Shown here: in pieces, positions 1-64,000 of the stretch | Position numbering within the stretch: the stretch's first letter is position 1 | How the letters are laid out: the number at the start of each line of letters is the position of its first letter | Source of the DNA: Amoebophrya sp. A120 | Lineage: Eukaryota; Protista; Dinoflagellata | Length of the DNA stretch: 64,000 nucleotides | NCBI GenBank assembly: GCA_905178155.1 | Contig: CAJINV010000003.1 | Span: forward strand, 9,245,979 to 9,309,978 | Direction of reading: 5' to 3' | Made by a program: the position numbers and the translations under genes | The notes under the pieces: model-generated | What the model saw: only the letters and a program-made list of their open reading frames with translations | The model's database searches: none | Told to the model about the DNA's origin: nothing

Positions 1-1508
1 CCGGGTAGGGCGCGCCGGGAGGGGGCTCGAGGGCGGCGTGGGCGCCCGGGACAATTCGAAATCACAGACACGCCATCGCCAGAATGCAAAAGCGACACAC
101 TACAGAGCAACGCACAAGGTGCGCTGCCATACGGTATCACACGGTCCAGCGCACCCTAGTGCTCCAGGGAACACGTGGGAAGTGCGCTTCTCTCCGCCCG
201 TCCTCGTGAGGAGCTGACTAATTAGGACGAGGCGTGTGCTGGTCCAAAAGCCCATTTTGTGCATTTTGTCGCGCCTCCTCCACCTAGTGGGTAGAGAGGG
301 GGGCTGATGAATGTTCGCGCTTTCTAAGTGCTATTCTTAGCATCTAGATGCGCTTGCGCATGACATTTAAAGCTTCGAAATACCGAAATCGAACCTACGT
401 ACAGGCAACGGTGGCTTTGCTCATGTACCAGCAACTACACATGCACCGTCAAAACTAAGCTGCTTTCATTGTCACGCAACATGGCGAATCATCCACAAAG
501 TCCTGCTGAGGCCTTGTTATTCATCTAGCCAAGATCATATCGCATACAGTCAAAAATTGATCCTGATGCTGCACGGGACAGATCTATCATGATGTCACCA
601 AAGCACGATGGAACCATATTACACAGGATCCTGGTCGTTGATCTTTGAGATTTGCGTGAAGTACTAACTACATCGCGACGTGGCAGGATCTAGTAGTGTG
701 CTGGCAGTAGTGCTTCATGGTGCTTCTATGGAGTCAGTATGTAGTACTAGCATTCGTAGTCTACTCGCAGGCTGAAAAAACGTCTCCCGCGATGTATTTG
801 CGTTGACGCTTGTGCTTCCTCCGCCAGGCAAAACAGAGTAGAAAGATGGACGACGGGGGAAGAGTGAGCCGAGGAGCAACCGAGAAGGTCAAACTACAGC
901 AGAGAACGATCCGCGCCTACCATCGCACCAACCTCATCAATACGACCCGAACTTTTTGCCAAAACCAGAAACGTGCCTGGTCCTACCAGCTACGGCTATG
1001 CATCATGGCTGCACAGCCGAGCCCTTCCCTTTTCCACTTCCTCATGCCCTCAATATATAATGCGCGAGCCACCTTGGAGTTAGATTATCGCAAGGGAAAC
1101 ATTAGCGCCCGCTGTTCATCTAACTGTTGCAATAAAACGCGCGATCGGTGTGTAGGTCCGCTTCTTCACGCTAAAAAACCGCATACCCAAAAAATGCCCG
1201 AACCTCACCTCGCGAGACCCTACAGAGAAGACACGAAGATAGAGAGGTCAGCGGGAAACCAGGACGGAGGTTAACGAGCACTACGTACATTGACTCACGT
1301 CATGCCGTCAAACGGGAGCCGCGGGCTTACATCTCTTTCGCGACCTCGAAAGCTACAAGCATCATAGCTGTCCTATGTATCTATAAAGCTATCAAATCCG
1401 AGGCATCTGCAACTTCCTTAGTGCGATGTTTTGGCGCAACCCTTACGGCGCCGCTGCAAAAATACCGACTCCAACGATTTGGGTGACAACAGATTGAAAA
1501 CTCCAGCC

Positions 1509-2540
1509 TATCCCAAAGAAAAAAGCCGGCAGGTCAGAAAAAAAATAATTAAATAATAATTGTTATTGTGAACAATAAAAGCAAAACGAAACAACAGAAA
1601 AAATTGCCGCCATACCATGCGGATTAGCTTCAGAGCAGATCAGCAATCCGCGCGAATCCAGGTGGGACTGTTATTGACAACAATAAAAGCAAAACAAAAC
1701 AACAAGAACAAATTGCCGCCATACCATGCGGATCAGCTTCAGGACAGATCAGCAATCCGCGCGAATCAGGGCGGGACGGTGATCGCCTGCGTTTTTTATT
1801 TTTGTGACGAATTTCGCCCATTCGCGCCATACCGTGCGGGCTGGGCTTCGTAGGGGGTTGCCGGCTTCGCCAATCCGCACGGCACGGCGCCCGCAGTCGG
1901 TTTTGCGGCTTTTTCCAGATTTTTTATGTTCGCGCCATAGCGCGCGGGCTGGCTTTCTGGCGAAGCTGCCGGCTTCGCGAATCCGCACGGCGCGGCGGTC
2001 CCAGTCAGCTTCTTAAATTTTGGCGCGTTTTTTTGTTTCGCGCCATACCGTGCGCGATGGGCTTCGTAAGGGATTGCCCGTTTCGCCAATCCGCATGGCA
2101 CGGCGTCCGCCGCCGGTTTCGCGACTTTTTGCAAATTTTCCCTATTCGCGCCATAGCGTGCGGGCCGGCTCTCTGGCGAAGCTGCCGGCTTCGCAAATCC
2201 GCACGGCACGGCGGCCGCGGTTAGTTTTGTGAATTTTGGCGATTTTTTTTCTTTCGCCATACCGTGCGGGCCGGGCTTCGTAAGGGGATGCCGGCTTCGC
2301 CAATCCGCACGGCACGGCGCCCGCGGTCGGTCTTGCGGCTTTTGGCGCGTTTTCATTGTTCGCGCCATACCGTGCGGGCTGGTTTTCTGGCGAAGCTGCC
2401 GGCTTCGCGAATCCGCACGGCGCGGCGGCCGCGATTAGTTTCGTCAGCTTTCGCGGGTTTTTTTCTTTCGCGCCATACCGTGCGGGCTGGCCTTCCTCAG
2501 AGGTTGCCGGCTTCGCCAATCCGCACGGCACGGCGCCCGT
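1509..2540 (+). repeat. Left long TIR built of ~108-bp subrepeats
   Basis: CGCCATA motif recurs at 1608, 1717, 1825, 1933, 2041, 2149, 2255, 2363, 2471; inner units alternate two variants (216-bp higher-order dimer). Confidence 0.9.
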
Positions 2541-2611
2541 GGTCGTTGTAGCGACTTCATCCGCGGGCGACGTCGGCTATGATTCCCCAGAGGGCGCAGC
2601 GACTTTGCTGG

Positions 2612-5600
2612 GGTCTGCCAGTCTCCACGGATAGAGGGGGGGCCGCATTTTTGGCATTCCCAAGCGCTGAAGAACTTGGCGAGGCTTTGAAGTCTTGCCG
2701 CATCTGATTCCGGCGATCACGAATATTCGAGAAGATTCGAAAAGCTGGCAAAACCTTCGACAACTTCCAAACTCCTGCCTTCCCATTTTGAAGCGATTCC
2801 GAATATTCGAAAGCATCCGCCAAAAACTTCCAGAAGAGGGCGCAACTTATTTGGACTATGCCAGTCTCCCCAGATAGAGGCGGGGGCGCATTTTTGGCAT
2901 TCCCAAGCGTTGCAAAACTTGGCGAGGATTTGCCGGCTCGCCGCCTCTGATTCCGGCGATCGCGAATCTTCGAGAAGATTCGAAAAGCTGGCAAGCCCTT
3001 CCCTTCGACAACTTTCAAACTCCTGCCTTTCCCATTTTGAAGCGATTCCGAATATTCGAAAGCATCCGCCAAAAATTTCCAGAAGAGGACGCAATTTATT
3101 TGGACTATGCCAGTCTCCCCAGATAGAGGCGGGGGGCGCATTTTTGGCATTCCCAAGCTTTGCAAAACTTGGCGAGGATTTGCCGCCTCGCCGCCTCTGA
3201 TTCTGGCGATCACGAATATTCGAGAATATTCGAAAAGCTGGCAAAACCTTCGACAACTTTCAAACTCCTGCCTTCCCATTTTGAAGCGATTCCGAATATT
3301 CGAAAGCATCCGCCAAAAATTTCCAGAAGAGGACGCAATTTATTTGGACTATGCCAGTCTCCCCAGATAGAGGCGGGGGGCGCATTTTTGGCATTCCCAA
3401 GCGTTGCAAAACTTGGCGAGGATTTGCCGCCTCGCCGCCTCTGATTCTGGCGATCACGAATATTCGAGAATATTCGAAAAGCTGGCAAAACCTTCGACAA
3501 CTTTCAAACTCCTGCCTTCCCATTTTGAAGCGATTCCGAATATTCGAAAGCATCCGCCAAAAATTTCCAGAAGAGGACGTAATTTATTTGGACTATGCCA
3601 GTCTCCCCAGATAGAGGCGGGGGGCGCATTTTTGGCATTCCCAAGCGTTGCAAAACTTGGCGAGGATTTGCCGCCTCGCCGCCTCTGATTCTGGCGATCA
3701 CGAATATTCGAGAATATTCGAAAAGCTGGCAAAACCTTCGACAACTTTCAAACTCCTGCCTTCCCATTTTGAAGCGATTCCGAATATTCGAAAGCATCCG
3801 CCAAAAATTTCCAGAAGAGGACGTAATTTATTTGGACTATGCCAGTCTCCCCAGATAGAGGCGGGGGTCGCATTTTTGGCATTCCCAAGCGTTGCAAAAC
3901 TTGGCGAGGATTTGCCGTCTCGCCGCCTCTGATTCTGGCGATCACGAATATTCGAGAATATTCGAAAAGCTGGCAAAACCTTCGACAACTTTCAAACTCC
4001 TGCCTTCCCATTTTGAAGCGATTCCGAATATTCGAAAGCATCCGCCAAAAATTTCCAGAAGAGGACGTAATTTATTTGGACTATGCCAGTCTCCCCAGAT
4101 AGAGGCGGGGGTCGCATTTTTGGCATTCCCAAGCGTTGCAAAACTTGGCGAGGATTTGCCGTCTCGCCGCCTCTGATTCTGGCGATCACGAATATTCGAG
4201 AATATTCGAAAAGCTGGCAAAACCTTCGACAACTTTCAAACTCCTGCCTTCCCATTTTGAAGCGATTCCGAATATTCGAAAGCATCCGCCAAAAATTTCC
4301 AGAAGAGGACGTAATTTATTTGGACTATGCCAGTCTCCCCAGATAGAGGCGGGGGTCGCATTTTTGGCATTCCCAAGCGTTGCAAAACTTGGCGAGGATT
4401 TGCCGTCTCGCCGCCTCTGATTCTGGCGATCACGAATATTCGAGAATATTCGAAAAGCTGGCAAAACCTTCGACAACTTTCAAACTCCTGCCTTCCCATT
4501 TTGAAGCGATTCCGAATATTCGAAAGCATCCGCCAAAAATTTCCAGAAGAGGACGTAATTTATTTGGACTATGCCAGTCTCCCCAGATAGAGGCGGGGGT
4601 CGCATTTTTGGCATTCCCAAGCGTTGCAAAACTTGGCGAGGATTTGCCGCCTCGCCGCCTCTGATTCTGGCGATCACGAATATTCGAGAATATTCGAAAA
4701 GCTGGCAAAACCTTCGACAACTTTCAAACTCCTGCCTTCCCATTTTGAAGCGATTCCGAATATTCGAAAGCATCCGCCAAAAATTTCCAGAAGAGGACGT
4801 AATTTATTTGGACTATGCCAGTCTCCCCAGATAGAGGCGGGGGTCGCATTTTTGGCATTCCCAAGCGTTGCAAAACTTGGCGAGGATTTGCCGCCTCGCC
4901 GCCTCTGATTCTGGCGATCACGAATATTCGAGAATATTCGAAAAGCTGGCAAAACCTTCGACAACTTTCAAACTCCTGCCTTCCCATTTTGAAGCGATTC
5001 CGAATATTCGAAAGCATCCGCCAAAAATTTCCAGAAGAGGACGTAATTTATTTGGACTATGCCAGTCTCCCCAGATAGAGGCGGGGGTCGCATTTTTGGC
5101 ATTCCCAAGCGTTGCAAAACTTGGCGAGGATTTGCCGCCTCGCCGCCTCTGATTCTGGCGATCACGAATATTCGAGAATATTCGAAAAGCTGGCAAAACC
5201 TTCGACAACTTTCAAACTCCTGCCTTCCCATTTTGAAGCGATTCCGAATATTCGAAAGCATCCGCCAAAAATTTCCAGAAGAGGACGTAATTTATTTGGA
5301 CTATGCCAGTCTCCCCAGATAGAGGCGGGGGTCGCATTTTTGGCATTCCCAAGCGTTGCAAAACTTGGCGAGGATTTGCCGCCTCGCCGCCTCTGATTCT
5401 GGCGATCACGAATATTCGAGAATATTCGAAAAGCTGGCAAAACCTTCGACAACTTTCAAACTCCTGCCTTCCCATTTTGAAGCGATTCCGAATATTCGAA
5501 AGCATCCGCCAAAAATTTCCAGAAGAGGACGTAATTTATTTGGACTATGCCAGTCTCCCCAGATAGAGGCGGGGGTCGCATTTTTGGCATTCCCAAGCGT

Positions 5601-6450
5601 TGCAAAACTTGGCGAGGATTTGCCGCCTCGCCGCCTCTGATTCTGGCGATCACGAATATTCGAGAATATTCGAAAAGCTGGCAAAACCTTCGACAACTTT
5701 CAAACTCCTGCCTTCCCATTTTGAAGCGATTCCGAATATTCGAAAGCATCCGCCAAAAATTTCCAGAAGAGGACGTAATTTATTTGGACTATGCCAGTCT
5801 CCCCAGATAGAGGCGGGGGTCGCATTTTTGGCATTCCCAAGCGTTGCAAAACTTGGCGAGGATTTGCCGCCTCGCCGCCTCTGATTCTGGCGATCACGAA
5901 TATTCGAGAATATTCGAAAAGCTGGCAAAACCTTCGACAACTTTCAAACTCCTGCCTTCCCATTTTGAAGCGATTCCGAATATTCGAAAGCATCCGCCAA
6001 AAATTTCCAGAAGAGGACGTAATTTATTTGGACTATGCCAGTCTCCCCAGATAGAGGCGGGGGTCGCATTTTTGGCATTCCCAAGCGTTGCAAAACTTGG
6101 CGAGGATTTGCCGCCTCGCCGCCTCTGATTCTGGCGATCACGAATATTCGAGAATATTCGAAAAGCTGGCAAAACCTTCGACAACTTTCAAACTCCTGCC
6201 TTCCCATTTTGAAGCGATTCCGAATATTCGAAAGCATCCGCCAAAAATTTCCAGAAGCGGACGCAATTTATTTGGACTATGCCAGTCTCCCCAGATAGAG
6301 GCGGGGGTCGCATTTTTGGCATTCCCAAGCGTTTTGGGATAAAGCTTGGCGAGGATTTGCCGCCGCGCCGCCTCTGATTCCGGCGATCACGAATATTCGA
6401 GAATATTCGAAAAGCTGGCAAAACCTTCGACAGCTTTCAAACTCCTGCGC
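2612..6450. repeat. Tandem array of 244-bp units (~16 copies, last partial)
   Basis: GGACTATGCCAGTCTCCCCAGATAGAGG recurs at 2853, 3102, then every 244 bp to 6274; edge units diverged, central units identical. Confidence 0.97.
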
Positions 6451-6559
6451 GCCTTCCTATTTCGAACCGATTCGCAGCATTCGAATGCATGCGCGGACGA
6501 ACTCGGCCAAAACTTACAGAAGAAAACAGCAAACCCGCCAAAATTTACGCCGAGCCATA

Positions 6560-7553
6560 AACTCGCCAAGCGGCGCGGAGCGAAAGCAACAAACCCGCCA
6601 AAATTTACAAAACTAATTGCGGCCGCCGTGCCGTGCGGATTCGCGAAGCCGGCAGCTTCGCCAGAAAGCCCGCCCGCGCGATATGGTGCGAACGATGAAA
6701 ATTCGCGAAAAACCGCAAAACCGACTGCGGGCGCCGCGCCGTGCGGATTGGCGGCGCCGGCAGCGAACCTCTTACGAAGCCCAGCCCGCACGGTATGGCG
6801 CGAAAGCAAAAAAATCGCAACAAGTTACGTACAAAACTAATCGCTGCCGCCCTGCCATGCGGATTTGCGAAGCCGGCAGCTTCGCCAGAAAGCCAGCCCG
6901 CACGCTATGGCGCGAACATAAAAAATTTGCAAAAAGTCGCAAAGCCGATCGCGGGCGCCGCGCCGTGCGGATTGGCGAAGCCGGCAACCCCTTAGGAAGC
7001 CCAGCCCGCACGGTATGGCGCGAAAGAAAAAAACTCGCGAAAATTTAGAAAAACCAAATGCGGCCGCCGTGCCGTGCGGATTCGCGAAGCCGGCAGCTTC
7101 GCCAGCAAGCCAGCCCGCACGCTATGGCGCGAACATAGAAAATCTGGAAAAAGCCGCAAAACCGACTGCGGGCGCCGTGCCGTGCGGATTGGCGAAGCCG
7201 GCAACCCCCTACGAAGCCCAGCCCGCACGGTATGGCGCGAATGGGCGAAATTCGTCACAAAAATAAAAAACGCAGGCGATCACCGTCCCGCCCTGATTCG
7301 CGCGGATTGCTGATCTGTCCTGAAGCTGATCCGCATGGTATGGCGGCAATTTGTTCTTGTTGTTTTGTTTTGCTTTTATTGTTGACAATAACAGTCCCAC
7401 CTGGATTCGCGCGGATTGCTGATCTGCTCTGAAGCTAATCCGCATGGTATGGCGGCAATTTTTTTTGTTGTTTTGTTTTGCTTTTATTGTTGACAATAAC
7501 AATTATTATTTAATTATTTTTTTTCTGACCTGCCGGCTTTTTTCTTTGGGATA
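6560..7553 (-). repeat. Right long TIR (inverted copy of the left arm)
   Basis: 7075-7553 is a near-exact reverse complement of 1509-~1990; the inner 108-bp units are more diverged. Confidence 0.9.
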
Positions 7554-8668
7554 CAGCCGCAGCATTACAAAGACAAGTCACGGAGGGAAAGAGAACAGCC
7601 TGACGGCACGCTGTCGCCGCGTACTGAGATCCTCAGTTAGACAAGGGGGGACCGACGTCGAAATATGTGCTGCGATTGTGCAGTGACACAGCATGTACAC
7701 ATCTGCACGCGTGAGGGGCACCCCGGAACGCACCGGTTGCGTTTTTATTGCGGCTAAAGTACTCACATTCCTCATTGCGGCCCGATTGGGGTTTTTCAGA
7801 GATAATTATTGTAGACTTTTTCGCTAAGCTGGCATTGCGACAAAGGGACGCAACAAAATTGAAAAACTGTGACTCGATTGCATTTTCAAGTGCAACGCTG
7901 GACTTTGATAAACCTCACGAATGAGTCGACGCACGGCCGCAGGCGCCAACAGTTGTTGGCCAACAATGTAAGTAGGCGCGACGCCGCTGGCATCCTGGAA
8001 CGCGGCCGCCCAGCTTAAGCACGCACGTTGTATGGTACTTCTGGCATAAGTCGACGTGACCACAACCAGCAACATTGCATTTCTGACGGTGTGCGTGAGG
8101 TCAAGTCGCCCGCGTGGCACGGGCTTCACTCGGGGACTCGAACATTCCTAGATCAAGACACAACATTTGATGGTAGTGATCAAAGAGCGACTAGACTTCA
8201 TTTTCAATGAGCTCGAACTCCGCTTCCGCATCCTCGGACCCGCCTGTGCTGTGATGCTGTGTATGCACTGCAAATATTTGTAATCAGGAGTGGAATACAG
8301 ACGCACAAGCTGAAGGTAAAACGCCCCAAGAAATCCCTATCTCCCCGGCAAGGAACTTTATGAAGTCCTAACCTACATCAAGTTCAAGTGCACTGTAGAA
8401 CTGCAAATACATCAAACTCAATGTAAGTACACAATCAGAACAAGTAGCAACGGCTCACCCTACACAGTGCACTTCAATTCGTGCGCCTTGTGCCAACAAT
8501 TCGAGTTACGCACTGAAGAATCAGTACTAGACTCGCTTTCGCGATGAAAATACGCTTGAAAATTGGCACTGCTGAGGCTGACGTTGGGCATGACTTGGAT
8601 CAAAAAGAGCACTCCTGCCTCTGGACAACCTGAGTGCTCTTCTTGTCGGGGTTCACATACCACGCTCA

Positions 8669-9746
8669 TCAACCAGCATCTACGCTGTTCCCGTTCCTGA
8701 CCCGGCCCTGTACAATATTTAGATACGGACTCACCTGTCCGAGCATTTCCCAATCGCGCGGACTGTGGGGGCTAGCCGGCACGGAGTCGCCCTGCGGGAA
8801 AAGCGGCGGCGTCCGTTGCAAAGCATCAGTGGGCCGGCCAACATCCAACACAGGTTGCAGCGGCTGGCTTGACGGATTCCCCGCGCCCGTCTGTGCGTGT
8901 GCCGCTCCTGCTCCTTGACGTGGCGGCTTCTGGCCCTCTGGACAAGAAGAGCACTGTGTCGCATCTTCCGATCCGAGTTGTGACTTGGGCTGACGGCACT
9001 CCTGCTCGTCCGACGTAAAAATACTAAGCGTAGTACTGGGCAGGGCGGCGCTGCCGTTCGCCGTCTCCTCCCTCGTCTCTCTCCCGCCTTGCCGCTCCAC
9101 TACAGGCAGGAAGACGCGCGTAGAAGATACGGCACGATCATCACCTTTGCGCGTTGCTGCAGCTGCTCCACTCCCTTTACCAAAATCCGTGACGCGCGGC
9201 GACGACATCAAAGAAGCCCCGGCTTGCTGAACCTGCTCCCATTCTTGCAGGCTTGACTTACAGCTTCGACGCCCAGACGTTTCGGACGCCTGGAATACCT
9301 CGCCAAGAAGAGCTTCGAAAACTTCAAAACGCAAGGCGTGGGCAAGAAGCAAATCCTGAGCCGTAGGCGAGAAGCATCAAATCGCAGCGGAAATACCATG
9401 GGAAGTAAGGCCTCTCAGGGCTTTTAGGCAGTAGCGCTTCACACGCCCAGTGCCGAGGCCGCAATTGGCGCACCAAAGTACGCCAGAGCTCAGTAGTCGC
9501 AGCACAAATCGAGCAACGAAACAGGCAAGGCATTGCCGCCGGGAGAGCGAGCACATACAAGCGCGCCCGCCCGTGCCGGTATGTGCTGCTTTCCCTGCAG
9601 CTGTCGGCACGCTCTTTTCTCGGCAGCGGCAAACAAGATCTTCTCGCGGCCGTAGGCGCCCAGGCCTCCTCGCGAGCCGAGAGGCTGTTGCCGTTCTTTT
9701 TGGCGTCTCTAAACAAACTTTTTGGTGAAATCTTGTTCTTTAGCAA
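8669..9746 (-). CDS. Low-complexity coding exons, possibly the C-terminal extension of the synaptojanin-like gene
   Basis: ORFs 8669-9352 and 9324-9746 are Ser/Ala/Pro-rich like neighbouring exons; exon joins unresolved. Confidence 0.35.
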
Positions 9747-9767
9747 GATAGCATAGCGTTGTTCTTT

Positions 9768-12700
9768 TTATGCATAATATGCATTAGCATAAGCGAGCGA
9801 CGCGACTTGACTAAATGAGAGGTCTTCTGTAGACTGTTTGAGGTATTCCACGGCCCCATGAACGCCCGGCATCGGAGGAGTACCTGACAGCTCTCCATTA
9901 TCCAGAAAAAAAAGTGTGTAAGTGTAACTTTCTTTGAGGAACAGCATCACAAATTTGCTTTGTCATGCGTGGCTTGTAAGGCAAAACACACCTGAAAAGA
10001 GAGCTTCGTGGCTGTCTGGCATGACAGGTGTAACTCTGTTGCATGTTCTGCAACACAAATTTACACTTACACAGTTTTTTTCTTGCATATCCATGCTCTT
10101 CCCGGTCATGGAATTCGAGTAGTACTCCTTCGAGGTATATCAACTGCAAATATGTCTGGGTCTGGAAGGATGCGAACTTGTGATGCGTGTTGCGGATCAT
10201 GCAAAAATTTGTGTTGCATGACTTGCAAAAGGTCCCCATTTCTAGCCATTTTTTCATTTCATTTCATTCAGAAGGGCGCTTCTCATGCATCGCATCGCAT
10301 CGTATCGCATCGTAGTGACCTTTGACTCCTGTCAGGGTGGCGTTGGAACAGCTTTAGCCCCTGCCAATACCTGGGCGTTAGAACAGATTTCGCCTCTGCC
10401 AATACCCCTCACCATCATCATCATTGAGACGGACCCCCTGTGGTCGTCCTCACGGCGTCGTCTTGGCCCTAGGCTGTTTCGGACAGATGTTGGTTGTGTC
10501 CGGCGTGAGGACGGCTCTGCATGGGCCTCATGCAGAGAAGGCATTTCTCATGCAGAATAGGCTTCACCAAGGGGCTGCAGGACCTGTGAGGACGCTAGGC
10601 CCTGCATTCCAGACCTGGCAGAGCTTGGAAAAACGGCATGACAAATCTCGGAATTTTCCAGACCCAGACATATTTGCATTTCATAAGGTAGTCGAGGACC
10701 ACGGGGCGGTGATCGCTTCCCGTGCAATTGAAATACGCGGTGTACCCCAAAAAGGCCTTCTCCGCGTGGCGACTGCTCAAGTAGGCGCCGCTGGACGCCA
10801 CCTCGTGCCTGGCCAAAGCTGCGGCGTGCGAGTCGTGCTGGCCTGTCAGATGATGACTGTGTCCGCCTCCACCGCCGGGAACTACTGACGTCCTGGAGCT
10901 GCTGGAGGTCGCCGCACAACTTTCAACATCGCTAGAATCCGTTTCGCCCGAAGTGGATGTTGACTGCGGCTGGTCATTGCAGCCTACATTCGCCCCCAAG
11001 GATTGCGCCCTTTTTAACGGAAGCACTTTGATGTCATCTCCTGTCGCGAATCTCGTGGCTACGGAGGGTGAAAGGGCTTCCGCAGATTGAGACGGCACCA
11101 GAGACGAAAAGGATGACAGGGGCAATGCCCCTGTGCCTTGTTGATTCAGCGGACGTCTTCGCAAAACAACGTCTGCCCCATCCTCGTGCAAATGCCGGTG
11201 CGCCGGAACTTTCAGACCGCGCCCGGCAAACAAAATCCGATCACACCAGGCCGGTTGGCGCGACACATCGTAGTGGTACTCTTCTCTGTGAAGCCGGTAA
11301 GTCGGAGGAAACGCGATCGGCATCTCGCGAAGCGCAAGATAGTTCTTGTTCATTCGTGTGGCTACATCTACTCCTGGCGTTTTTCCCAGCTCGCCGGTGT
11401 GCTCTTGCAGACTCAACATGGATGCTGCAGAGATAAGGAAGTCCATATTCAAAGCACGCAACTATAAAAGGTAAAACTCGTCACGTTACTAGATGAAACA
11501 TAGAATAGTCAGGGTACGCAAATTACTCGCGGAAACGACGAGAGTTGTATCAAGGTACGAGGTAGATTTACGCTTACCTTTCTCGTTGAGGTACTGATCA
11601 AACCTGCACAGGTCCCGCCAATGCTTGTAAACGTGGTCGGAATGCCGCGCGGTCGCGCGAAATGGGTCCAACTCTGCGTCGGTGAAGGCAGTGGGGTCAT
11701 AAACATCACTGAGCTGCTCGAACTTAACGCCACCTGCGCTCCCGGTTGATGGGCCCGCAACCGCACTCGAACCACTTCCACGACCCGCGGGCCCAACGAC
11801 CCCAGCCTTCGGAGCTGGCGAAGCACCGCAACCGCTGCTACTTGTGTCAATCCGCGTTTTTAGGAGACGAAAGTTAAAGTCACCAGCACAGATCACAATG
11901 TCATAATTGAAGCGGCTCTTGTCGCTATTCCAGATCCGTCCAGACTGGAGGATGTTTGTCAGTTGCGCGTACCGCCGCGAGGCGTTTGTAATACCGCTCT
12001 CCAGGTGGACGTTGGCGAAGCACAGAGTCGTATCCAAAAGCTGGTATTACAATGAAAAATGCCCCCTCCCCATATCAAAACGGAAATCTGTGATGCAGAT
12101 TTGTGGTCACAAATCAGGTTTGTGATGCTAGAAGGCAAAAGATGCGGACTGTAGTGCTGTCTAGCGTGGGAAAGCCTTGCAGCTCCAGGATGACAGTAGG
12201 CAACTGGAAGTGGGAAACAGCATGACAGATTACCTGCAATTTAGGCCGCAGCTTCGTCTCTTGGCCTTCTATTTGTGTACTCAAATACAGCATCACAAAT
12301 TCGCGCATCTTCCGTTTCCGATATGGGGTGGGGGCTTTTTTCACTTTGATAGCTGGAAGTTCAGCACCACCGCGCCCTTGTTTCCAGCCATGCCGCCCAT
12401 GCCCTCCGGAATATCGCAGCTGCCAATGCGGGAAATCATAGGAGCGAGGTGGTCTGCCACAAACACAACCGAATACTGTCCGATCATCCCGCAACCCTTC
12501 ACTTTCGAGTAGCTCACGTGAGAAAATAGCTTCTCCGACGTAGTGCTGGTCCCACCTCTGAGATTGAGACTCGCACCAGCAGGCTGCTTCGTGGGTGGGT
12601 TGGGAAGATGAACCCCGCTCCTACTAGCCTCCGCAGTCGACTCAGGGCGACCGCTCGCTCGTGGCGGAAGGCTCAGGTCGTAAGAACGAGGTTCGCCAAG

Positions 12701-15700
12701 ACCGTTCCGCCCCTCGACTCCGAGATCGGGATTTGTGGCAGCGGCAGGCGGATCCTTGGCCGGATCAAAACGCGGACAGAAGGGACGCCGGGGGCTCGCG
12801 ACATGGCCGCAGCCGTATTTTTGCTTCAAGGCTGCGTCAATTTTCGCATTGATCTCTTGTATGGAAGCGTCAGGATTGAAATCGACAAAGTTGTAATGCA
12901 TGAAATCGATACCAGTTGGAAGCTCAGTTTCCAAGCGGTGCATGACAAATTTCGGCACCGTCTAAATCTAGTCTGTCATGCTGTTTAGGGACAGGAGGCG
13001 TCTTTTATCGTGCTACTTTAGCAGCTCTATCTCAGACCCCAAACAGGCTGACAGTCAGCCTCACTTGCCATCCCTGCAAGAGAGGCACTTCATGCCTTGC
13101 AATTTATGCATGAGAAATTATTTCAACTGTGACGATTTCAATCCTGACAGTTCCATATCTTGTTCGATCGTCGTATCCCAGGAACCCCCGACCAGGGATG
13201 TGGCGGTGGCGACGTATCAAATGTAAAAATGTCTGGGTCTGGAAGAGTCATGCTGTTTTTGCATGACACAGAAGGTCTGGCATGGAAGCTCTAGCATTAC
13301 AGGTTTCGAGAAGCTTCCGCAATGTCGAATCCGCATGACAAATCCCCCACTTTGGTGACAGAAAGTGGGCAGCTTCTGCTACCCATGCATGAGAGATTTT
13401 TCTGTGTTCTGAAATGTGCATTACAAGTTCGGATTCTTCCAGACCCAGACACTTTTACATATGATACGACGCCCAGATCCACAACTTCTTGGAAGTTAAA
13501 CACCATGATGTCTCGCGGAACTTCCGGGAGAACGCGCGTCAATTCTTGCAGAGGATCCGTCGTACCGCCCACATTCCACGTGCAGGTGAAAAGCGTGAAA
13601 TTGCCGACGTGTAGCTTCTTACGGTGCTCTCGTGATACCAAAAGTAGCGTCAGAGCGGTGCCAGTGAGCTGACGGCAGCTTTCTTGTCTGGGTGTGGCGG
13701 GCCGCCGCGCCGGCGAAACAACAAGACCAGTGGCCTCGCAGTGCCGTGCGTTGTGCCACTGCTGGGCATCATAGACTGCGCTCTTTTTTTTTTAAGTAAT
13801 TAAAGGTGTGTAGCGGCCGCTCAAACTCGTGCCGGAAAGTCGCAAGCTTCTTGCAATCAAAAAACCAAGGCCGGTCCGCTCGCTGTGCCCGGCCCCCGGA
13901 CCTTCACCAGGGCCGAGCCTTTTGACGCCCGGCCCCGGAGAATCGACATCGGCGGGCGCCACAGTACACGGGCGGGCTTTCAGTTTTTCGCCTTTGCGGA
14001 CATTTTCATACGTTTTCATGTTTTTCGCTCCCGCTTTTTACAATCTATCACAAGCGCCACCGCTCCTTTTCCTTTCCTATCTTTCCAACTTGTTTCCGGA
14101 CAATAACTGGCCGACTCACGATTCGGGTGGCCGCATTTCCGGCCCTCAAATGTGAGCACAAGTGATGCCCTCACCATCCAACGACCTCACTTTTTCCTTA
14201 CTTTCCGCTGTTGCTTTTTTGGCGTCTCCGTTTTCGCGTGCAAAAACTAAATCGCGAGAATCCGCACGTCGCAGCGGCGCTACTTTCGCCCGCTCCCCAC
14301 CTGCGTCGTTCTTTAAACTGACGGCACTGGACAGAATCCAGGTGGGCTTATTTGACGCAAAAAACCAAGTGAGCCGATCAGACTCAGAGTTAGAAAGTGA
14401 CAACAATATTTTTGCATGTGTCAAAAATAAAAGCCTCCGGATCGCTCCAAAATTGCCGGTAGGGTTTCTACTTGCTGCATGTCAAGAAAGCCGCCAGGTT
14501 AGAACACTCGCGAGGACCTCACTCCATACAATATTCTGAAAGCGTTCGGAAAGCGGTGGGCTACGCAGCAAAGCGTCGAGACACTCTTGTCGTGTCGCAT
14601 CTTCCACTAACGCGTTGTATTTGCGCGCGACGGACCTCCAGGCGAATTCGTAGTGCGAGTGCTTGCCCTCCCGCAGGAACGTAGAATAGATGGAGGCCAC
14701 GCCAGTTGTCTGCTCGCTAACTTGATCGCCAGCATCCGCCCACAGGACTTGCAAACCCCCTCGAACGCGCTGCTCGTCGCCGGGCACTAGCAGGCCAGTC
14801 CCGATGCCTACCGTAGCCTCCGCCGAGCTCCTCATCGCGTCGTGCGAATGCCGCTGCGGGTCCCTGAAACTTGCCTCCCCACCTGCTCCATTGTATCCTT
14901 CGCCCGTTCCGCCACTTTCTTTTTCCGCTGCGTGCGACGAGGTAGAAAAGTAGTCAAAAAAACTCTGCCCCCACCCCGGCGCGTCGGCTTCCGGCATCTG
15001 TTTTTCCAGTTGCTGTGACGTCGACTTGGAAGTAGGCAGGGTGGGCACGGGACCACCAAAAAGACGTGTGGGAACCGCGGCACCGACGGCGGCTCTGGAG
15101 GCGGAGGCGCTCTGCTCCGCGCCGTTCGGACATGAACCGTCGTCGTTCTTGACTTGTTTTGGCTCTATTCCTGCGATGAAATCGTGAATGCTTTGCCTCG
15201 TATTTGCTTTTCCAACGCTCCGGGAAGGAGCCGCGGCAGAGCACTTAGGGGATCGTGGGGTTTGCGACGACGAGGCATGATGTGGCTGAGCCACAATCTC
15301 GATCGGCCCGACGCTCGTTAGTGCATCCGGACGCGAGAGCGCATGGCCGCCCTTTATTTTATTTGTGGGGGATGCAGCACTACTCGGCGACTTTCCTGCT
15401 GCGCGGCGCTTTTCCTCGGCAAGAAAAACCTGCTGCACGAACCACCAACAAAAACCAAACTGCATCAGGTTTGTGCGATCCAGGCAATCCATGCAATTCG
15501 TGCGCACGACGCCCGACTGCCGAGTCCTCCACACGCACGGATGTGGTTGTACTGGACTTTCTCCAGCACTTCCGCACGCGTCGCCCGGCTCGTGCGCTTC
15601 ATGATCGGAGGTCCGTCCATGCACTACGTCCTGTGCGCCGCGGCGTCCTGATTCGCCAGCACTTCTATCAAACGTCGTCTGGTGTGTCAGCACCGCCACT

Positions 15701-18700
15701 TGGTGCTCGGGCAAACCGTCACAGCTCGCGAACCCGTACTCTTCGAGTTCCGGCCGCCACTTGTCCATATCAAGTGCAAAAGTGTCTGGGTCTGGAAGAT
15801 TCCGAGATTTGTCATGCATATTTCTCATGACCCATGATGCCTGTGGTGCATGATCTAGCATCACAGACTTTTAGAGGGCTTCCTGATGCAACTTCCGCAT
15901 GAGAAATGCCCTGTCCGTGTAGCACAAACTGTACCCCTCTTGCTGGTCACGCAATACAAATTTTTTTGGAGTCCAAAGTTAGCATCACAAATTCCAACCT
16001 TCCAGACCCAGACATTTTTACATTTGATAGTCCACCTCTGCAAACAATTCCTCCACACTCGTAAGTCCCTTGTGGTTGCAGGATCGTGTGTAGAACTGCT
16101 TCCGCCCCATACTCAAAAAAAACATGATGCCTATGGTGCGTGTTCTGCTTTACACGTCAGAAACTCGTCCGGGGATCTGCATAGCACAAGTTTGTGCTCT
16201 ACTGACTAGGCATACGTATGCAGAAATTGCATGACAAGCACAACAAGTAAGGGGTGGCGGGGAAGTTTTCAAACAGCGTACGAAGTCGAAGTGCTTCAGC
16301 AGAAGGCAGCGACGCGCCCCAGCGGCTGCCCCTGATATTGCACCGTAGTCATCGGGCCCATTCGCGCGCGCGCTGCTCGAGGGGGACCCGCCCGAGGACG
16401 GAGACGAGCTCCCGAGCTGCTCCATCCGGAGCGGCGCCACGCCGCCCGTTTTTCCGGTGCAGTGCGTGGTGGTCTTGTCGTGTCCTCGCGTGGTCGCGGA
16501 AACGCCGTCCACCGCGTGCAGCCGCAATTCGGCGGCGCGCCCGCTATCCTGAGCCGCCGTCGTTCGTGGTGGCGTCACCGTGACGTCGCTGCCCCTTGGT
16601 GGAACACCACGGTCTGTGCCTGCGGGTCCCTGGGCGTCGGAGTGAACAGCTACTGAGACCGCGTCGGATGTACGGAGGAGCTCCGCATCTTTGGGAGCGG
16701 TTGTTGTAGAAGAGGGTGTGGTCGTGCCAACGGCTGTGTTGAGACTGTCTTCTCCTCCTGGCACGACCCCAGAAATGTTGCTGCACGCAGGTGAAGGGAC
16801 CACCGCACCAGCAGAGCTGCTGACGGAAACTGATGCAGCGACAGCCCCACAGTTGTTCTTGAGGCCCTTAGTACTCAACCGCGGCAGCTTCGAAGCCACG
16901 GCACGGCTATCGCGATGCCGAACTTCGCGTAGGTACTCCTGCACTTGCTCCTGCAAGGAGTCGACTAGCATTTGCTCTCCTGCTTTTTTGTCCTATTACA
17001 ATGAAAAATGCCCCCACCCCCGAACTTGGAAGCATTTGTATTGCAAACCTTTCCAAATGAAACATTCGCCCTCTTGCATCTATCAGCATTACAGGTTTCC
17101 AGTCGTGAATAGCGAAAATTTGTATTGCAAAAGACCCCAGCAAGAGCGGCGCTTGTCATGCAGGCAGCGCGATACACGCCTAGACTCTGCATCAGAAAGA
17201 TAAGACTCGTACTCCTTTCATGCATGACAAAAAGTTTTCATTTGGAAACTTCGCATCACAAATTCTTGCAATTTTAGGGGTGGGGGCATTTTTCACTGTA
17301 ATATGTCCGACAGCAAGTTCACGTACATCACGCAACCATACATCCTCTCCAGGCCTTCCTGGTGCTTTCGGAATCCCTCCTTTGCAAACTGCGGATGCGC
17401 GCCATCAAGAGGAAGAATCCCCGCTTCCAGTGGTTCAACATCCACGTGCTTTGCTTTCTTTCTATCGATATCGTGTGCACACGACCCAGCACCATTGTCC
17501 TCACATGTGTACATACATTCCTTCGGAGATACCGGGCGAAGGCCCTCTATTGTTCGGCGCCCCAAAACGAGCACCAGCAGGGAGGTGATAGTACCTCTAT
17601 TTGTCTAGGTGCTAGCTATGGACGCGCTCGACGCCTCTTCTGGTGCCGTAGACCAAACAGCAGTATTCAAGATGGAGCACCGGCGGTAGGATGCGATAGA
17701 AAGCTCTCGATCATTATTTGAAGAGCGCCTTCTGGTCTTCGCAATTTGCGTATACAACTAAACGCATGAGAATCACAGATCTCCTTTGGAACATGGAGAG
17801 CGGGATAAATTTTTCCTGATGATACTCACGGGTCAGCTCCGGAATTCCCATTGCATTTTGCTCCCAGAACAGCGGCACCGATCCCCGTATTTGTATAAAG
17901 CTGTATTGCGTGAACAATGTCGCTGCACCAGCCGTCGTGGCCGAGGGCGTTGTACTAGCAGCAATCGACAAAGATGCAGCGGTCCTGGTGAGCTGTGCGA
18001 GCTGTTCCAATTCGCAGAAGTTAGCAACGTCCCCCGCGTCGTCCATGCCTCGACATGCATACCGAGTGCCAACCCGGCGACAAGAGCGTCGCACGATCAA
18101 CAAGAGCCGGACTGAGGCGGACGAAGGGACTGGACGGCCGGAGCATCCGCTAGCGGGGTCGCTGGCGCTACCCGACGTCGCCATTTCGCAGCCTCTATGG
18201 CCGTTCGTAGCCTTGACATTTTTTTCCTCCCGTGCTGTTGACCCAGTACAATCTGTTGCAGCGCTAGTCGCCTTTCCGCAGGACGCAGGAAAGAAAGTGG
18301 TCGGCTCTCTCACCAGCCCACTAGTAGGAGACTGCAATCCCTGAGGCAACGTAACGTCTTGGTTCGTCCCCAAATTCGGTTGGCTGGGACGGTTGCCTTT
18401 GGCGTACACTCTGTGCGTGCCGGCGTCTTGAGGCACGACGTTGCCTGAGTTTTCTCCCTTTGCGACTGCTCGTCCAGTTCGCGAGGACATACGCTCGGCT
18501 CGCTCGTGGGTGGCACGGTTGTAATCCGCCGGCGACAGAAAAGACACATCATCTATCGCACGCTCCCCGACAAATCCCTGCATAAGCACAGAGAGCCACG
18601 CCTGCGTTCGTGTGTCCTGATGAAGAAAAATCCGTGCCATCTCGTGGTTCCAGACAAACCGTACGTCCGCTGTTTCGAAAAGAAAGTGCTGTGTGTTCTC

Positions 18701-19684
18701 GTAGGAAGCTGACAGTCGCCCACTAGCGGCACGGGGGATTCCGCCTGGGCCTACCGAAATCGGTTTTGCAGGAGGTTCCTGCTGCCGCGCTGCCGGTCCT
18801 ACTACACATGGGCCTCGTTGGTTAGCGGCATCCGCAGTTCCAGTTCCCGTCCCCGACTGCATTTTGACTTCAGTGTTAGCCGCCGAAAGAGAGGAGCTCA
18901 CCGATACGGGCGCGCCGCACCCATCTCGGAGGTGCGAGCGAGTCGAACTAGGCGTACTACGGAGCGCACCCGGCGCAGTCGTTGCGGACGAGTTGTTGTA
19001 CATGGCCAACTTGCGCTGCAGTGTGCGAGTGAGGTCGATCTCGTTGCTGAAGTAGAACCCGGAAGATTGCAGGAGGCGCTCCAGACCCTGGATTTTTTGT
19101 GCGTGTACAGTACTCGTACTATTTTGCGCACTGTTAATGGGCAGTAACTCCACCTGGGCGACCCGGAATATTTTTCCGTACGAAGGGCTCCGGTTGCAGC
19201 CGCCGGCATGGTCGGGTGCGGCCCAGTGGTCACTCGTTGCAGAAGAGCCGGGAAAGAAACTGAACGGGCGCGACGAGGGCCGATCGTCGACGTGCTCGCG
19301 CTGCTTCTTGCTGGTCGTGCCGGCGCCCGAGAAAAAGGGGTACGCGCCCTCAGGGTACAGGTCCAACACTTCAGTGGCCTTGCTGCAGTACAGGAGGTAA
19401 TGCATGCGCTTTTCGAGCGACAGGATTCCAAACAACGCCAAACAGCTCCTCGGAGGGTGTTTTGTCGTGTTACGCTGAAGCCCGAGGGGGGTCTCGTGCA
19501 GCAACGGCATGGAATGCAAATAGTACTCCGATCGGGATGTGAAAAGATGTAGACTCCTTGAAATTCTTGTGCTCGGCGGGCAGTCGCAGCCTGAGCTCTG
19601 CAAAAATGCCCGGCGCAGAAGCACGCCCCTTTTTTGCTCGTCATGGTCGTCTTTCAAACTCACTATGCTTTCTTGGTTGAGCAC
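9768..19684 (-). CDS. Synaptojanin-like phosphoinositide phosphatase (SAC1 domain + inositol polyphosphate 5-phosphatase), multi-exon
   Basis: SAC motifs RRSCRRVGTRY, ANFCELEQ, QIRGSVPLFWEQ, VNLLSDKKAGEQ (after splicing) and catalytic RTNCMDCLDRTN (CX5RT). 5-phosphatase motifs TWNVGG, FQEVVDL, GNKGAV, FANVHL, GDFNFRL, FPPTY, PAWCDRILF, GSDHRPV, in the expected order. Ends approximate. Confidence 0.9.
9899..10089. mobile_element. TIR introner (family D), non-canonical intron
   Basis: TIR TATCCAGAAAAAAAAGTGTGTAAGTGTAA vs TATGCAAGAAAAAAACTGTGTAAGTGTAA; TSD TCCAT (9894-9898, 10090-10094); removal reads EEHG-ELSG. Confidence 0.88.
10138..10685. mobile_element. TIR introner (family A, TGTCTGGGTCTGGAA), non-canonical intron
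   Basis: TIR TATnAAnTGCAAATATGTCTGGGTCTGGAA; TSD AGGTA (10133-10137, 10686-10690); removal reads SDHRPVVLDYL-EGVLLEF. Confidence 0.92.
11425..11577 (-). other. Probable canonical GT-AG intron
   Basis: G|GTAAGC donor and TCTGCAG| acceptor join ORFs 11489-12037 and 10595-11461 in frame (NEK-ASMLSLQ). Confidence 0.6.
12045..12351. mobile_element. TIR introner (family C, GAAAAAnGCCCCCnCCCC), non-canonical intron
   Basis: ~40-bp TIR; TSD GCTGG (12040-12044, 12352-12356); removal reads GNKGAVVLNFQL-LDTTLCFANVHL. Confidence 0.92.
12860..13157. mobile_element. TIR introner (family B, TATGGAAnnGTCAGGATTGAAATCG), non-canonical intron
   Basis: TSD TCTTG (12855-12859, 13158-13162); removal reads TTIEQE-INAKIDAAL. 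Confidence 0.92.
13215..13466. mobile_element. TIR introner (family A), non-canonical intron
   Basis: TIR TATCAnATGTAAAAnTGTCTGGGTCTGGAAGA; TSD CGACG (13210-13214, 13467-13471); removal reads QEVVDLGV-ATATSLVGG. Confidence 0.92.
15768..16029. mobile_element. TIR introner (family A), non-canonical intron
   Basis: TSD GTCCA (15763-15767, 16030-16034); removal reads EELFAEVD-KWRPELEEYGF. Confidence 0.92.
16994..17303. mobile_element. TIR introner (family C), non-canonical intron
   Basis: TIR TATTACARTGAAAAATGCCCCCACCCC; TSD TGTCC (16989-16993, 17304-17308); removal reads VNLLSD-KKAGEQML. Confidence 0.92.
17403..17824. mobile_element. Decayed TIR introner
   Basis: Imperfect IR (CATCAAGAGGAAGAATCCCCGCT vs TATCATCAGGAAAAATTTATCCCGCT); flanks CGCGC/CTCAC match 3/5; removal +5 nt reads ELTR-(A/E)HPQFAKEGFRKH. 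Confidence 0.6.
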
Positions 19685-22600
19685 AAACTAACGCAACGTT
19701 TGCCGGCACGCAAGCATACTTGTTGCCTCTGATGCATTGAAACAAACCTGCTCGAGCTATTTGCACTCGATACCCTCCATTCTACAGCTACGGCGGCAGA
19801 TCTGCAGAAACGCGCTCTTCGGTTCGTCCTCTGCTCCATCACGGAGGGCGCGCTCCCGGCGTTCGACGAACAAGTGGGCGCATCATATGCAAAACGTACC
19901 ATGAACCTGTGCGTCCCGGCCGCTATGAATTTCGGCACTAGAGGTCTTTTGTTCACCGAGGTTCGCGCGGTCATACATATTCATGCGCAGTGGCAGTGGG
20001 CGGTCAATGTTACTTCATTATGAAAGCTATTTCGAGGATAGCGGCCACGCTTCGCGAGCACATGATCCCCTCCCTACAAGGGCTGCGTAGGAAGAGGCAA
20101 CAAACCTAAAAAACGGGATAGCACGACCCCGTTGTTTACATTCCGCAGATATTGAACATTTTTGAGTAGTTTCAGGTATGACTTTCCTGCGTGTGTAGAA
20201 GAGCTTGGCTAAAATCAAAAAAACTGCCAAAATCCATACAAGATCAAAATGGTGACTAGTACGTGTACGCTCCTTCTTGTGCTTGTGATAGCCCGTCTGT
20301 GACATGAATGTGTAGCGACTGTTCGGTTGCGCCACGCATCCACTCGAAACGAAGGAGAATTGATGTCCTAAGACACCGCTTTACGCATCCGCTCCGTCCC
20401 TGCAGACTCCGCCTCGGTTAGGCATCCATTCGTTCCCTCACCGTCCTAGTTCTCGTCGAGGTAAAAAAGCAATAACATGCGCTGGCCACGCTGCCACCAT
20501 CATGTACGGGATGAAGCCAACCCCTTCACACAGCATCAGACCGGGTGCTGCAAGTCAGCGTCTTCGTCTCAGAGCAAACGTCGCCCAGAATGAAGATGTG
20601 GCGCGCAGAAGACCTCAGGTCGGTCGCGCGCGGCTGCTGTCTGCGCAGACTTACGGCAGAAGTGCTGCTCTCTCTTTCCAAGCTTTGCCCTTCTTCATGC
20701 CAAGCTCTCGCTGATGATGTCCAGCTGTGACTTTGCGTGGCAGTATTTGGCGTGGCTACGCGCTGCCAACATGGTGTTGAGTCGCGGCAGCGGCAGGCTG
20801 TACTCGAGACATAAACAAGCAGGGGCTGTGGACATGGGGACTCTGCCCCGAGAGTTTTGCCGCACGTCGTGTCACTGCCATGATTTGCCTGATGAGTTCC
20901 GCTTTCTTGCACTCTAAGAGCAATCAATCGCTCACGGTCACGCTGCAAACAAATTCAGTGGATTAACAGACTATGAGAGCCACTGCAGGCTTCTCATCCG
21001 ACTTCTATACTTGGCCAGTTGCGGACACATAGTTAGCGCAGCGTCCTCAGGAACGTCTTAGGACAGTAACCATAGCATAGCTTATCATGGGAATTGGCTG
21101 GCTGGCGCTTCTGCCTTCTGGTGAAGATCGCAATCTTCGAAGTAGAGCTGGCATTACTAAATACACGTGAGCAGAGAAAACTCACCCGAAAGTGTCGGAC
21201 TACGGTCTCTGCCTCTCCGGAGCAGGAGATTTTGGCATCCTGGAAAACGGAAACGCACAGCGCATGTGGTCATGGTTGCAGCGCCACAAACCTTCCTCGG
21301 TGTATAGCTCGATCAGCCTGGTGCTGGCTTATTCTTCTGCATTTTCTCAATTCCAGTTAATACGGTTTACATTTTCATTTATGTTTATCGGTCATAACTT
21401 TTGAAAGTGACAGACACTTCAAACGACGAAGCAGAAAACATATCGCGCGAGTCTGATGCGGAGGTAGCTCGTGATGGTGATAGCTCAGAGGTGAGGTCAA
21501 AAGCCCTCGTACAGATTCATCATGAGGTCAAAAATCATCTGAATTTGTTGTCTACAAGTACTATGGAACGAGCTCGCTGGTTCTTGCTCGTGCAGAAGTG
21601 GTACTAACGGACCGCGCCTTTCCAGGTGCTGTCGTCTGACAACAACAGACGGAAAGAAAATGAATGCACGCAGCAGCAGCACACGAAGGCTCAGACCAGC
21701 ACTTCTAACCGATCGCGAAGTATCTAGGAAGCGGCGACTGCAAGTCGTGCGTATCTTCATCTTGACGAGAATTGCATAGCGCGCTCTTCCGTTCTTTTTA
21801 ATGCAAAAATCGAAAGACAGGATCAGGAAAAGGAAAACAAGCGTAGAAATACCAGCCACGGCCCCGCCAACTACGCGATGAATCCACAAAGTGAAAGTAG
21901 AATCTAACGCAACGCCTACCAGAAGACCGATAGTATTTCATTGGGTTTTATTTGGCCGATTATCTTCTAACACTAATGCAAGTCAGGCCGCGTTGCCCTA
22001 CGGAACTTTCCTTCTCGCTCAGACCGTCTCCATCTCGGTGAATATAACATGGTAGTGAAGAAGATATAGCAAGTACTACGGCAAAAAAATGCTTTACGGA
22101 CCGAACGAAAGAATCCGCACAAGAGCTGACGCTGTGGTGGATTCTTTGCTCGTCACTGCGGGGTTGCAGTTATTTCCCAACAATTACAGTTGCTTATTTT
22201 GGATTTTTTGGGAGGAGTAAATATCTAAAAAAGTTATCAGTGTGTCTGCTGGCTTTCAACCACAGGAAAGTCCATCGCATGTGTGCGCATGCAAGGAAAG
22301 TCTCGCGCTTGTTCGCTTTATATCCATTCATGTGCTTCACTTCTAGAAGGTGAAGCCATGTGCTTTATGTAAAAATATCAAAGAGAAGTAAAGTAAGTAA
22401 AAATATACAATAAACAAAAGTCGTTTCAACAATATTCAACAAATCTTGCTCAAGCTTGTAGTTTAGAATCTGTATCTATATTCTCGATGTCATTGGTGCA
22501 TTCGGTTGGGAAGTGGCGGATCCTGCTCGTGCTGGTCTTCACAATCCATGATGCTGCATGATGCTGGAAAAGACGCCCCGTCTCGTAGCCTGCACATTGA

Positions 22601-23059
22601 GAGAGTGCGTGGCACTTTGATCCAACAAGAACGAATCTCTACGCGGAGTCTCTCAGTGTCAGTAGTGGTGCTCAGGCCCCCGCATTATACTGTTGTGCAC
22701 AATATCAAACGCAAGTGGTGCTCCTGCAGCATGACGCTTCAAGACTAGTCCTGGCGATGCCCAACGTCGAGCCTTTCGACGAGCCTACTGATTCAACTCA
22801 ATTAGTAGTCTTGTCATCAGAACAGATGAAAGACACTCCCGACAAAGGCAAAAGTAGAAGGCTTGCCAGAGAAAGTGGACGCGGCCAGTAGCAGACTCGC
22901 TGTGCCACAGATGCAGCGCAACATATTACTGGACTTCTACTTCTTTATCCCACACCGACACCACCCGCACTGATTATAGTATTATTACAAAGTGAGACTA
23001 TTTTTCCGCGGCGCTGGTTACAAGAGCTGGAAAGACGGGCGAGCGTGCACGTCGTTTGT

Positions 23060-25130
23060 TCAGGATATGGACATCTCTGGACTACTCTGGTTCGCAGCGA
23101 GGGGGAGGGCGCTCCCGTTCGCCGCGAGGGGGAGGGTGCTCCTGAGAGCGGCAGCGATCTCCTTGTGACGGCGGTCGTCGGTCCGGTGCATCGTCTGATT
23201 CGTAGAAGGATCCTCTTGTAACGGCAGGCCCTCGGGAAGCCCCTCGTCGCCAGACGCCGAGGTCGTAATGTTTGCTGTGCTGTTGGCAGGCGAGTGCTGC
23301 CGAGCAGTAGAGGACCCGGGGTGGCTATTCCTCAAAGTCGTCCCCCGACTCGACGGAGCCCGAGTACCCACGGCACCCGCTTGCTGTTGTTCTACTATCT
23401 TCCTAGCGCAGTCGTAGCCTGAGGGACTCAGCGGCCCTCGCTCGGTCTGAGCAGGATCTTTACCGCTAAGGAGCAAGTACCTCATCCAAACCTATGCAGA
23501 TAAAGCGTACCCCGGCCTCAACATACGCAATGCACTATCATGAATGTTCTTTCCATTGCAGCAAAGCTCCCAGTGCGCGCTGATCATCACGTACTGAATT
23601 TATTTCCGGAGATCGTCGCAATGCCGTCGCGCATTTTGTTCGAATAGCAGGGGCCGGCACGAACAAGATCACGATACTTATAGCAAGGCATGCCGCATGC
23701 GACGACTTGCAACGATCATACAGTTCTCATGTGAAACTGAAGCCTCCGTGCCTTGGTAAACGGATTGCAACCCTAAAGGCAACCCATAACAAGGGTTTTG
23801 CGTTGCATTGACAGAATGCGACGTGTTTTGCTGCAGAACGTCGGCCCGCAAGGCGGAACCAATACTGCAAACCACATCTCGTCTACCATATCTATTTGTA
23901 AGAACACATTCGAAACATCTTCAAGTGTCATACATGCAAGAAGGAAAAAGGAAATGCTTCCGTTGAGGAAAACCGCAAGGCCCTGGGAAGTGCTTTGTAG
24001 GGGCGGGAAGGGGCACGCTTTTTCGTATGATAAGAACTGCTCGTGATTGAGCAACCGATAATCAAGCGTCTTCAGCGCCCACCGTTGCACCTCCATCAGA
24101 TGCTTCTTAGGGTACACGGGGTACATGTCCTTCTTTTCCTTGTACTGGGACGGAATCCACCCTGCAAGTCGTTTTTGTTTTTCTTTATAATTTTGGCCAG
24201 GCCGACATCGAAGCAGTCCTCCAAGCAGCAGGCCAGCGCATCTCAAATCAAGAATTTAGTGGTATAGGTATTGAGAAAACAAAGGGACGACAAATAAAAA
24301 GACAAAAGGGAAAAACTATACGGAAGACGTAGTCGAACCACCACTTGAAATGACCCGGCTCGTCGAAGATGACAAGCGTGGCTATGCGAAGCAAGATCGT
24401 GAAGATCTTTCCGTTTGTATCACGTTCAAAATTGCCCCCACCACACTGCTACCCCTAAAGACAGCCCTCATGTCTGCTACTTCCGTGAAACTACACGCAG
24501 TGACTTAAAAATTGCTACCAGATACTGATTACTTAATCATCGAGGACAGGAGGCTTGCTTTGGTGAGTAGTTGAAGGAGACCTTTTTGCACAAGATAGAT
24601 TTCCGCATCATCCGCTGCAAATTTGCCCTTATTCTCTCGCATCCAAGCGTCGTAGTTGTTGTACGAGGCAGGCCTCGGCATTACGGGCTGGCCGCTTGCT
24701 ATCGCAACAAAAAACTGTTTCTCTGTAAACTTGTAATGCAGAAAATGTATCTGAGAAGTATTTGTCTTGCTACACATGCAAGACAATGGATTTTTAGCTG
24801 TGTTTTCTCTTAGGAATCTCGCATGGCAAATTTTCTCTATGATGTAGAACAAACTTGTGATGCAAAACTTGCAAAATCCTTACAGTGAAACACTTTTTTC
24901 GTGCGATACTTGCGTTCTTCTTGCGATTGAGTGGCGGCTTGGACCCCGTCGGGTTGTGATCTTGGTCGTACCGCCTATATTCATCCTCCCATCCGTAAAT
25001 GGCTGCTCGCTGGTCCATCACCCAGAGCTCCTCATCAACCGGAATTTTCTCTTCTGGGTCGATAGTATGTGGTGGCGTGGGTGTGTCCTTAGGCGCTTCG
25101 TCTATCCTACAGAAAAGCAGAGCTACTAGT
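23060..25130 (-). CDS. Hypothetical protein, multi-exon
   Basis: ORFs 24794-25021 and 24529-24852 join in frame across the 24700-24908 element; further exon-like ORFs at 23773-24246 and 23060-23485. No family recognised; ends approximate. Confidence 0.5.
24700..24908. mobile_element. TIR introner (family D-like), non-canonical intron
   Basis: TIR TATCGCAACAAAAAACTGTTTCTCTGTAA vs TATCGCACGAAAAAAGTGTTTCACTGTAA; TSD CTTGC (24695-24699, 24909-24913); removal reads RKKNAS-GQPVMP. Confidence 0.9.
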
Positions 25131-27612
25131 ACAATAAACTTTATCTTTTTGTCTCAGCGTTTACCCGTAGTATTGTACCCTGTGGTACTCATCACATTGA
25201 GATTGAGTAGATACAAGTATCCAAAAGGACACACATATAGGTACTTTGAATAGCGCGCTCGCATTCCTTCGTAGCTTCTCTGGTCAGATACTTGAACTTA
25301 TACAATAATATTGACGTGCCTGCTCTGAGTCTGACAACTCTGTCTTGTACACTTGCATGGGACACTTCGCCAAGTAAGTGTTCGCGATTTTATACAACTT
25401 GGGCTAGGCGGAGAGAAAAGCCGTGACTATGCAAGCGCTTTTCTGTATGATATTTTCCTGCAGCTTCACAAAGTACCACGACCCAAGGGCTAAGACGGCT
25501 GTGAAGAATGATGACAGTTTTCGTTTGTGTGGTGCAAGGCAGCAGCATCGCTTGCCCGCCCGTGCAAGGACTAGCACAGCGGCTTTCTTCCTCTAGCTGA
25601 GGTAAAGACCGCCAAGCAAAGCTTTCGAGCGGAAAAATCAGTAGCAAAAGACGGAGCCATCGGTCGTGGCCACTCAAATGAAATCAAAATCATCTCATTC
25701 AGATACAATTACAAATCCATTTCTATTTGTTGCGGGGGCAAATTAACAAAAAACAAAAGTATCATAGAAAAGTTTTTCATCGGGTGAGGAAAGATTTTGC
25801 AAGACACTAAAGCTGTATTATACCAGAAACATGCTCGCTTGCGTGCATTCGGAATTCTTTCATCAGCTGGACGGTATTGCGGACACTCTGCCATATGGGA
25901 AGACTGAGGCGAACGTTTATCAAGACAACCATGCGCCGGACCATCTTCACCAGAACCCTATTCACTGCAAATGTGTCATGGCCATATCAAGACAAAAGAA
26001 CTACATGGCGACAAGTAGCTCCCACACACACATCTTCCAGCCTCGTTGTCCTTAATTAAATTTCTAAGAACTTTGATATATTTATAAGTCGCTCTCGTCG
26101 GAGTATCCCAGTGTCAGTACACGATTTTCATTTTGATTTTGGGTGCTATAATGAAGTCGCAGCGCATTTGCTAAAAATACTCTACTAGACCCCGAGGTGG
26201 CAAGACAATATTTGGGAAGGACAGAGGATACATTTTCCATTTGTAAAAGCAGCTCGACCTATTTATTATGAATGCATATCACCTTCTTCATTGTCTAGGC
26301 GACCACAACACACTTGCCAGCGATAATCGAAATCGAGCTTCGGTTCGCGCCTGTCGATGAAGAAGCGGAAAAGCATACAATCTATAGAATAGGACATCAA
26401 ATGTGAAATGCTAGAGGTACGAGGATCCAGGTGGGGCCACGTATGCGCATCCTGGTTTTCGTTTTCATGTCTTCCCCGTACGATGTGCTGAAGTTGCATT
26501 TTAATAGTGAATCAAAAACTGAGTACTTATATACCAAAATGTGTGCTGCCTGGAATTTAAGTCGTCGCGCATGTACTTCACTGAAACTTCGTCGGAGTCG
26601 GTCCTTGCGCTCGGGACTCAAAATGAAAACATTCCCCATCAAAGGTGAGTCATACACAATGCAAAGTTCTTGCTCTACTTGCTTACAAGAAAATAGCTCG
26701 CCGTACGTGCGCTTTGTTTCGTTTATCCTTTTCCTGCGATGCTTAGTCTACAATTGATGCTGGCCAAGCAAATAGATCTAAGTACTATATGCTCTCCTGG
26801 GTGGGCAATGTTTGACTCTGCTTACGCTTGCAAATCGTTTCCTGCCCTCGTCTATAAAGACGCGGAACGTGTTTAGCGTCCGCCTATGGATTGCAAATAT
26901 GTCATGGCCATAGAACTTACCAGGGCACTTGCCTAGCGAAAGTAGTGCACTTCCAAGGCGTATTGCCCTACACAGAAGCTTAAACGAAGCTGTGTTCCTT
27001 TCGCATGACATGCAGTAATCACCAAAATCTATAAGACCAGGGCTCGGTATCTAGAGGTCCATGGTCTTGACATCTTTGCAGCGCGTACAGTCTGCTGTCC
27101 GGCTTCAACCAACCTTGCTGCTCGTCCGTCTGTCAATTCATAACATCGATCGTCGCTTCATCTCGCAGTTGTGTTCAAGTCGCAAGTCGACTCGAACTAA
27201 TACTAAACAAATCCAAACGCAAATAAGTAAAACAAGTAAAAAAGCTTCAATCAATACCAGGCAAGGACTGGAAGCTTGGGTCGATGCCCCGGACAAAGAC
27301 GGCGGAAAAGAATAGAGGGAAAGTCAGTGAGCTTAAGTGACACTACAGGAATTACTAGCCCCGAAAAATATAATCGAAGTTGCCATGAATTCCGTATCCT
27401 GATCTACTTCCTTGATATGTTTAAAGTGAATCTGCGCGTTTCATTCTTGTACGTAGTTGTCGCCTCGCCGCACAGAGAGGAAAGAACTCTATGAACTCTG
27501 ATGCAACATCAGACAGAGTGATGCAAACAAGAAGAACCAAGGCTCCTATGTATGGGCTGCCATGCGTTTACTTTTTCGGGGCTCAGCTTGCTGTGGAAAA
27601 TGAAAGTCACCT

Positions 27613-30020
27613 CTAGATTTCCCGTTCATAACACACACACGACTCGCTCTTGGGAAAAGGAATGCCGGCAAGTCCCAAACCGTGCGGGCCAAAATGCCGG
27701 GCGGCATAGGTTCTCTCCAACTGGTCTCGAGGGCTCGGGGTCGGCAACCCGTACGATGACCTTGAGCCCCTGCAATGAGGACCGACGAGATGGGGTGTTT
27801 GCAGCGATGGCGTCGACTGCGAGGCTGCAGTGGTGCTCGGGGTATCGGCGACGCTTTGGCTGCCTGAGCGGTGGCTGATAATATCCTGGTTATGAGGTGA
27901 CGGCGTGGCTCGGCTCAGCGACTCGCTTTCGGATGAGGCACCCCGCCCGCGCTTGATTCGTGGCGGCGTTCCTAACCCAAGTGCGGCGCTCGAAGACGAG
28001 TTGTCCCCATCCATGCCCGTGAGCTGAATCTCCCAACTTCCCGAAGAAGACCCTGTGCCAGAGCAGGTGCCGAACTGTAGACAACATCCCTCGTCACGTA
28101 GAGGCGCGCTTTCGTAGGTGTCGGGCGCGGGTCCCGCTGGTCCTTCGCAGGGTCCCATCTCCTCGGGCATGCGGTCGATGTACACTTTGTGGAAAGCCTC
28201 GCGCTCAGCCGGAGTGAGGTTCTGAAAACCCGGCACCTTCCACAGGGACTCCCAATTGTCCTGTGGTCGGCGTGGAGGTTGAGGATGAGGATGCGCGCCG
28301 GTATTACCGCCGCTAGAATGGTCGCAACTAGAAGTAGAGCACATCGGCCTCGGCGCGGACGCGGTCCCCATTTTTGTTGCTGGCGCCCGCTGCTGGACAG
28401 ACGCTGCGCATGCAGGCTCCACTGCGCCTGCTGTGGTTCGTGGCAACGAAGGATTGTTCCCAATGTTGTTGCCGGACCGCGGCGGAGGCATCGGATGCAG
28501 GGTCAAAGAATTCGCTGAGGGCACGCCCGGTTTCCGGTTGTTTGCTGCGGCGCCGGGCGGACCTTTTGTCCCGCTAGCACTCGTGCTGGTGCTGCCAGCA
28601 CCCCACGGTACAAACCCTCCTGTCTGCGCGGCGTCGAACGCGCCCTTGGACAAGGCGCCCTTGGACATCAACGCTTCTAGAAAAGTTTTCTGCCGCTTCG
28701 GGCGCGGTTGCGAGCCAGGCGACAGTATGGATTGCAAAAATGTCTGGGTCTGGAAAAATGCAGCAGTTTGTCATGCAGATTTGCATGGCCCATGAGGTCT
28801 GTGATGCATGCCACAGCGTCAGAGATTTTGCGAGGGTTTTCTGATGCTCATACCGCATGAGAAATGCCCTCTCCGCGTAGCACAAATTAGACCTCTTTTG
28901 CTGTTCATGCAATACAGATTTTATGTAGATTCCAGAAGTAGCATGACAAGTTGTATTCTTCCAGACCCAGACATATTTGCATTTGATAGACAGTGACAGA
29001 CTCCCGATGTCTGCCTCGATCCCCGCCATTTCTCGATCCACCTCATGGTCATCATAGCCGCCGGGGGGGCCTCCACCTCCACACGCTTCGCCGGTTCCCG
29101 CTGCCTCGTCGGAGGAAGATGGAAAGCCGATAAACTGATGGCTTACACGGTGGAGCTGGTGAGAAGACGACGGTGGTGCGCTGCCCGGCGTGCTAGCTTG
29201 TGAGGAAGCGGCGGCGTAGGGAAATAGAACGTTTCGCGATGTTTCCCCAGAAAGCCGAAACTGGTCTCCACCTCGATCTCTGTGGGTGGTTGCGTGAAAC
29301 CACCAAACCAAAACCCTGGAGCACCCCCGAAGCAGCACGGTCGATCCCCCTCTCCATACGGCGAGCCGCCGTTGCTGGCCACGCGCCCCGTTTTCGGCTC
29401 TCTTGTTCCGCCGATCAAAGAAAAAAACTGCGCTGTGCGACGAGTTCGTATACAAAACAACTAGATTGCAGGTGCACAGGCAGCGCAACCGTTTGCGGCA
29501 CTGCATTAGCTCCTGCCAAGGCGAACCAGAAACTGCCCACGACCTCCCTCAATTTCCTGAACCTAAATACCTGCCTGCACTGCGGTGCATTGTTGAGAGC
29601 CAGGCATCTCGAAAGACGCAACACCGCCAATGGGAGCAGTACAGGAACGCTCAACTTCAACAATCGGGGAGGTCCATGCATACTTAAAAGCATACAAATG
29701 TATACAAAAACGCTACCGCAGCTGGTACGTCGTCGTGTAAACAATAATCAGAGAGCTTTGCTGTTCTTATGGTCGCTTTCTTTCTCGCCTGAAAACAAGT
29801 ATAGTAGGTCAACATAGAAGAATACCTAGAAGTATTGCGCATCTTCTGCAAAGAAATGCCGAATCTCTTACCACAGCTTTTTTCTTGGATATCTCCACAT
29901 TCTCGCTCGCAACGGGCACTGACCGGTCGAGCAAGTGCGGCAAGTGGTTTTCCAAAGCCCTGACGACCTCAAGGAGAGTGCTGGAGCTAGGCAGACAGAT
30001 GCGCTGGCGCGGCTGCAATT
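27613..30020 (-). CDS. Hypothetical Ser/Gly/Pro-rich protein, multi-exon
   Basis: ORFs 28574-29506 and 27613-28737 join in frame across the 28726-28988 element (GSLSLS-PGSQPRPKRQ); upstream exons unresolved. Confidence 0.55.
28726..28988. mobile_element. TIR introner (family A), non-canonical intron
   Basis: TSD GACAG (28721-28725, 28989-28993); internal sequence clearly homologous to 15768-16029. Confidence 0.92.
29413..29891. mobile_element. Decayed TIR introner
   Basis: GATCAAAGAAAAAAACTGCG vs TATCCAAGAAAAAAGCTGTG (16/20); flanks CCGCC/TCTCC match 3/5. Confidence 0.55.
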
Positions 30021-32033
30021 CTGCTTTACAATATCTAACAGTCCTCTGTGCGAGAACTGAAAGTGGAAATCGCGTGAGCCTGAGCCGTAGGCGCCTCCAC
30101 TGCCATCACACCCAAGCAGCTGCCGCTGGACAACTGAATCCCTGAAGACGCTACTGATTCTTTGAAAGGGCGGCCCTTTGACCGGTAGGATCGTGTCGAT
30201 GAGAAAGACGCAGCTACTTTATTATTGCTGAAAAAACCGCCCGTAGTTGAATTGCGTGTTCTGCTACGTCGCACCTCGGCCATGTCCAGCGAAAAATCGA
30301 CGCGGTGAAGGTCGTCAGTTGGTAAAAATAAATCCCCGCAGCAGTACTCGTATTTGCAGATGTTCGGGTCAATCCTCGTAGTTGCCCTCCTCGAGACGAA
30401 GGGTGTTCGGTGTCAATCCACCCCGAGGAAGGCAAGTCGCTTGTTTGTTCTGCACGAGAACGTTCGAGTGCTCCACCTGCGCTCTTGTTAGAAGTCGAAG
30501 CTGATGATACGCACTTGGTATTCAGGTTCTCGGTCGAATCCCGAAATAGAAACTATACTAGATTGCCTCCATGATCAGTCGGTATTCGATCTGCAGAGCC
30601 GTCGCAGTGCTAGCAGCTGCATCTAGCATTGCGGCGGCCCCGAAGGCGGAAGCTCACCAAAAGTTTCGAGGACCCGGGATGTGTGGGCTCTACTAGTAGC
30701 AGTAGCAACTTTACCGCGCTGGCACTGCAACCGTGGTCATCGACTGATTTGCCTCGGATGACGTCACAAGACTATATGGCTCGGTTCGTTTCCGGCATCG
30801 AGTCGTCAATGATGAGCCGGGTTGCTCGAGCTGTTCATCCGCATCCACAGGAAGTATCTGCACCCCCGGCAAGGCGACGCTCTTCAGGAACTCGATAGCG
30901 TTAACCCTGCTCCGGCAGGACTGTCTGTACTATGTCTAAAAAAAGTAATTTGCTGTACTCTGCATTCATTGTTCTATGACTTAGCGCCAGGATTGTTCCG
31001 ACCCTGGGTTAGACTATCCTCGTAATTCACACGTAAAGATGTTGGCACTTTGGGCCCTACTATTCACAGGGTAATAATGCTTGAATACGTACTCCGTTCC
31101 AGGTTGAGTCTTTGTCTTACAACTCTTGCTATAGGTACATTTGCCTTCATGAACGACCACATCACCATACTCATACAGAATGGCTTATCACGATAGAAAG
31201 CGAGGCATACAGAAGCTTTTGGTCGCTTGATCAAATAGGGTTTGGTCTATAGGAACTACTACAGTATCAATAATTTTGCAGATATTCTTTCACTGCCATC
31301 CTGTAATGTTGGTCAAATGAATCGACTCGGTGAATATGAATGATCGTCCCACCAACAGTGATCTAGCAGCATCGCAACAACAACAACTACAGCTTCGCTT
31401 CCATAGGAGTAACTTGATCTTTTTATCGACGCGATCTGCTTCTGCATCCACGCAAAACTAATCGCATACTACTTGCTCTGTGGCCTCTTTTGCGCTGCTA
31501 GTCATCGTCGGGCACCCACTACTTAATGAATATTGTGGCTGTAGGTTAGTAGATCCAAATATCAGCGTCTATAACTATATAAACATTATTGACCTCGACG
31601 CAAGAAATCAAGAATAATAAATAAACTAATTTCTGAACATAGTTGCTGACGTCGCGCGAAGAAAACACGCACAAGCCGTGCACTTGGATGCAGTCAAGTA
31701 TTTCTAGATCTCGGCGTGAAAGCTCAAATCATGCTGCGTGGTGGAACGGCGCTATCAAACGTTTTCAGTTCACAAAAGATGCATTTTCCATAATTACACT
31801 TTAACTTCCAGAGAATCTGTGCTAAACCATTTATACACTCATGATTCATACTGCTATTTCTATTCATTCTGAGGTACTCAATAGACGTTCGCCTGGCGGC
31901 CACTCGGCTGCATATATGGCATGCGCAAAAAAGGGGTGTGAAACTGCATCTACATCTAGTCGACAACAACATTAATCTTAGTGCGTGTTTCGGTCAGACG
32001 GTTACTTTTTGTGTATCCACCTAGTGCGTACTA

Positions 32034-34683
32034 CTACCACAGTGCCTTCCCAAAGTGTAGGACAGAATTTTTGTTCTGGCGGACCATCTGCTCGCGCTTT
32101 GCGAAGATAATCGTGATGCTGCCACCTCTTGCAGGAACGCGCACTGTAAATTTTTCGCCTACTATTGCACGATAGAATATCGTCTGCGTTTCTGGTGTCC
32201 GGTGGCGCGGCAGCACAGCTTCGTCGTTCTCGTTAGGGGTAACGAACTCTCGATGAGCATGCTGCACATGAAAGTCATCTGCAGCTTCCACATTGGTCAC
32301 CGACTGCTTCGACACTTGTTCAAAATTAGACGCTGTTAGAGCGCCGGTGTGTTCGGCCCAGGCGTCCACCCCGACAAGCTCGGTGCCATGTTGGAAAGCG
32401 GACAATGACATCTTCGCCCAACACGCTGCGTCACAAGACACATCGGCAGCAGCCGGTTTGAAATTCGTAAAGATCATCGCTATCGCAGAATGAGAGGAAT
32501 AAATTGCTCGCCTTTGCGATCCCACAGGCCCGGAAGATTGGTCGCGCACTTGGTCGCGCCGCTCATGATATAATTCAGGTGCGTCGCGGCTTCTGACGTT
32601 CTCTTTCAAGAACTTCTCGGTGAACCCTTTTTTGGGCGAGCAACGCAAAGGCCCTCCGCATTCTCTATCCAGATGATCCGCTGCACCGAGCAGGCGACCC
32701 AACCCGATGGAAGAGTGCTGCACGAGGTCGGAGGCAGTGAGCACAATCTCCCGTGCTGCAACGTGTGTGAGATCCAGAAAGCCGTAACTGACGATTCCGC
32801 CCTGCCGACGTGCCTGCTGGTTCACTGAAATCAGGAGCCCGTTGCGGTAAGTGGTGAGGTCCCACTCAGTGGGGCTGCGGCTGCTGACGTTTTTGCTTGA
32901 GTGCAAGAAGAACAGCTCAGACGACAAGTCCGGCCCAAATGCTGGGGTCGCCTCGCGATCCACCTGGCCGCCCTGCTCCTGATTTATTGTTCGTGCTCTA
33001 CCACCATAAAAATCCTCTTCATTCGTCTCTAACTCCCTGTGGTCTGCGAGTTCTTTGGGGCTCGGCCTGCTATCGAGGGGCGCACCGAGCAGGAGCGGGG
33101 CCCCGATCACGCAGTACAGCGAGAACTGGGTCCGGCTGACCGCTGGGTCCATGTAGATCAATTTTGCCTGCACGGACCGGTGCGCGGGGTTCGGTGAACT
33201 CGCAATCAGCATGTCCAGGTCATTCCAGCCGCCGGGACTGCCATACGCCTGCAGGTCCCGAAAGCGACGCAGTGCATCTAGCAATGACAATACGTCCGTG
33301 ACGTCCGCGGAAATGCGCCACATATTCGCAAGCGGGGCCCCGAACGGGGGCATGGCGTAGAACCGCAGGTCGGAAACAAAAGGGTGCTGCCAACCACCAC
33401 CGCACACGGAGTACAGTACCGGGTGTTCCCTCCGTTGGTTCTTCAGCAAGGCATCGCGGAAGGCCTGAAAACCGTCCAGTTCCGCCGTTTGGGTCTGCTC
33501 CGCATAACAGTTGTCGATCTTCACAAAGTCGACCGCCCAATCGATTGCGAACTGCCGTGCGTTATGGAAGCGTCAGGATCGAAATCGACAAAGGTGAAAT
33601 AATTTGCCATGCATAAAATGGATGCCAGTTGGAACCCAGTTTGTATAGTGGCGCATGACATTGGTGGTCTACGAGTTGCAGAGTTAGTGGCGCATGACAA
33701 ATTTCGGGAGCGCCAAAATCCAGTTTGTCATGCTGTTTGGACAAAGAAGACTACTCCTGTCATGCTACTCTAGCAGCACATCGTCTTCCCCCAAACAGGC
33801 TTGCAAAAATCGGTCTCCTCTGCCTGCTCCCCAACACAGGGGGCCTTGAGTGCCCCACATTCTCTGCATTACAAATTTTTCGACTTTGTCGATTTCGATC
33901 CTGACACTCCCATATGCGTCCACTGCTTCGTACTGGTGCGACCCCGGACGGCCGGCGCACGTTTCCGTGCCCCGGTCCGTGTAGATCCCGAATTTCAGGC
34001 CCAACGCGTGAATTTGATCGGCCACGGCTCGTATTCCGTTTGGAAACCGGTGGGGGTCGGCCACCAGTTTCTGGGTGTCCTGGTCGCGCGCGTCCGCCTG
34101 CCAACAGTCGTCGAGATTCACGTATTCGTAACCCAGGGCCGCGAGCCCGCTCTCTTTCAGGTAGCGGGCGCGCTCGAGCACGATCCTGAGAAAAAACATC
34201 CCCACGACGACCCAAGAGAGAGTCAAGATGAGAAAAAACTATTGCCCTTTTGGGTCGAGATGGCGACAACTCTGCAACACAAACCTAGAAGTTTTCGGCG
34301 CCACGCATGACAAGTTTGGAATGCTAGTGTAGTCGCATTCAGCTAAGCACTGTAGCTGCATCACAAACCGATCCCCGTCCTGATTCTGGCATCATGACAA
34401 ACTGCCAGACAGCATTGCAGAATGCTCCCCATGGGGCTGCGCAGGAGAAACGTCTGAGGCTTGCAGTTTTCCACCACATCCACAACTCTGGGGTGGAGAC
34501 GTTTTCACATGGGATAAGCACGATCGTTTCGTCTACATCGCAACCAACGTCGTTCCAACTATTGTAACCCATCGGTGGAAGGCGAGCAAGCCCGTTCTGC
34601 AGCGCTTGCGCGACCAAACCGGTCGAGGAGGAGGGTCGTGACACCGACAATGCTGAGAAACCTGCCAAGTGCAGGAATCCCAT
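32034..34683 (-). CDS. Glycoside hydrolase family 27 alpha-galactosidase / alpha-N-acetylgalactosaminidase, 3 exons
   Basis: LQNGLARLPPMGYNSWN, GYEYVNLDDCW, RFPNGI, GLKFGIY, TCAGRPGS, spliced DARQFAIDWAVDFVKIDNC (nucleophile Asp), NMWRISADV (acid/base Asp), PGGWNDLDML; hydrophobic N-terminus. Start codon uncertain. Confidence 0.93.
33563..33914. mobile_element. TIR introner (family B), non-canonical intron
   Basis: TIR TATGGnAGnGTCAGGATCGAAATCGACAAAG; TSD TGCGT (33558-33562, 33915-33919); removal rebuilds the GH27 motif EAVDA-RQFAIDW. Confidence 0.93.
34182..34516. mobile_element. TIR introner (family C-like; left end GAT), non-canonical intron
   Basis: GATCCTGAGAAAAAACATCCCCAC vs TATCCCATGTGAAAACGTCTCCAC; TSD AGCAC (34177-34181, 34517-34521); removal reads VDETIVL-ERARYLKESGL. 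Confidence 0.85.
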
Positions 34684-35337
34684 GAAGAAAAGCCAGCTAG
34701 AGACGTGGGCCGCAACTTGTCGAAGGCGAAGATTGAGCCAGAAGCAGACGCTATGAGTATGAAGCTCGCGCCCGAGGGACAACATTAGGAACCAAATGCG
34801 TGGCGGGCAAAAATCCAGTCAGCGCGAAAACCAGCATGCCTCTTCGTCGACACACTCTCTTTTGATCGAAAAGAAGAAAGCAACCCGGTCCACGGAGGTC
34901 TCGCGTACACAAGCACGGGTATCTTAAGCAAGTGCAAACTGCCTTGGTTTGGCGAATTTTCCTAGATTCAAAAAAATTTTTGCCTCGCGATCTTTGGTGA
35001 ACAGAAGAAGCAGTAGACAACAGAGAGCTGCGACGCTCAAAAGCACGAAGGCATGCACTCACTCTATATGTCTCGAAAATGCGTCGATGCTGTTGTTTTG
35101 CGGCTGCTTCTTTCAAGCCACAAATGAAACCCTGTCGTTCTTAAGGATGTGCATTTGGCTTTGGGAGAGAGAACACGCAAGATCATAAGAGTCCTCCCTG
35201 TCAGTTTGTCACCATTCCAACCAGGTCTTCCTGAGCGTGACCACAGCTGTTCGCGCTACCAGTTGGAGAAAAAAGCAAGATGATTTGATTACACGGCGAA
35301 CAAGAACTCATTATATCATATTATTTTTCAGTTTGTT

Positions 35338-38300
35338 TCAAGACCAGGTAGAGCGCTGAGAGCGTTCTTCTCTATCTTGTGACACAGCCTCCGCACCGCC
35401 GCTCCCGTCCAGAGCGCTTTCAGCAGGAAACTCGGGCTCTTCTTCCTCGGTGTCCGGCGAAGACCATTCACTGTCATCTTCGGAGTCCGTGAGCACGTAC
35501 ATATCTTCTCCAAATACATCGTCAATCTTTTTAAAGACGAACTCGCCCTCACTCACGTCGTCGTCATCCGTATTCATTGCAAAGATGTCCGGCGCAATCG
35601 CAAAGTGAGTGTGATACTAGTTAGTATTAGTAAGCACACAATTATTGTTATAACTCAAATAAAAGCCGCCAGCATGCAAGAAGAGCAAAGCCAGTACCTT
35701 CTGGGTCGCCACAGAGTGAAGCACCTGACGCTAGACAACATCATCGGGCAAGTACCAGTACAATCATCTTCGATGCGCCACCCTGAAACTATCCCGAACC
35801 AGAGCTCGGCTCCCGTCTAGGTTTTTAGTGAGCAGCGCTCTCCCTCTCGAGAGAGCTTGTCAAAATCTGCTGTCCGTTGCAGAGCTTGCACCGGATAGAT
35901 ACTTACTTAATCATATTTATTCTTATTCCGACAAGGTATTTATAATCAAATTCAGCACATGACAAGCCACAGCGAGTTGCAGAACAAGACACATTTGCAT
36001 TTGATAATCCTGGCTGAAGAAGTGCGAATCCGCTGTCCCGTTGACGCTCCGGTACAAGCCACACGCGTGCCACCCTGCCGCACAATACGACAGGTCCTGG
36101 CATTCCCGGAACCCGCAGTCTAGACACGTCACACCCTTGGTCGGCTTGGTCCAAACCTTCCCGCTGCGCTTGAGTTGCAAGTACTTTCGGGGATCCAGCC
36201 GCTTCCAGGTGCCGCAGCAACTTACTCTAACCCAAACGCGGTAGTCCCGCACGTGACCCCAGGCGGCGCGGTTCGGGGTTGTGGTATCGCAGGCGTAATG
36301 GCAATCGCAAAAGATCAGGTCGCTGCATCGAAATTTCGCCGCCGTTTCACACTCACGCAAGATTTTGCCGGTCTTCGGACAGTCAATCTTTCGCCATTTT
36401 CCACAGGCACTGCACTGCAGCTTCGTCACCGGTTCCCCCACTGGCCACGGTCGCGCAGCCGCTCTTCTTTGCACTACCCAGGCGGTGCAGTGAAACACGC
36501 GACCGACAGGTGGGCGAGTGCCGTCAGGATCTTCTTCCAGGAATCGAAACGCGTGAGGTGGCACGGTCCGACGTGCATCTGCTCGGTCGGACGTTTGGCG
36601 GATGGTCGTCCCCAAGTACTTATTGCGGTACAGACAAACTGTTTTCTTTCCGCTCGCACAACCTTTGTTGGCGCGCCTTACCGTTGCAACACTTCGATTG
36701 TGTTCTGTCATCGCGCTCTGCCTTCTCGCCATCACTTGACGACCGACCTGCAGAGAAGAGACCCCCGGCCGGGTTCCGAGGGGTGCCAGATGTCCGTGGC
36801 CTCCTTCAGTGTGGCGGGGATCCCGCCATACCTGCAACCCGGACGACCCGCTCACTCGCGGCAAGAAAGCCTGGTCGTGATGTGATGGTCCTCCAGTTTG
36901 CACAGGAACCTTTGATGTTCCTGCACCTCCTGGTCGTCGGTGTACTCCTTCGACGCGTGAACTGGTGTGATTTGCCGAGGAGCGACGACGCCTGACCGTG
37001 TCTGGAGCATCGAAACCCGACGACGTCTCGCTTTCCGTACTATCCGCCTCTACTTTGGGCTCCACCGCTTCCATTCTGCGGTCACCGGACGAAGATGGAC
37101 GACCCTCGTTTTCTTTAGGAGCTTTCGTGGTATTTGTGGCCTTGATGCTGGTGAGTAAACCATTTGCAGGACGACCACGAGAGGAGATCGATGCGAGTAC
37201 TCGAGCAGGCTGGACATACGAGTTCACGTTTTTTCCGTCGGCTTTTTCATATTGTCGCTCCGCCATCTCCTCCCACGGTGCCGGCAACACTGTTTGCAGC
37301 TGAATGGTGTTCAGCTCCTGATCTGACATTTCTTCGTCACTCTCGTCGACATCCCACCCCATCAGCGTTTGCGATAGACAGGTCTCTACATCCTCGCTGT
37401 AGCTGTTCGGAAACACGGCCGCTGGTGCGATAGCTCCATTTTGTGTTCGAAACCTCGCTTTGGCGCGCTCGTCAGTGATGACACCTATCTCGCTCATGTC
37501 TGTCAGCTGGTCATAAAGTCTTTGACTTCGGCACAAAGTAGCGTCGGATACCGAAGGAGTAAACCCTTGCTCCGAAGTCTGCTCCCCTGCCGAAGTAGTA
37601 GAGATGTGATAGTTATTTCTACCACCGCTGCTGCCGACTTGTTCGATGCCAAATGAGTTGCTTGACCGTGCGGAGGCGCGCGATCTCTGAGTTGCGCCCT
37701 CTAGCACATTTTGCGACACGCGGAGATCAAGGGAGCATGGCACGTGACCAAAACTTGTCGTCCTAAGGAGTGGAAGCGACAGCGGCGCTTCGGAGCTTAG
37801 AACCGATACCCACCTGGCGAAGGAAACGGTCTTTTTCTTGGAGCAGCCAGTGGATTGGGCGTCGCGACGATCTCGTAGTTGCTGAGAAACTTGCGACGAC
37901 GCGATTGCGTCAGCAGATCTCGAAGGATGGTAGAAGTGGCAGTGGGGCGGCGCAGTTTTGGGCGTGGTCACGCTTTGTACAGCATCGGTCTCGATCTCGT
38001 TCGCGCTCTGCAGGACGCCAACCGGACCCATTGAGGGAGCAGGTGCACGAGACTCACCCCAAGACGACGCATAATCCTCTCCTCGGAAAGATGCAACAAG
38101 TGCCAGGGCGGGCGGCCCAGATTCGAGTCGCTGATACAGTTCACGTTGCCGATTCCAATACTCGGGAGTAGTCTCGTCAACCGTCAATCGCTCCTGCTCA
38201 TGCATGGTCGTCCAATGCGTCCACACCTGCTGCCGACCGTGGGCTCTCCGCGCGCTTTCCGCCAGTGACTTTCCCATGTGCATTGTTGGTGGAGAGGTCG

Positions 38301-41300
38301 TTGCTGCGCACGCCGTCGCAGGCAACCAGCTGGTCGTGGCTCGCGGTTCGACATAGACCGCGACTGACGCCGCAAAATTCTGATAATTCGCCAGCTTAGC
38401 TTGCAACTTCTGAGCGCGAAGCAGCTTTTGGCGCACTGGCGCCTGCCAGTCGTAGCTATGCCCTTGGCTCTCCTCTCGGAAACAACCCGCCTTTGCTGCT
38501 GGTGGCCCACCAGGTCTGCACCAAGTGTGACTCAACTTTTCAATGCGAACATCACAACGCCCAGCCATCTGGTTTGCTGTTAAGGCTTTCGCAGCGAGCT
38601 CGTTTCCGTGTGACAGCTGCGACTCTGCACCGCAGCCTCTCGGATGGGCATTTAGGTGTCGCACGAGCTGGGCCTCGAAGTCTGCGTCCAGCGGGTACAA
38701 CGGCAATAAATCTTCTGGCTCGCCGCCGTTCGTCTGCTTGAAACGCTTTTTCTTTGCACAATTTTCTGCCATGCACGCCTCCCGGAAGAGCTCCACCACA
38801 AACCCGAAATCGGTGAGTGCAACGAGCCTTCGCACAATACCTTCGAGCTCCTGAATAACAAGATTCGGGCGCTTAGACAAAGAAAGAGTGTGGTCTCCGT
38901 CCGCGCAGCTATTTCCAGCGCCAGCTGTACTCGAAAGCTCCGCGAAGTGCTGCTGAGATTCTTTCGCGGCAGAGTGCAACTGCACGACGTAGAGAGCACG
39001 AATTACTTCGACTGGAATGAGTCCACACTTCCGTCCGCGATCGACATGCCACATACCCTGCGGATCCCTTCCCAAATACCATTGCTCCGACGCCAAACTT
39101 TTCCGAAACTCCACGGGGTCTTCCACTTTATCGTGGAGCAACCGCAACAGGTCTGTAATGCTTTTTCGCAGGCAGCGCAAATTAATTTGGAGCTGGGATC
39201 TGGAAAACGGCAAGGCGCTGCAGCGCGGTGGCGACGCAGATGATGTAAACAGGGCACCGCGAGAGTATCTTTCAGTGTCAGGAGTCAGAGTGCTCCAGTG
39301 CATACTCTCATCGGTGCTTTGGCGCTCGACATCGAAATCCTCTTGTGCGCTGTGCGAAGGGCCACGACGGTCCTTCATTGTTGTGACAGCATCTATCTCA
39401 GCCGAGGTTTCATCATCCTCAGCACGAACTCTCTTTGCGCGATGTTGCATCGCGGTCTCCGCCGCAGAGATTCTCCTTTCCATAGGCGTTTCGCCACCCA
39501 CGACGCGCTGAAACCGTTTGACTTGTGCCACATGTGCCCGGAACCGCGCCCGAGATACGGCAGTGTTCGAAAACGCGCGCGCTTTGTTCCCGTGAGTGAC
39601 ACCCCTGCGGGGTAGGAGGACGCTTCGTTGCTCCACTTCCTGTAGCCCACTGTGGAGCAGCTTCTCAGCCGGGGGCTTCTCGATACTTTTGAACAGCGTT
39701 TGCAGCGTGTCTTCTCTCCGAGAACGCGTCCACTGCCTACGTGTAAAGCTCTTCATCTTCCGTGTGTCCAACCACGCTCGCAGTACAGGTTGCACATCGC
39801 GTTCACTCCGTGGCAAAAGCAGTGCAGTTGGAGTGGCGCGGTACCGATTACTAGCCTGCGCATCATCCTCCCCCTGCTCGGCCGTTTCGCTATTCTCTTC
39901 CTCTCCGCTGCTTGCTTCGTCCTGTGATTCGCTCGCTGTGCAGCTTCCGTCGTTGGAGAAACTCATCGCGCTCCCATCGTCGTGGTCCTCACCGCTGTTT
40001 AATGCGCCCGCACTACCACTGACACTGTCGTCGTCGCTCACGTTTTCGGAGTCGGACGGCCCCAGGTCAACATCCGGGTTGGACACGCCGGCGCAGGCAA
40101 TCTTAACAGGAGCCGAAGACTCGTACTCGGCCGCCACCACGATCTGATTCTGATTTTTCCTGGGGGCGAAATCCTCGGCAGACGCAGACTCTGGTTGTTG
40201 CTCGCAGCCGCGCGTGACATTTTCCATCTTGTCCCCCAAGAGCAAATGCTGCGGTACCTGTTTCGTGGGTAAGTCCTCCAAGTCTGTCACGTGCACCTCG
40301 CTCGCGTGGCAGCTCGTCAGCACGTCCATCTGGCGCACCGCATTCTCCTCCAGAACTTCGTCAGACGCATGAACCCGGATACGGTCCTCTTGCAGAAGAA
40401 CCGCCCCGCAGGCGGCGCGCGCCTGCAGCATAAGAAACCTACTTTCCTTCAGATCCTGCAGCAGTGGCTGCCACGTGGAACACGCCGAGTCTTCTTGCAT
40501 GTTCTTCTCCGCGCGGACTGAGATGAGACCTAGTTGTTCTCGTGATGAGGACGACTTTTCGCTCCACAATGTTTGCCCCTTCAGCGTTGTTTCCGTAGAC
40601 GGACAGGGAACCGCGGCATCGAAACTCGGCGTAATCGGCCGCGCTGCCGCAGCAAAGTAATGGCGAAGGTGCGCCGGTATTACACCGGTCCGCATGCTGA
40701 CTTTTGGCGACGCCGGGGCCCAGCGTCCTCCAATCAAGTGACAATCGCCACTTCTACCCCTACTGCCAACAGCAGCTGCACTCGGTGCCGTATTGTATCG
40801 GAAACAAACGCTTCGAACAGCCGTTTCCTCGTTAATTTTTGGTTCCGCACTATCCATTCCTCGACGGGCAACTTCTTCCGAGGAAGCGAGACGAACAACC
40901 CGCAGCGCCGGTAGCGACGTTACTACTTCTCCACATCCGGACCCTCCTCCCAGGTTCTCGCATCTGACTGGTCCTCCTTCTGGAATTTCGCCAGAATCAG
41001 CACCGGCAAGTAGACAAGGTGTAGTTCCCGGTTCATCCAGCACGGGAATTGACGGCGCCGGATCTGCGTGCAGCTCGTGGCCACCGTCAAACGAAATGTG
41101 GTCCATATTGGGATAAAACGGCAGAAAAGCGGAGCTGCCGCTGTGCCAGAATTCCCGGTCGCGAAATATCTCTTCCCAACTGGAGGCGAAGTACAGAGTT
41201 TCCTCAAGGTGGTTCTCTACGGCTGCGTCGTGGTCCGTGACTTCATCTGTAGAAGCGGGCGATGAGGACGAATTGTCGTCGCAGGACGAATTGTCGTCGC

Positions 41301-44300
41301 CGGCTGCGGCCTGCCAGATCTCGTCGCCGCGTTCGGAGTCCAAGGACTCGGGCTCACTCTGTGCGCCCACTCGGTGGGCCGTGCGCTGTTCACGGATTGC
41401 GCGGCGTTGCGACGCTACATTAACCGAGGAGACACACTTCTGGCTCCTCCCGTTTCTTGAACATGCGCTAGAAGTAGCGGCGCGGCGCCCCATTGCTCGC
41501 CCGCCGGTCGTCGCGATCGGATCCCCCCGAAGTGGCACCCGCACCTCCGAACGCTCGGCTGTCCGACTAGTTTCGCGGTCAAGCCGAGAAGTGTTGGAGG
41601 ATGCGCAACTGGGGCCTTTTCGCGGAAGCGCGACACTGTCCTCCATCCACCTCCTGGAAGCCGATGAGATGCCGCGTCTTGCCGTTCCGCGCTGACCTGC
41701 TACAGAACTGGCAGAAGTCGCAGATGTACAACTATCGCAGTCACTGTCGCTGGCATCTGTGTTCTCGGTCTCTCCGTCTGCGGAATCCCCAGAGGCATCG
41801 CGCTCGTCCGCGTGCTCCACAATCTCGGCGCATCCAAGAGAAACTCCTCACCACATATATAAACAAACTCGCACCCACTTGTTGAGCACGTCCACAGATG
41901 AATCCTACTAAGAACTGATAACCTGAAGCTCCAAACCGATCAAAGTCAAAGCTCCAAATTTTACACAAAAAAAAAGGCTGGAAGAAATGCGCGATAGCAA
42001 TGTACCGAACGGCTTTCTGAAACTGCAAGGCTTTCGTAAAAACCAACCAACGAATTTCATGAATCAATGTGGTGAGGGTGTGAATTTCTCTGGAATACAG
42101 TGTGATTCGTCTCCGGTACGACACCGATAATCGTATCCCATGTAAAATCACCATCGCCACCGTGAGCAAGAACTGTTCGTTATCTAATGAAGAAAACTCA
42201 AGGGTACTAGATGAGACGTGTTGCGTTCTCCTTCTCTACTTATTTGTATACAGGATTATTATCATTTATCACTAAAGTGGGACAGTCATTTTCAGCTGGG
42301 ATAGGCCTCCACCGAATCGTAAAGCACGCGCTTCTGTTCGTCCAAGATCCGCCAGGTTTTCTTCGCCTTGCCGCGCTTTTTGACCACCCGCACGGGACCC
42401 AGCGCATCCTCCGGCTGCAGCGCCGGAGGAAGGGATCCCATGACGCAGTACAAGTGACGCAAAAAGGCGATGCCGCCGGGGTCGCCGTCGCCCGCTGTCC
42501 CCCCGTTCACAAAGTGTTCGTCCTCCAGGTCGTCTTGCAGAAAGGGCTGACAGGCCCCGAAAAAAGCAAGTTCGCCAATCGACCGGACACCTGGGTAGAA
42601 GTAGTCGTCCACCCCCTTCTGCCAGGGTAGCGCCTCGTCGAGCGCGCTGCGCGGCCCCGCACAATCCACACTGTCCCACCAGCCGCGCGCCAAAAGCGGG
42701 CAAGACTGTGCGCGAGAGACCTCCTCCGCAAATTGCTGGAACCGAAGGTCGATCGTGCGGCACTCTGCACCTCTCTTCCGCGCTGCTTCGGCGGAATATG
42801 GCGGTGGGTAAATAAATTTCGTCATAAACCGAAGCAGCTTCCCGAGAGACAGTGCCTCTAAATCGTAGTCATCGCGTACGAAATTCGCAAACAGTGTCTG
42901 TACTGCCCCTCGAGCAGCGCCTCGGCGCGCCATCTCGTGTACTATTGCAATGTCATTCAGGAGCTGCCTGAGTGTTTGATCTTGATGTTGCTCTTCGACG
43001 TAGCGGTCTGATTCTGCATCGTCAGCCTTCCCTCCAACCAAAGCGCCACCAGATGACGTCAGCACTTCGTGCGCTTCGTCATGATGGGCGCCCCAGTCTG
43101 CGGGCGTCCAGAACGCCTTCTCTTCTAGAGCGTGGCACCAAAGCTCGGGCTCGACAGCCGCTCGGATCGGAAAGAAGACATCCTGCAGAAATTCTGTGTC
43201 GGGCTTGGCCTTTGGCATCTCCGAATAGATGCCTCTTCGCTCTCGTCCCCCTTCTTGCAGGGCATAATTCTTCCACGAGCCGTCCTGCTTCCGGGAAGAT
43301 TCGCGGGCATGAAGTACTTCGTACAAGCTTTCCTTCTCACACACATGAGTACGACCAGAATTATCGAGACCAAAAGTGGAGTTGCGCTCGAGGAGAGATG
43401 CATCGTTATTTCCCGCCTTCTGCTCGAACAAAAAAACGGAAGGCTGCTGCAGCCCCTCCTCGATCACGGCGCTGTCGCTTGCGCGATAGAAGTTTTCGCT
43501 ATTCTTACTCTCTCCGCAGACCGCGGTATTTGACACCGGCGTGCTGCTCCCGGAAGCGTTGCAGATCCCGTCGTCAGTAAAAGAGAAATCGCCAGCGGAG
43601 GCTGAAGATGGCGACCCGTGATGCGACGGAGGCTTGACGGTCTGCACCTGCAATTCCGGCGAACCGCACGAAGCAACCCGCTGCCCCTCTCGTCCATTTT
43701 TTTCGCCGAAAGAACCGCTTCGCGCTCGTCCACGTTGGTCATCTTCAGACAGCGCTAGCTGTTCTGATTCCTGCGGCTCGAGTGCAAAGAAGGAAGGACT
43801 ATCTGCGTCAGCCGGCATGGTTTTGATAGACCTGGAATTAGCGCGGTCCCGAGCCTTCTGCTCGCCGTTTTCCGACCCGGCCGGTGGAGCATCTTCGCTG
43901 GAGAGACACCGGTCTCGACGTCGCCCTGGGCACTGGCGCTCACTCTGAGGCCTGAGGGCTTTCTTGTCTTCTGACTCATCATGACACGACTCCTCCACGG
44001 AGACCTCGGCCTCGTTGTCGCCGAAGTCGGCCGCAGCGTGGTGCCTGCCTTCCGCAAAGCACATGTTGCCTTCTTTCGTTGGTCTCCCATCACCGCAGTG
44101 CGGAGAATTATACGCGACTTCCGCCCGACCAGATCCAGCAGAGCGCTCGCGTTGACTACTGCTCAGTCCAGTTTCGTCAAGGGACGGAGATATTTGCATC
44201 TCACGGCGCGCTCCAGTTCTATTCGCTTGTTCCAGTTCCACTCGTATACCATGCAAGAATGGGTTCTACTCTGGGCGTCTACTCTGGGCGACGTTTTAGT

Positions 44301-47014
44301 GTGTATCTTTGCAGCATCGGCATTGCGTCTACTTATAGGAAAGCAATACCGGCAGATACGCAAGGTTTTTCTGTATACACATAAACTACGAATAGAGCGC
44401 AAAATAATTGCAGAGCGATTTACCTTATGCATATGCTCGACTGGATAGCCGTAAAACAGTTTGTAAACACTGAATTTTTAGTGATCAGCTTTTCCTTTGC
44501 CGGAGGACTAGAACCCATTTGAACGGCATAATATTTTCAATGGGACGTCGTCGTGGCATCCTATGTGATTGCGACAGGAGCACCGGGGACGAGTGAGTAA
44601 TATTGGCACTGCTTCTCCTTTCGCCGCAATCAGCACGGTCGTGCTGTCGCTGTTTCCCTTGCTGGTGACGCTGGCGCCTCTGCAGCTGCAGTTCTTGCAT
44701 AAGAAGGCTCGCTTGCGCGTACAGGAAGGGAGCCTTCGGCAGCTTACATCCCTCGACCCGATAGGTTTCCATCAATCGGGTTAGCGGTCCTTCACGGATC
44801 TGTCGCACGATGGTGAGATTCTCTGTCACTCCCTTATGGCCTTCTCAGCTGGGACACTCCCCGCCCTGACCAAGTTTTGGGCGGTTCTAGTACCGCGCAC
44901 TCCCTGAAAGCCTGCGCACAAGTTTTTTTATTTCGATCGTTGCTAGGTGTAGTTTTTTCTGTTTCCTCCCCGATATTAGGATGAACATACACCCCCAGAG
45001 GCGTTTTTCCTCCAGCAAAATGCATCAAGACGTACTCCACTTTGAGTTCGCCATGCAAGAAAAACTTCACTGTTCTCTTCAGTTTTCTTGCACCCTTGCG
45101 GTAGGAGCGACAAAAAAATGCGGCTTGCCTGATACAGTCGAGCGTCGTGTCCTCACAGCTGAGCGCGCCATACTCTTCACAGCTGACGCCACCGTCAAGG
45201 TGCTTTATGCAAATGGTAGCTGGGACATTGCCACCAAAGCGAAAACCAAAAAGAAAGACGCGAGTATTACATACATAAGCTTCACTTCCACAACCAAAGG
45301 CGAGCTAGGCTGCGTCACCAGCGTTGGGAACTGCAACTGAGTGCATATGTATCAGCAACAGCAACACCATGAGCTCCATGTGATGAAATAAAAACTTTTT
45401 GTCATAAGTGTGCAATATGTATACAGAAATCGTGGCGATTTTGCGCCTGATCAATCTTCTCGGTCCTGAACGCAAGTATCATCCCAGATCGTGCTCGTGT
45501 GTGATAAGTTTGCATTTGAATTGTGGAAAATGCCGTACCACCGTTTCCAGTGTTGCACAAACCAAATGGCGTTTTGGGCACGTGTTGCAGCGCACCAGGA
45601 CTTATCAAATCCAAGAGAAAAAGAGTCGCTGTTGCATTTGCACGAAGCCGTAAACAGAGTTTTAGATTCCACGTGAGTGTGGTTCTCTGTCTCCTGTACC
45701 TGTTGAAGAGCGGTCAGCAAACTAATAAATATTCGTTACATCGACGTCCTGGTTAACGCATCTGATGCGAAAAACCACCACTTTGCTCTAGGAATTCGTC
45801 ATGCACAATTGACAAACTCGAAGCAAGCGAGTTCGCGCAAGCCGACCGTAGATGTGCTATTGTCATTATCTACAAGTTATACATGAAAATGCTTCATCTG
45901 ACGACCACACTTTTGCAATGGATAGAACTAGATTCCGAAGCAAGGTATCTCCGTCCTCGGTCGTATAACGCGACCGCGGATGTGGCGCCGTCGGTAATTT
46001 CGGTTTGTGCATATCGTGTGCCGGGCCTCGTTGTCGAGGCCCCGGAGCAGGGAGTGCCAGGGAGGCCTCGTCACCAGGCTCGCTACACGTGCACCCCTCG
46101 AGCGCATTGCAAGAGAGAACACTCCGCGTCTTTTTCGACGACTTCGATCGGAAGAACCGCGAAGCTTCTCTGTCGACAAGCCGCCACTTAGAGCACAATG
46201 CACACTGTAGCCAGCTAGCTTCCCCACTCTCGAGCATCGCTTTCAAATGCGCATGGGCTCGCGACAGTGCTGCCTGGTGAAGCCCGTTGCTGGAAGCACA
46301 CGACTTCGCCTGCGGATTAGTATGATACTGCAGCTGATTGCGCACTGGTCCCCTCATCTTGTTTTCATCTGTTGTACTCGCACTCACCGATACTTCTGCA
46401 GGCGCGGACTTACACGTATCAGACGTGGTGGACGAAGTTGCAGATCTCTCAACTACAATATCATCCCGCCTTTCTTCGAACGTGGCATGCACTCTGTTCA
46501 TCTCCCGTTTCCGCGACCGAGACCGTGACGAATTTGCATTTATTCCGTGTTCGTATTCGAGAAATTCTCGCTCCATCTGCAGCCCCTTACGAATTCGCGC
46601 GTTTGCGTCGGCCACTGCTTGGCGCTGAGACGGCTCGCGCATCTGCACAGCGGGATTCGGCTTCGTCGCTTGTGCCGCTGTAGCTGATGAGGCTCTTACT
46701 ACTCGTGCCTTGTAACCTCTGCTGCCAGGAGCTGCCGCAGCACCTCTCCTGCTGCCGTGACGACCCCCGTCCCGTCCAAGAACACGCCATCCCGTCTCAG
46801 TCGTATCTACTTCCTCCGATCGCGCCCACTTGCGCCGCAACTCTGTTACTGGCGATAAGTGCGTAGAAGTACCTGCAGCCAGGAGGCTGCCAAGCCGCTC
46901 CCGCTCGCGAACCTCGAGCCGGTGCCGCACCGCAACCATCTCGGGAAGCCATAGTGGCGCATGATCCGTATTCTCCTGCCTGTGACTTGTATGCCCCAGC
47001 CCAAGCAGGTCCAT
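35338..47014 (-). CDS. Very large, mostly disordered protein with several CW-type zinc-finger-like motifs, multi-exon
   Basis: WLQCALCSKWRLV..LSCNALEGCTC (~46070-46220), spliced LVRCNTCPKRHLV..FKC (~45510-45600), LQCSACGKWRKI..FRC..CDC (~36290-36420), WVRVSCCGTWKRL (~36110-36240). ORFs 45866-47014, 44485-44829, 42292-44256, 35923-41820 and 35338-35577 can be joined in frame. May start further upstream. Confidence 0.65.
35571..36006. mobile_element. Decayed family A TIR introner
   Basis: TATTCATTGCAAAGATGTC vs TATCAAATGCAAATGTGTC; flanks ATCCG/ATCCT match 4/5; removal of 441 nt reads FFSQD-DDDVSEGEF. Confidence 0.8.
41831..42097. mobile_element. Decayed TIR introner
   Basis: CATCCAAGAGAAACTCCTCACCACAT vs TATTCCAGAGAAATTCACACCCTCACCACAT; flanks CGGCG/CAGTG match 3/5. 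Confidence 0.65.
42134..42303. mobile_element. Decayed TIR introner (TATCCCA ends, TSD lost)
   Basis: TATCCCATGTAAAATCACC vs TATCCCAGCTGAAAATGACT; together with 41831-42097, +5-nt removals join the 654-aa and 1965-aa ORFs through a ~31-nt exon. Confidence 0.6.
44245..44530. mobile_element. Decayed TIR introner (TSD lost)
   Basis: TATACCATGCAAGAATGGGTTCTA vs TATGCCGTTCAAATGGGTTCTA; 286+5=291 nt keeps the frame between ORFs 44485-44829 and 42292-44256. Confidence 0.55.
45603..45924. mobile_element. Decayed TIR introner
   Basis: TATCAAATCCAAGAG vs TATCCATTGCAAAAG; flanks GGACT/GAACT match 4/5; removal creates RNLVLVRCNTCPKRH. Confidence 0.7.
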
Positions 47015-48448
47015 TTTTCAAAATATGCACACGCCTGCACAGCAGGCAAGGCAAAACCTACAACTCTGCCACCTATGCTGGATCACACACACGCTCCTCT
47101 AATATTGCGCTATTTGCTACTCGCTGTCGTTGTCGATAAGGATAATCAAAATTAGTACGTCGTCTTTTGCTTCAATTAAAACGAAGTCACAAATCATGCT
47201 CAGTTTTAAACTGGAGACAAGGTAAACAGGCAGCAAAAGAACTGTCAAGCTTGCTGTCCAAGGAGAGCGTCCGAATACCGATGGAAGCGTCCGAAGCCCT
47301 TCGCAATAAAGTCGTGCATACAATGATGCCGAATGCTGTGGCGGCCAATGCAAACCGCGCAGGGTTTAGCAAATGTTGCAGATAAAGCTTGGAAGGAGGG
47401 CTACGGCACAGGACAGGGCCTGACTTTGGGCGCCCCGAGGTACACTCCGAAGAATGGATTTTTGGTACACGACGATATCGCTGGCATTTTGCAGTGCCAG
47501 AAAGTCACTTAGCCGTGCAACTCGTACTCGTAGCCTTCTCTTTACAAATACCAGCATTCTTGTAGCGTTGTAGTTGTTGTGCGGATACACGAACAGTCTT
47601 GCATAGGTAAAAAACATGAAGTTCAAGCCTTCCGCACTGAGAATCCTAGATCGAGTATTGACTTGGAGTCTCGGTAACAGTCCGAAGGCGAGCGCTCAGT
47701 CAGGTAGATAATTTTGGCTTCGTGCCTTGAATTTCCATTTCGGTCTCAGTAGTTTGAGTCCGAGCATCAGTATTCAGATAGGGTGTGACTTCGTGACTTG
47801 GCTTGCAAGTTCAGATTGAGTTCGCGGATATCTAGCAGCTTCAGTTCGGGTTTGCGCGTTGCTTTGCCTTTTGTATTTTCTAATTTGATCATTCCGATCG
47901 TTCGCTTCATGTTTCGGCTTGCGTTCGAGTAGCAGAGAACTCGAGCTCCGTCCTGTTTGAGCCTCCTTCTGAGTCTCGGTCTGGGCCCTGTGCGCAGATG
48001 CACGTACCCAACGAACAGAACACGCGGGGGAAGCTCCTTGTTGGCGCTCACCTCAGGAGCACGCAGGACACTTTGGTCAGGCCGGGGCGACTTGCACAAT
48101 GGGAGGCAAGGCGTCCTGTTCTTGTCTGCTTTATTAGTGCGTGATTACGTCGCTCCGCACGTACGTTAGCCGGAATCGGAAAACTCCAGCAACATAAAGT
48201 GGCTCCATACTTATCCGTACCACTGAAGTTGAGCAAAGGGAAGCACATGCGAAGTCACAGTAAAACGGCGCTGCGCTTGTGCGCCGGTCCAAGGCGGGTG
48301 CACCAAGCCATTTATAGTCTTGACCACTGGCAAGAGGCTGCTCGCACTGAGAGCACTGGAATTGATTTTGAATATCCGCGCGGCTGCTGCTACTTACAGT
48401 TCGCATTGATGGCTTCGCAGAGTCTTCTTGTGGTAGATATTTACTTGG

Positions 48449-51163
48449 TCAGTGCATATGAGCTGCCGGACGGCCTAGCACGTTGGCCGTGTCTGCTAGC
48501 GAGCGCGCACTAGAAGCATCGCCATCTCCTCGGGAATAAGCGCTCACCTCTTGAGTATTGCTCGACGAACCAAAGGGGTACGGTTCTGCTGGGGAAGTTA
48601 CTTCTGGCTCGAGTTCGTTCTTTTTTGAGCTCAAATCTGTGCGCTCAGCATGGTCCTGCTCCGTCGTAAACTTGCAATGCGGACGCTGCGCTGGGGCTGA
48701 CGTAGAAGGAATATCTGCACTCCTGTGGCCGCCGTGCGTACCACGTACCATGCTGCCGAGCCTATCTGTAGTGCCGAGAGAGATGAAGTCACCCGCGACT
48801 CCCTCCTCCTCGTTCGCCGGAATCGGCTCCGCGTCGTGTTCTTCTTCATAGCGTAGACGGTCCATGAGCTGGCGGTAGCGCCCCACTTCGCGCGAGACGC
48901 AGCGGAGAATTCGCAAGCCGTAGTAAGAGAACGCCAGAAGCACACACGCGAGCATGACACTGAAGAACTGTGGGAAGAGAAGGTACAGCAAGAGCTGAGA
49001 GTCGGCGTATCCCACGATGTCCCGTTGCAGCTCCGAAAACACAATGGCGCGCTCGCCCGAACCCACGAGCGCCAACTCGCCGGTAAGCGGGTCGAAACCG
49101 AGATAAAGAAAAGCTCCGCTGGTGCCGCGATACGCGGCCCCGCCTGTATTTGTGCCGGCCCCGATCCCCCGCAGGCCCTCTTGATCGCCGGATACTCCAC
49201 CGCTGGGCAGCGGTAATGAGGTGAAACCATTAATCGTGCGCAAGCGGCCCGTGCTCACAAATTGCCGCCGCGTAGAGTAGCCGACCCGCTCTAAAATGAA
49301 AGAATTCCGGGCGGTTTCTTTCGACTGCTCAGACAACGACTCGCGGGCCGCATCGACGGGCGCCCACGCCTTCACGACGCTGCGGTACACCCAATCGACG
49401 AAGCCACCAGTCGGCCGCGATCCCCTTGCAGGCTGTGCATCCCGTGCGAGACCACTTGACGCTCGCTCTGCGTCCGATGGTTCTTCCGCGGGAGTTACCT
49501 CGCTGCTCAACAGAGTCCCGAACACGTTCCCGGGCCAAAAGATCGCTGCGAGCAGGTGCCACTGCGCGGCAAACTCGGCACCTGTCCTGGGGCAAGGACG
49601 CGCAAACACACGCTGTCCTGCGCGCGCGCTGCCCGGACCCCAATGCAGACATCGCTTCGCATTCTCCACGAAGGCGGCCCTGCTATCGTCCACCTCCTCG
49701 CCTGCCGCAAGAGTGGGCCCTTCGGTTGGTGAAGACGCTCCCACGGAGGGCAGTGCGGAGCGAGTTATGGTCAGGAGCGCTTGCCGGCGAAGAAATGGGC
49801 CGACTTCGTAAGTTGCTACAAGGCACGGACTACCGTTCCCGACCTTGGCGGTGGCACGCTCGACGTACACGGGGTCAATGCGCTCCCGGGTGTCCGGGTC
49901 TGCAAACTGGTGGCCCTCGCGAAGCTTCAAACACTGCAGATTTTCTTCGCTGCGCAAGTGCCGTGGGGATACGTCTGCCTTGCCCGGAGCGGAAAAAAGA
50001 ATCGCACTGGCTGCATGCACCATTGTTCCAAGAGTACGCTTTTCGCCATCACCGTTTGAAGATGTCCCGTCGTGTGCGTCTGGGCCTGTCTGTGATGAAG
50101 GTTCTGCATTCCTGTCCCACGCATGCTTGTGCCCCTGTGTTTGGCTCGTGTCCTCTTTTGTCAGATGATCTTGCGTCGTCATAGGCTTGTATTGTGGCAC
50201 AGCAGCTTCGAGGTCCGGTAACTGCAGTACTGAGCGCGGAGCGCTTGACGACTTAACCCCCGATGCGGACGACGCACCCCTGATGGGGCGCTGGCAGACA
50301 AAAGAAGTTTTGTGCGAACACGCTGCATCGTTCCATCGAAATCCGCAAGCACCCCAAGCCAGCAGACAACTCTCCGTCCCGCCACTGGGCTCCCCGGGGC
50401 ACCAGTTGTCGTACCCCGCCAGACCGGACCCGTCAAGCCACTGCCACCGCTCGCCGTACACTAGGCCGCCCATCCAAATGCCCGCCAACGTCCAATCGAG
50501 GACGTGGTTCATGAGGAAATCGTAATCGCGTGCGGACTTGACCTGTGCCAGCTCCGCACTGGGAGCGACCGAGTGCCGGCGGCAGTAGCCGAGGGCGTCC
50601 CCCCAGGACCGGAGGGGGTAGCGAACCAGCAAGTACTCGCTTCCACCGACCAGGTCGCGCACCCATTCGGCGCGACGGCATCGCCCCGTAGGAATTGCTC
50701 GCCAGAGGCAGTAAAGCAGCGCCTCGCGCTGCTCCGCGGAACCGGCCGGCGTGTACGCAAAGGGCGCTGTTTCCGGACAGGCCTCCTGCGTCGTATACTT
50801 GGAGCAAGGATCGCTCTCGTCCGTCACAAGGTCCATCCAGCTCGCGTCTTCTTTGTCTTGGTGGTGGGCATCATGATCCGGTACATGATCCAAAGTCGTG
50901 TGATCCTGGCCCCCTGACGTAGTTGATGGCGCACCTGCAACGAGCGACGAAGCAGTCCCGCCCTGGTCTGCACCTGCAGAACTGGTCGAGGGGGCGGAGG
51001 TCGAAAGGCTTTTCGTGGAGGACCCGCCGAGCTGACCCTCCGCATCGCGCCCGGCGAGCACCGCCGAGGCGACATCCTGTTCGAAGCGCGGATGCACAAA
51101 CGTCAGTACGAAGTCCGGCTTCCCTAGATAAAGCCAAGGCACCCGCAGAAGCACGAGGAGCAC
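48449..51163 (-). CDS. Membrane protein with a C-type lectin domain (main exon)
   Basis: SWGDALGYC..AELAQVKS..IWMGGL..WQWLDGS..YDNWCPGEPSGGTESCL..WNDAACSHKTSFVCQ; hydrophobic segment LLLYLLFPQFFSVMLACVLLAFSYYGL; the frame stays open up to ~51232. Confidence 0.85.
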   Translation of the reverse strand: MLLVLLRVPWLYLGKPDFVLTFVHPRFEQDVASAVLAGRDAEGQLGGSSTKSLSTSAPSTSSAGADQGGTASSLVAGAPSTTSGGQDHTTLDHVPDHDAHHQDKEDASWMDLVTDESDPCSKYTTQEACPETAPFAYTPAGSAEQREALLYCLWRAIPTGRCRRAEWVRDLVGGSEYLLVRYPLRSWGDALGYCRRHSVAPSAELAQVKSARDYDFLMNHVLDWTLAGIWMGGLVYGERWQWLDGSGLAGYDNWCPGEPSGGTESCLLAWGACGFRWNDAACSHKTSFVCQRPIRGASSASGVKSSSAPRSVLQLPDLEAAVPQYKPMTTQDHLTKEDTSQTQGHKHAWDRNAEPSSQTGPDAHDGTSSNGDGEKRTLGTMVHAASAILFSAPGKADVSPRHLRSEENLQCLKLREGHQFADPDTRERIDPVYVERATAKVGNGSPCLVATYEVGPFLRRQALLTITRSALPSVGASSPTEGPTLAAGEEVDDSRAAFVENAKRCLHWGPGSARAGQRVFARPCPRTGAEFAAQWHLLAAIFWPGNVFGTLLSSEVTPAEEPSDAERASSGLARDAQPARGSRPTGGFVDWVYRSVVKAWAPVDAARESLSEQSKETARNSFILERVGYSTRRQFVSTGRLRTINGFTSLPLPSGGVSGDQEGLRGIGAGTNTGGAAYRGTSGAFLYLGFDPLTGELALVGSGERAIVFSELQRDIVGYADSQLLLYLLFPQFFSVMLACVLLAFSYYGLRILRCVSREVGRYRQLMDRLRYEEEHDAEPIPANEEEGVAGDFISLGTTDRLGSMVRGTHGGHRSADIPSTSAPAQRPHCKFTTEQDHAERTDLSSKKNELEPEVTSPAEPYPFGSSSNTQEVSAYSRGDGDASSARSLADTANVLGRPAAHMH

Positions 51164-51427
51164 CAGCGGCAGGTGACAGCACAGGGTCTGCGCGCTGATA
51201 TCGATGGAAGTGAATCTTGGTCTGATTACTGGTCATGCTGTTGCTGGCTTATCCTTCTGAATCTTAATCTTCGACGTTCAATGCAAAGCGAGGTATAAAC
51301 AGCTTTGTTTTCGGCGGCTTGTTGCTCCTGCATAAAGTGCGTCACAGGCCGGAGCTGCGGTCTGACATAACAAATAGGCGGTCGGAACTTTTGGCGACAT
51401 ACATGACAGAAGCTGCCGCAATGCCAG

Positions 51428-52480
51428 TCAAGCATCAGAAGTTTCGCAATCTTCCAGAAGACCAAGAACTATTTGCAATGTTGCATAGCCGAGGAGCGCG
51501 AGCCAAAACCGGAGGCTCTCTACCACTGCAGTCTTCCCTCGCAGTCGCTGTGATAAAAAAGCCACTTCCCTTCTCTTGCTCGGAGAGGTGGGAGCAGCAG
51601 CGGGTGAAGATGGGGCACGAGTAGCTGCTCCCTCGATGTTATCTCGGTAAAAAACGCGGTGAAGGTAGTTCACTCGCTGCAAAGTCGAGTCGCGACGTCG
51701 TAGACAGCAGGCGTGACAGAGGCAGCACTCGGCCACACGATCTCCGAAAAACAAGAAACTCGATTTCACACGTGCGCAAAGCGCCGAGAACAAGACCCCA
51801 TCGGACGAGGAGAGAGACGACGACCTCGCCGGGCTGCTGGTGCTGATGGTGCTGCGGTTCCGAAGCAAGTGTCCCTGCGAAAAAGCGCTGTCTGCACGTG
51901 CATGGCGGCCGCTGGTGCTTTCAGAAACAGGTGAAAAGCGCGACGCGGTAGTCGGAGAGTTTGGCGAAGACGTAACAGGGACCGCGAACCACGAGCGAGG
52001 ATCTAGCGGAGGCGGCGCCTGCCGCTTCTTTGTGCGTGCTGCATACCGACTTTCATCCTCGCCGGCGATCGCCGCGGCTGTAGGGGAAGGACCAATGCCG
52101 GTATGCATTCCGTCAGGGTCTGTGCTCGACTGTGGCACGTTCGAAGACGACCCACGGCTGCGCTGTAGAGGAAGATCCGCCAGCTCGAGCTCGGCGCAGC
52201 CGCTTTGTTCCGCATCCCGGTGCAGCACCCCGCTGAAGCCTGCGCCACGCTCATTAGCACGAAAGTGAAGTGCCGGACTTTGCCTGTCACTGCTCGCAAT
52301 CTGTGGAAAGCCTACACCAATGCCCGCAGGAGCGGACTGGTCCTCGCGTTCAAGAAAATCATAGTCCGCTGCCTCAGAAGCGAGGCCGCCGCGCATCGCG
52401 TCGCATTCGTCCATCACTACAGGACTGTAGGGACTTTGGCTCTCGGACCATAGCAACGGCGGGGCTTGCAGCAGCGACAC
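51428..52480 (-). CDS. Ser-rich coding exon, probably the 5' part of the lectin gene
   Basis: 350-aa ATG-started ORF in the same frame as 48449-51163; the junction was not resolved. Confidence 0.5.
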   Translation of the reverse strand: MSLLQAPPLLWSESQSPYSPVVMDECDAMRGGLASEAADYDFLEREDQSAPAGIGVGFPQIASSDRQSPALHFRANERGAGFSGVLHRDAEQSGCAELELADLPLQRSRGSSSNVPQSSTDPDGMHTGIGPSPTAAAIAGEDESRYAARTKKRQAPPPLDPRSWFAVPVTSSPNSPTTASRFSPVSESTSGRHARADSAFSQGHLLRNRSTISTSSPARSSSLSSSDGVLFSALCARVKSSFLFFGDRVAECCLCHACCLRRRDSTLQRVNYLHRVFYRDNIEGAATRAPSSPAAAPTSPSKRREVAFLSQRLRGKTAVVESLRFWLALLGYATLQIVLGLLEDCETSDA

Positions 52481-52953
52481 ATAGCTCGACTAGAGGCGCA
52501 AACAATCCAGCCGATTCCATAGCCGCAAAATAAATCTGGCCCGATCAGAAGCAGAGATCCGCTCTGCGTTGGCGCGTTTCGGTGAACTACATTTCCCACG
52601 GGCTTCTGCAGAAATTCTGCGAAAAGGACGCGGAACGTACGCGAAACAGCGCAAGTCGAACGCTTACGCCACCACAGTGCCAGAGACGCGCGCCAACGCG
52701 TTGCGCCCTTGTGTTCCGTCTCGTTTCGCGATCCAGTTGTTGCGCCTGTTCTTTGGTGACTCGACGCAAAAGCACGGCGCCGCAAATTATCCCCTATTTG
52801 GTGAGCCCGGTGCGGCGTGCTCTCTTGCGCAATTCACGCGCAAGTCTGCGCGCGGGATTGTGCTAGAAATTGCTCGCGTTTTCTTGCTATGGCGGGGCGC
52901 GCGGAATGTCGACCATTAGGCGGCCCCGAACCGGACCGACACGCTCTCGTTGC

Positions 52954-53531
52954 TCATCTGTTTTGTCCCCATGCCTCTCCCCTAGTTGCCTCCGCCTTCA
53001 GCTGGAAGAAACGGGGGGGGCATTCGAACGCGACTTGATGCGCGATGGGCGACGCCGGCGCTACGCAGAGCGCGCCAACAGAGTCGCCCCACAAGAGCCA
53101 CAGCAAGTGGACACATAAGCGGGCAGGTGAGCAGCTGCGCCGCCAGCCGTCGTAGCGCGCGCGCTTGCATCGCTTGCGTCGCCAGCCGTCGTAGCGCGCT
53201 TCCTTGTTTTTATCCAATTTCGAACATTGCCACTCAAGCTCTCGCATCAGCGCGGACGCGAGTCGTTGCAAGTTTGAAAAAAAAAACAGGCAAGAACTTT
53301 GCGGCTGTTTTTGAGGTTGGATTGTTCACGTTCGTAATACGCACACGCGAGCAGCACAGGAGCGAAAAACCAACAGAAGCCGGGAAATACCAGAAAAGCT
53401 GCCGCCGCTATCAGGGTCCATATCCACCACCGGAGGTCGTCCCACAGTGGCGACACCCCGAGCGGTTCTGCTTTCTTTTCTTCTGGCGGCGCGTTCATGT
53501 CAATCATGTTGTCTATTCTGATTGTCTGCAC
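52954..53531 (-). CDS. Small hypothetical membrane protein
   Basis: Hydrophobic WWIWTLIAAAAFLVFPGFCWFFAPVLLACAYY in ORF 53247-53531; probable second exon 52954-53271 with an in-frame 39-bp duplication (ARYDGWRR twice). Confidence 0.4.
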
Positions 53532-54659
53532 CTACGCTCGAAATGGAGGAAGGACACTCCGAGCTTCCACTCCGACGACTTTCGCATCTCAGGAGGTACT
53601 GGCTTTCCTGGCCTGTGAGTGTAAGAATGCGCCAGCTTGTTCTCGTCCTCATGACGGTCCGGGTTCGGGCTCGCATCCGGTGTTTACTAAACCGCTCTCG
53701 CTGCCTTTGCCTCGTATTTTAGATAGTAGTAACCGAAAAAACGACCCGAATAAAGAAAATCTTAACCACAGAAACACGCTTAATGATCTTTCTGATCCTG
53801 GCTGCGTTAATTTGGTTCATATCTTCCATGACTTACCGCATGGATTTCGCGGTCAGTCTGTCATGAGACCCTGCCGCTGTCTGCCCGTAGTTGCAAATCC
53901 ATCGAATTCGAGAGCGAAGCAACTGACTTCATCAGCGACATGCACATGTTAAACAGCAAGCGAATGCGATTGATGAGACAAACTAGATCGTTCTTAAGCA
54001 AGTGAGGATGCTGCACATCAGAGCACCTTTACACATTCATGCACCAGATCAAATTTAAGTGCCGGAAATTTCTGTACAGAACCTAATTTCTGTACAGGAG
54101 CTTAACGCTTGTGAAGAAGGACTAGGAACCAGTACGCCTGGTAACTTACTTGCAAGGCAATTTGCGCCGTCGCGCAGTCGTCGATTCTTTCAGCATCATT
54201 CCTTGCAGCTAAATTTCTTTGAAGCTGGTCTTACACGTGTCAAAAGGGCATCGCTTTGTAAACAAACTCATCAGCCGCGTCTCTGCCTCCCTCGGAAGCG
54301 CCTGCGTCGCCTGGTCCTGGATCTGCCTGCGCAGGATAAACTATTTCTGAGTGAAACGCGCGATCTCAACTAGAAGTCGCAAGCGAGTTGCGCACTAGTT
54401 CGAAATAAATCACACCAAGACCACACTCCAGCGACAACAAATAGTACGAGCGTCTACTTTTAAGCGCGATTTTGTCTGGCGCCCTCATTGTAACCATTTT
54501 AACTACTCTGAACCTCCTACAATAGAACATATATATCAACTTCTGGACTTTGCCTCCTTGTTTACTTTTTGCAGTCGCGCATCTTCCTCCGCCTCCTTGT
54601 ATAAACGGGCTGTCTACTGGGTTGGTGTTGCAACCTCCTGCTCCGGATCTCATTCAAAG

Positions 54660-57600
54660 ACAACAAGGCCCGCCATTCAGGTGCTTGTAAGTCCTCGTGT
54701 CTTGAGAACTGCGCCCATGCGTAGCTGCAGACATTGCTTTTTCAATTTGTCCACCTGCTCCTCAAGGGACCTTTTCTCAAGTGTGAGCTCGTCATGCCAG
54801 CGCGTCCGTAACTCTTCCTGCACCTGCAAGCGTGTGGAAAAGTGTTTTCTTGCGCATCAGTTCCAACATTTCTTTCATAAACGCACAAAAATAAGAACAA
54901 CTCAGCAATATTATCTATCAAAAACATTCATGCCAGACCTTCAATAGTTCGATGGCCCTTTGTTCGCCAGCCTTGCCCTTTGCGGCGAGTGTTTTGACCT
55001 TTGCCAACAGCTGTGACTTTTCTGTTTCAAACACGCGGCGCTCGTCGTCTATCACCGCCTGATACTCCCGCTCTTTGTTCACCAAGAGCTTCTGCAGATC
55101 TGCTACGCGGCGAGACAGGGTTGCGTTCTGCTTTTCCACGACAGCGCAGGTGTCTTCTTTATGCTGGAGCTTCTGCTTAAAGTTTTCGAGACTCGAAGTG
55201 AGCTCGCTTTTCATATCGGTACTTCTATCATCCAGAAAATTACAACTAGCATGCCATATTCTACTTTTCTGCATACAAAAGAACTCGGTACCAGTTCACG
55301 TCGGGATGTCAACATACCTTGATCATTCAGGAGCTCCACCGCTCCGATCACCATCACCACTACAAGCGGACCCTCTACTATTTTGCGCACAGTCTGGCGC
55401 TACCGCCAATGAAAAAAGAACAAGGCTGTGCCCCTGCGTTCAATCGCTCGTGCTCCGCGGCTCAGCCGGTGCTGGTTTCTTTTTCAAATATGACACGGTA
55501 GCATGTTTCTTGAGGATAGCTTCGCTGCAGGTTTCTGTTCTGTGCTTGCGCTGTCTCCTGCAAGTTGTCCTGTGAAAACACCACGTCCCCATCCAATACT
55601 AGTCACGTACATCTTGCATGCACAGGAAGTATCTGGCCCGGCTCCCCATGAAGGGCGGGTAGTGCATTATGCTTCGGGATTTCGTCATGCTAAACCGATC
55701 ACAACCAAAGCGGAGCGAAGTGCGCCTGTCAGTATAAGGGGCGGAAGATCCTGGACACGGCCACAATTGCGAAGCGCGACACAATTGCAGACCGAACTAC
55801 TCGGGTACTTTTATGCAGGCCAGGCCAAGGGGGCGATAATGGCCTCGAAATACATGCGCGAAAACCCCACGAGCGAGGAGCGCCAAAAAAAAACTAAACC
55901 GAGGAATGATCTGCTCGGAGTACGGCCCAGAGAAAACAGGGCGACTTTCACCCTCTCCCCGGTGCTGCTGCCCATCTTTTGGATGCTCTTTGGGAAAGTT
56001 TTTGTTTGGCTTCCGGTCGCGTTTTGCGCAACCTGGCTATTTCCTACCCCTTCCGGCCTCCCCGCCAAGACCCCTGCGTGATAACAGCAACTGCCTCCGC
56101 GCTGCGTTTGCGAAACAGGGTCGCAGCTCGCAGAGCGCGGACAACGGCTTCCCAGGCATTTGACCACCAGATCACAGAGTTTACATGGATTTGGGTATGG
56201 ACGTCGCTTTTACACAGGATACAACTTGTCTTGTAAGGATGCGAGTTCGCGCGCCTTATCATGAACCTGTGAAGAGGAAGCCGAAGCAGTTCTCATTTCC
56301 ACTAAAATAAAATCATACTTCAATCATAACAAATAGGCACACCAGTTCACTACATCAACAAATGCACGAACACTAGTTCGAAAGCACTTCTCTGCCGCAG
56401 CTTTGCCATCAATACAATCACAGTACTTCTGCGTACTGGGGGCAAGGCACAGACGCTTGCTTCTGGAACGGCAGCAGCCTCCTCTGTCTCATATGCCTTG
56501 AGACGTAGGAGCGTGACTGGAGTTACTTCCACCAGCTGAAGAACAAGAAACTGCGTCGACTAAATACAGACGCGGCGCGTCAAAAATACTTCCTTCTCGA
56601 GCATCAATCGTCTCTTCTGCAGGTCCTCCAGGTCGGTACGCAGGTGCGCAGAAGTTTTCTCAGCTAAAGATATCCTCGCTTCCGCAGCCGTCTGTTGGTG
56701 CGAGTGCTGCTTCACTAGGAGGTCGTACCTGAAAAATGACAACCGATACGAGCTAATGTGGCCGCTCCCTAGCTCCGCGTGCTCTTTTACGGTTCGCAGT
56801 TGAAGGTAGAGCATTTCATTTTCATAACATGTGTGTGTAGAACAAAACACAAGCGGAGGGGGGTAGTCTTGCTTTCATCAATCTTCTTACCCGTCGACCG
56901 AATAGAAGACAGAATTGAATACTTTGTCTGCGAATTATCAACATATTGCAAACAACTTCCAACCCACAGCCAGCTATCAGCGGCCACTGCCAACGGTGTC
57001 ACGTAGCAGGAGCTGACTCTTGTTCATTGTTTTTTACGTGAGAATCGCCCGCACATTGGAATCTGCCATTATTCTACCTACAATCTTTCTCTTTCTGAAC
57101 TGCTTTCCGAAGAAAAGTACAAAACACTCAGTCTAAAATGCAGCTTCCAGTCATCTTCATGTCTTGGGTGAGCGGAGGTGTTTGCCGGTTGATAAAGGTC
57201 CAGGCTGAGAGCCGACGCCTTCGACAGTTGGTCTTCGAGATCATCTATCCGTCTTTGCCGCGTCATATAGTAGGCAAAAATAGCAACCCATGCCCCGACC
57301 ACATTTGATATAGCACACTTGCCAAAACACATAGTTCACAAGGGTCACTTCTGGCAGACGACTCAAAGGCCAGCCGTGTGATCCATCTAGTATGCACATG
57401 CGCAACACGACCACTCCCTGCTTCGCAAGTCGCCCCCTGCAACGCACAAAGTGCACAAGAAAGCCGGACGGGTCCTCGAGAGTGGGTTGCTTTGTGTCTG
57501 GGTACATTTCTATTTGCCCCTCTGTCGCTCTGCGCATATCCTCGAGGATCACCTTCATTGTTTGCAGGGCGCAGAGGTTTCTCTTCTGCTTCTTAGGTTC

Positions 57601-59800
57601 TGCTTGATGTAAAATAAATTGTCCACCGTTCATTTCATACCAGCGAGAAGATGCATGCACAGTCAGTAATTTATGCAGCAGCTTGCTCTATCCAGTAATA
57701 CAAGTAAGTACGCGGCATGATTCCTTACCTCCATCTCCTGCTTGCGCTTCCGGTCAGTATCCTCCTTGCTCCGAGACGCGTTTCCCTCCAAGGCCTCAAG
57801 CTTAGTCTTCTCAAGCAGCACCTCAGCTAGGTCCTTTTCCAGGACGTCGAGCTTTGCGCGCTGGTCCGCGATCTGCTGTCGCTGCGTTTTCTCTTTACGC
57901 TCTAACTGTTCCATGAGCACGAGCATGTTTTGCGCCTCGTTTTTGGCCGCGTCGGCCTCCTTACGCGCGCGTTGGTACTTCTCCGAGAGGTCCACATTCT
58001 CTCGCTCCAGCACCAGAAACTTCGCACGACGGTCGCCGAGCTCGTCCGACAACCTATCCGGTGTAAAAAAAGCCACCTATGCGACATACATGCTAAACAC
58101 GAGTAAGACAGTGACACCTTCGCCATGCGAAACGGTCACCCGTAAAGGCAGGCTCTTTGTCCAACTCTTCATGCTCTAATCAGAAAAAAGAAGGGGATGG
58201 GTTCTTCGCGCTGCGGCTACACTATCGAATCACGACTGCACGATAGGCCCAACAACATTATCTTGCGCAACTCGTAGACCTTCAATGTCCACATCTTGAC
58301 TACAAAGCCGGGGGACGTCTTTAGACTTACACGGGATACAACTCGTGAAACAGCTTCAGGTTCTGCGAGTTTTCGGCACTGATGCGCTCCACTCGCTCGT
58401 CGCTCTCGTCCCGGAGAAGCTGGTACTTCTGTGACCAATCATGCTCCTGCTGCTGCGCCTGCTTCAGTTTTTCAGAAACACTCTGCAGCCCGTCCTTGTG
58501 TGCTGCGAGCTGCTTCCGTGTGGTCTCGAGCTCACTCTCCGCTAGCGCGCGCATGCGGTCCAGCTCGTCCGACTGCCGTGCCCTTTGCTGATTTTGCCCG
58601 TGTAATTGCTCCAACTCCGCGACGCGCTGCTGCATCTTTTCGATTTGCGACTTCAACAGAACATTCTGCTGCGCCAGCACCTCGTTTTGTTCCACGCTCA
58701 TCTTATACAACGCGTCGAGCTCTTCCCGCTCTTCCTCGAAGCGAGAACGAACGGCAGCCAGGCCTCCGCCCCCGCTGCTGCTCGAGGACCCACCGCCTGC
58801 GCTTAGAAATTCCCGAGTCTGCAGCTGCGCAATGTGTTCGCTCTTCTGCACCAGCTCCTCTCGTAGCGTTTCGTTTTCGTTCACGAGCGCAGCGGCTTGC
58901 TCCGCCAGGCCGGCGCTCTTTCCCAGTACGGTCTCCAGCTCCCGCACGCGGTCGTCGTATACCCGAATCAAGGGGTTCATCAATTGCACATTGTTCGCCC
59001 ATGGTGGCAGCGCCACGGCTGAAGCTGCCAGATTATCTCGCTTGAGCGCCCCGCTGTCGACGAAGCGCTGCAACTCCTTGGTTACTTTTTCGGCGTACTG
59101 CTGCAGCTGGTAGCGCTCCTGCTTCAAAGCTTCGACCTCGTTCATTCTCGACTAGGAGTGGGACCTCTGTACTCCAGAAACAAATAAGATAGCGCTGCAA
59201 CGTCAGGAGTGGTGGAAGTGCCGATCTCAGATAGACTCTTCCAGCCCAGGATGACACACGCCTTTGCGTGTCGTCCTTTGTCTCCGTGCTCGTGCGATGT
59301 TATTACCCCACTACAAGCCCATCTAGGACCCCACTACGGCGACAGCATCACGGACAGGGCCACTACCTTGGCGACAAGGAAGGCCTGCTTCCCCTCTTCC
59401 GTACGGACATTTTCGTAGAGCGACAGTGGCACGAAACGATTTCGAAGAGAGGAAATAACGCTCGAAAGTTTTGCGTCGAGATGTTCGCGACTTCAATCTC
59501 CATATCAAAAGAGGCAATGTGGCAGCAACGTGGGACGTCAACTACTGGTGAAAATGTTCGCTAATATCCGTGGTTTCTTCGAGTACTCTAATATAAGAAC
59601 TTTTTGATGTTCATGCACTCTCTCACTTTTGTCTTGCTGCAAGAGGTCCACCTTTTGCGCCTCCTCCTGCTCGGCGGCTTCATCATTTATTAGAAACTCT
59701 TCATTCCCTGCTCTAACACTCCGGATCGATTGGAGAGAAAGTTTCTCGACTCCAAAGTGGAGAGAGCGGGAAGCTTCGCACCTGCTAAATTTGACGCCAT
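54660..59800 (-). CDS. CEP89: Coiled-coil protein resembling centriolar distal-appendage protein CEP89/CCDC123, multi-exon
   Basis: E/Q/K/L-rich heptad exons (58327-59145, 57663-58076, 56560-56850, 54918-55274); motif LPPWANNVQLMNPLIRVYDDRVRE resembles the PPW...PL..YE/DD motif I recall from CEP89. Ends approximate. Confidence 0.55.
55226..55518. mobile_element. Decayed TIR introner
   Basis: TATCATCCAGAAAATTACAAC vs TATCCTCAAGAAACATGCTAC; flanks ACTTC/GCTTC match 4/5; removal reads QNRNLQRS-TDMKSEL. Confidence 0.75.
56936..57194. mobile_element. Possible decayed TIR introner
   Basis: TATCAACATATTGCAAACAACTTCC vs TATCAACCGGCAAACACCTCC; no TSD; 259+5 nt removal is in frame (SLDL-QTK). Confidence 0.4.
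58055..58338. mobile_element. Slightly decayed TIR introner
   Basis: TATCCGGTGTAA vs TATCCCGTGTAA; flanks CAACC/CAACT match 4/5; removal of 289 nt joins two frames (LFHEL-SDELGDRR). Confidence 0.8.
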
Positions 59801-62800
59801 AGTTTTAGTTATGCGGCCGCCCGGGCGGAGATAGTGGATACTGATGGCTCCTGCACAACACGCAAACCAGGCCCGTGTAATGATGTACACTAGACTTCAT
59901 GTGGTGGTCCATTTTAAATTTAAATAAAGGCTGCGCAATCTTTGTTTGTTTGCTTCTGGTATCCGCCGTACCGGGAACCTTACGGGCGAATTTCGCTGCC
60001 GCCCCCACACGAAGAGGAAACTCCCGAGTACCCCAAAAACATTCAGAAAAACATGTGTGTCTTGTCCTTGTCCTTGTGTGAAGCGGTGCAACTCGTGACG
60101 TAAAAGGCAAACGCAGCTCGCATACAACTAGAACTACACAAGCTGGATTCATAGCAAATAACTATTGCCCGGCTGAAATCTAAAAGTGTTCTCGGGAGTC
60201 GACAAATTTGAAAACCGCTGAGCGAAGCACGCAGCGAGTTTGTCGTGCCACATTTCGCCCATTCGAATTGTCCCAGTAAATGGACGGCAAAAGTTATTCA
60301 CGAGGGGTAAACTATTAGTATTCAGCTGAAGAACGATGGTCTATTGATTTGTGACGCAAACGTAAAATATACAAGTTTTGTGGGGCGAAAAGTGAGGCGC
60401 CAATTCCAGTCTTGGCGTCTCGACGATGTCCCCAAGTCCTGCTCTAGTTCTCCGCAAGTGCGCACGAGCAGCTCCGGATGTTCCTTTAAACAAAAAACTC
60501 TCTAACGTCTGGCATACCACTTAGCCGATCACTTCTGTTGATGGATGCTGCGGACCGTGGGCATCTGGGAGGCGTCTCCCGGTGTTGCAGGGTCCCACTG
60601 CACTGGCCTATCGTTTTCCCATATGCCAGTTCTCGTTTCCTTTTTGGCGTTCGTATAAGTGCCTGAAGATTGAAAATTCGCACCGTAACTGTTTCACTTT
60701 CATCAACTCATGCCGCAAAAATAAGCACGTGTCACCAGAGGCAGAGGACGACAATTAGACGTATGTACATATGGAACGGAAAGGACAACGCGTTCGGGTA
60801 GATGAATTTCTCAAGCACAAGCGTACTAGCACTCTACTAACTAAGTACAAGCAGGTCTTCTGTGTGCACGCCCTTACCTTTGCCGTGCCTCCTGCCGTCG
60901 AACCAAGCGCCGTCATACCTGCGCCCGTCTGGCCAAAGAAACACGCCCTGTCCGTGCGCTATGCACACGAAAAAAGTGCGCAACCAAACACGTCTGCATC
61001 CGCTTCCATGCCATTGCCACAGAAAACATACCGGGCAGAAACCTACATCCCGAGGCAGAGGCTATCGCTATTACAAAAACAGGCTGCGCGAAAACGTATG
61101 AAATAAACGCGACGTGCTCTGGAAGCCTACGATGCATGCACAACAAACATGGCCTCTGGGTTGTCCCTTCCGCGCAAAGGCAAATCAATGGCTGCTGTTC
61201 TGCGAAGAAATGCTTCACAGCCATGATCACCATCATCAGCGAGCCCATGAAAAAAGGGTCGCAGCAGTGCGCGAAGGCTAAAAGGTTTCGCAGTCCGTGA
61301 CTGGCTCCTCTGTGAAGAAATAACAGTCCGCATTTTTTTACGCACTTTCTTTATACGATATGCTTGCGACCCAGGTTGTACTCGCCCTCGTACTGACGCC
61401 CGTCAGCCCAAACCATGATCGCTCTTCCGTGAAGCGTATAAGTATGAAATTAGTCCACATCATTCCAGAATCCTCCGCGTGTGCGCATTTATATATTTGC
61501 TATTTCTTTCCACGCCATGACAAATCTGGCCCGAACACTTTCGGATAGAAACCCTCCATCTTCAATTTGCGTCACTTACTTTTACGCCTTTCAATGCAGC
61601 AGTGTGGTGGACACGATATTCATTCGAGTAAAACTTTCCGTTCTCGAACTGCCCCTGAGATCAGTAAACGAAATCACGATGCCAATAATCGCTGCCTAGG
61701 CAGAGGTAGCGCAGTGCGCGTTTTGTCGCTACCGTTGAAGCTTTGATGAGGTTGCTCGCATCTATGGAGGTATCTTCCTGCACAGAAAAAGGTTACACAG
61801 TCAGCACCAGAGCCACACAAGTTCTAATTCTTTTCTGTACCTATCTCATCCTCCTGGGTACGTATGTAGTAAGTTGAGGTTCGGGCAGAACCCGTAAAGC
61901 ACATTAGACAACGCACCTGATAAGTCCGGCCGTCCGCCCACCAGAGAGTACCGTGACCTTCTTTCACATCATCAACGAAGTTCCCCTCAAACTCGTACCT
62001 GTTTTTCCGGACGTGGATTTATTTGGCACTCGCATTGGATGGCCGCGCTTTGCGAAAATTGCAAGTTGGGCACTGTTCTGACAGCGGCACACTTCTAGGT
62101 GCAGCGATCAAAAACTTCGAGCAAAAAGGTGTTGGGCAATAACGCAGTTGTAACTACACAGAGTGCCTAGCGCTTTCTTCTTTGCGGAATTTCCGTAAAG
62201 AGATTTCTAGGGAGCTTGCTGAAGAAGTCGAAAAGCCAAAGTCTCTCCTCGTAGTAGCGTGTATCCTTTACCCCTGCTCCTTTATTCTGCCAAACCCTTG
62301 TCGTCTGCCTTGTGCGTCTCGTTTCACAGTCACGTCGATGCTTCCATCTGGCGCAGCAACCTTTCATTGGTGTGGTCTCTAATCATTTTTTGACCTAGCT
62401 GGTGCATGTGCGATCGTTGTCACATAGACAAGCGAGCAAGGCACAAACAACAGAACCACTGGAAAAATAATGAGAGCGCATGAACAAAAATGCGATACCT
62501 TTACTAGAAAAATGAAAAACATAGGAGACAAATAATAGCCGCCGCACCGTCGGGGCCAGTGAGGTACTATTTGCGTTTTTTCTGTCGAGCCACCCTGAAT
62601 ATTCCGACTGCAGGGCTTAAGAAGCCCTCCTCTGCCTATGCTCGGCTGAGCCCGGTCCTCCGCCAGGCGGTGCCAGCCCCTTGGTGGCGGGATCCTCGGC
62701 GCGCGGGCTGCCCCGAACGCTATGGCTCCGCCTGGCCCTCCACCAGGGGGGGCGGCCCATCCGAGGCCAGATCCTGAGCGCGCAGGCTGGCTTGCAGTTT

Positions 62801-62973
62801 TATTTGGCGGACTACGCATTTTTCTGCTTTTTGATTTTCGTTCGCGCCCCGAAGTCAGGCCGCAGCAAAAGTCAGTGTCCGTGGGCTGAAATCTGCCTGC
62901 GAGCCGGAACCAGCGTGCGAGCCGAACTCAGGCGACGGGCCGAAGTCAGACCGTGAGCTAAAGTCAAACCGTA

Positions 62974-63046
62974 GCTCAACGTCCGTCCGCGCCGCGGACG
63001 GACGTTGAGCGTACTGCGAAGGGCCCGCCGCGGGCCCTTCGCAGTA
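62974..63046. repeat. Twin perfect GC-rich hairpins (double-hairpin element)
   Basis: 62974-62990 pairs with 62994-63010 (17 bp); 63012-63028 pairs with 63030-63046 (17 bp); the two are 1 nt apart. Confidence 0.92.
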
Positions 63047-64000
63047 ATACGTGCCCCGGTATCAATCCGGTTCGGGAACCGCCCCCTGTAAAGATTTCTC
63101 TCGCGCAACATGTACAACAGATTCCAGGCGGGCTGCGTGCTGTGTTTCAGCTTGTCCGTCGGCTTCATCTTTCTTCGATCATCTTCAAACAGCCTATCTA
63201 GCGCATACTTGACTAGTAAGTCTGAAACGGATTACGTATCTTGGTGGGGTAATAATAAAATATACAGGTGCTGGGTCATAGTTTTTTCCTTGCTCCAAAC
63301 TCGAAACCGTATATCACATTGTTCTAAGTGTTCCTCGCCGCAGGAAAATGATAGATTGCTCGTGTGGGCACACAATGCGATATTCCCTCTCGGGGTAGTG
63401 GTAGCGTATTCGAAATGAACAATTTGGTTTTGCCACTGCAATCAATACTAGGTCATACGGCGAGGTGTATGGTTCAGCGTCATACAGTGAACTCGGTATT
63501 CTCACGCGAGCCACGCTCGCAAGTGTCGCGTACACAGGATTGGCCCATTACTAAAGCTAACGCCGGCCCAGCAGCCACCTTCCTTCGCCTGGCGTATCTG
63601 CTACTAACTCTCGTCGTCCTCCAGCTCCTGCGTCGATTAAGCGGTGCCCACAGCTGCCTCCATTGCTGAGCGATAAATGCAGCAGTGCCACGTCATGACC
63701 GGCGCACTCGTGTCATTCCCTCCTGCAGGTAGATGAAACTTTTCACGGCCACGTAGACGATTATCAATGGAAAGCTGGAAGAAGATAGTATGCCTCGCGG
63801 TTTCTACCACTTTGGTCGCCTAGTATACTTCTCTACGCGCCGCCCGGTGTACTTATTTTCACATTTATCTTCATCTTCAACGTCTGCCTCTCGACATTCG
63901 ATCTCAATGTCTCCCGCATGAATTTCTGATTATCAAGCCAGTTTCTCTACATAATCTAAAACGATGCGCCCATTAGAGCGTATTCAGGCGAGACACTGAC

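What the first reader, a model, noticed from the sequence alone, without database searches (positions are those of the whole stretch)
1504..7558. 6-kb foldback/satellite element shares the end signature of the intron-forming elements
Seen: TAT...ATA termini and a perfect 5-bp TSD (CAGCC), the same geometry as the short introners. Its first 19 nt (TATCCCAAAGAAAAAAGCC) match the family C end at 12351 (TATCAAAGTGAAAAAAGCC) at 15/19, and TATCCC ends also occur at 34516, 42134, 42303 and 58338. Inference: one transposition system may move both ~0.2-0.5-kb introners and a multi-kb non-coding cargo of modular TIRs plus satellite. That would link intron gain to satellite dispersal and point to where an autonomous partner might be found. 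Known analogues are Drosophila Foldback/Galileo-type elements with internally repetitive long TIRs.
Basis: partly seen in the sequence, partly recalled or inferred. Interest (0 to 1): 0.85.

Follow-up and report, generated by a model that had tools for sequence, protein, structure and literature searches.

The report
Giant foldback cousin of intron-making transposons
A 6-kb non-coding DNA element with mirror-image arms around a satellite array has the same ends as a small family of likely intron-forming mobile elements, so one still-unfound jumping enzyme likely moves both.

Summary
The element is real as described: 1509-7553 (6,045 bp), exact 5-bp target duplication CAGCC, arms of about 1 kb made of 108-109-bp modules, and 15.7 copies of a 244-bp satellite. 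No transposase was found in it. Its TAT-N7-AAA end is the published Amoebophrya A120 introner motif. Short-read contigs reach both outer junctions at single-copy depth, and show two further flanks and roughly 3-4 copies (rough). New here: a related assembly holds 165-171-bp elements with exact 5-bp duplications whose first 28 bases match this element at 25-26 positions; the other 634 of 636 scanned ends match at 19 or fewer. One lies in a likely coding frame, and its interior weakly resembles the first arm module (57%). The big element sits downstream of a gene, is not shown to be spliced, and lacks the TGTNATGC-type motif found in 316 of 318 short elements. Not shown: the transposase, target duplications at other copies, and whether other copies carry the satellite. 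A foldback that shares ends with a MITE and breeds satellite is known (Tetris/DAIBAM). The link to introners was not found in my searches.

The parts
1504..1508 (.). Left copy of the 5-bp target-site duplication CAGCC
1509..1537 (+). Terminal 29 nt (TAT-N7-AAAAAA-GCCGGCAGGTCAG), shared with the short sister family at L056:356-526 and L049:2525-2689
   Evidence: 26/29 and 25/29 in alignment A1; blastn 26/28, 27/30 and 25/28
1538..1820 (+). Left arm, outer part: AT-rich stretch, then 109-bp modules 1 and 2 (tandem call 1561-1767); module 1 weakly resembles the interior of the short sister
1821..2557 (+). Left arm, inner part: about 7 modules of 108 bp alternating in two types (216-bp dimer), each with a palindromic GC-rich core and a T-rich linker, in register with the terminus
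2558..2615 (.). Junction between left arm and satellite; rests on the assembly alone
   Evidence: no contig depth in bin 2553-2640
2616..6448 (+). 244-bp satellite, 15.7 copies; 13 central units differ by 0-3 bases, with variants shared by runs of neighbours; no detected similarity to the arm modules; no Pfam hit in the four unit frames tested
6449..6579 (.). Spacer between satellite and right arm
6580..7553 (-). Right arm: 6 inner modules, 2 outer modules and the terminus, inverted relative to the left arm
7554..7558 (.). Right copy of the duplication CAGCC
7664..13791 (-). Neighbouring host gene (inositol-5-phosphatase-type domain PF22669; a SacI domain at 17717-19687 may belong to it); stop near 8191-8193, RNA contig ends at 7664; the element lies about 640 bp beyond the stop
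10138..10685 (.). Short TAT...ATA element, duplication AGGTA; RNA contig pieces stop exactly at its edge (10686) in two runs
12045..12351 (.).
24700..24908 (.). Short element, duplication CTTGC; an RNA contig piece resumes at 24909
9899..33914 (.). Span holding the other seven short TAT...ATA elements with exact 5-bp duplications: 9899-10089, 12860-13157, 13215-13466, 15768-16029, 16994-17303, 28726-28988, 33563-33914

Best explanation
This is a non-coding, foldback-type DNA transposon that likely belongs to the same TAT-ended, 5-bp-duplicating system as the introners of an Amoebophrya A120-like parasite, and is likely moved in trans by the transposase that also moves a 165-171-bp sister family. 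Shown: the anatomy, the duplication, raised arm depth with other flanks, the shared 28-nt end, and no coding capacity found. Inferred: (1) a DDE transposase encoded elsewhere pairs the two ends and inserts with a 5-bp staggered cut and little target preference; (2) that enzyme is integrase-like (Ginger2/Tdd- or Copia-integrase-related); (3) the arms grew by tandem amplification of a roughly 108-bp subterminal unit related to the sister's body, adding binding sites that help a long element pair its ends; (4) the satellite amplified between the arms as passive cargo; (5) having lost the TGTNATGC-type motif and grown to 6 kb, it is not spliced and so persists outside coding sequence.
For: Exact duplication and 61 identical terminal bases. 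The end fits TAT-N7-AAA, the published A120 introner motif, as do 16 of 20 short-element ends against 53 of 1,020 other TAT sites; profile score 8.9 bits, reached by 5 of 1,020 background sites. In 144 loci of a related assembly, 319 TAT pairs up to 1 kb have exact 5-bp duplications against 0-3 for 11 control trinucleotides, with near-even base use in the duplications. Two ends match the element at 25 and 26 of 28; the other 634 of 636 match at 19 or fewer. A second sister copy, L049:2525-2689, has duplication AAGGA. Removing four successive elements from L056, each with one duplication copy, leaves one 183-codon open frame across the sister's site. The sister's interior scores above all 500 shuffles and first of 636 real ends against element nt 31-220. 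DNA contigs 1-1538 and 7526-9928 have no differences at depth 45.7 and 45.9; arm depth is 6-8.5 times single copy; two other flanks abut the terminus. Longer cargo-bearing members of other end families exist (631, 972, 1,104 bp). [quoted passage not shown]
Against: No transposase was found, so a shared enzyme is an inference from ends. The motif TGT[ACG][AT]TGC is in 10 of 10 window elements and 316 of 318 short elements in the loci, but not in the big element; if it is a transposase-binding site, the big element may need a different enzyme or may move poorly. The interior resemblance is weak: 37 of 65 aligned bases, and E = 1.6 in a window-wide profile search, where an unrelated introner scored higher; only 2 of 4 end orientations passed the shuffle test. 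The junction contigs reach only 30 and 28 bases into the element, under the tool's 31-base bridging rule, and the DNA runs are one sample that may be the assembly's source. No sister copy lies in the window itself, and splicing of the sisters is not shown by RNA. Farhat et al. argued against general transposase-mediated mobilisation because they found no transposase in A120. The exact 22-nt end was not found in the metagenome collection that holds the related assembly.
Confidence: 0.7

Rival explanations
1. One-off local growth: a short introner-family element inserted here and then swelled in place into arms and satellite; the 6-kb form is no longer mobile and does not disperse the satellite, and the other arm copies are shorter or differently filled relatives.
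For: Satellite in other copies is untested; very homogeneous central units suggest recent local amplification; the subterminal motif is missing. Tetris authors suggest that large arrays disrupt transposition.
Against: Inner modules as well as the terminus are at raised depth, with alleles not in this copy, and two other flanks abut the terminus. The duplication is perfect and the outer arms are 99% alike, as expected of a recent insertion.
Confidence: 0.15
2. Independent foldback family moved by its own transposase (for example a deleted Polinton/Maverick-like or other long-TIR element), whose end resembles introner ends through shared ancestry of the enzymes, not shared use.
For: Missing subterminal motif; many introner end families differ after base 13, so several related enzymes may exist; A120 introners were assigned to diverse classes.
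Against: 25-26 of 28 terminal identity to one specific short family, and weak colinear resemblance beyond it.
Confidence: 0.1
3. Partial assembly artefact: the ends are real but the middle is mis-joined, or the satellite copy number is wrong.
For: No contig covered 2553-2640, and many inner-arm positions showed only other alleles; the best DNA run held half of the sampled words of 1000-2900.
Against: The matching duplication on two different single-copy flanks argues that both ends belong to one insertion; arms differ in module number and sequence, unlike a read fold-back; contig sets drop repeat variants by design.
Confidence: 0.05

Closest known systems
Tetris and its MITE DAIBAM, Drosophila virilis (PMC4079207; abstract and first part of the discussion read)
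   Same: Non-autonomous foldback with modular TIRs, ends shared with a short element, tandem units derived from the outer TIR, satellite amplified inside the element, autonomous partner unfound.
   Different: Tetris has 8-10-bp duplications (Mutator-like) and its satellite is the TIR unit itself. Here the duplication is 5 bp, ends are TAT, the central 244-bp satellite shows no similarity to the arm modules, and the short partner likely forms introns.
Amoebophrya A120 introner elements (PMC7789003; abstract, sections 5 and 11, passages, supplement passages)
   Same: TAT + 7 bases + AAA inverted ends, direct repeats of up to 5 nt, no coding capacity.
   Different: Their analysis covered introns of 40-1000 bp; this element is 6 kb, has 1-kb modular arms, lies outside coding sequence and is not shown to be spliced.
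A120 introner family 38 and Ginger2/Tdd transposons (PMC12130899 sections 6 and 14, Dataset S2 rows; PMC2836005 passages)
   Same: fam38: TIRs, 5-bp TSD, TA/TA termini, partial homology to Copia/Gypsy elements. TDD-4 and TDD-5 make 5-bp duplications with an integrase-like enzyme.
   Different: Ginger ends are TGTNR, not TAT; fam38 is about 808 bp with TIRs near 50 bp, and the paper says it lacks Ginger termini and TSDs. No fam38 sequence was available to compare.
Galileo and Foldback, Drosophila (search listing only; discussed in PMC4079207)
   Same: Long, internally repetitive TIRs, with repeats proposed as extra transposase-binding sites.
   Different: Galileo is of the P superfamily with an identified transposase; none is identified here.

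Membership tests
Foldback-type non-autonomous TIR transposon | Long terminal inverted repeats | tested here: met
   977 columns at 91.5%
Foldback-type non-autonomous TIR transposon | TIRs built of internal tandem modules | tested here: met
   9 left and 8 right modules at 106-112-bp spacing
Foldback-type non-autonomous TIR transposon | Target-site duplication | tested here: met
   CAGCC, exactly 5 bp
Foldback-type non-autonomous TIR transposon | No transposase gene inside | tested here: met
   longest stop-free frame 260 codons; 0 of 8 internal frames tested hit Pfam
Foldback-type non-autonomous TIR transposon | Dispersed copies, each with its own duplication | tested here: inconclusive
   two other flanks and 6-8.5-fold arm depth; ends could not be paired, no genome held
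Amoebophrya A120-type introner | TAT-N7-AAA inverted ends with a short direct repeat | tested here: met
Amoebophrya A120-type introner | Lies in a transcript and is spliced out | tested here: inconclusive
   no open frame across the empty site on either strand; site is beyond the neighbour's stop; no RNA contig joins across it, but the contig sets are sparse
Amoebophrya A120-type introner | Subterminal TGT[ACG][AT]TGC motif (defined here from the data, not from the literature) | tested here: not met
   0 in the element; 10 of 10 and 316 of 318 short elements
Ginger1/Ginger2-Tdd | TGTNR termini | tested here: not met
   termini are TAT
Ginger1/Ginger2-Tdd | 4-bp duplication (5 bp in TDD-4/5) | tested here: met
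   5 bp, as in TDD-4/5
Ginger1/Ginger2-Tdd | Integrase-like DDE transposase in an autonomous copy | not testable with these tools
   no genome held; records not searchable by family; crude motif screen of 286 long frames in the loci found none
Mutator-like foldback (Tetris type) | 8-10-bp duplication | tested here: not met
   5 bp

The most novel reading that the evidence does not exclude
An introner turned foldback: one end of a 170-bp intron-forming element was amplified into 1-kb modular arms that now carry kilobases of satellite around the genome, moved by an undescribed integrase-like transposase class (TAT ends, 5-bp duplication) that also drives the mass intron gain of Amoebophrya; loss of the TGTNATGC motif marks the split between a splicing signal and the transposition signal.
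Probability: 0.35. Interest if true: 0.78.

Novelty: new variant of a known kind. Interest (0 to 1): 0.56.

Why it matters
How Amoebophrya introners move and how they are spliced without U1 are open questions: the genome paper found no transposase in A120 and doubted transposase mobilisation. A recent-looking 6-kb insertion with introner ends argues that the ends alone can be a transposition substrate with wide size tolerance, and it gives a rare, specific 28-nt end family to use as bait for the autonomous element. The contrast between the long element (no subterminal motif, not in coding sequence) and the short ones (motif in 99%) offers a natural test of whether that motif serves splicing or transposition.

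Tried and rejected
Exact end pattern: 0 hits in metagenome contigs and 0 in viral contigs. A looser end pattern gave 4 viral hits, all single, unpaired and unlike the element beyond the pattern, taken as chance. Introner-end and satellite patterns: 0 viral hits. Module-core pattern: 0 of 148 loci. Rfam over 1-9000: one match at E 0.56, far below threshold. Pfam on 45 frames (37 of the 85 long frames outside the element plus 8 inside): no transposase or integrase. Family and pattern searches of the related records were not possible. My first reading that the L056 sister interrupts a 118+89-codon frame was wrong: the right part was another introner read in frame; it was redone with neighbours removed. 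The L049 flanks gave no homologue and only a sub-threshold Pfam hit, so its coding context is open. The idea that the element sits inside an older introner found no support. Exact splice points at 10138-10685 could not be fixed: 48 contig letters were not shown. Some cells of the module identity table (values near 0) are alignment failures and were ignored. Earlier scan notes: three look-ups, nothing. Literature: 'foldback' + 'introner' 0 papers; searches listed no paper on such an element in Amoebophrya. Roy et al. 2023 (Curr Biol) was not read. Figures S19-S25 of PMC7789003 and S9 of PMC12130899 are images I could not see. In Dataset S2 I read 50 of 58 A120 rows; automated notes for fam25, fam60 and fam122 mention 4.0-6.8-kb extensions with 'Satellites/Simple Repeats found', which might include this family, but give no sequence.

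Full report
Observation. The element spans 1509-7553 and is flanked by CAGCC on both sides. The arms are identical for 61 bases, differ at 4 of the first 415, and fall to 86-90% inward. Each arm is a train of modules at about 108-109-bp spacing counted from the terminus: two outer ones and six or seven inner ones that alternate in two types. Outer and inner modules share a core above all 300 shuffles. Between the arms lie 15.7 copies of a 244-bp unit with no detected similarity to the modules. None of 8 internal frames tested hits Pfam, and Rfam gives nothing credible.

Setting. Ten short elements (191-548 bp) in the window have TAT...ATA ends and exact 5-bp duplications, against at most 3 for any other trinucleotide. 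TAT + 7 bases + AAA is the motif published for Amoebophrya A120 introners (PMC7789003), so the host is inferred to be A120-like. RNA contigs stop exactly at element edges 10686 and 24909, consistent with splicing. The big element lies about 640 bp beyond the stop of a minus-strand phosphatase-domain gene; no frame is open across its empty site. It is therefore not shown to be an intron.

Is it real and mobile? In DNA run X1, contigs 1-1538 and 7526-9928 match without differences at depth 45.7 and 45.9, like seven long unique contigs at 39-47. They enter the element by 30 and 28 bases, just under the tool's bridging rule, and the sample may be the assembly's own source. Depth on the outer arm is 335-387 in X1 and 205-230 in X2, that is 6-8.5 arm equivalents, or very roughly 3-4 two-armed copies; the tool warns that depth is no copy number. 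Two other flanks abut the terminus as loose ends.

The end signature. A scan for another introner family's end returned 144 loci of a related assembly, whose introners match the window's at 81-94%; this sample is biased toward that family. In them, a 171-bp element (L056:356-526, duplication TGGTC) matches the big element at 26 and 25 of the first 28 bases, while the other 634 of 636 scanned ends reach 19 at most. A second copy, L049:2525-2689 (duplication AAGGA, one end reads TAC, so outside that scan), matches 25 of 28. Removing four successive elements from L056, each with one duplication copy, leaves a single 183-codon open frame through the sister's site; this suggests, but does not show, that it is an intron.

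Beyond the end. With the terminal 30 bases excluded, one orientation of each sister aligns to the first arm module: score 41, above all 500 dinucleotide shuffles and first of 636 real ends, for L056; 1 of 500 shuffles reached the L049 score; the opposite orientations were not significant. The colinear block is only 37 of 65 identical, and a profile of the two sisters finds it at E 1.6 window-wide, though 76 control profiles scored at most -1.2 bits on the arm against 5.4. I rate descent of the arm module from the sister's body as likely but unproven (about 0.6). Against full kinship, the motif TGT[ACG][AT]TGC is in 10 of 10 window elements and 316 of 318 locus elements but absent from the big one; the aligned position reads TGTTATTG.

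Mechanism. Best reading: a trans-acting DDE transposase recognises the TAT-N7-AAA ends, cuts the target with a 5-bp stagger and little sequence preference, and tolerates cargo; members of 631-1,104 bp with unrelated interiors exist in other end families. That the enzyme is integrase-like is inferred from the literature: TDD-4/5 make 5-bp duplications (PMC2836005), and A120 fam38 has TIRs, 5-bp TSD, TA/TA termini and partial Copia/Gypsy homology (PMC12130899). That the modules add binding sites is borrowed from Galileo as discussed in PMC4079207. No transposase was found here, and the genome paper reported none in A120.

Comparison and verdict. It works like Tetris/DAIBAM and meets the tested foldback features; it fails the Ginger terminus and the Mutator duplication length, and is not filed as an introner. 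The foldback-MITE-satellite pattern is known; its occurrence in the TAT/5-bp introner system, with a specific short sister, was not found in seven literature searches, although automated notes in Dataset S2 hint at multi-kb satellite-bearing extensions in A120. New variant of a known kind; interest 0.56.

Noticed in passing
window 62974-63046: Two adjacent perfect hairpins (18-bp and 17-bp arms, 1-base loops), preceded by short direct repeats at 62849-62953; possibly the end of another mobile element.
   Followed up: no
window 8257-8725: An older TAT...ATA element (8262-8725) whose two flanking 5-mers have diverged; RNA contigs of two runs skip it with one 5-mer, giving a non-canonical TA start and an AG end on the minus strand.
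   Followed up: partly
all short elements, window and L001-L144: Inward-facing TGT[ACG][AT]TGC motif 30-80 bases from the ends in 316 of 318 short elements across otherwise unrelated end families; candidate splicing or transposase signal.
   Followed up: partly
L015:505-1608: 1,104-bp TAT...ATA element with exact duplication GCAAC whose interior is filled with degenerate GAGAGGGT/ACCTCT repeats in both orientations: a second repeat-carrying member, of another end family.
   Followed up: partly
window 1507 (loose end): One of the other flanks of the big element's terminus contains GCATGACAAAT, the short-element motif, so that copy may be nested inside an introner.
   Followed up: no
window 13149-13809 and 15793-16453: Summed DNA contig depth of 146,000 and 105,000 against about 45 for unique DNA: these introner families have very many copies.
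   Followed up: no
window 1109-1377: A 269-base contig of a presumed RNA run lies in the left flank at depth 10; no Pfam hit in the overlapping 155-codon frame.
   Followed up: partly
window 34182-34516, 35571-36006, 55226-55518, 58055-58338: Older elements with one changed end or one mismatch in the duplication.
   Followed up: partly

What the first reader, a model, noticed from the sequence alone, without database searches (positions are those of the whole stretch)
9894..34521. Transposon-introns with TAT...ATA ends and 5-bp TSDs whose exact removal is never GT-AG
Seen: 11 insertions (9899, 10138, 12045, 12860, 13215, 15768, 16994, 24700, 28726, 33563, 34182) from at least 4 TIR families, each with a different perfect 5-bp TSD, sit in coding exons. 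Deleting element + one TSD restores the frame in all 11, including conserved motifs (SAC VNLLSDKK, 5-phosphatase NFQLLDTTLCF, GH27 DARQFAIDW). Sliding the boundary through the TSD gives no GT-AG pair in any of them. Established: IR-flanked 'introner' non-canonical introns have been reported in Amoebophrya, with the splicing mechanism unresolved as far as I know. Inference: excision is defined by end pairing plus a fixed 5-nt stagger, implying a structure-guided splicing activity or precise DNA-level excision (IES-like).
Basis: partly seen in the sequence, partly recalled or inferred. Interest (0 to 1): 0.9.

Follow-up and report, generated by a model that had tools for sequence, protein, structure and literature searches.

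The report
Amoebophrya transposon introns, cut site mapped
These are the already published jumping-DNA introns of the marine parasite Amoebophrya A120, removed from its transcripts without the usual GT-AG signals; aged copies point to one fixed cut position and to an invariant adenine that likely serves as the branch point, which would make an open question about their splicing testable.

Summary
The 11 insertions are real: paired ends, different 5-bp target duplications, no GT-AG on the coding strand. The window is Amoebophrya sp. A120. These are the introner elements of Farhat 2021; public gene models already drop element+5 nt at 9 of 9 sites checked. Transcript contigs show that skip directly at 4 of 11; DNA contigs keep the elements. 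DNA elimination is unlikely.

Not found in print: 14 aged copies with unequal duplications share one cut position. The intron starts 1 nt before the terminal TA and ends 4 nt past the far arm (14 of 14; the neighbouring position fits 10 of 14). At that position +2 T, +3 A and -7 A hold in 25 of 25 copies and in 5 of 5 from a held-out gene, against -7 A in 1 of 9 canonical introns. End pairing is predicted lost in 5 of 14 aged copies. Likely mechanism: a relaxed spliceosome measuring from a branch A; untested. The scan noted a similar element in Prorocentrum (not checked).

The parts
9899..10089 (-). young element; intron 9895-10090 at the inferred cut position
   Evidence: public model P0011 drops 196 nt; no transcript joint seen
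10138..10685 (-). young element, inverted relative to its three family members
   Evidence: P0011 drops 553 nt; contig piece begins at 10686
12045..12351 (-). young element in the 5-phosphatase domain
   Evidence: transcript contigs skip 312 nt; P0011
12860..13157 (-). young element
   Evidence: P0011 drops 303 nt; contig length arithmetic
13215..13466 (-). young element
   Evidence: P0011 drops 257 nt; contig length arithmetic
15768..16029 (-). young element
   Evidence: one transcript contig (X3) skips 267 nt; P0011
16994..17303 (-). young element in the SAC domain
   Evidence: P0011 drops 315 nt; contig pieces end at 16988
24700..24908 (-). young element
   Evidence: joint 24694->24909 in 4 of 4 runs, one sample
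28726..28988 (-). young element
   Evidence: joint 28720->28989 in 4 of 4 runs, one sample
33563..33914 (-). young element in the GH27 gene
   Evidence: P0001 drops 357 nt; contig pieces end at 33557 in 4 of 4 runs
34182..34516 (-). young element, far end ATC instead of ATA
   Evidence: P0001 drops 340 nt; joint not among the rows shown
26612..26825 (-). aged element intron, not slidable: fixes the cut 1 nt before TA; ends GT-CG
   Evidence: joint 26611->26826; arms in register
19504..19773 (-). aged element intron, not slidable; ends GT-GT
   Evidence: P0011 allows one placement; contig piece ends at 19503
29409..29892 (-). aged element intron; excludes a cut exactly at TAT; starts AT at the common position
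   Evidence: joint 29408->29893
22553..23068 (-). aged element intron
   Evidence: joint 22550->23067, short side 27 nt
23489..24033 (-). aged element intron
   Evidence: joint
24414..24598 (-). aged element intron
   Evidence: joint
25099..25453 (-). aged element intron
   Evidence: joint
25955..26326 (-). aged element intron
   Evidence: joint
26881..27088 (-). aged element intron, starts TAC
   Evidence: joint
27307..27631 (-). aged element intron
   Evidence: joint
17399..17825 (-). aged element intron
   Evidence: contig piece ends plus P0011
16078..16281 (-). aged element intron by annotation; retained in one transcript contig
   Evidence: X3 record 9 spans 16030-16288
19877..20291 (-). 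aged element intron, annotation only
8258..8726 (-). aged element intron, annotation only
35567..36007 (-). aged element with a 4 of 5 duplication; fits the rule but constrains the cut weakly; not counted
8194..20339 (-). host gene 1: SAC plus inositol 5-phosphatase domains (synaptojanin-like, label recalled), 2161 aa
   Evidence: P0011
23068..31325 (-). host gene 2: one spliced contig carrying 4 GT-AG and 10 element introns
32037..34785 (-). host gene 3: GH27 alpha-galactosidase-like, 684 aa
   Evidence: P0001
54680..59145 (-). held-out gene (P0012): 5 element introns and 4 GT-AG introns

Best explanation
These are the introner elements of Amoebophrya sp. A120: short non-coding inserts with paired ends and 5-bp duplications that transcript contigs skip exactly, likely cut by the host spliceosome at a fixed position measured from the element's own ends. 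Shown: the anatomy, the strain, skipping of element+5 nt, either orientation in coding exons, GT-AG introns in the same transcripts. Strongly inferred from aged copies: the intron runs from 1 nt before the terminal TA to 4 nt past the far arm, so the mRNA keeps four bases of the first duplication copy and the last base of the second. Inferred, untested: the terminal T and A stand in for the +2 U and +3 A of a normal donor with +1 free; the invariant A at -7 is the branch nucleotide; the 3' cut is set by distance from it, with no AG; the T run at -15 to -17 and the hairpin of young copies help assembly but perfect end pairing is not required. Because both ends carry the same motif, any insertion in either direction with any 5-bp target becomes a clean intron. 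The mobilising enzyme is assumed to be a 5-bp-staggered transposase acting in trans; none was seen.
For: Strain: 100% identity to proteins named Amoebophrya sp. A120. Published match: A120 inverted repeats start TAT, 7 nt, then As; direct repeats 3-5 nt (5 bp in the Fig. S19 legend). Skips of element+5 in transcript contigs at 12045, 15768, 24700, 28726; in public models at 9 of 9 checked. Cut position allowed by 14 of 14 aged copies and 11 of 11 with transcript support; neighbours 10 of 14 and 3 of 14; random positions share one in 1 of 200,000 draws. +2 T, +3 A, -7 A in 25 of 25; -6 T in 24 of 25; -5 A only 6 of 14 aged (Fisher p=0.002 against +2 T). -7 A kept in 3 of 3 aged copies whose pairing partner at +4 has changed. 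Retention of -7 A in 14 of 14 has p=0.003 or 4e-6 on two neutral yardsticks. A prediction noted beforehand held in 5 of 5 element introns of another gene. -7 A in 1 of 9 GT-AG introns. The nine top A120 end types in the paper's Table S4 all have T second. 83 of 89 spliceosomal proteins and U2, U4, U5, U6 were found in A120, U1 not. Fixed branch-to-end distances of this size exist in Yarrowia, Trichomonas and Giardia.
Against: No lariat or branch data; the branch role of -7 A rests on conservation alone, and that A is inherited from the inverted repeat. The sample is 30 introns in one window, all genes on the - strand, so the polarity was not seen to flip with a + strand gene. Transcript data are contigs of one sample, labelled 'RNA?', and 9 of 24 joints were not shown. 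Only 4 of 14 aged copies exclude a cut exactly at TAT, and all 4 offer a G start (three GT, one GA one base further up), so 'cut at TAT, shift to G' is not excluded. Intron +1 equals the first base of the next exon in 10 of 14 aged copies against 23 of 56 at the other duplication positions (p=0.07), which a fixed cut does not explain. The held-out gene had no non-slidable intron, so it tested the motif, not the cut position. The bases around -7 match a U2 branch consensus only weakly, and in young copies that A is predicted paired. The A run at +12 to +14 and the T run are both kept (pairs in 11 of 14), which favours some pairing.
Confidence: 0.55

Rival explanations
1. RNA-level removal guided by the terminal hairpin, as for Euglena nonconventional introns: a paired AU/AU core with 2-nt and 5-nt spacers is cut by a non-lariat activity or a second machine, releasing circles or linear introns.
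For: Young copies pair in register (mean pair probability 0.57-1.00, 11 of 11). The pairs +3:-6, +4:-7 and +12 to +16 are the best kept in aged copies. Euglena uses a paired motif with 3-nt and 5-nt spacers and needs the pairing. U1 was not found in A120.
Against: In-register pairing is predicted near zero in 5 of 14 aged copies, 3 with transcript joints (long-range folding is uncertain). -7 A stays when +4 changes (3 of 3). Two further non-GT-AG introns without visible arms also have -7 A at a GT start (annotation-based).
Confidence: 0.28
2. Same RNA splicing, but the cut is not fixed: it falls at TAT or one base before it (mixed, or shifting to a G when one is offered), with the 5-nt stagger kept.
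For: 10 of 14 aged copies allow both positions; all 4 that exclude TAT offer a G start; identity of intron +1 with the next exon's first base is kept more than expected.
Against: In 4 of 4 aged copies where the two bases differ, the downstream base is the one kept, never the upstream one (three by transcript contigs, one by annotation). Table S4 lists only N-T starts among the top A120 types, although aligner placement affects that table.
Confidence: 0.12
3. Programmed DNA excision (IES-like) in some life stage.
For: Transposon-like ends and precise loss of one duplication copy; only one DNA sample was laid, as contigs that drop rare forms.
Against: All 6 listed flank contigs of the DNA run end or start 23-30 nt inside elements at 39-47x (this run may be the assembly's source). 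The cut is asymmetric and has the same polarity in 14 of 14, although family members sit in both orientations. One transcript contig retains an aged element while skipping its neighbour. No separate germline nucleus is known for this parasite (recalled).
Confidence: 0.03
4. The inserts break the genes, or nearby GT/GC-AG sites are used.
For: Frame-equivalent GT/GC-AG pairs lie within 30 nt at 11 of 11 sites.
Against: Exact element+5 skips in transcript contigs at 4 sites and at 9 aged joints; the A25 orthologue aligns without gaps across all 8 junction windows shown for P0012.
Confidence: 0.02

Closest known systems
Introner elements / non-canonical introns of Amoebophrya sp. A120 (Farhat et al. 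2021, PMC7789003)
   Same: Same strain and same elements: TAT-starting inverted repeats with an A run, 3-5-nt direct repeats, non-GT-AG ends supported by RNA-seq, hairpin proposed, thousands of copies.
   Different: The paper calls splice sites variable relative to the hairpin and leaves the border position unknown (Fig. 3 legend); 'lariat' and a branch point do not occur in its main text. Here one cut position and an invariant -7 A are inferred.
Euglenid nonconventional introns (PMC12501133; review PMC11282704)
   Same: No GT-AG, slidable direct repeats, paired ends, fixed spacers with 5 nt at the 3' end; their code too was read from non-slidable introns.
   Different: CAG/CTG at +4/-8 with a 3-nt 5' spacer, pairing shown essential, circular products; here TA at +2 and AT at -7, and pairing decays in aged copies.
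Fritillaria borealis non-canonical introns (review PMC11282704; bioRxiv 10.1101/2025.08.15.670264)
   Same: Derived from miniature inverted-repeat elements; removed by an adapted U2 spliceosome.
   Different: Preferred ends AG-AC and AG-AT, U1 present; here 20 different end types among 25 introns.
Introners of Micromonas, Aureococcus and Polarella
   Same: Non-autonomous transposons that create introns, with one duplication copy lost on splicing.
   Different: They carry or co-opt GT/GC-AG sites; these need none.
Introns with fixed branch-to-acceptor distance (Yarrowia, Trichomonas, Giardia; PMC2483917)
   Same: A branch A 6-8 nt from the 3' end (my count from the motifs quoted), as proposed here at -7.
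   Different: Those have a strict branch consensus and a terminal AG; these have neither.
Ciliate internal eliminated sequences (recalled)
   Same: Transposon-derived, precise loss from coding exons.
   Different: Removed from DNA, TA-bounded, need a germline/soma split; here the DNA sample keeps the elements and the duplication is any 5 bp.

Membership tests
Amoebophrya A120 introner elements | Host is strain A120 | tested here: met
   3 of 3 protein searches gave 100% identical proteins named A120
Amoebophrya A120 introner elements | Inverted repeats at both intron ends starting TAT, then 7 nt and three or more A | tested here: met
   TAT at the 5' arm in 11 of 11; AAA run in 8 of 11
Amoebophrya A120 introner elements | Direct repeats of 3-5 nt over the exon/intron borders | tested here: met
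   5 nt in 11 of 11
Amoebophrya A120 introner elements | Removed from transcripts with non-GT-AG ends | tested here: met
   direct at 4 of 11, by contig ends or lengths at 5 more, annotation only at 2
Amoebophrya A120 introner elements | Repeated across the genome | tested here: met
   summed DNA contig depth 1e4-3e5 over elements against about 45 on flanks; families within the window
Miniature inverted-repeat transposons | Short, non-coding, terminal inverted repeats and target duplication | tested here: met
   191-548 nt
Miniature inverted-repeat transposons | Cognate autonomous element with a transposase | not testable with these tools
   no genome held; no Pfam match in 7 frames of the 6-kb relative; the paper found none in A120, a later one a TIR family with integrase-like frames
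U2 spliceosomal introns | GT/GC-AG ends | tested here: not met
   0 of 25 at the inferred cut
U2 spliceosomal introns | Branch adenosine and lariat product | not testable with these tools
   candidate A at -7 in 30 of 30; no lariat data
U12 introns | AT-AC or GT-AG ends with the extended U12 donor | tested here: not met
   AT-AC in 1 of 25; U11/U12 absent per the paper
Euglenid nonconventional introns | CAG at +4 and CTG at -8 | tested here: not met
   column counts
Euglenid nonconventional introns | End pairing required | tested here: inconclusive
   predicted in 11 of 11 young copies, near zero in 5 of 14 aged
Euglenid nonconventional introns | Released as full-length circles | not testable with these tools
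   no raw RNA reads of this strain were laid
Ciliate IES | TA-bounded, one TA left | tested here: not met
   11 different 5-bp duplications
Ciliate IES | Absent from the expressed DNA | tested here: inconclusive
   the one DNA run laid keeps the elements; contigs drop rare forms and other stages were not seen

The most novel reading that the evidence does not exclude
A120 runs a spliceosome without U1 RNA that reads a code with no fixed terminal dinucleotides: N-U-A at the 5' end and a branch A exactly 7 nt from the 3' cut. The transposon's inverted repeat encodes both signals at both ends, so every insertion, in either direction and at any 5-bp target, is born a perfect intron.
Probability: 0.4. 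Interest if true: 0.85.

Novelty: already known. Interest (0 to 1): 0.5.

Why it matters
The elements are known, but how about 65% of this organism's introns are removed is still open. A fixed cut position and a named candidate branch nucleotide turn that into two direct tests: a genome-wide count on existing RNA-seq, and lariat sequencing. If the branch reading holds, a spliceosome can drop both G+1 and the terminal AG and set the 3' cut by distance, which bears on how transposons become harmless introns. The rule would also let the A120 intron borders be annotated without ambiguity.

Tried and rejected
No whole genome was held, so nothing here is genome-wide. No listed run is on record as RNA of this strain; X3-X6 are guessed RNA and behave as spliced transcripts. 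Raw RNA run X9 (same species label) laid only 123 partial reads, 121 of them 90-95% alike, on element ends and none on exons: uninformative. The DNA run swamped the joints table (502 rows not shown), so empty sites could not be counted. A G/C bias at intron -4 (14 of 14 aged, p=0.03) failed in the held-out gene (2 of 5): dropped. Left out of the counts: 13639-14529 and 9253-9883 (non-GT-AG, no clear arms, annotation-based; both fit the rule at a GT start) and 35567-36007 (fits, weak constraint). Rfam: 0 matches in the window. Pfam: no transposase in 7 frames of the 6-kb element. Scan look-ups by place and by sequence were empty. No orthologue close enough to show an empty DNA site was found; the A25 protein gives only protein-level continuity.
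Full report
Observation. All 11 insertions exist at the given starts, 191-548 nt long, each with a different perfect 5-bp duplication and paired arms. Shuffled sequence gave no such pair with 18 or more of 25 arm matches in 50 trials; the window has 10. They fall into four families and one singleton, and family members occur in both orientations. On the coding strand no placement of element+5 gives GT-AG or GC-AG in any of the 11. Corrections are minor: 34182 starts GAT; 10138 has a GT-AG placement on the non-coding strand; frame-equivalent canonical sites lie within 30 nt of all 11.

Identity. Three protein searches returned 100% identical proteins named Amoebophrya sp. A120. The host genes are a SAC plus 5-phosphatase protein and a GH27 enzyme, with an unnamed gene between them. 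Mapping the public proteins back shows implied introns of exactly element+5 at 9 of 9 sites in those two genes. Farhat et al. 2021 describe for A120 29,850 repeated introns with inverted repeats starting TAT, 7 nt, then As, and 3-5-nt direct repeats; they found no U1 RNA and left the mechanism open. The elements are therefore already known, in this strain.

RNA or DNA. Contigs of runs X3-X6 (one sample, guessed RNA) skip canonical GT-AG introns and the elements in the same records. Exact element+5 skips are seen at 12045 and 15768 and at 24700 and 28726. Contig ends or lengths agree at 10138, 12860, 13215, 16994 and 33563. Sites 9899 and 34182 rest on annotation. In DNA run X1 all 6 listed flank contigs end or start 23-30 nt inside elements at 39-47x, and element depth sums to 1e4-3e5, as expected for many copies. 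That run may be the source of the assembly and contigs drop rare forms, so it shows the filled state, not the absence of empty sites. One transcript contig keeps the aged element 16078-16281 while skipping 15768 next to it.

The cut position. With a perfect duplication the junction can slide, which is why the paper marks the border as unknown. The same genes hold aged copies whose two duplication copies differ. Of 15 joints shown (24 found), 4 are GT-AG, 2 are young elements and 9 are aged copies. Two more aged copies are fixed by contig ends together with annotation (17399, 19504), and three by annotation alone. One placement fits all 14: the intron begins 1 nt before the first T of the near arm and ends 4 nt past the far arm. 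Starting exactly at the T fits 10 of 14; starting 2 nt before fits 3 of 14; independent random placements agree in 1 of 200,000 draws. Two copies cannot slide at all (26612, 19504) and sit at that placement. The caveat is that all four copies excluding the T start also offer a G start. The top nine A120 end types in the paper's Table S4 all have T in second place, which agrees.

What is conserved. At that placement the first base and the last four bases are free: 20 end types among 25 introns. +2 T, +3 A and -7 A are present in 25 of 25, -6 T in 24 of 25. The -5 A that would pair with +2 T survives in only 6 of 14 aged copies, and -7 A survives in all 3 whose +4 is no longer T. The intronic duplication tail matches its exonic twin at 23 of 56 positions, so there was time to drift; keeping -7 A in 14 of 14 has p between 0.003 and 4e-6. 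An A run at +12 to +14 and a T run at -15 to -17 are also kept. Folding predicts in-register end pairing in 11 of 11 young copies but almost none in 5 of 14 aged ones, 3 of which have transcript joints. I wrote the motif down as a prediction and then fetched another gene's model: 5 of 5 element introns allow TA at +2 with A at -7; none was non-slidable. Chance per placement is 0.009, but the motif is also inherited from the repeat, so that figure overstates the test. Among 9 GT-AG introns, 1 has A at -7.

Mechanism. Shown: insertion in either direction with a 5-bp duplication, and exact loss from transcripts. Strongly inferred: a fixed, gene-polarised cut, which points to RNA rather than to a symmetric DNA excision. 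Inferred and untested: the spliceosome, which A120 largely retains, reads T and A of the arm as donor +2 and +3, branches at -7 A and sets the 3' cut by distance. Fixed branch distances of 6-8 nt are known in Yarrowia, Trichomonas and Giardia. The main rival is a hairpin-guided, non-lariat route as in Euglena, where a paired motif with 3-nt and 5-nt spacers is needed. Unexplained by either: intron +1 equals the next exon's first base in 10 of 14 aged copies (p=0.07).

Literature seen. PMC7789003: abstract, sections 10, 11, 12, 16 in full, passages of the methods, supplement part 3 of 5 and legend passages; its figures (Fig. 3, S19-S25) could not be seen and may show more about the border. PMC11282704: section 6 and passages. 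Passages only: PMC12130899, PMC12501133, PMC2483917, PMC11453091, PMC9860276, bioRxiv 2024.09.05.611473 and 2025.08.15.670264. The claim that the cut position and -7 A are not in print rests on searches of an open-access library; Roy 2023 and Henriet 2019 were seen only as citations. IES features and the synaptojanin label are recalled.

Verdict. A real and striking feature, already described for this strain. Interest 0.5; novelty: already known.

Noticed in passing
window 1509-7553: A 6045-bp foldback-like element with the same TAT...ATA ends and a 5-bp duplication: about 970-bp inverted arms (91% alike) built of 108-bp repeats, around 15.7 copies of a 244-bp unit. It lies beyond the stop of gene 1; no Pfam match in 7 frames.
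   Followed up: partly
window 58051-58339: Element intron that also allows a GT-AG placement three bases away; some of the 'canonical introns with repeats' counted for A120 may be such coincidences.
   Followed up: partly
window 13639-14529 and 9253-9883: Two annotated non-GT-AG introns (GT-TG, GT-AA) without clear arms that still have A at -7: possibly very old elements on the way to ordinary introns.
   Followed up: partly
aged copies, 8258-29892: Intron +1 is G in 6 of 14 aged against 2 of 11 young copies; 3 of the 4 changed +1 bases are G.
   Followed up: no
window 56923-56931, 9884-9894, 26326-26349: Very short exons (about 9, 11 and 24 nt) wedged between an element intron and another intron.
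   Followed up: no
window 16078-16281: Aged element retained in one transcript contig and broken at its edge in another run: possibly inefficient splicing.
   Followed up: no
run X9 on window 15979-16029: 117 raw RNA reads of a related sample carry a diverged end of the same element family running into other sequence.
   Followed up: no
window 8000-60000: All mapped genes and the long open frames lie on the - strand, in line with the one-direction gene clusters reported for the genus.
   Followed up: no
window 60960, 43362, 45924: Further arm-like motifs without a perfect duplication, probably more aged elements in genes not mapped here.
   Followed up: no

What the first reader, a model, noticed from the sequence alone, without database searches (positions are those of the whole stretch)
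9899..34516. Cross-family internal motif GCAT(C/G)ACAAA concentrated in introner bodies
Seen: GCATSACAAA or its complement TTTGTSATGC occurs at 9944, 9959, 10636, 12119, 12290, 12940, 13333, 15808, 15982, 17222, 17253, 28767, 33692, 33724 and 34358, inside elements with unrelated TIRs and in both orientations. I did not notice it in the long exons. Inference: a shared cis-signal for the transposase or for a splicing factor/guide RNA.
Basis: partly seen in the sequence, partly recalled or inferred. Interest (0 to 1): 0.75.

Follow-up and report, generated by a model that had tools for sequence, protein, structure and literature searches.

The report
Helically phased motif in Amoebophrya introners
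In the parasitic dinoflagellate Amoebophrya A120, many different families of jumping introns carry the same 10-letter DNA word in evenly spaced pairs near their ends, likely docking sites for the still unknown protein that moves them rather than a splicing signal.

Summary
Observation confirmed and extended. The window is Amoebophrya sp. A120. All 15 GCATSACAAA hits lie in 10 of 11 young TAT...ATA elements with 5-bp target duplications; none lie in the other 60.7 kb. In a second assembly, 154 of 156 elements found without using the motif carry its relaxed form, across 11 terminal-repeat classes with mostly unalignable interiors. Sites come in pairs, 30-33 bp apart on one strand or 38-42 bp on opposite strands, period about 10.5 bp. 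They are conserved within families (3.8% against 20.7% mismatch), equally on sense and antisense, and stay near the ends of long elements. Seven decayed non-canonical introns skipped in RNA-type contigs hold no site, so splicing does not need it. Best reading (0.62): subterminal double-stranded DNA binding arrays for a shared transposition protein, like piggyBat or CACTA TnpA arrays. No such protein was found; binding is inferred. New variant of a known kind; not found in print.

The parts
9899..10089 (.). E1: young introner, TAT...ATA ends, exact 5-bp TSD; exact sites at 9944 (+) and 9959 (-)
10138..10685 (.). E2: 548-bp introner (GTCTGGGT-type terminal repeat); sites only within 151 bp of the ends; exact site 10636 (+)
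12045..12351 (.). E3: introner (C-rich terminal repeat); exact sites 12119 (-), 12290 (+); skipped in an RNA-type contig by length arithmetic
12860..13157 (.). E4: introner (GATCGAAATC-type terminal repeat); exact site 12940 (+)
13215..13466 (.). E5: introner (GTCTGGGT type); exact site 13333 (+)
15768..16029 (.). E6: introner (GTCTGGGT type); outward-pointing sites with G 50 and 48 bp from the two ends; exact 15808 (-), 15982 (+)
16994..17303 (.). E7: introner (C-rich type); 7 sites; exact direct pair 17222 and 17253, 31 bp apart
24700..24908 (.). E8: introner with relaxed sites only; skipped with one TSD copy in 4 of 4 RNA-type runs
28726..28988 (.). E9: introner (GTCTGGGT type); exact site 28767 (-); skipped with one TSD copy in 4 of 4 RNA-type runs
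33563..33914 (.). E10: introner in an alpha-galactosidase gene; tail-to-tail exact pair 33692 (+) and 33724 (-)
34182..34516 (.). E11: introner in the same gene; 5 of 6 sites lie antisense to the minus-strand transcript; exact site 34358 (+); removed in contigs and in the annotated protein
24413..24597 (-). Decayed non-canonical intron (TAT end to ATA+5), C-rich-type terminal repeat, no motif
25098..25452 (-). Decayed non-canonical intron, no motif
25954..26325 (-). Decayed non-canonical intron, no motif
26880..27087 (-). Decayed non-canonical intron, no motif
27306..27630 (-). Decayed non-canonical intron, no relaxed motif (one weak matrix hit, 9.2 bits)
29409..29892 (-). Decayed non-canonical intron (boundary uncertain by 1 base), no motif
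35566..36006 (-). Decayed GTCTGGGT-type intron; one mutated site (first G lost) still sits 50 bp from the end
1509..7553 (.). 6,045-bp foldback-like element with TAT...ATA ends, exact 5-bp TSD and about 970-bp arms; no GCATSACAAA, but a variant GCAYGGYRYGG in head-to-head pairs 40 bp apart

Best explanation
The motif is the core of a roughly 12-bp word that sits in regularly spaced pairs near both ends of young Amoebrophrya A120 introners of many terminal-repeat classes, and it likely serves as the double-stranded DNA binding site of a dimeric protein of one shared transposition machinery that would gather the two ends for cut-and-paste. Shown: the elements are short TIR elements with 5-bp target duplications that are removed from transcripts; the word is conserved, strand-symmetric, paired at 3 or 4 helical turns and subterminal; old introns lack it and are still skipped. 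Inferred: a protein binds it; that protein is the transposase (possibly integrase-like, as in the published A120 family 38) or its partner; selection for mobility keeps the sites while spacers and terminal repeats 14-28 drift; after insertion the sites are free to decay, and splicing likely reads the TAT-N7-AAA ends instead.
For: Enrichment: 15 exact in 3,327 bp against 0 in 60,673 bp; 136 exact in 38,547 bp of 156 unselected elements against 0.5 in shuffles. Cross-family: 11 terminal-repeat classes; 4 of 113 between-class pairs with z>4 after masking; direct-pair units share only 28% flank identity against 29% background, so no visible tandem duplication. Constraint: core mismatch 126 of 3,345 against 3,599 of 17,396 in the other interior, 130 unselected copies of 13 families. 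DNA geometry: in the 9 classes outside the two the search pattern favoured, 10 same-strand pairs at 30-33 bp (null 1.2, max 7 of 20,000) and 9 opposite-strand pairs at 38-42 bp (null 1.6; look-elsewhere p 0.001); best period 10.5 bp, p 0.0003. Strand symmetry: core mismatch 61 of 1,591 sense, 57 of 1,589 antisense, p 0.78; 347 sense and 341 antisense sites; insertions 97 forward, 106 reverse. Not needed for splicing: 0 relaxed sites in 7 of 7 decayed non-canonical introns skipped in 4 of 4 RNA-type runs; core-only matches 7 in 2,335 bp, equal to exon background 3.0/kb, against 21.6/kb in young elements. Subterminal: all sites within 189 bp of an end in 4 of 4 elements over 500 bp. A 6-kb element with the same kind of ends has a variant word in head-to-head pairs 40 bp apart, the modal spacing of the small elements (one independent case). 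Analogues in print: piggyBat end motifs at 44-bp steps bound by transposase dimers (PMC11707139); TnpA binding of En/Spm subterminal repeats (PMC2613891); A120 family 38 has TA/TA ends, 5-bp TSD and integrase-like ORFs (PMC12130899).
Against: No transposase or DNA-binding protein was found: 0 transposon-type Pfam hits in 181 ORFs scanned, which cover well under 1% of the genome. Farhat 2021 found two putative transposases in A25 and none in A120 and read that as ruling out general transposase mobilisation. Neutral decay inside motif-bearing families was not shown: site density falls only weakly with TSD damage (rho 0.21, p 0.012, n 146) and the 7 assigned copies with TSD of 3 or fewer matches still have core mismatch 9 of 155 against 123 of 754. 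The 7 motif-free old introns may partly come from families that never had the word; only 2-3 have recognisable terminal repeats of motif-bearing classes. The 6-kb element looks young yet has no exact site, so the word is not universal. Some spacings are off phase (18, 24, 55-57 bp) and the distance to the end is not one clean 10.5-bp series across classes. One class (about 150 bp) has no outward site within 75 bp of either end. The RNA evidence is assembled contigs of one sample whose RNA status is a guess.
Confidence: 0.62

Rival explanations
1. A host-encoded DNA-binding factor (transcription or chromatin protein, or a domesticated transposase domain) binds the phased pairs, and elements keep the sites because the factor helps them spread or be tolerated when young.
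For: Explains equally well strand symmetry, phasing and sharing across classes; no transposase known in A120; one word serves 11 terminal-repeat classes, whereas CACTA subterminal words differ between families. The TGCATG start resembles apicomplexan AP2 sites (recalled, not tested).
Against: The word is absent from 60.7 kb of other window DNA including gene boundaries; its fixed distance to element ends (40 or 48-52 bp) points to end-processing machinery; a sister element carries a different tail in the same geometry, which fits co-evolving transposase and ends.
Confidence: 0.17
2. The word is an RNA-level splicing signal (alternative branch point, RBFOX-like protein site or guide-RNA target) for non-canonical introns.
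For: It contains a U-N-A-C branch-like core; 9 of 13 family consensuses have an outward site 40-63 bp from both ends or nearly so, which would place a sense site near the 3' end in either orientation; A120 lacks U1 and splices these introns by an unknown route.
Against: 7 of 7 decayed non-canonical introns are skipped with no site; 65 of 157 strand-called unselected elements lack a sense site 30-65 nt from the 3' end and 12 have none at all; E11 has 5 of 6 sites antisense and is removed; three families with an outward site at one end only insert 13 permissive to 9 non-permissive; no sense bias in conservation; position 5, the key G of UGCAUG (recalled), is the most variable position (24.7% mismatch); helical phasing is not expected of a single-stranded signal.
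Confidence: 0.07
3. The word is a neutral relic of one ancestral element or ancestral tandem repeat.
For: All classes share TAT ends and 5-bp TSDs, so common descent is likely; 4 of 113 between-class pairs show weak interior similarity.
Against: Core positions are about five times more conserved than neighbouring interior and more than terminal repeat 15-28; orientation and order of sites differ between classes while spacing rules hold; pair units show no duplication trace. Descent may explain the origin, not the upkeep.
Confidence: 0.05
4. The array is a nucleosome-positioning or DNA-bending signal without a specific reader.
For: Period 10.3-10.5 bp; a weak TT-GS echo about 10 bp upstream of sites; pairs recur every 80-95 bp; the shortest common class is about 150 bp.
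Against: Single bases are near-invariant within families (position 2: 0.9%, position 8: 2.1% mismatch), which positioning signals do not need (general knowledge).
Confidence: 0.05
5. Opposite-strand sites pair with each other to stiffen the intron RNA hairpin.
For: Motif bases are predicted paired more often than other interior bases (2,882 of 3,802 against 7,393 of 12,163), half of them with another site (first 90 strand-called elements under 340 bp).
Against: Families with all sites on one strand exist (F1, F28, F29); structure does not require one sequence across families; expected as a by-product of inverted copies.
Confidence: 0.04

Closest known systems
Amoebophrya A120 introner elements (Farhat et al. 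2021, PMC7789003; Gozashti et al. 2025, PMC12130899)
   Same: Same organism, same TAT-N7-AAA ends, short direct repeats, non-canonical splicing; published family lengths (149, 209, 252, 260, 278, 305 bp) match those found here.
   Different: The passages, sections and supplement text seen describe only terminal and direct repeats; no internal motif, pairing or phasing. Here the direct repeat is a clean 5-bp TSD and the intron runs from TAT to ATA+5.
Subterminal transposase-binding arrays of TIR transposons: piggyBat/piggyBac (PMC11707139), Tol2 and Tn7 (cited there)
   Same: Short repeated words at fixed steps inside the ends, both orientations, kept in non-autonomous copies.
   Different: There the words are family-specific and binding is shown; here one word spans 11 terminal-repeat classes, has three pair geometries, and binding is untested.
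En/Spm (CACTA) TnpA binding motifs (PMC2613891)
   Same: Multi-copy subterminal word read by a DNA-binding protein needed for transposition, supplied in trans.
   Different: CACTA ends, words differ between families; no CACTA ends here.
IS3EU/GingerRoot integrase-type DNA transposons (PMC10045372, PMC6839031)
   Same: TA..TA termini.
   Different: TSD usually 6 bp there, 5 bp here; no transposase seen here; the words subterminal and sub-terminal do not occur in the GingerRoot main text.

Membership tests
Amoebophrya A120 introner elements | Inverted repeat starting TAT, seven variable bases, then AAA | tested here: met
   Of 562 ends T/A/T at 1-3 in 557/560/556 (partly set by the filter) and A at 11-13 in 501/521/540
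Amoebophrya A120 introner elements | Short direct repeat at the boundaries | tested here: met
   Exact 5-bp TSD in 11 of 11 young window elements
Amoebophrya A120 introner elements | Removed as non-canonical introns | tested here: met
   Joints over E8 and E9 in 4 of 4 RNA-type runs of one sample; E3-E5, E10, E11 by contig arithmetic; E10, E11 absent from annotated protein P0001. E1, E2, E6, E7 not bridged in the rows shown
Amoebophrya A120 introner elements | Repeated in the genome | tested here: met
   Summed DNA contig depth in bins with elements about 700-110,000 against about 44 in flanks (not a copy number); 13 families of 5 or more
MITE / non-autonomous TIR DNA transposon | Short, TIR, TSD, no coding capacity | tested here: met
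   0 Pfam hits in 14 ORFs of the 4 longest small elements
MITE / non-autonomous TIR DNA transposon | Cognate autonomous element with transposase | tested here: inconclusive
   None in 427 kb of loci or the ORFs scanned; genome not held
Subterminal transposase-binding array | Repeated short word near both ends, confined to ends in long elements | tested here: met
Subterminal transposase-binding array | Conserved among mobile copies beyond neighbouring sequence | tested here: met
   3.8% against 20.7%
Subterminal transposase-binding array | Bound by the transposase or partner and needed for transposition | not testable with these tools
   Needs protein and assay
IS3EU/GingerRoot | TA..TA termini | tested here: met
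   definition
IS3EU/GingerRoot | 6-bp TSD | tested here: not met
   5 bp in the window elements; not filed as a member
IS3EU/GingerRoot | Integrase-related DDE transposase | tested here: inconclusive
   No transposase found
Branch point or RNA-binding splicing motif | On the sense strand near the 3' splice site of introns that are spliced | tested here: not met
snRNA or guide-RNA target | Complementary small RNA in the genome | not testable with these tools
   No genome held; 0 Rfam hits in the window; snRNA alignments in the Farhat supplement are figures and were not readable

The most novel reading that the evidence does not exclude
A120 has one universal intron-making machine: a single DNA-binding protein, possibly host-encoded, recognises phased GCATSACAAA pairs and licenses any short sequence between TAT-N7-AAA ends to transpose, whatever its terminal repeat, which would explain about 2,000 introner families in a genome with no annotated transposase, while splicing reads only the ends.
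Probability: 0.2. Interest if true: 0.85.

Novelty: new variant of a known kind. Interest (0 to 1): 0.58.

Why it matters
How the roughly 30,000 A120 introners move and how they are spliced are both open (Farhat 2021 argued against general transposase mobilisation). A conserved, phased, cross-family word says that many families answer to one DNA-binding protein, gives a bait to catch it and a signature to find the autonomous element. The motif-free old introns split the two jobs: mobility signal inside, splicing signal likely at the ends, which narrows the search for the U1-independent splicing mechanism to about 13-16 terminal bases plus 5.

Tried and rejected
No whole genome held, so no genome-wide count in A120 itself. 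Searching the contigs behind the loci for integrase domains was not possible: the records are not held. Viral collection: 2 hits for the tandem word, not followed up, 0 for the end-anchored pattern, 0 for the main terminal repeat. Prokaryote genomes: 3 hits, about chance by my estimate, not examined. Two metagenome hits outside the main assembly (L036, L136): L036 read by eye, no element seen; L036 was left out of counts, L136 (680 bp) stayed in the background set. Raw-read RNA run X9 gave 2 reads: uninformative. RPB1 search to learn whether the second assembly is the same species: best hit 86%, no A120 entry listed, undecided; 8 of 11 window elements have copies there scoring 0.76-0.94. Canonical-donor word check of strand calls was uninformative (30 of 57); Pfam agreed in 8 of 9 called loci. 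Age-binned singleton test did not separate hypotheses because nearly all sampled copies are young. Background DNA of the loci held 157 exact hits; 108 fell near looser element ends and 49 remained in 243 kb, many clustered, probably unrecognised elements. Earlier scan findings: nothing. Rfam: 0 hits. Dropped before counts: 39 of 311 candidate repeats without TAT-type ends, 2 overlapping, 114 pattern-selected elements.
Full report
Observation. A search that ignores the motif and asks only for an imperfect terminal inverted repeat flanked by an exact 5-bp direct repeat returns, among chance pairs and tandem-array hits, 11 elements of 191-548 bp between 9899 and 34516, with TAT...ATA ends at 21 of 22 ends. 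All 15 hits are inside them (3,327 bp), none in the other 60,673 bp. A matrix trained on these elements gives GCA(T/A)NA(C/G)A(A/G)(A/G)YY with 60 sites in 11 of 11 elements.

Organism and element type. An exon at 32034-33557 is identical to a protein named Amoebophrya sp. A120, and that protein skips E10 and E11. Farhat 2021 (PMC7789003; abstract, passages, sections 11 and 12, supplement text search; figures not visible) describes A120 introners with inverted repeats TAT-N7-AAA, 29,850 copies in 1,954 families, no U1 snRNA and no transposase found in A120. Assembled contigs of four runs guessed to be RNA (one sample) skip E8 and E9 together with one TSD copy; contig arithmetic fits removal of E3, E4, E5, E10 and E11. 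The transcripts run on the minus strand.

Larger sample. Whether it is A120 itself is undecided. The motif-blind finder gave 311 candidates, 270 after dropping 39 without TAT-type ends and 2 overlaps; 114 match the search pattern and were set aside, leaving 156 bystanders. These hold 136 exact hits in 38,547 bp (0.5 in shuffles); 154 of 156 have a relaxed site and 149 have two or more. They fall into 11 terminal-repeat classes plus 7 unclassed. Background DNA still holds 157 exact hits in 281 kb; 108 lie by looser element ends and 49 remain in 243 kb, many clustered. The bystanders are neighbours of selected elements, not a random genome sample.

Not just ancestry. With ends and sites masked, 4 of 113 between-class pairs reach z>4 and the median is 0.8, while three within-class pairs reach 16-28. 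In 130 bystander copies of 13 families, the five core positions differ from the family consensus in 126 of 3,345 cases (3.8%), terminal repeat 15-28 in 7.3%, other interior in 3,599 of 17,396 (20.7%); alignments anchor on motifs, which may inflate this somewhat. The two units of a direct pair share 28% identity outside the motif, against 29% for unrelated sites. Common descent of all classes is likely, but the sites are being kept.

Geometry. Sites come in pairs: 30-33 bp apart on the same strand, 38-42 bp G to G on opposite strands, with the first outward site 40 or 48-52 bp from the end in most classes. Because the search pattern favoured this in two classes, I tested the other nine alone, one unit each, 37 sites: 10 same-strand pairs at 30-33 (null 1.2, never above 7 in 20,000), 9 opposite pairs at 38-42 (null 1.6; look-elsewhere p 0.001), best period 10.5 bp (p 0.0003). 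236 of 346 sites in 96 such bystanders have a partner. Short elements hold two or three pairs; in the four elements over 500 bp all sites lie within 189 bp of an end. Off-phase spacings (18, 24, 55-57) exist, and the end distance is not a single series across classes. Three- and four-turn spacing in either orientation is what a protein dimer on one face of double-stranded DNA would need (inference).

Splicing does not need it. Of the 15 joints shown (6 more not shown), I examined 14 (the fifteenth is an element-internal paralogue joint): 4 are GT-AG, 1 GT-CG, 2 are young elements, and 7 are decayed TAT...ATA+5 introns with damaged TSDs. The 7 hold 0 relaxed sites; core-only matches are 7 in 2,335 bp, the exon background (3.0/kb), against 21.6/kb in young elements. 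One keeps a site with its first G lost exactly 50 bp from the end. These introns also fix the splice sites: 5' at the TAT end, 3' five bases past ATA, within one base. Strand calls from a codon model (8 of 9 Pfam-checked loci agree; donor-word check uninformative) show elements inserted 97 forward and 106 reverse, equal core conservation on sense and antisense (61 of 1,591, 57 of 1,589), and 65 of 157 elements without a sense site near the 3' end. Against a clean decay story: within motif-bearing families, damage to the TSD tracks site loss only weakly (rho 0.21, p 0.012) and 7 older copies still keep their cores; some old introns may never have had the word.

A related element. At 1509-7553 lies a 6,045-bp foldback-like element with the same kind of ends, exact 5-bp TSD, arms of about 970 bp at 93% identity, and the first 29 bases of one small-introner class. 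It has no GCATSACAAA. It carries 24 copies of GCAYGGNRYGG, all the window's matches, in head-to-head pairs exactly 40 bp apart in 7 of 7 left-arm units, the modal spacing of the small elements (45 of 132 such pairs at 40-41). It is one independent case; it shows the exact word is not universal and hints that the geometry is.

Mechanism. Most likely (0.62) the word is a subterminal binding site for the transposition machinery shared by these families: a dimer binds each pair, arrays at both ends help bring the ends together, the catalytic part cuts at TAT ends and leaves a 5-bp duplication; copies that lose sites stop spreading but remain spliceable through their ends. Protein, binding and decay are inferred. 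No transposase turned up in 181 ORFs. Gozashti 2025 (PMC12130899; passages, and 40 of 58 A120 rows of one dataset) lists family 38 with TA/TA ends, 5-bp TSD and integrase-like ORFs, a lead to the partner. Rivals: host DNA-binding factor 0.17, RNA splicing signal 0.07, neutral ancestry 0.05, nucleosome signal 0.05, RNA hairpin 0.04.

Known and new. It works like the end arrays of piggyBat (PMC11707139, passages) and En/Spm TnpA sites (PMC2613891, passages). It is not filed under IS3EU/GingerRoot: ends fit but the TSD is 5 rather than 6 bp (PMC10045372, PMC6839031, passages). I found no description of this motif: searches, supplement searches (12 of 14 files), and passages of PMC11282704 and PMC12005148. 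Roy et al. 2023 (Curr Biol) was seen only in reference lists, and supplement figures could not be read; either could bear on novelty. RBFOX and AP2 motifs are recalled, not from a call. Verdict: real, new variant of a known kind, interest 0.58.

Noticed in passing
window 1509-7553: 6,045-bp foldback-like element: TAT...ATA ends, exact 5-bp TSD, arms of about 970 bp built of 108-bp repeats, central 244-bp array of 15.7 copies at 98% match; carries a variant motif in 40-bp head-to-head pairs.
   Followed up: partly
window 24413-36006 (seven decayed introns): With the TSD decayed, joints place the 5' splice site at the TAT terminus and the 3' site five bases beyond ATA, whatever those bases are; TAT and most AAA(11-13) survive while the rest decays.
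   Followed up: partly
window 26612-26825: Intron with GT donor and CG end in 4 of 4 RNA-type runs, no ambiguity at the joint.
   Followed up: no
window 36007-64000: No young element with exact TSD; only decayed TAT-N7-AAA pairs such as 42134-42303, 55226-55518, 58055-58338.
   Followed up: no
element ends, e.g. L011:2274-2422: One common terminus variant has GCATTGCAAA at positions 4-13, which itself scores as a motif site, hinting that the internal word and the terminal N7-AAA may share an origin.
   Followed up: no
L042:2793-3084: An introner sits in the RNA polymerase II largest-subunit gene.
   Followed up: no
family consensuses, loci L003-L145: Pairs of sites recur every 80-95 bp and a weak TT-GS echo lies about 10 bp upstream of sites; TSDs show no base preference and lengths no reading-frame bias.
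   Followed up: no

Follow-up and report, generated by a model that had tools for sequence, protein, structure and literature searches.

Introners of family A in Amoebophrya sp. A120 are removed from transcripts in both orientations, and in each case the removal takes exactly one copy of the target duplication with it. Family A elements measure approximately 260 nt, are non-coding, have terminal inverted repeats of the form TAT...ATA, are flanked by 5-bp target duplications and lie in A120 exons; the family belongs to the published TAT...ATA introners of this organism (PMC7789003). The elements themselves were already known; new are the exact site of the cut and the finding that neither direction appears preferred. 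PMC7789003 treats it as an open question how Amoebophrya excises its non-canonical introns, which form the majority. Exact removal in either direction explains how such elements can spread at nearly no cost.

The window, a stretch of 64,000 nt from contig CAJINV010000003.1, contains four family A copies, all with TAT...ATA ends and a 5-bp duplication (4/4; Table 1). An earlier note on this DNA had read a core sequence forward in A3 and A4 and reverse in A1. This was borne out by exact matches of GCATGAGAAATGCC at 15897-15910 (+), 28855-28868 (+) and 10540-10553 (-), and the intervals proposed for these copies coincide exactly with the element ends, as marked by TAT...ATA and the duplication. 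All three copies are real; a fourth, A2, had been overlooked. With up to two mismatches, GCATGAGAAATGCC matched five times in the window, versus 0.91 expected, and at least five matches occurred in 0 of 100 shuffles. The duplication of A1, AGGTA, is found at 10133-10137 and 10686-10690. Aligned with A2-A4, A1 is colinear and reversed over approximately 146 nt at one end and 96 nt at the other; global scores are 52, 52 and 37 when reversed versus -23.5, -9.5 and -27 forward. Because it is reversed along both halves, A1 is not a short internal inversion, a case that the earlier note had named as a refutation; the reversal spans the whole element. The reversed A1 and the forward A2 and A3 share one minus-strand gene (gene 1).

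Table 1. Host genes, introners and old TA-type introns in the window
Feature	Positions	Strand	Remarks
Host gene 1 (covered part)	8800..16288	-	Sac/inositol 5-phosphatase-like; holds A1, A2, A3, B1, D, C1
Host gene 2 (covered part)	23068..29300	-	holds A4, C2, six old TA-type introns, four GT-AG introns, one GT-CG intron
Family A introner A1	10138..10685		548 nt; reversed relative to A2-A4; TAT...ATA ends; ~285 extra internal nt
Family A introner A2	13215..13466		252 nt; forward; overlooked in earlier note
Family A introner A3	15768..16029		262 nt; forward
Family A introner A4	28726..28988		263 nt; forward; in gene 2
Introner B1	12860..13157		orientation same as B2 (33563-33914)
Family C introner C1	9899..10089		opposite in orientation to C2; microexon ~9889-9893 adjoins
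Family C introner C2	24700..24908		joint 24694>24909 in X1
Introner D	12045..12351		of another family; shares TAT...ATA ends and 5-bp duplication; record coordinates show it skipped in X1-X3
Introner E	16994..17303		related to D; putative intron
Old TA-type intron o1	23488..24032	-	decayed duplication; pins cut
Old TA-type intron o2	24413..24597	-	contig-supported
Old TA-type intron o3	25098..25452	-	contig-supported
Old TA-type intron o4	25954..26325	-	contig-supported
Old TA-type intron o5	26880..27087	-	start TAC
Old TA-type intron o6	27306..27630	-	3' arm end ATT; arms no better than shuffles

The host exons all lie on the minus strand, as the earlier note had stated; open frames, CT..AC introns and the order of PF22669 agree on this. 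In gene 1, which is probably synaptojanin-like, joining the exons yields a single open frame of 1,262 codons, on the minus strand only. Pieces of Pfam PF22669 lie in three of its exons, in profile order on the minus strand, and the alignment to the homolog P0002 runs gap-free through five insertion sites. The joined exons of gene 2 (916 codons, minus only) are an exact substring of the A120 protein P0001, its exon 27631-28719 is 100% identical to an Amoebophrya sp. A120 protein, and 13 of its joints are found in X1 record 4. Ordinary introns skipped in the same contigs read CT..AC, which is GT-AG on the minus strand. A placement of A1 in a plus-strand gene with GT..AG ends was rejected, as the minus strand carries the homolog and has the sole long frame; the GT..AG look on the plus strand is a coincidence, because the duplication is AGGTA.

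Removal was followed in contigs X1-X3, which come from one sample guessed to be RNA and carry neither strand nor efficiency. In X1, joint 10132>10686 skips 553 nt at A1, and joint 28720>28989 skips 268 nt at A4. The pieces neighbouring A1 are separated by 48 nt in X1, X2 and X3, as predicted. For A2, pieces 12854 and 13467 lie 52 nt apart in X1-X3, the distance expected once both B1 and A2 are gone, and for A3, X1 record 1 jumps between its letters 259 and 260 from 16030 to 15762. The support for A2, A3 and, in X2 and X3, A1 consists of record coordinates and not of listed joints; 15 of 28 joints were listed in one comparison and 15 of 92 in the other, these latter all from X5 repeats. In the spliced contigs the removal of A1 is exact, comprising the element plus one duplication, and the concern that antisense copies might stay unspliced does not apply to this reversed copy. 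In the DNA-like run X5, element ends are still joined to exons. The raw-read runs X7-X9 gave 105, 4 and 12 matched reads, nearly all partial and inside element copies, and are uninformative on the locus and on how efficiently each orientation is spliced.

A wider set comprised 177 family A loci from one assembly. Paired cores have TAT/ATA ends in 146 of 168 cases and a perfect duplication in 135 of 168, and the arm base table of 114 copies reads T114 A114 T111 at positions 1-3, with A at positions 11-13 in 110-114 copies. Scoring orientation relative to the transcript, as the earlier note had proposed, gave 37 versus 38 in coding context among 140 further copies, on model-inferred strands. Of 116 cases, 45 were called in one orientation and 48 in the other, again on model-based strands, and 23 stayed uncalled; exact removal restored coding on both sides in 37/45 and 38/48 of them, versus 3 to 8 in frame-shifted controls. 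Neighbouring pairs were opposite in 12 of 22 cases and closely related pairs in 29 of 63. These strand models suggest that the two orientations are nearly equal beyond the window. Unbiased two-way insertion would imply that every needed signal is confined to the mirror-symmetric ends. Family A has the features of a MITE: it is short, non-coding and present in many copies, with terminal inverted repeats, a target duplication of fixed length and no strand preference. No autonomous copy or transposase was found in 158 merged stretches, four long copies having no frame above 137 aa, and the family A pattern was absent from viral contigs.

The cut position is fixed to within one base. In all six old TA-type introns of gene 2, whose duplications have decayed, the upstream duplication copy stays in the exon, with a slide of 1 nt, and the cut falls 0-1 nt before the 5' arm (TAT) and 5-4 nt after the 3' arm (ATA). 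Since these offsets differ at the two arms, removal is directional. A fixed offset turns splice dinucleotides that look patternless into one rule, usable for A120 gene models. The register used is probably the one-base-upstream one, with an N-TAT start. GTAT starts five of the eight GT-donor introns seen in the contigs, and all nine predominant non-canonical A120 pairs in Table S4 of PMC7789003 start with N-T; the boundaries in that table may reflect aligner preference. In the N-TAT register, 96 of 205 sites are in phase 0.

Canonical GT/GC...AG ends, as in U2 spliceosomal introns, are not found in the family A copies of the window. On the minus strand, no register of A1, A3 or A4 yields GT-AG, and A2 reads GT..TC if the cut is placed one base upstream. 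With AGG at duplication positions 3-5 the ends would become GTAT...AG; this triplet was observed 11 times versus 4.7 (P 0.009), an excess that does not survive 64 comparisons and is paralleled by CCT at the same place (7 versus 2.1). G at the last duplication position was not enriched (71 versus 64.7). The last duplication base was identical in 6/6 cases in the window (P ~0.005); unverified sets did not reproduce this, with 10/18 identical and 5/30 single mismatches there. An initial search for old elements was discarded, as its 31 matches compared with 16-28 at out-of-frame offsets and its count of upstream copies was detection-biased. A masked rerun gave 18 candidates versus 8 and 4, and in one candidate the upstream copy would give a stop.

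The earlier note had concluded that removal needs no strand-specific signals and is consistent with structure-based recognition. The former stands for the interior of the element: A1 is wholly reversed and is spliced, so no interior signal has a fixed facing. Structure-based recognition does not follow. According to the base tables, the terminal 30 nt read the same on both strands, and splicing in both orientations therefore cannot separate recognition of structure from recognition of sequence. For the same reason orientation is free, the transcript giving the direction. Donor, branch and acceptor signals could all sit in the terminal 30 nt. The two ends probably share one mirror-image signal, which an altered splicing machine would read at a fixed distance.

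Both transcripts are predicted to fold a terminal stem (z -5.8 and -7.6), and at arm positions 4, 5 and 7 roughly 50% or more of 115 copies lack pairing. In a direct test of pairing at the RNA level, G.U versus A.C on the transcribed strand of these copies was 86:86 overall, giving no evidence of selection on RNA pairing, with weak, post hoc ratios of 34:16 at near-invariant positions and also 37:27; other families gave a weak hint (84:58) and the 18 old candidates 11:18. Branch-like TRAT had no excess at the 3' end (105 versus 105 of 240), and 54 predicted GT-AG introns, a noisy set, revealed no constant branch position. Tests of arm-variant preference by transcript end gave nothing below P 0.08 in family A; A/T at position 6 stood at 7 versus 23 (P 0.005) in one of many arm-variant tests.

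With some reserve, we lean towards random-direction transposon insertion combined with a relaxed U2-type spliceosome aided by a terminal hairpin. A DNA transposase would insert family A in random direction, the N-TAT start would pass as a GTAT-like donor for the relaxed spliceosome, and the predicted terminal hairpin may set the 3' cut 4 nt past ATA. The resemblance of the N-TAT start to the GTAT donors of A120 favours this reading over a separate, non-spliceosomal, Euglena-like machinery, for instance an endonuclease with a ligase, for which the terminal stem and its 3' overhang would be the recognition signal. Such a machinery is unlikely in our view, even if it would suit ends that need no AG, duplications without strong base preference, the weak G.U ratios of 34:16 and 84:58, and a 3' geometry (paired triplet, then ~5 nt) that parallels N3CDG...CH'G N5-6 in Euglena (PMC12501133). 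The near-complete A120 spliceosome with U1 not detectable (PMC7789003) is in line with the relaxed spliceosome, and the undetected U1 also speaks for a separate machinery. However, the second-position T and the GTAT donors tie the ends to spliceosomal donors, the 3-nt 5' spacer of Euglena is unmatched, and introns GT..CG (26612-26825) and GT..TG (13635-14525) in the same genes show ordinary splicing to be lax already. The separate machinery is the reading nearest to the idea of the earlier note.

We consider it less probable still that recognition works on sequence alone, with TAT-N7-AAA at the 5' end read independently of its 3' complement and the hairpin a by-product of the transposon. The overall equality of G.U and A.C, the often unpaired arm positions 4, 5 and 7, and o6, spliced although its arm pairing is no better than in shuffles (306/500), are in line with it. 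Yet families with unrelated arms beyond position 13 are all removed, and five of the six old introns keep complementary arms above shuffles. An artefact, in which the skipped form stems from a DNA allele or strain that lacks the insertion, or A1 lies in a plus-strand GT-AG gene, is very improbable. The RNA nature of X1-X3 is a guess and the duplication of A1 does yield GT..AG on the plus strand, but the same contigs skip ordinary introns and differ from the exons by 0 to 1 letters, they carry the A1, A2 and A3 junctions together, X5 retains the element-exon joins, and the only long frame and homolog are on the minus strand. Returning to the relaxed spliceosome, it is possible, and we propose this tentatively, that one code, N-TAT ... 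ATA-N4, serves tens of thousands of non-canonical A120 introns. The hairpin would replace the missing U1 snRNP, any element of the superfamily would make a perfect intron in either direction and at any site in an exon, and old copies would drift into introns with GTAT donors.

The A120 introner elements of Farhat et al. 2021 (PMC7789003) come from the same organism and share non-canonical ends and a hairpin. Family A has their inverted repeat starting with TAT, followed by 7 variable nt and at least three As, as well as their direct repeat of 3-5 nt at the exon border, and is likewise a repeated family removed with non-canonical ends. In the open text of that paper, 'orientation' refers to genes and the introner border is called variable or unknown. 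Our additions are the apparently unbiased two-way insertion and the cut fixed within one base, part of which its Figures S19-S25 could hold; a literature search of open text, without figures, found no statement on introner orientation in Amoebophrya.

Orientation alone is a modest result, expected for elements with terminal inverted repeats and reported for other introners (Polarella, Aureococcus). In Polarella glacialis, classes 1, 2, 3, 6, 7, 8, 10 and 12 have terminal inverted repeats and target duplications and form introns in either orientation, and in class 12 the last G of a 5-nt duplication and the first element base can form a donor, which is the geometry favoured here (bioRxiv 10.1101/2020.10.14.339549). 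Polarella uses GT/GC/GA donors with splice sites from the duplication or the element, whereas family A can do without G and AG, and the Polarella classes 6, 8 and 10 are orientation-biased, unlike family A (bioRxiv 10.1101/2020.10.14.339549). The introners of Aureococcus anophagefferens are also MITE-like and found in either orientation, but have canonical splice motifs and constant repeat lengths (via citing papers). Euglena nonconventional introns share non-GT-AG ends, terminal pairing, slidable direct-repeat junctions and a triplet followed by ~5 nt at the 3' end, and differ in CAG/CTG-type triplets, the 3-nt 5' spacer, a purine exon start and an unrelated lineage (PMC12501133). Their ends, N3-CDG...CH'G-N5-6, resemble (N)TAT...ATA-N4/5 of A120 in the 3' spacing only. 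Terminal pairing was experimentally shown to be needed for removal in Euglena (PMC12501133), whereas the A120 stem is a prediction. The introns of Fritillaria borealis are transposon-derived and non-canonical like family A, with AG-AC/AG-AT ends and an exonic TAC versus the TAT/ATA stem in A120, and are attributed to an evolved U2 spliceosome by a cited title (via PMC11282704, PMC7789003).

In family C, C1 and C2 align with a global score of 105.5 in opposite versus 26 in the same orientation, and C1 is skipped in contigs X1-X3 by joint 9257>10090 with 5 letters between. A likeness of intron 13635-14525 to the ends of family B was weak and was dropped. Rfam gave 0 matches at gathering score in the window, neither a group I/II self-splicing intron nor another Rfam RNA. 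Among TAT...ATA pairs with a perfect 5-bp duplication in the window, the arms match at 12 or more of 20 positions in 10 of 17, against a null mean of 0.05. In the old introns, arms are still paired at 72 of 120 positions, and duplication positions 1-4 are identical in 10 of 24.

Opposite-facing family A introners occur within one minus-strand gene: gene 1 (covered part 8800-16288) holds A1, A2 and A3 together, with A1 reversed. The earlier note had placed an internal motif forward at 15897 and 28855 and reversed at 10540, and all three positions were confirmed; at up to two mismatches the motif has five matches in the window, against 0.91 expected by chance. A repeat-core scan of the window returned four elements, one of them previously overlooked, plus one unpaired chance match. 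All four begin with TAT and end with ATA; their arms are about 30 nt long, and a perfect 5-bp duplication flanks each element. Overall, the window holds ten young TAT...ATA elements from at least four families, compared with 0.05 in resampled sequence.

Family A introners in the window, from the repeat-core scan
Element	Position	Orientation	Remark
A1	10138-10685	reversed relative to A2-A4	
A2	13215-13466	forward	overlooked in the earlier note
A3	15768-16029	forward	
A4	28726-28988	forward	

A1 is more than a short internal inversion, as its alignment to A2-A4 works only reversed, and does so along both halves. An inversion confined between the symmetric 30-nt arms would be indistinguishable from, and equivalent to, inversion of the whole element. 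The middle of A1 carries about 285 extra nt relative to A2-A4. This region (10234-10539) includes short microsatellite-like runs and a 35-nt tandem pair, and had no match among the 177 family A-pattern loci listed. A second, degenerate copy of the motif lies at 10275-10288.

The host is Amoebophrya sp. A120, as a protein bearing that name matches one exon with full identity. Joined at contig-supported junctions, the exons of gene 1 give 1,262 open codons and those of gene 2 (covered part 23068-29300) give 916, in both cases on the minus strand only. The translation of spliced gene 2 occurs letter for letter within the A120-named protein. In gene 1, pieces of PF22669 appear in profile order in three of the five exons scanned. 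Its homolog P0002 carries PF02383 and PF22669, a combination which we take to be synaptojanin-like, and aligns gap-free across the sites of A1, A2, A3 and the other-family introners B1 and D.

Both orientations are removed. In contig set X1, the joint at A1 skips 553 nt and that at A4 268 nt, in each case the element plus one duplication. By record coordinates, A1, A2, B1 and D are removed in X1, X2 and X3, so the reversed copy is not an unspliced antisense one. A3 is removed in X1, by record coordinates; the X3 contig ends before it, and the X2 contig extends 49 letters beyond it, with the A3-flanking piece absent from the pieces listed. These contigs represent spliced transcripts, because they also skip minus-strand GT-AG introns; they come from a single sample and carry neither strand nor efficiency information. 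Family C has one copy per orientation (C1, C2), both skipped in contigs. Run X5 retains ordinary introns and element ends, a DNA-like behavior, and the assembly may derive from it. In the raw-read run X7, about 80 reads match 15979-16029 but belong to a different family A copy, whose end is still joined to a foreign flank; they occur in both mate directions and represent an unspliced copy from another locus, or DNA.

Two GT-donor introns with contig joint support have non-AG ends, GT..CG at 26612-26825 (not slidable) and GT..TG at 13635-14525 (after a 4-nt slide); Table S4 of PMC7789003 includes both pairs. Within 9258-9893, introner C1 is separated from a GT donor by a microexon some 5 nt long (9889-9893). 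In the next exon piece the three contigs differ from the window by one letter, which leaves the microexon's length within a range of 5 to 11 nt and its acceptor provisional.

Beyond the window, a pattern scan for family A gave at least 177 loci, those listed all being on contigs of accession prefix JACKZZ01; none of them overlapped the window outside its elements. Among the loci listed, 168 were non-nested paired cores (four being the window copies). Filtering on ends and duplications left 144 of these, and an orientation could be assigned to 120. Neighboring pairs were opposite in 12/22 cases, a count among the loci listed that needs no strand inference. A codon model, seeded on both window genes and hence partly circular when checked on the window, called 45 copies A1-like and 48 A3-like, leaving 23/116 uncalled (among loci listed); its calls for neighbors were concordant in 125/126. 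Exact removal of these predicted copies restores coding on both sides in 37/45 A1-like and 38/48 A3-like cases, compared with 3 to 8 in frame-shifted controls. The orientation share of 37/75 has a 95% interval of 0.38-0.61 (strands by codon model, among loci listed). We infer that the two orientations are nearly equal in coding context, beyond the window on model-assigned strands.

The earlier note had inferred that removal needs no strand-specific splice signals, in keeping with symmetric, structure-based recognition. What stands is the lack of a direction-bound interior signal. Any donor, branch or acceptor signals in the symmetric ends would be available in both orientations, so two-way splicing excludes interior signals only, and for the same reason reading of structure and of sequence cannot be separated. 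Indeed, read in transcript orientation, the base table of the 5′ arm differs little from that of the complemented 3′ arm across 30 positions. The terminal stem is predicted to form in transcripts of A1 and A3 alike, with z −5.8 and −7.6, as is expected of any element with terminal inverted repeats. Selection on RNA pairing should leave more G.U than A.C on the transcribed strand. The G.U:A.C counts were mixed: family A gave 86:86 (115 copies), old candidates 11:18, other elements 84:58 (125 elements, P 0.036), and a post hoc set of 24 near-invariant positions 34:16 (P 0.015); private changes gave 37:27 vs 146:146 in interiors (P 0.27).

Symmetry does not extend to the cut. Gene 2 contains six older TA-type introns (23488-27630) with decayed duplications, positions 1-4 being identical in 10/24. 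The contig retains the upstream duplication copy in 6/6, so that each intron begins either with TAT (TAC in one case) or one base before it, and ends 5 or 4 nt past ATA (ATT in one case); with the cut placed in this way, removal is directional. The ten small exons of gene 2 together account for the 800 letters that separate listed pieces in the contig record. Codon scores prefer the upstream copy in 13/15 old and 17/27 young predicted copies, a weak agreement, with one old case leading to a stop. In the arms of the old introns 72/120 positions are paired, five of the six better than shuffles, which suggests that their ends stay under selection. The last base of the duplication is identical in 6/6 and the fourth differs in 6/6, leaving a one-base slide each; this last-base identity was not reproduced in RNA-unverified copies.

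The one-base-earlier N-TAT register is favored, because 5/8 GT-donor introns start with GTAT, the non-canonical pairs that predominate in A120 according to Table S4 of PMC7789003 start N-T in 9/9, and the phase-0 share under this register is 96/205. AGG at duplication positions 3-5 (11 vs 4.7) points in the same direction, but CCT matches it and the excess is lost on correction. Neither the 3′ ends of the elements nor predicted GT-AG introns showed a branch signal. Where duplication copies in coding context differ at a single position, the change was synonymous in 17/27 (among loci listed), which seems above what full neutrality of one copy makes likely; from this share, both copies could sometimes be in the mRNA.

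The likeliest account, with moderate confidence, is that a transposase would insert the element at random orientation, making the 5-bp duplication, and that a relaxed U2-type spliceosome would read N-TAT as donor, with the terminal stem positioning the 3′ cut. The A120 spliceosome has been reported to lack U1 (PMC7789003); no transposase was found in the searched copies. Removal by a separate, Euglena-like machinery is considerably less probable, and a pure sequence reading of the ends is somewhat less probable still.

The elements fit the published definition of A120 introners (PMC7789003). Introners in either orientation have been reported in Polarella (bioRxiv 2020.10.14.339549) and, by citation therein, in Aureococcus, and a large introner survey already provided for opposite-orientation copies. 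The A120 literature, in the portions available, yielded no statement of introner orientation or of a fixed register, and the figures of PMC7789003 may show part of this. The occurrence in both orientations is genuine and belongs to a system already known, to which the present results add useful detail.

A much longer element built like the introners, 6,045 nt in length (1509-7553), with TAT...ATA ends and a perfect 5-bp duplication (CAGCC), has inverted arms of about 970 nt, made of 108-nt repeats, flanking 15.7 copies of a 244-nt unit. Its removal joins no coding sequence, and no transposase-like frame is evident in its frames. At 62974-63046, two palindromes lie side by side, 37 and 35 nt long and both near-perfect.

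Follow-up and report, generated by a model that had tools for sequence, protein, structure and literature searches.

Transposon-derived introns of Amoebophrya sp. A120, which carry an inverted repeat (IR) and a 5-nt target-site duplication (TSD), are removed from transcripts at one common register. Each element leaves together with 5 further nucleotides, with one cut 1 nt ahead of the 5′ arm and the other 4 nt past the 3′ arm (register 1/4), independently of TSD identity and with U at +2, A at +3, and A at −7 held constant. The elements themselves are already known; the register with its three constant bases is the new part. In the parts of the 2021 A120 genome paper drawn on here, non-canonical introns account for more than 60% of 66,565 RNA-supported introns, and their border position and mechanism of removal are left open (PMC7789003). 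With the register fixed and three bases constant, an annotation rule is available, and border and mechanism become directly testable. This splice code was not found in the literature searched; the figures of the A120 genome paper may show part of it.

A common cut register independent of the target-site duplication

We analyzed a 64,000-nt stretch of contig CAJINV010000003.1 (the window), in which all genes and introns described below lie on the minus strand. The RNA evidence consists of assembled contigs from one study and two samples, with minor isoforms dropped by assembly. Contig sets X1–X4 were guessed to be RNA and behave as spliced RNA, skipping GT-AG introns; run X5 covers the entire stretch as a single piece that lacks any joint. 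The joints listed gave a register set of 18 RNA-mapped hairpin introns, with joint 29408>29893 taken from the table of contig pieces. Joint 28883>28958, which spans 74 nt within a multi-copy element, was excluded as probable cross-mapping from family copies.

Register 1 fits all 18 listed joints, compared with 13 for register 0 and 7 for register 2, in keeping with the original prediction that mismatched TSDs reveal the true cut. Individually, 3 of the 18 joints are unambiguous. When each of 18 joints was assigned an independent register from 0 to 5, a shared register arose in 0 of 200,000 simulations (upper bound 1.2e-6). The gene at 23068..31141 served as the register control set: its 14 RNA-mapped introns (10 hairpin, 4 GT-AG) leave 1,061 stop-free codons across all joints, and its spliced model of 4,107 nt equals X4 record 27. 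Hairpin intron 26612..26825, with a TSD of 0/5 and ends G-TAA...AGT-CCCG, has a joint at 26611>26826 that is free of ambiguity and sits at register 1/4. The same register is read unambiguously from the RNA joint of intron 56932..57195 (element 56936-57194, TSD 1/5). Since register 1/4 holds at TSD identities of 0/5 and 1/5, the direct repeat is dispensable for removal, as had been proposed.

Eight sites had been singled out as a decay series in which the TSD erodes while the TAT/ATA ends and an element+5 frame rule persist. Recomputed TSD identities agreed at all eight, and RNA contigs showed the removed length to be exactly element+5 at five of them; the sites at 42134, 44245, and 45603 have no listed joint, with contig cover in X1 and X4 absent or very low. 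The frame rule stands where RNA fixes the +5, whereas the frame test by itself gives length modulo 3, so that 2, 5, and 8 all pass.

Two of the RNA-fixed introns lie in a long low-complexity protein gene (approximate bounds 35000..47017, from open reading frames) that contains five of the eight sites. Intron 35567..36007 (element 35571-36006, TSD 4/5) is removed as 441 nt by the joint 35565>36007 in X4, X1, and X2. Deposited A120 proteins P0001 and P0003 are 100% identical to window reading frames and exact in the spliced models; P0003, identical to this gene over the queried part, fits the 35567..36007 model only with +5, and the deposited piece covers the 35571 joint only. Intron 41827..42098 (element 41831-42097, TSD 3/5) is removed as 272 nt by the joint 41825>42098, seen in a single X4 contig of depth 3.3. 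Its supposed TAT end is actually CAT (3′ arm end ATG), which leaves both triplets intact in seven of the eight elements.

The other three sites of this gene are predicted hairpin introns. At 42130..42304 (element 42134-42303, TSD 1/5), +2, +5, and +8 all keep the long frame; 44241..44531 (element 44245-44530, TSD 1/5) is predicted from frame and from arms paired in the minimum free energy (MFE) fold (z = −2.4). The +5 model at both yields a 2,775-codon stop-free frame, which grows to 2,799 codons once an additional predicted hairpin intron at 44831..45173 (element 44835-45172, TSD 2/5, arm pairing 16/22), absent from the original prediction, is removed. By the register rule, the junction peptide at 44240-44535 would be ENM-ELEQ rather than ERV-ELEQ, with the predicted joint itself between EN and MELEQ. 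No deposited full-length protein spanning 42134/44245 was found among proteins of 1,128–3,220 residues. At 45599..45925 (element 45603-45924, TSD 4/5), a CxxC motif with a weak zinc-finger match (E 0.069) runs on in the +5 frame, and the frame test is non-discriminating, with 39, 48–49, and 64–66 open codons in the three frames.

The remaining sites fall in a gene at 54140..59572 for a coiled-coil protein of 634 aa, counted from its first Met. RNA maps 9 introns in this gene (5 hairpin, 4 GT-AG); the spliced model of 2,869 nt equals the length of X4 record 10, and the frame stays open across every joint. Intron 55222..55519 (298 nt; element 55226-55518, TSD 4/5) has the joint 55221>55520 in X1 and X4, excluding register 0. 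Intron 56932..57195, removed as 264 nt, is separated from a GT-AG intron (56729-56922) by a 9-nt microexon at 56923..56931 with X1 and X4 joints. For intron 58051..58339 (289 nt; element 58055-58338, TSD 4/5), the joint 58048>58338 also fits a GT-AG register. Two further hairpin introns were absent from the original prediction: 55562..56222 (element 55566-56221, TSD 4/5, 3′ arm end ACA; joint 55560>56222) and 57262..57505 (element 57266-57504, TSD 2/5, 5′ arm start TAC; joint 57260>57505). Ungapped repeat scans miss most decayed elements. The window also holds a 6-kb element (1509-7553) with terminal inverted repeats (TIRs) and a 5-nt TSD in apparently non-coding DNA, and no Rfam family.

Constant and drifting bases at the intron ends

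Across the 18 introns, T at +2, A at +3, A at −7, and A at +13 are each invariant (18/18). Any base occurs at +1 (G7 T6 C3 A2), at −1, and at the exon start (G8 T5 C3 A2), and the common register gives an AG end in 2/18. The terminal triplets do not persist as had been claimed: 12 departures were counted, all at +4 (4), −6 (3), or −5 (5), and the three terminal triplet pairs are Watson-Crick paired in just 13, 15, and 14 of the 18 introns. The 14 predicted window elements contribute three more departures at −5, while their +2, +3, and −7 positions are without exception. Six of the eight GT-AG introns in the window start GTAT, so positions +2 to +4 coincide in both classes. The base two upstream of −7 A is T in 5/18, and no second invariant A occurs within 22 nt of the 3′ end in these introns.

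In 15 of the 18 introns, the same register follows from terminal motif and inner stem. The three exceptions carry arm indels, and relative to the inner-stem prediction their 3′ cuts lie 2 nt nearer (23489-24033), 1 nt nearer (27307-27631), and 2 nt further (52485-53337), always 6 nt after an A. The last of these, a decayed TT...AG intron inside a 416-codon stop-free frame with an unambiguous joint in one X4 contig of depth 7, would be element+7 by its inner stem. A strict stem-measured stagger thus fails. For the two most decayed introns, overall folding does not exceed that of shuffled sequences (z −0.46 and −0.41), although their end-joining stem is present in both MFE and centroid structures.

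An independent set from other contigs comprised 288 kept elements at 170 loci chosen by one family's motif, of which 178 could be oriented (81 plus, 97 minus). Single departures numbered 13 at +4/−6/−5 vs 2 at +3/−7 (one-sided p = 0.004), the 2 at supposedly fixed positions being loci L049 and L160; four multi-departure rows were set aside, and the pooled test and filter were chosen after a first pass, with shorter flanks and position by position, that was not significant (p 0.09–1.0). Orientation calling used a model trained on window genes and, checked on 31 window elements, made 0–2 errors depending on the setting. The +5 join was open in 165 of the 178 elements vs 121–130 for +3/+4/+6/+7, a partly circular comparison given that the +5 join itself served to call orientation. 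Strand-biased mutation is an unlikely cause of the asymmetry, because on one and the same strand A varies at −5 yet scarcely at −7 or +3. AG ends were found in 18 of the 178 oriented elements against 18.1 expected. A GT-AG pair hidden within the TSD was rejected as a general rule, any such register occurring in 8/143 intact elements. In BLAST searches of 21 window elements against the 170 loci, intact ones gave 18 and 657 matches, the 35567 intron one short match, and 18 of the 21 none; the inner sequences of the window elements are unrelated families.

Candidate mechanisms of removal

We lean toward removal by the spliceosome, in which N-UA would act as donor and the branch A would lie 6 nt before an AG-free acceptor. 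The RNA joints fit the pattern exon-abcd / e-UA...A-N6 / e-exon regardless of duplication state. An inner stem that pairs AAA (+12..+14) with UUU (−17..−15) and extends beyond would clamp the intron ends together, replacing the undetected U1 and the AG/pyrimidine-tract signal. The 5′ foot, which is frayed, may be read as a local GUAU-type donor with a free first base, and the conservation of −7 A suggests that it could serve as the branch nucleotide, with the acceptor fixed 6 nt downstream. This geometry would delete one TSD equivalent by construction, so that insertion into a coding strand would be frame-neutral and the duplication free to decay later. Whether the A120 major spliceosome itself does without G+1 and a terminal AG, relying on an N-UA donor, a branch A from the transposon repeat, and a six-base count to the acceptor, we regard as evenly balanced. 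The U2 branch-site consensus is of the YUNAY/UACUAAC type, and spliceosomal catalysis normally depends on G+1 and a terminal AG. Against the spliceosomal reading, the context of −7 A is unlike a U2 site, and G+1 and the terminal AG are both free.

Section 10 and Table S6 of the A120 genome paper describe U2, U4, U5, U6, and most spliceosomal proteins as retained and U1 and snRNP27 as undetected, and the predominant non-canonical sites in its Table S4 all start N-T (PMC7789003). Loss of SNRNP27K accompanies a +4 U preference in yeasts, as stated in the portion of PMC10581693 used here. Branch-to-AG spacers are given as fixed at 2–4 nt in Yarrowia, Candida, Giardia, and Trichomonas in the relevant portion of PMC2483917, which by our count puts a branch A at −6 to −8.

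A dedicated endonuclease-ligase outside the spliceosome, following Euglena-like logic and contacting +2 U, +3 A, and −7 A at the stem foot with a 1/4 stagger, is a tentative candidate. It would suit the free +1 and AG positions and poor U2-type context of the hairpin introns, a base-specific asymmetry that fits a protein reader, and the reported failure to detect U1 (Table S6, PMC7789003). Euglena nonconventional introns are alike in their paired ends and fixed spacers (3 nt and 5–6 nt) and, according to a review, leave as circles. However, Euglena splicing is lost on single paired-triplet changes, whereas A120 terminal pairs are often broken; the conserved donor positions match those of local GT-AG introns; and 15% of A120 GT-AG introns are described as sharing the IR and direct-repeat layout, suggesting one machine (PMC7789003, in the part cited). 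Spliceosomal removal with the branch elsewhere, for example within the element, and −7 A placing the acceptor through contact with a protein or snRNA, is unlikely. The GTAT-matched donor and weak U2 match at −7 would allow it, and a paired −7 A would need melting before branching, but the invariant-A scan offers no second candidate and the inner sequences come from unrelated families.

Two further explanations fare worse. A hairpin flanked by a direct repeat is a classic substrate for template-switch artefacts, the contig runs were only guessed to be RNA, and paired inverted terminal repeats (ITRs) trigger SOS splicing. Reverse-transcriptase artefact and DNA-level excision are largely excluded by several observations: joints are exact even at TSD 0/5 and 1/5, the two genes with 14 and 9 joints keep an open frame across every one, the contigs also skip GT-AG introns and hence represent spliced RNA, and X5 is unbroken. 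SOS splicing is reported to be imprecise and prone to indels; as a group, these sources of the joints are highly improbable. A symmetric ruler based on the paired stem, with TAT/ATA intact, as originally formulated, draws on the concurrence of motif and inner stem in most introns. It can hardly hold given the 12 triplet departures and the three arm-indel introns that track −7 A instead of the inner stem.

If the spliceosome removes these introns, RNA structure together with a ruler would be able to replace the G+1/AG geometry, which is regarded as central to exon ligation; otherwise, the code describes what an as yet unknown, precise splicing machine acts on. Should the proposed cassette be real, a transposon end would be self-contained for splicing, deleting exactly one 5-nt duplication at any site and in either orientation, and would account for tens of thousands of harmless intron gains.

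Comparison with known intron systems

The closest relatives are the A120 introners of Farhat et al. 2021, described in the cited parts of PMC7789003 as having IRs of 8–20 nt that start TAT, followed by 7 variable nt and AAA, and direct repeats of 3–5 nt that overlap the borders between exon and intron. IR layout and RNA-supported removal (at least 18 hairpin joints here) are common to both, and the families of the published elements are multi-copy. The TAT-7 nt-AAA signature appears in our position counts and is degenerate in old copies; the direct repeat is 5/5 in young copies and 0–4/5 in old ones. Taken individually, the three 1/5 sites lack a 3–5-nt direct repeat and represent eroded non-canonical introns. 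Splice sites are called variable relative to the hairpin, with the border unknown, in the Fig. 3 legend of that paper, and IRs are placed 1–5 nt from splice sites in its Fig. S23 legend (PMC7789003), whereas our joints yield a single register that does not depend on the TSD and comes with three constant bases. In A25, IRs begin with TTA and TT opens most sites.

The hairpin introns differ from U2-type introns at both ends, with +1 G in 7/18 in place of a GT (GC) donor and AG acceptors just as rare as noted above. U12-type introns were rejected as a match, the hairpin introns having no fixed terminal dinucleotides and minor snRNAs being reported absent from A120 in the cited part of PMC7789003. 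SOS splicing (PMC12779559) likewise removes a transposon with paired ITRs and no GU-AG from mRNA, but it is imprecise and leaves indels, whereas the A120 contigs, in which rare variants are dropped, show one frame-restoring joint each. Yarrowia, Giardia, and Trichomonas share an acceptor at a short constrained distance from the branch A (presumed in A120), yet combine strong branch boxes with AG, both of which A120 hairpin introns lack (PMC2483917, in part).

Introners of Micromonas, Aureococcus, and Polarella and non-canonical introns of Fritillaria are likewise derived from DNA transposons with TIRs and TSDs, and their removal restores the coding sequence (PMC11282704). The TIR and 5-nt TSD of MITE/TIR transposons are also present in A120 elements. 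However, those introns draw splice dinucleotides (GT/GC-AG, AG-AC/AT) from the element or TSD, whereas AG is at chance in A120. Euglena nonconventional introns (PMC12501133) resemble the A120 introns in their paired termini, lack of GT-AG, fixed asymmetric spacers, and proposed MITE-like origin. Their spacers are 3 and 5–6 nt around CAG/CTG vs 1 and 4 nt around TAT/ATA, their paired triplet is essential where that of A120 is tolerant, and they prefer a purine at the exon start where A120 accepts any base. The Euglena signature N3-CDG...CH'G-N5-6/R is thus absent from A120, whose own signature reads N1-UA...A-N6.

RNA joints share one cut register

Contigs of four runs presumed to be RNA, from one study and two samples, were aligned to 40000–59600 and 16300–36250. 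These contigs skip ordinary GT-AG introns, and the 40000–59600 stretch is present whole in another run, X5. For two minus-strand genes, at 23068–31141 and 54140–59572, the spliced models are exactly as long as the contigs (4,107 and 2,869 nt), with frames open across 14/14 and 9/9 joints. We analyzed 26 introns, eight plain GT-AG and 18 hairpin-type; one joint within a repeat was dropped, and 12 further joints lie outside the set. Two deposited A120 proteins (P0001 and P0003) are exactly reproduced only if element+5 is removed at 33563, 34182, and 35571, an annotation that is not independent of the same study's RNA. A 9-nt microexon (56923–56931), present in two runs, separates a hairpin intron from a GT-AG intron.

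With the TSD written as abcde in mRNA sense, just one register accommodates every one of the 18 joints, namely exon-abcd / e-TAT...ATA-abcd / e-exon (register 1, cutting 1 nt before the 5′ arm and 4 nt after the 3′ arm). Register 0 fits 13/18 joints and register 2 fits 7/18. Three joints are unambiguous (TSD 0/5, 1/5, and 2/5), eight allow register 0 or 1, and two ambiguous joints exclude 0. Independent random registers gave one common value in 0 of 200,000 simulations. As register 1 is common to all joints whatever the TSD state, the direct repeat is not needed for removal, which bears out the original prediction. Its eight elements (starting at 35571, 41831, 42134, 44245, 45603, 55226, 56936, and 58055) and their TSD scores were all recovered on recomputation. 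Removal of element+5 is supported by RNA joints at five of these sites, the other three having no listed joint; taken alone, the reading frame determines the extra length just to within a multiple of 3, and it gives no information at 45603.

Among loci picked by one family's motif, relatives on other contigs are numerous for intact copies and almost absent for eroded ones; on this measure, TSD loss tracks element age. At 58049–58342, the TSD also allows a perfect GT-AG register yielding identical mRNA, the two being indistinguishable. In 11/16 RNA-mapped hairpin introns with imperfect TSDs (a small sample), the intron and the exon that follows it begin with the same base, a match commoner than those at most other TSD positions. 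The direct repeat at 34178–34517 reaches 9 nt and takes in an altered 3′ arm end (ATC), possibly through conversion between copies or by chance.

Constant and drifting bases

At register 1, +2 T, +3 A, +13 A, and −7 A each occur in 18/18 RNA-mapped hairpin introns, with any base allowed at +1 and −4 to −1 and mostly T at −17 to −15. The TAT/ATA ends, predicted to persist, do so incompletely: the element at 41831 starts CAT, and the 18 introns hold 12 departures. All 12 fall at +4, −6, and −5, the pairing partners of constant bases, so identity is kept rather than pairing. Symmetric decay would produce such a pattern with a probability of ~0.002 when either direction is permitted for each pair (calculated by hand, 8 × 0.5^12). 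Across 14 predicted elements of the window there are three further departures, at −5.

A motif scan provided an outside set of 170 loci (590 kb, 461 kb unique) with the same element families. The element search there ignored terminal triplets; of 697 candidates, 288 were kept and 178 oriented by a codon model. Of the single departures, 13 hit tolerated positions and 2 hit constant ones (one-sided p = 0.004; four multi-departure rows excluded). An earlier, unpooled pass over the outside loci gave no significance position by position. Two loci are exceptions to the constant bases, L049:5233–5477 and L160:294–546; the altered arm of L049 duplicates the downstream exon over 10 nt, and this exception is possibly a consensus artifact from an empty allele.

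Three RNA-mapped introns carry arm indels; in each of them the acceptor lies 6 nt past an A, while its distance to the inner stem shifts by −2, −1, and +2. This contradicts the strict form of the prediction that the stagger is measured from the stem. The observation itself is real and correctly made, and is more informative than originally held. An old 853-nt intron (52485–53337) terminates in AG, its acceptor displaced by 2 nt away from the inner stem, and may represent a step on the way to a canonical acceptor.

Host genes and related copies

The DNA is eukaryotic, and every long reading frame and RNA-mapped gene that we analyzed in the window is on the minus strand. An alpha-galactosidase ORF (by Pfam) and the long ORF at 35926–41847 each share 100% identity with a protein named Amoebophrya sp. 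A120 by its source. Inositol 5-phosphatase-like, SAC1-domain, and alpha-galactosidase genes lie at 9800–20000 and 31700–34600, each interrupted by intact elements. The minus-strand coiled-coil protein at 57729–59145, for which Pfam returned only a weak coiled-coil match, contains a PPW...L.PL...YD motif that may be CEP89-like.

A 6,045-bp element (1509–7553) has the same TAT...AAA termini as the introners, a perfect 5-nt TSD, terminal inverted repeats of ~970 bp that share 91% identity and contain 108-nt subrepeats, and an internal array of 244 nt × 15.7. Its flanks have stops in most frames, and it is presumably related to the introners, as a large Foldback-like element. Two adjoining elements plus a short spacer (12860–13469) align at 73% with another contig (L011–L013), which could reflect either orthology or coincidence.

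Prior literature and mechanism of removal

The available text of Farhat et al. 2021 (PMC7789003) describes A120 introner elements with inverted repeats beginning TAT, then seven variable bases and AAA, and direct repeats of 3–5 nt; the window elements match and are therefore already known. The splice code is apparently new to the literature. In the accessible portions of work on Amoebophrya and dinoflagellate introners (subscription papers and preprint supplements being outside the search), we found that neither a fixed register nor a branch site had been proposed for A120, and the same holds for those of PMC12130899, PMC11282704, PMC11453091, PMC12005148, and bioRxiv 10.1101/2025.08.15.670264. 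The predominant A120 sites in Table S4 of Farhat et al. all begin N-T, a pattern consistent with the donor side of the code and in part anticipating it. More may be shown in Fig. 3 and Figs S19–S25 of that paper. This code makes the mechanism directly testable.

Any mechanism has to accommodate the observed removed length, register, TSD independence, and asymmetric conservation. We lean toward removal by a relaxed major spliceosome; the stem would stand in for U1 and AG-based end definition. Six of eight ordinary GT-AG introns begin GTAT, and the constant donor bases of the hairpin introns align with them; such donors fit the reported absence of snRNP27 in A120 (PMC7789003), as its absence in yeasts is described as accompanying +4 U (PMC10581693). 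The lone invariant A at −7 also falls within the range of the fixed branch-acceptor distances reported for Yarrowia, Candida, Giardia, and Trichomonas (PMC2483917). Against this spliceosomal reading, no lariat was seen, the U2-type context is poor, and both G+1 and AG are lacking. SOS splicing, described as an imprecise process (PMC12779559), fits poorly. The main rival, a dedicated nuclease-ligase resembling the Euglena machinery, seems to us less likely. The nonconventional introns of Euglena are likewise reported to work with fixed asymmetric spacers, as the A120 hairpin introns do (PMC12501133).
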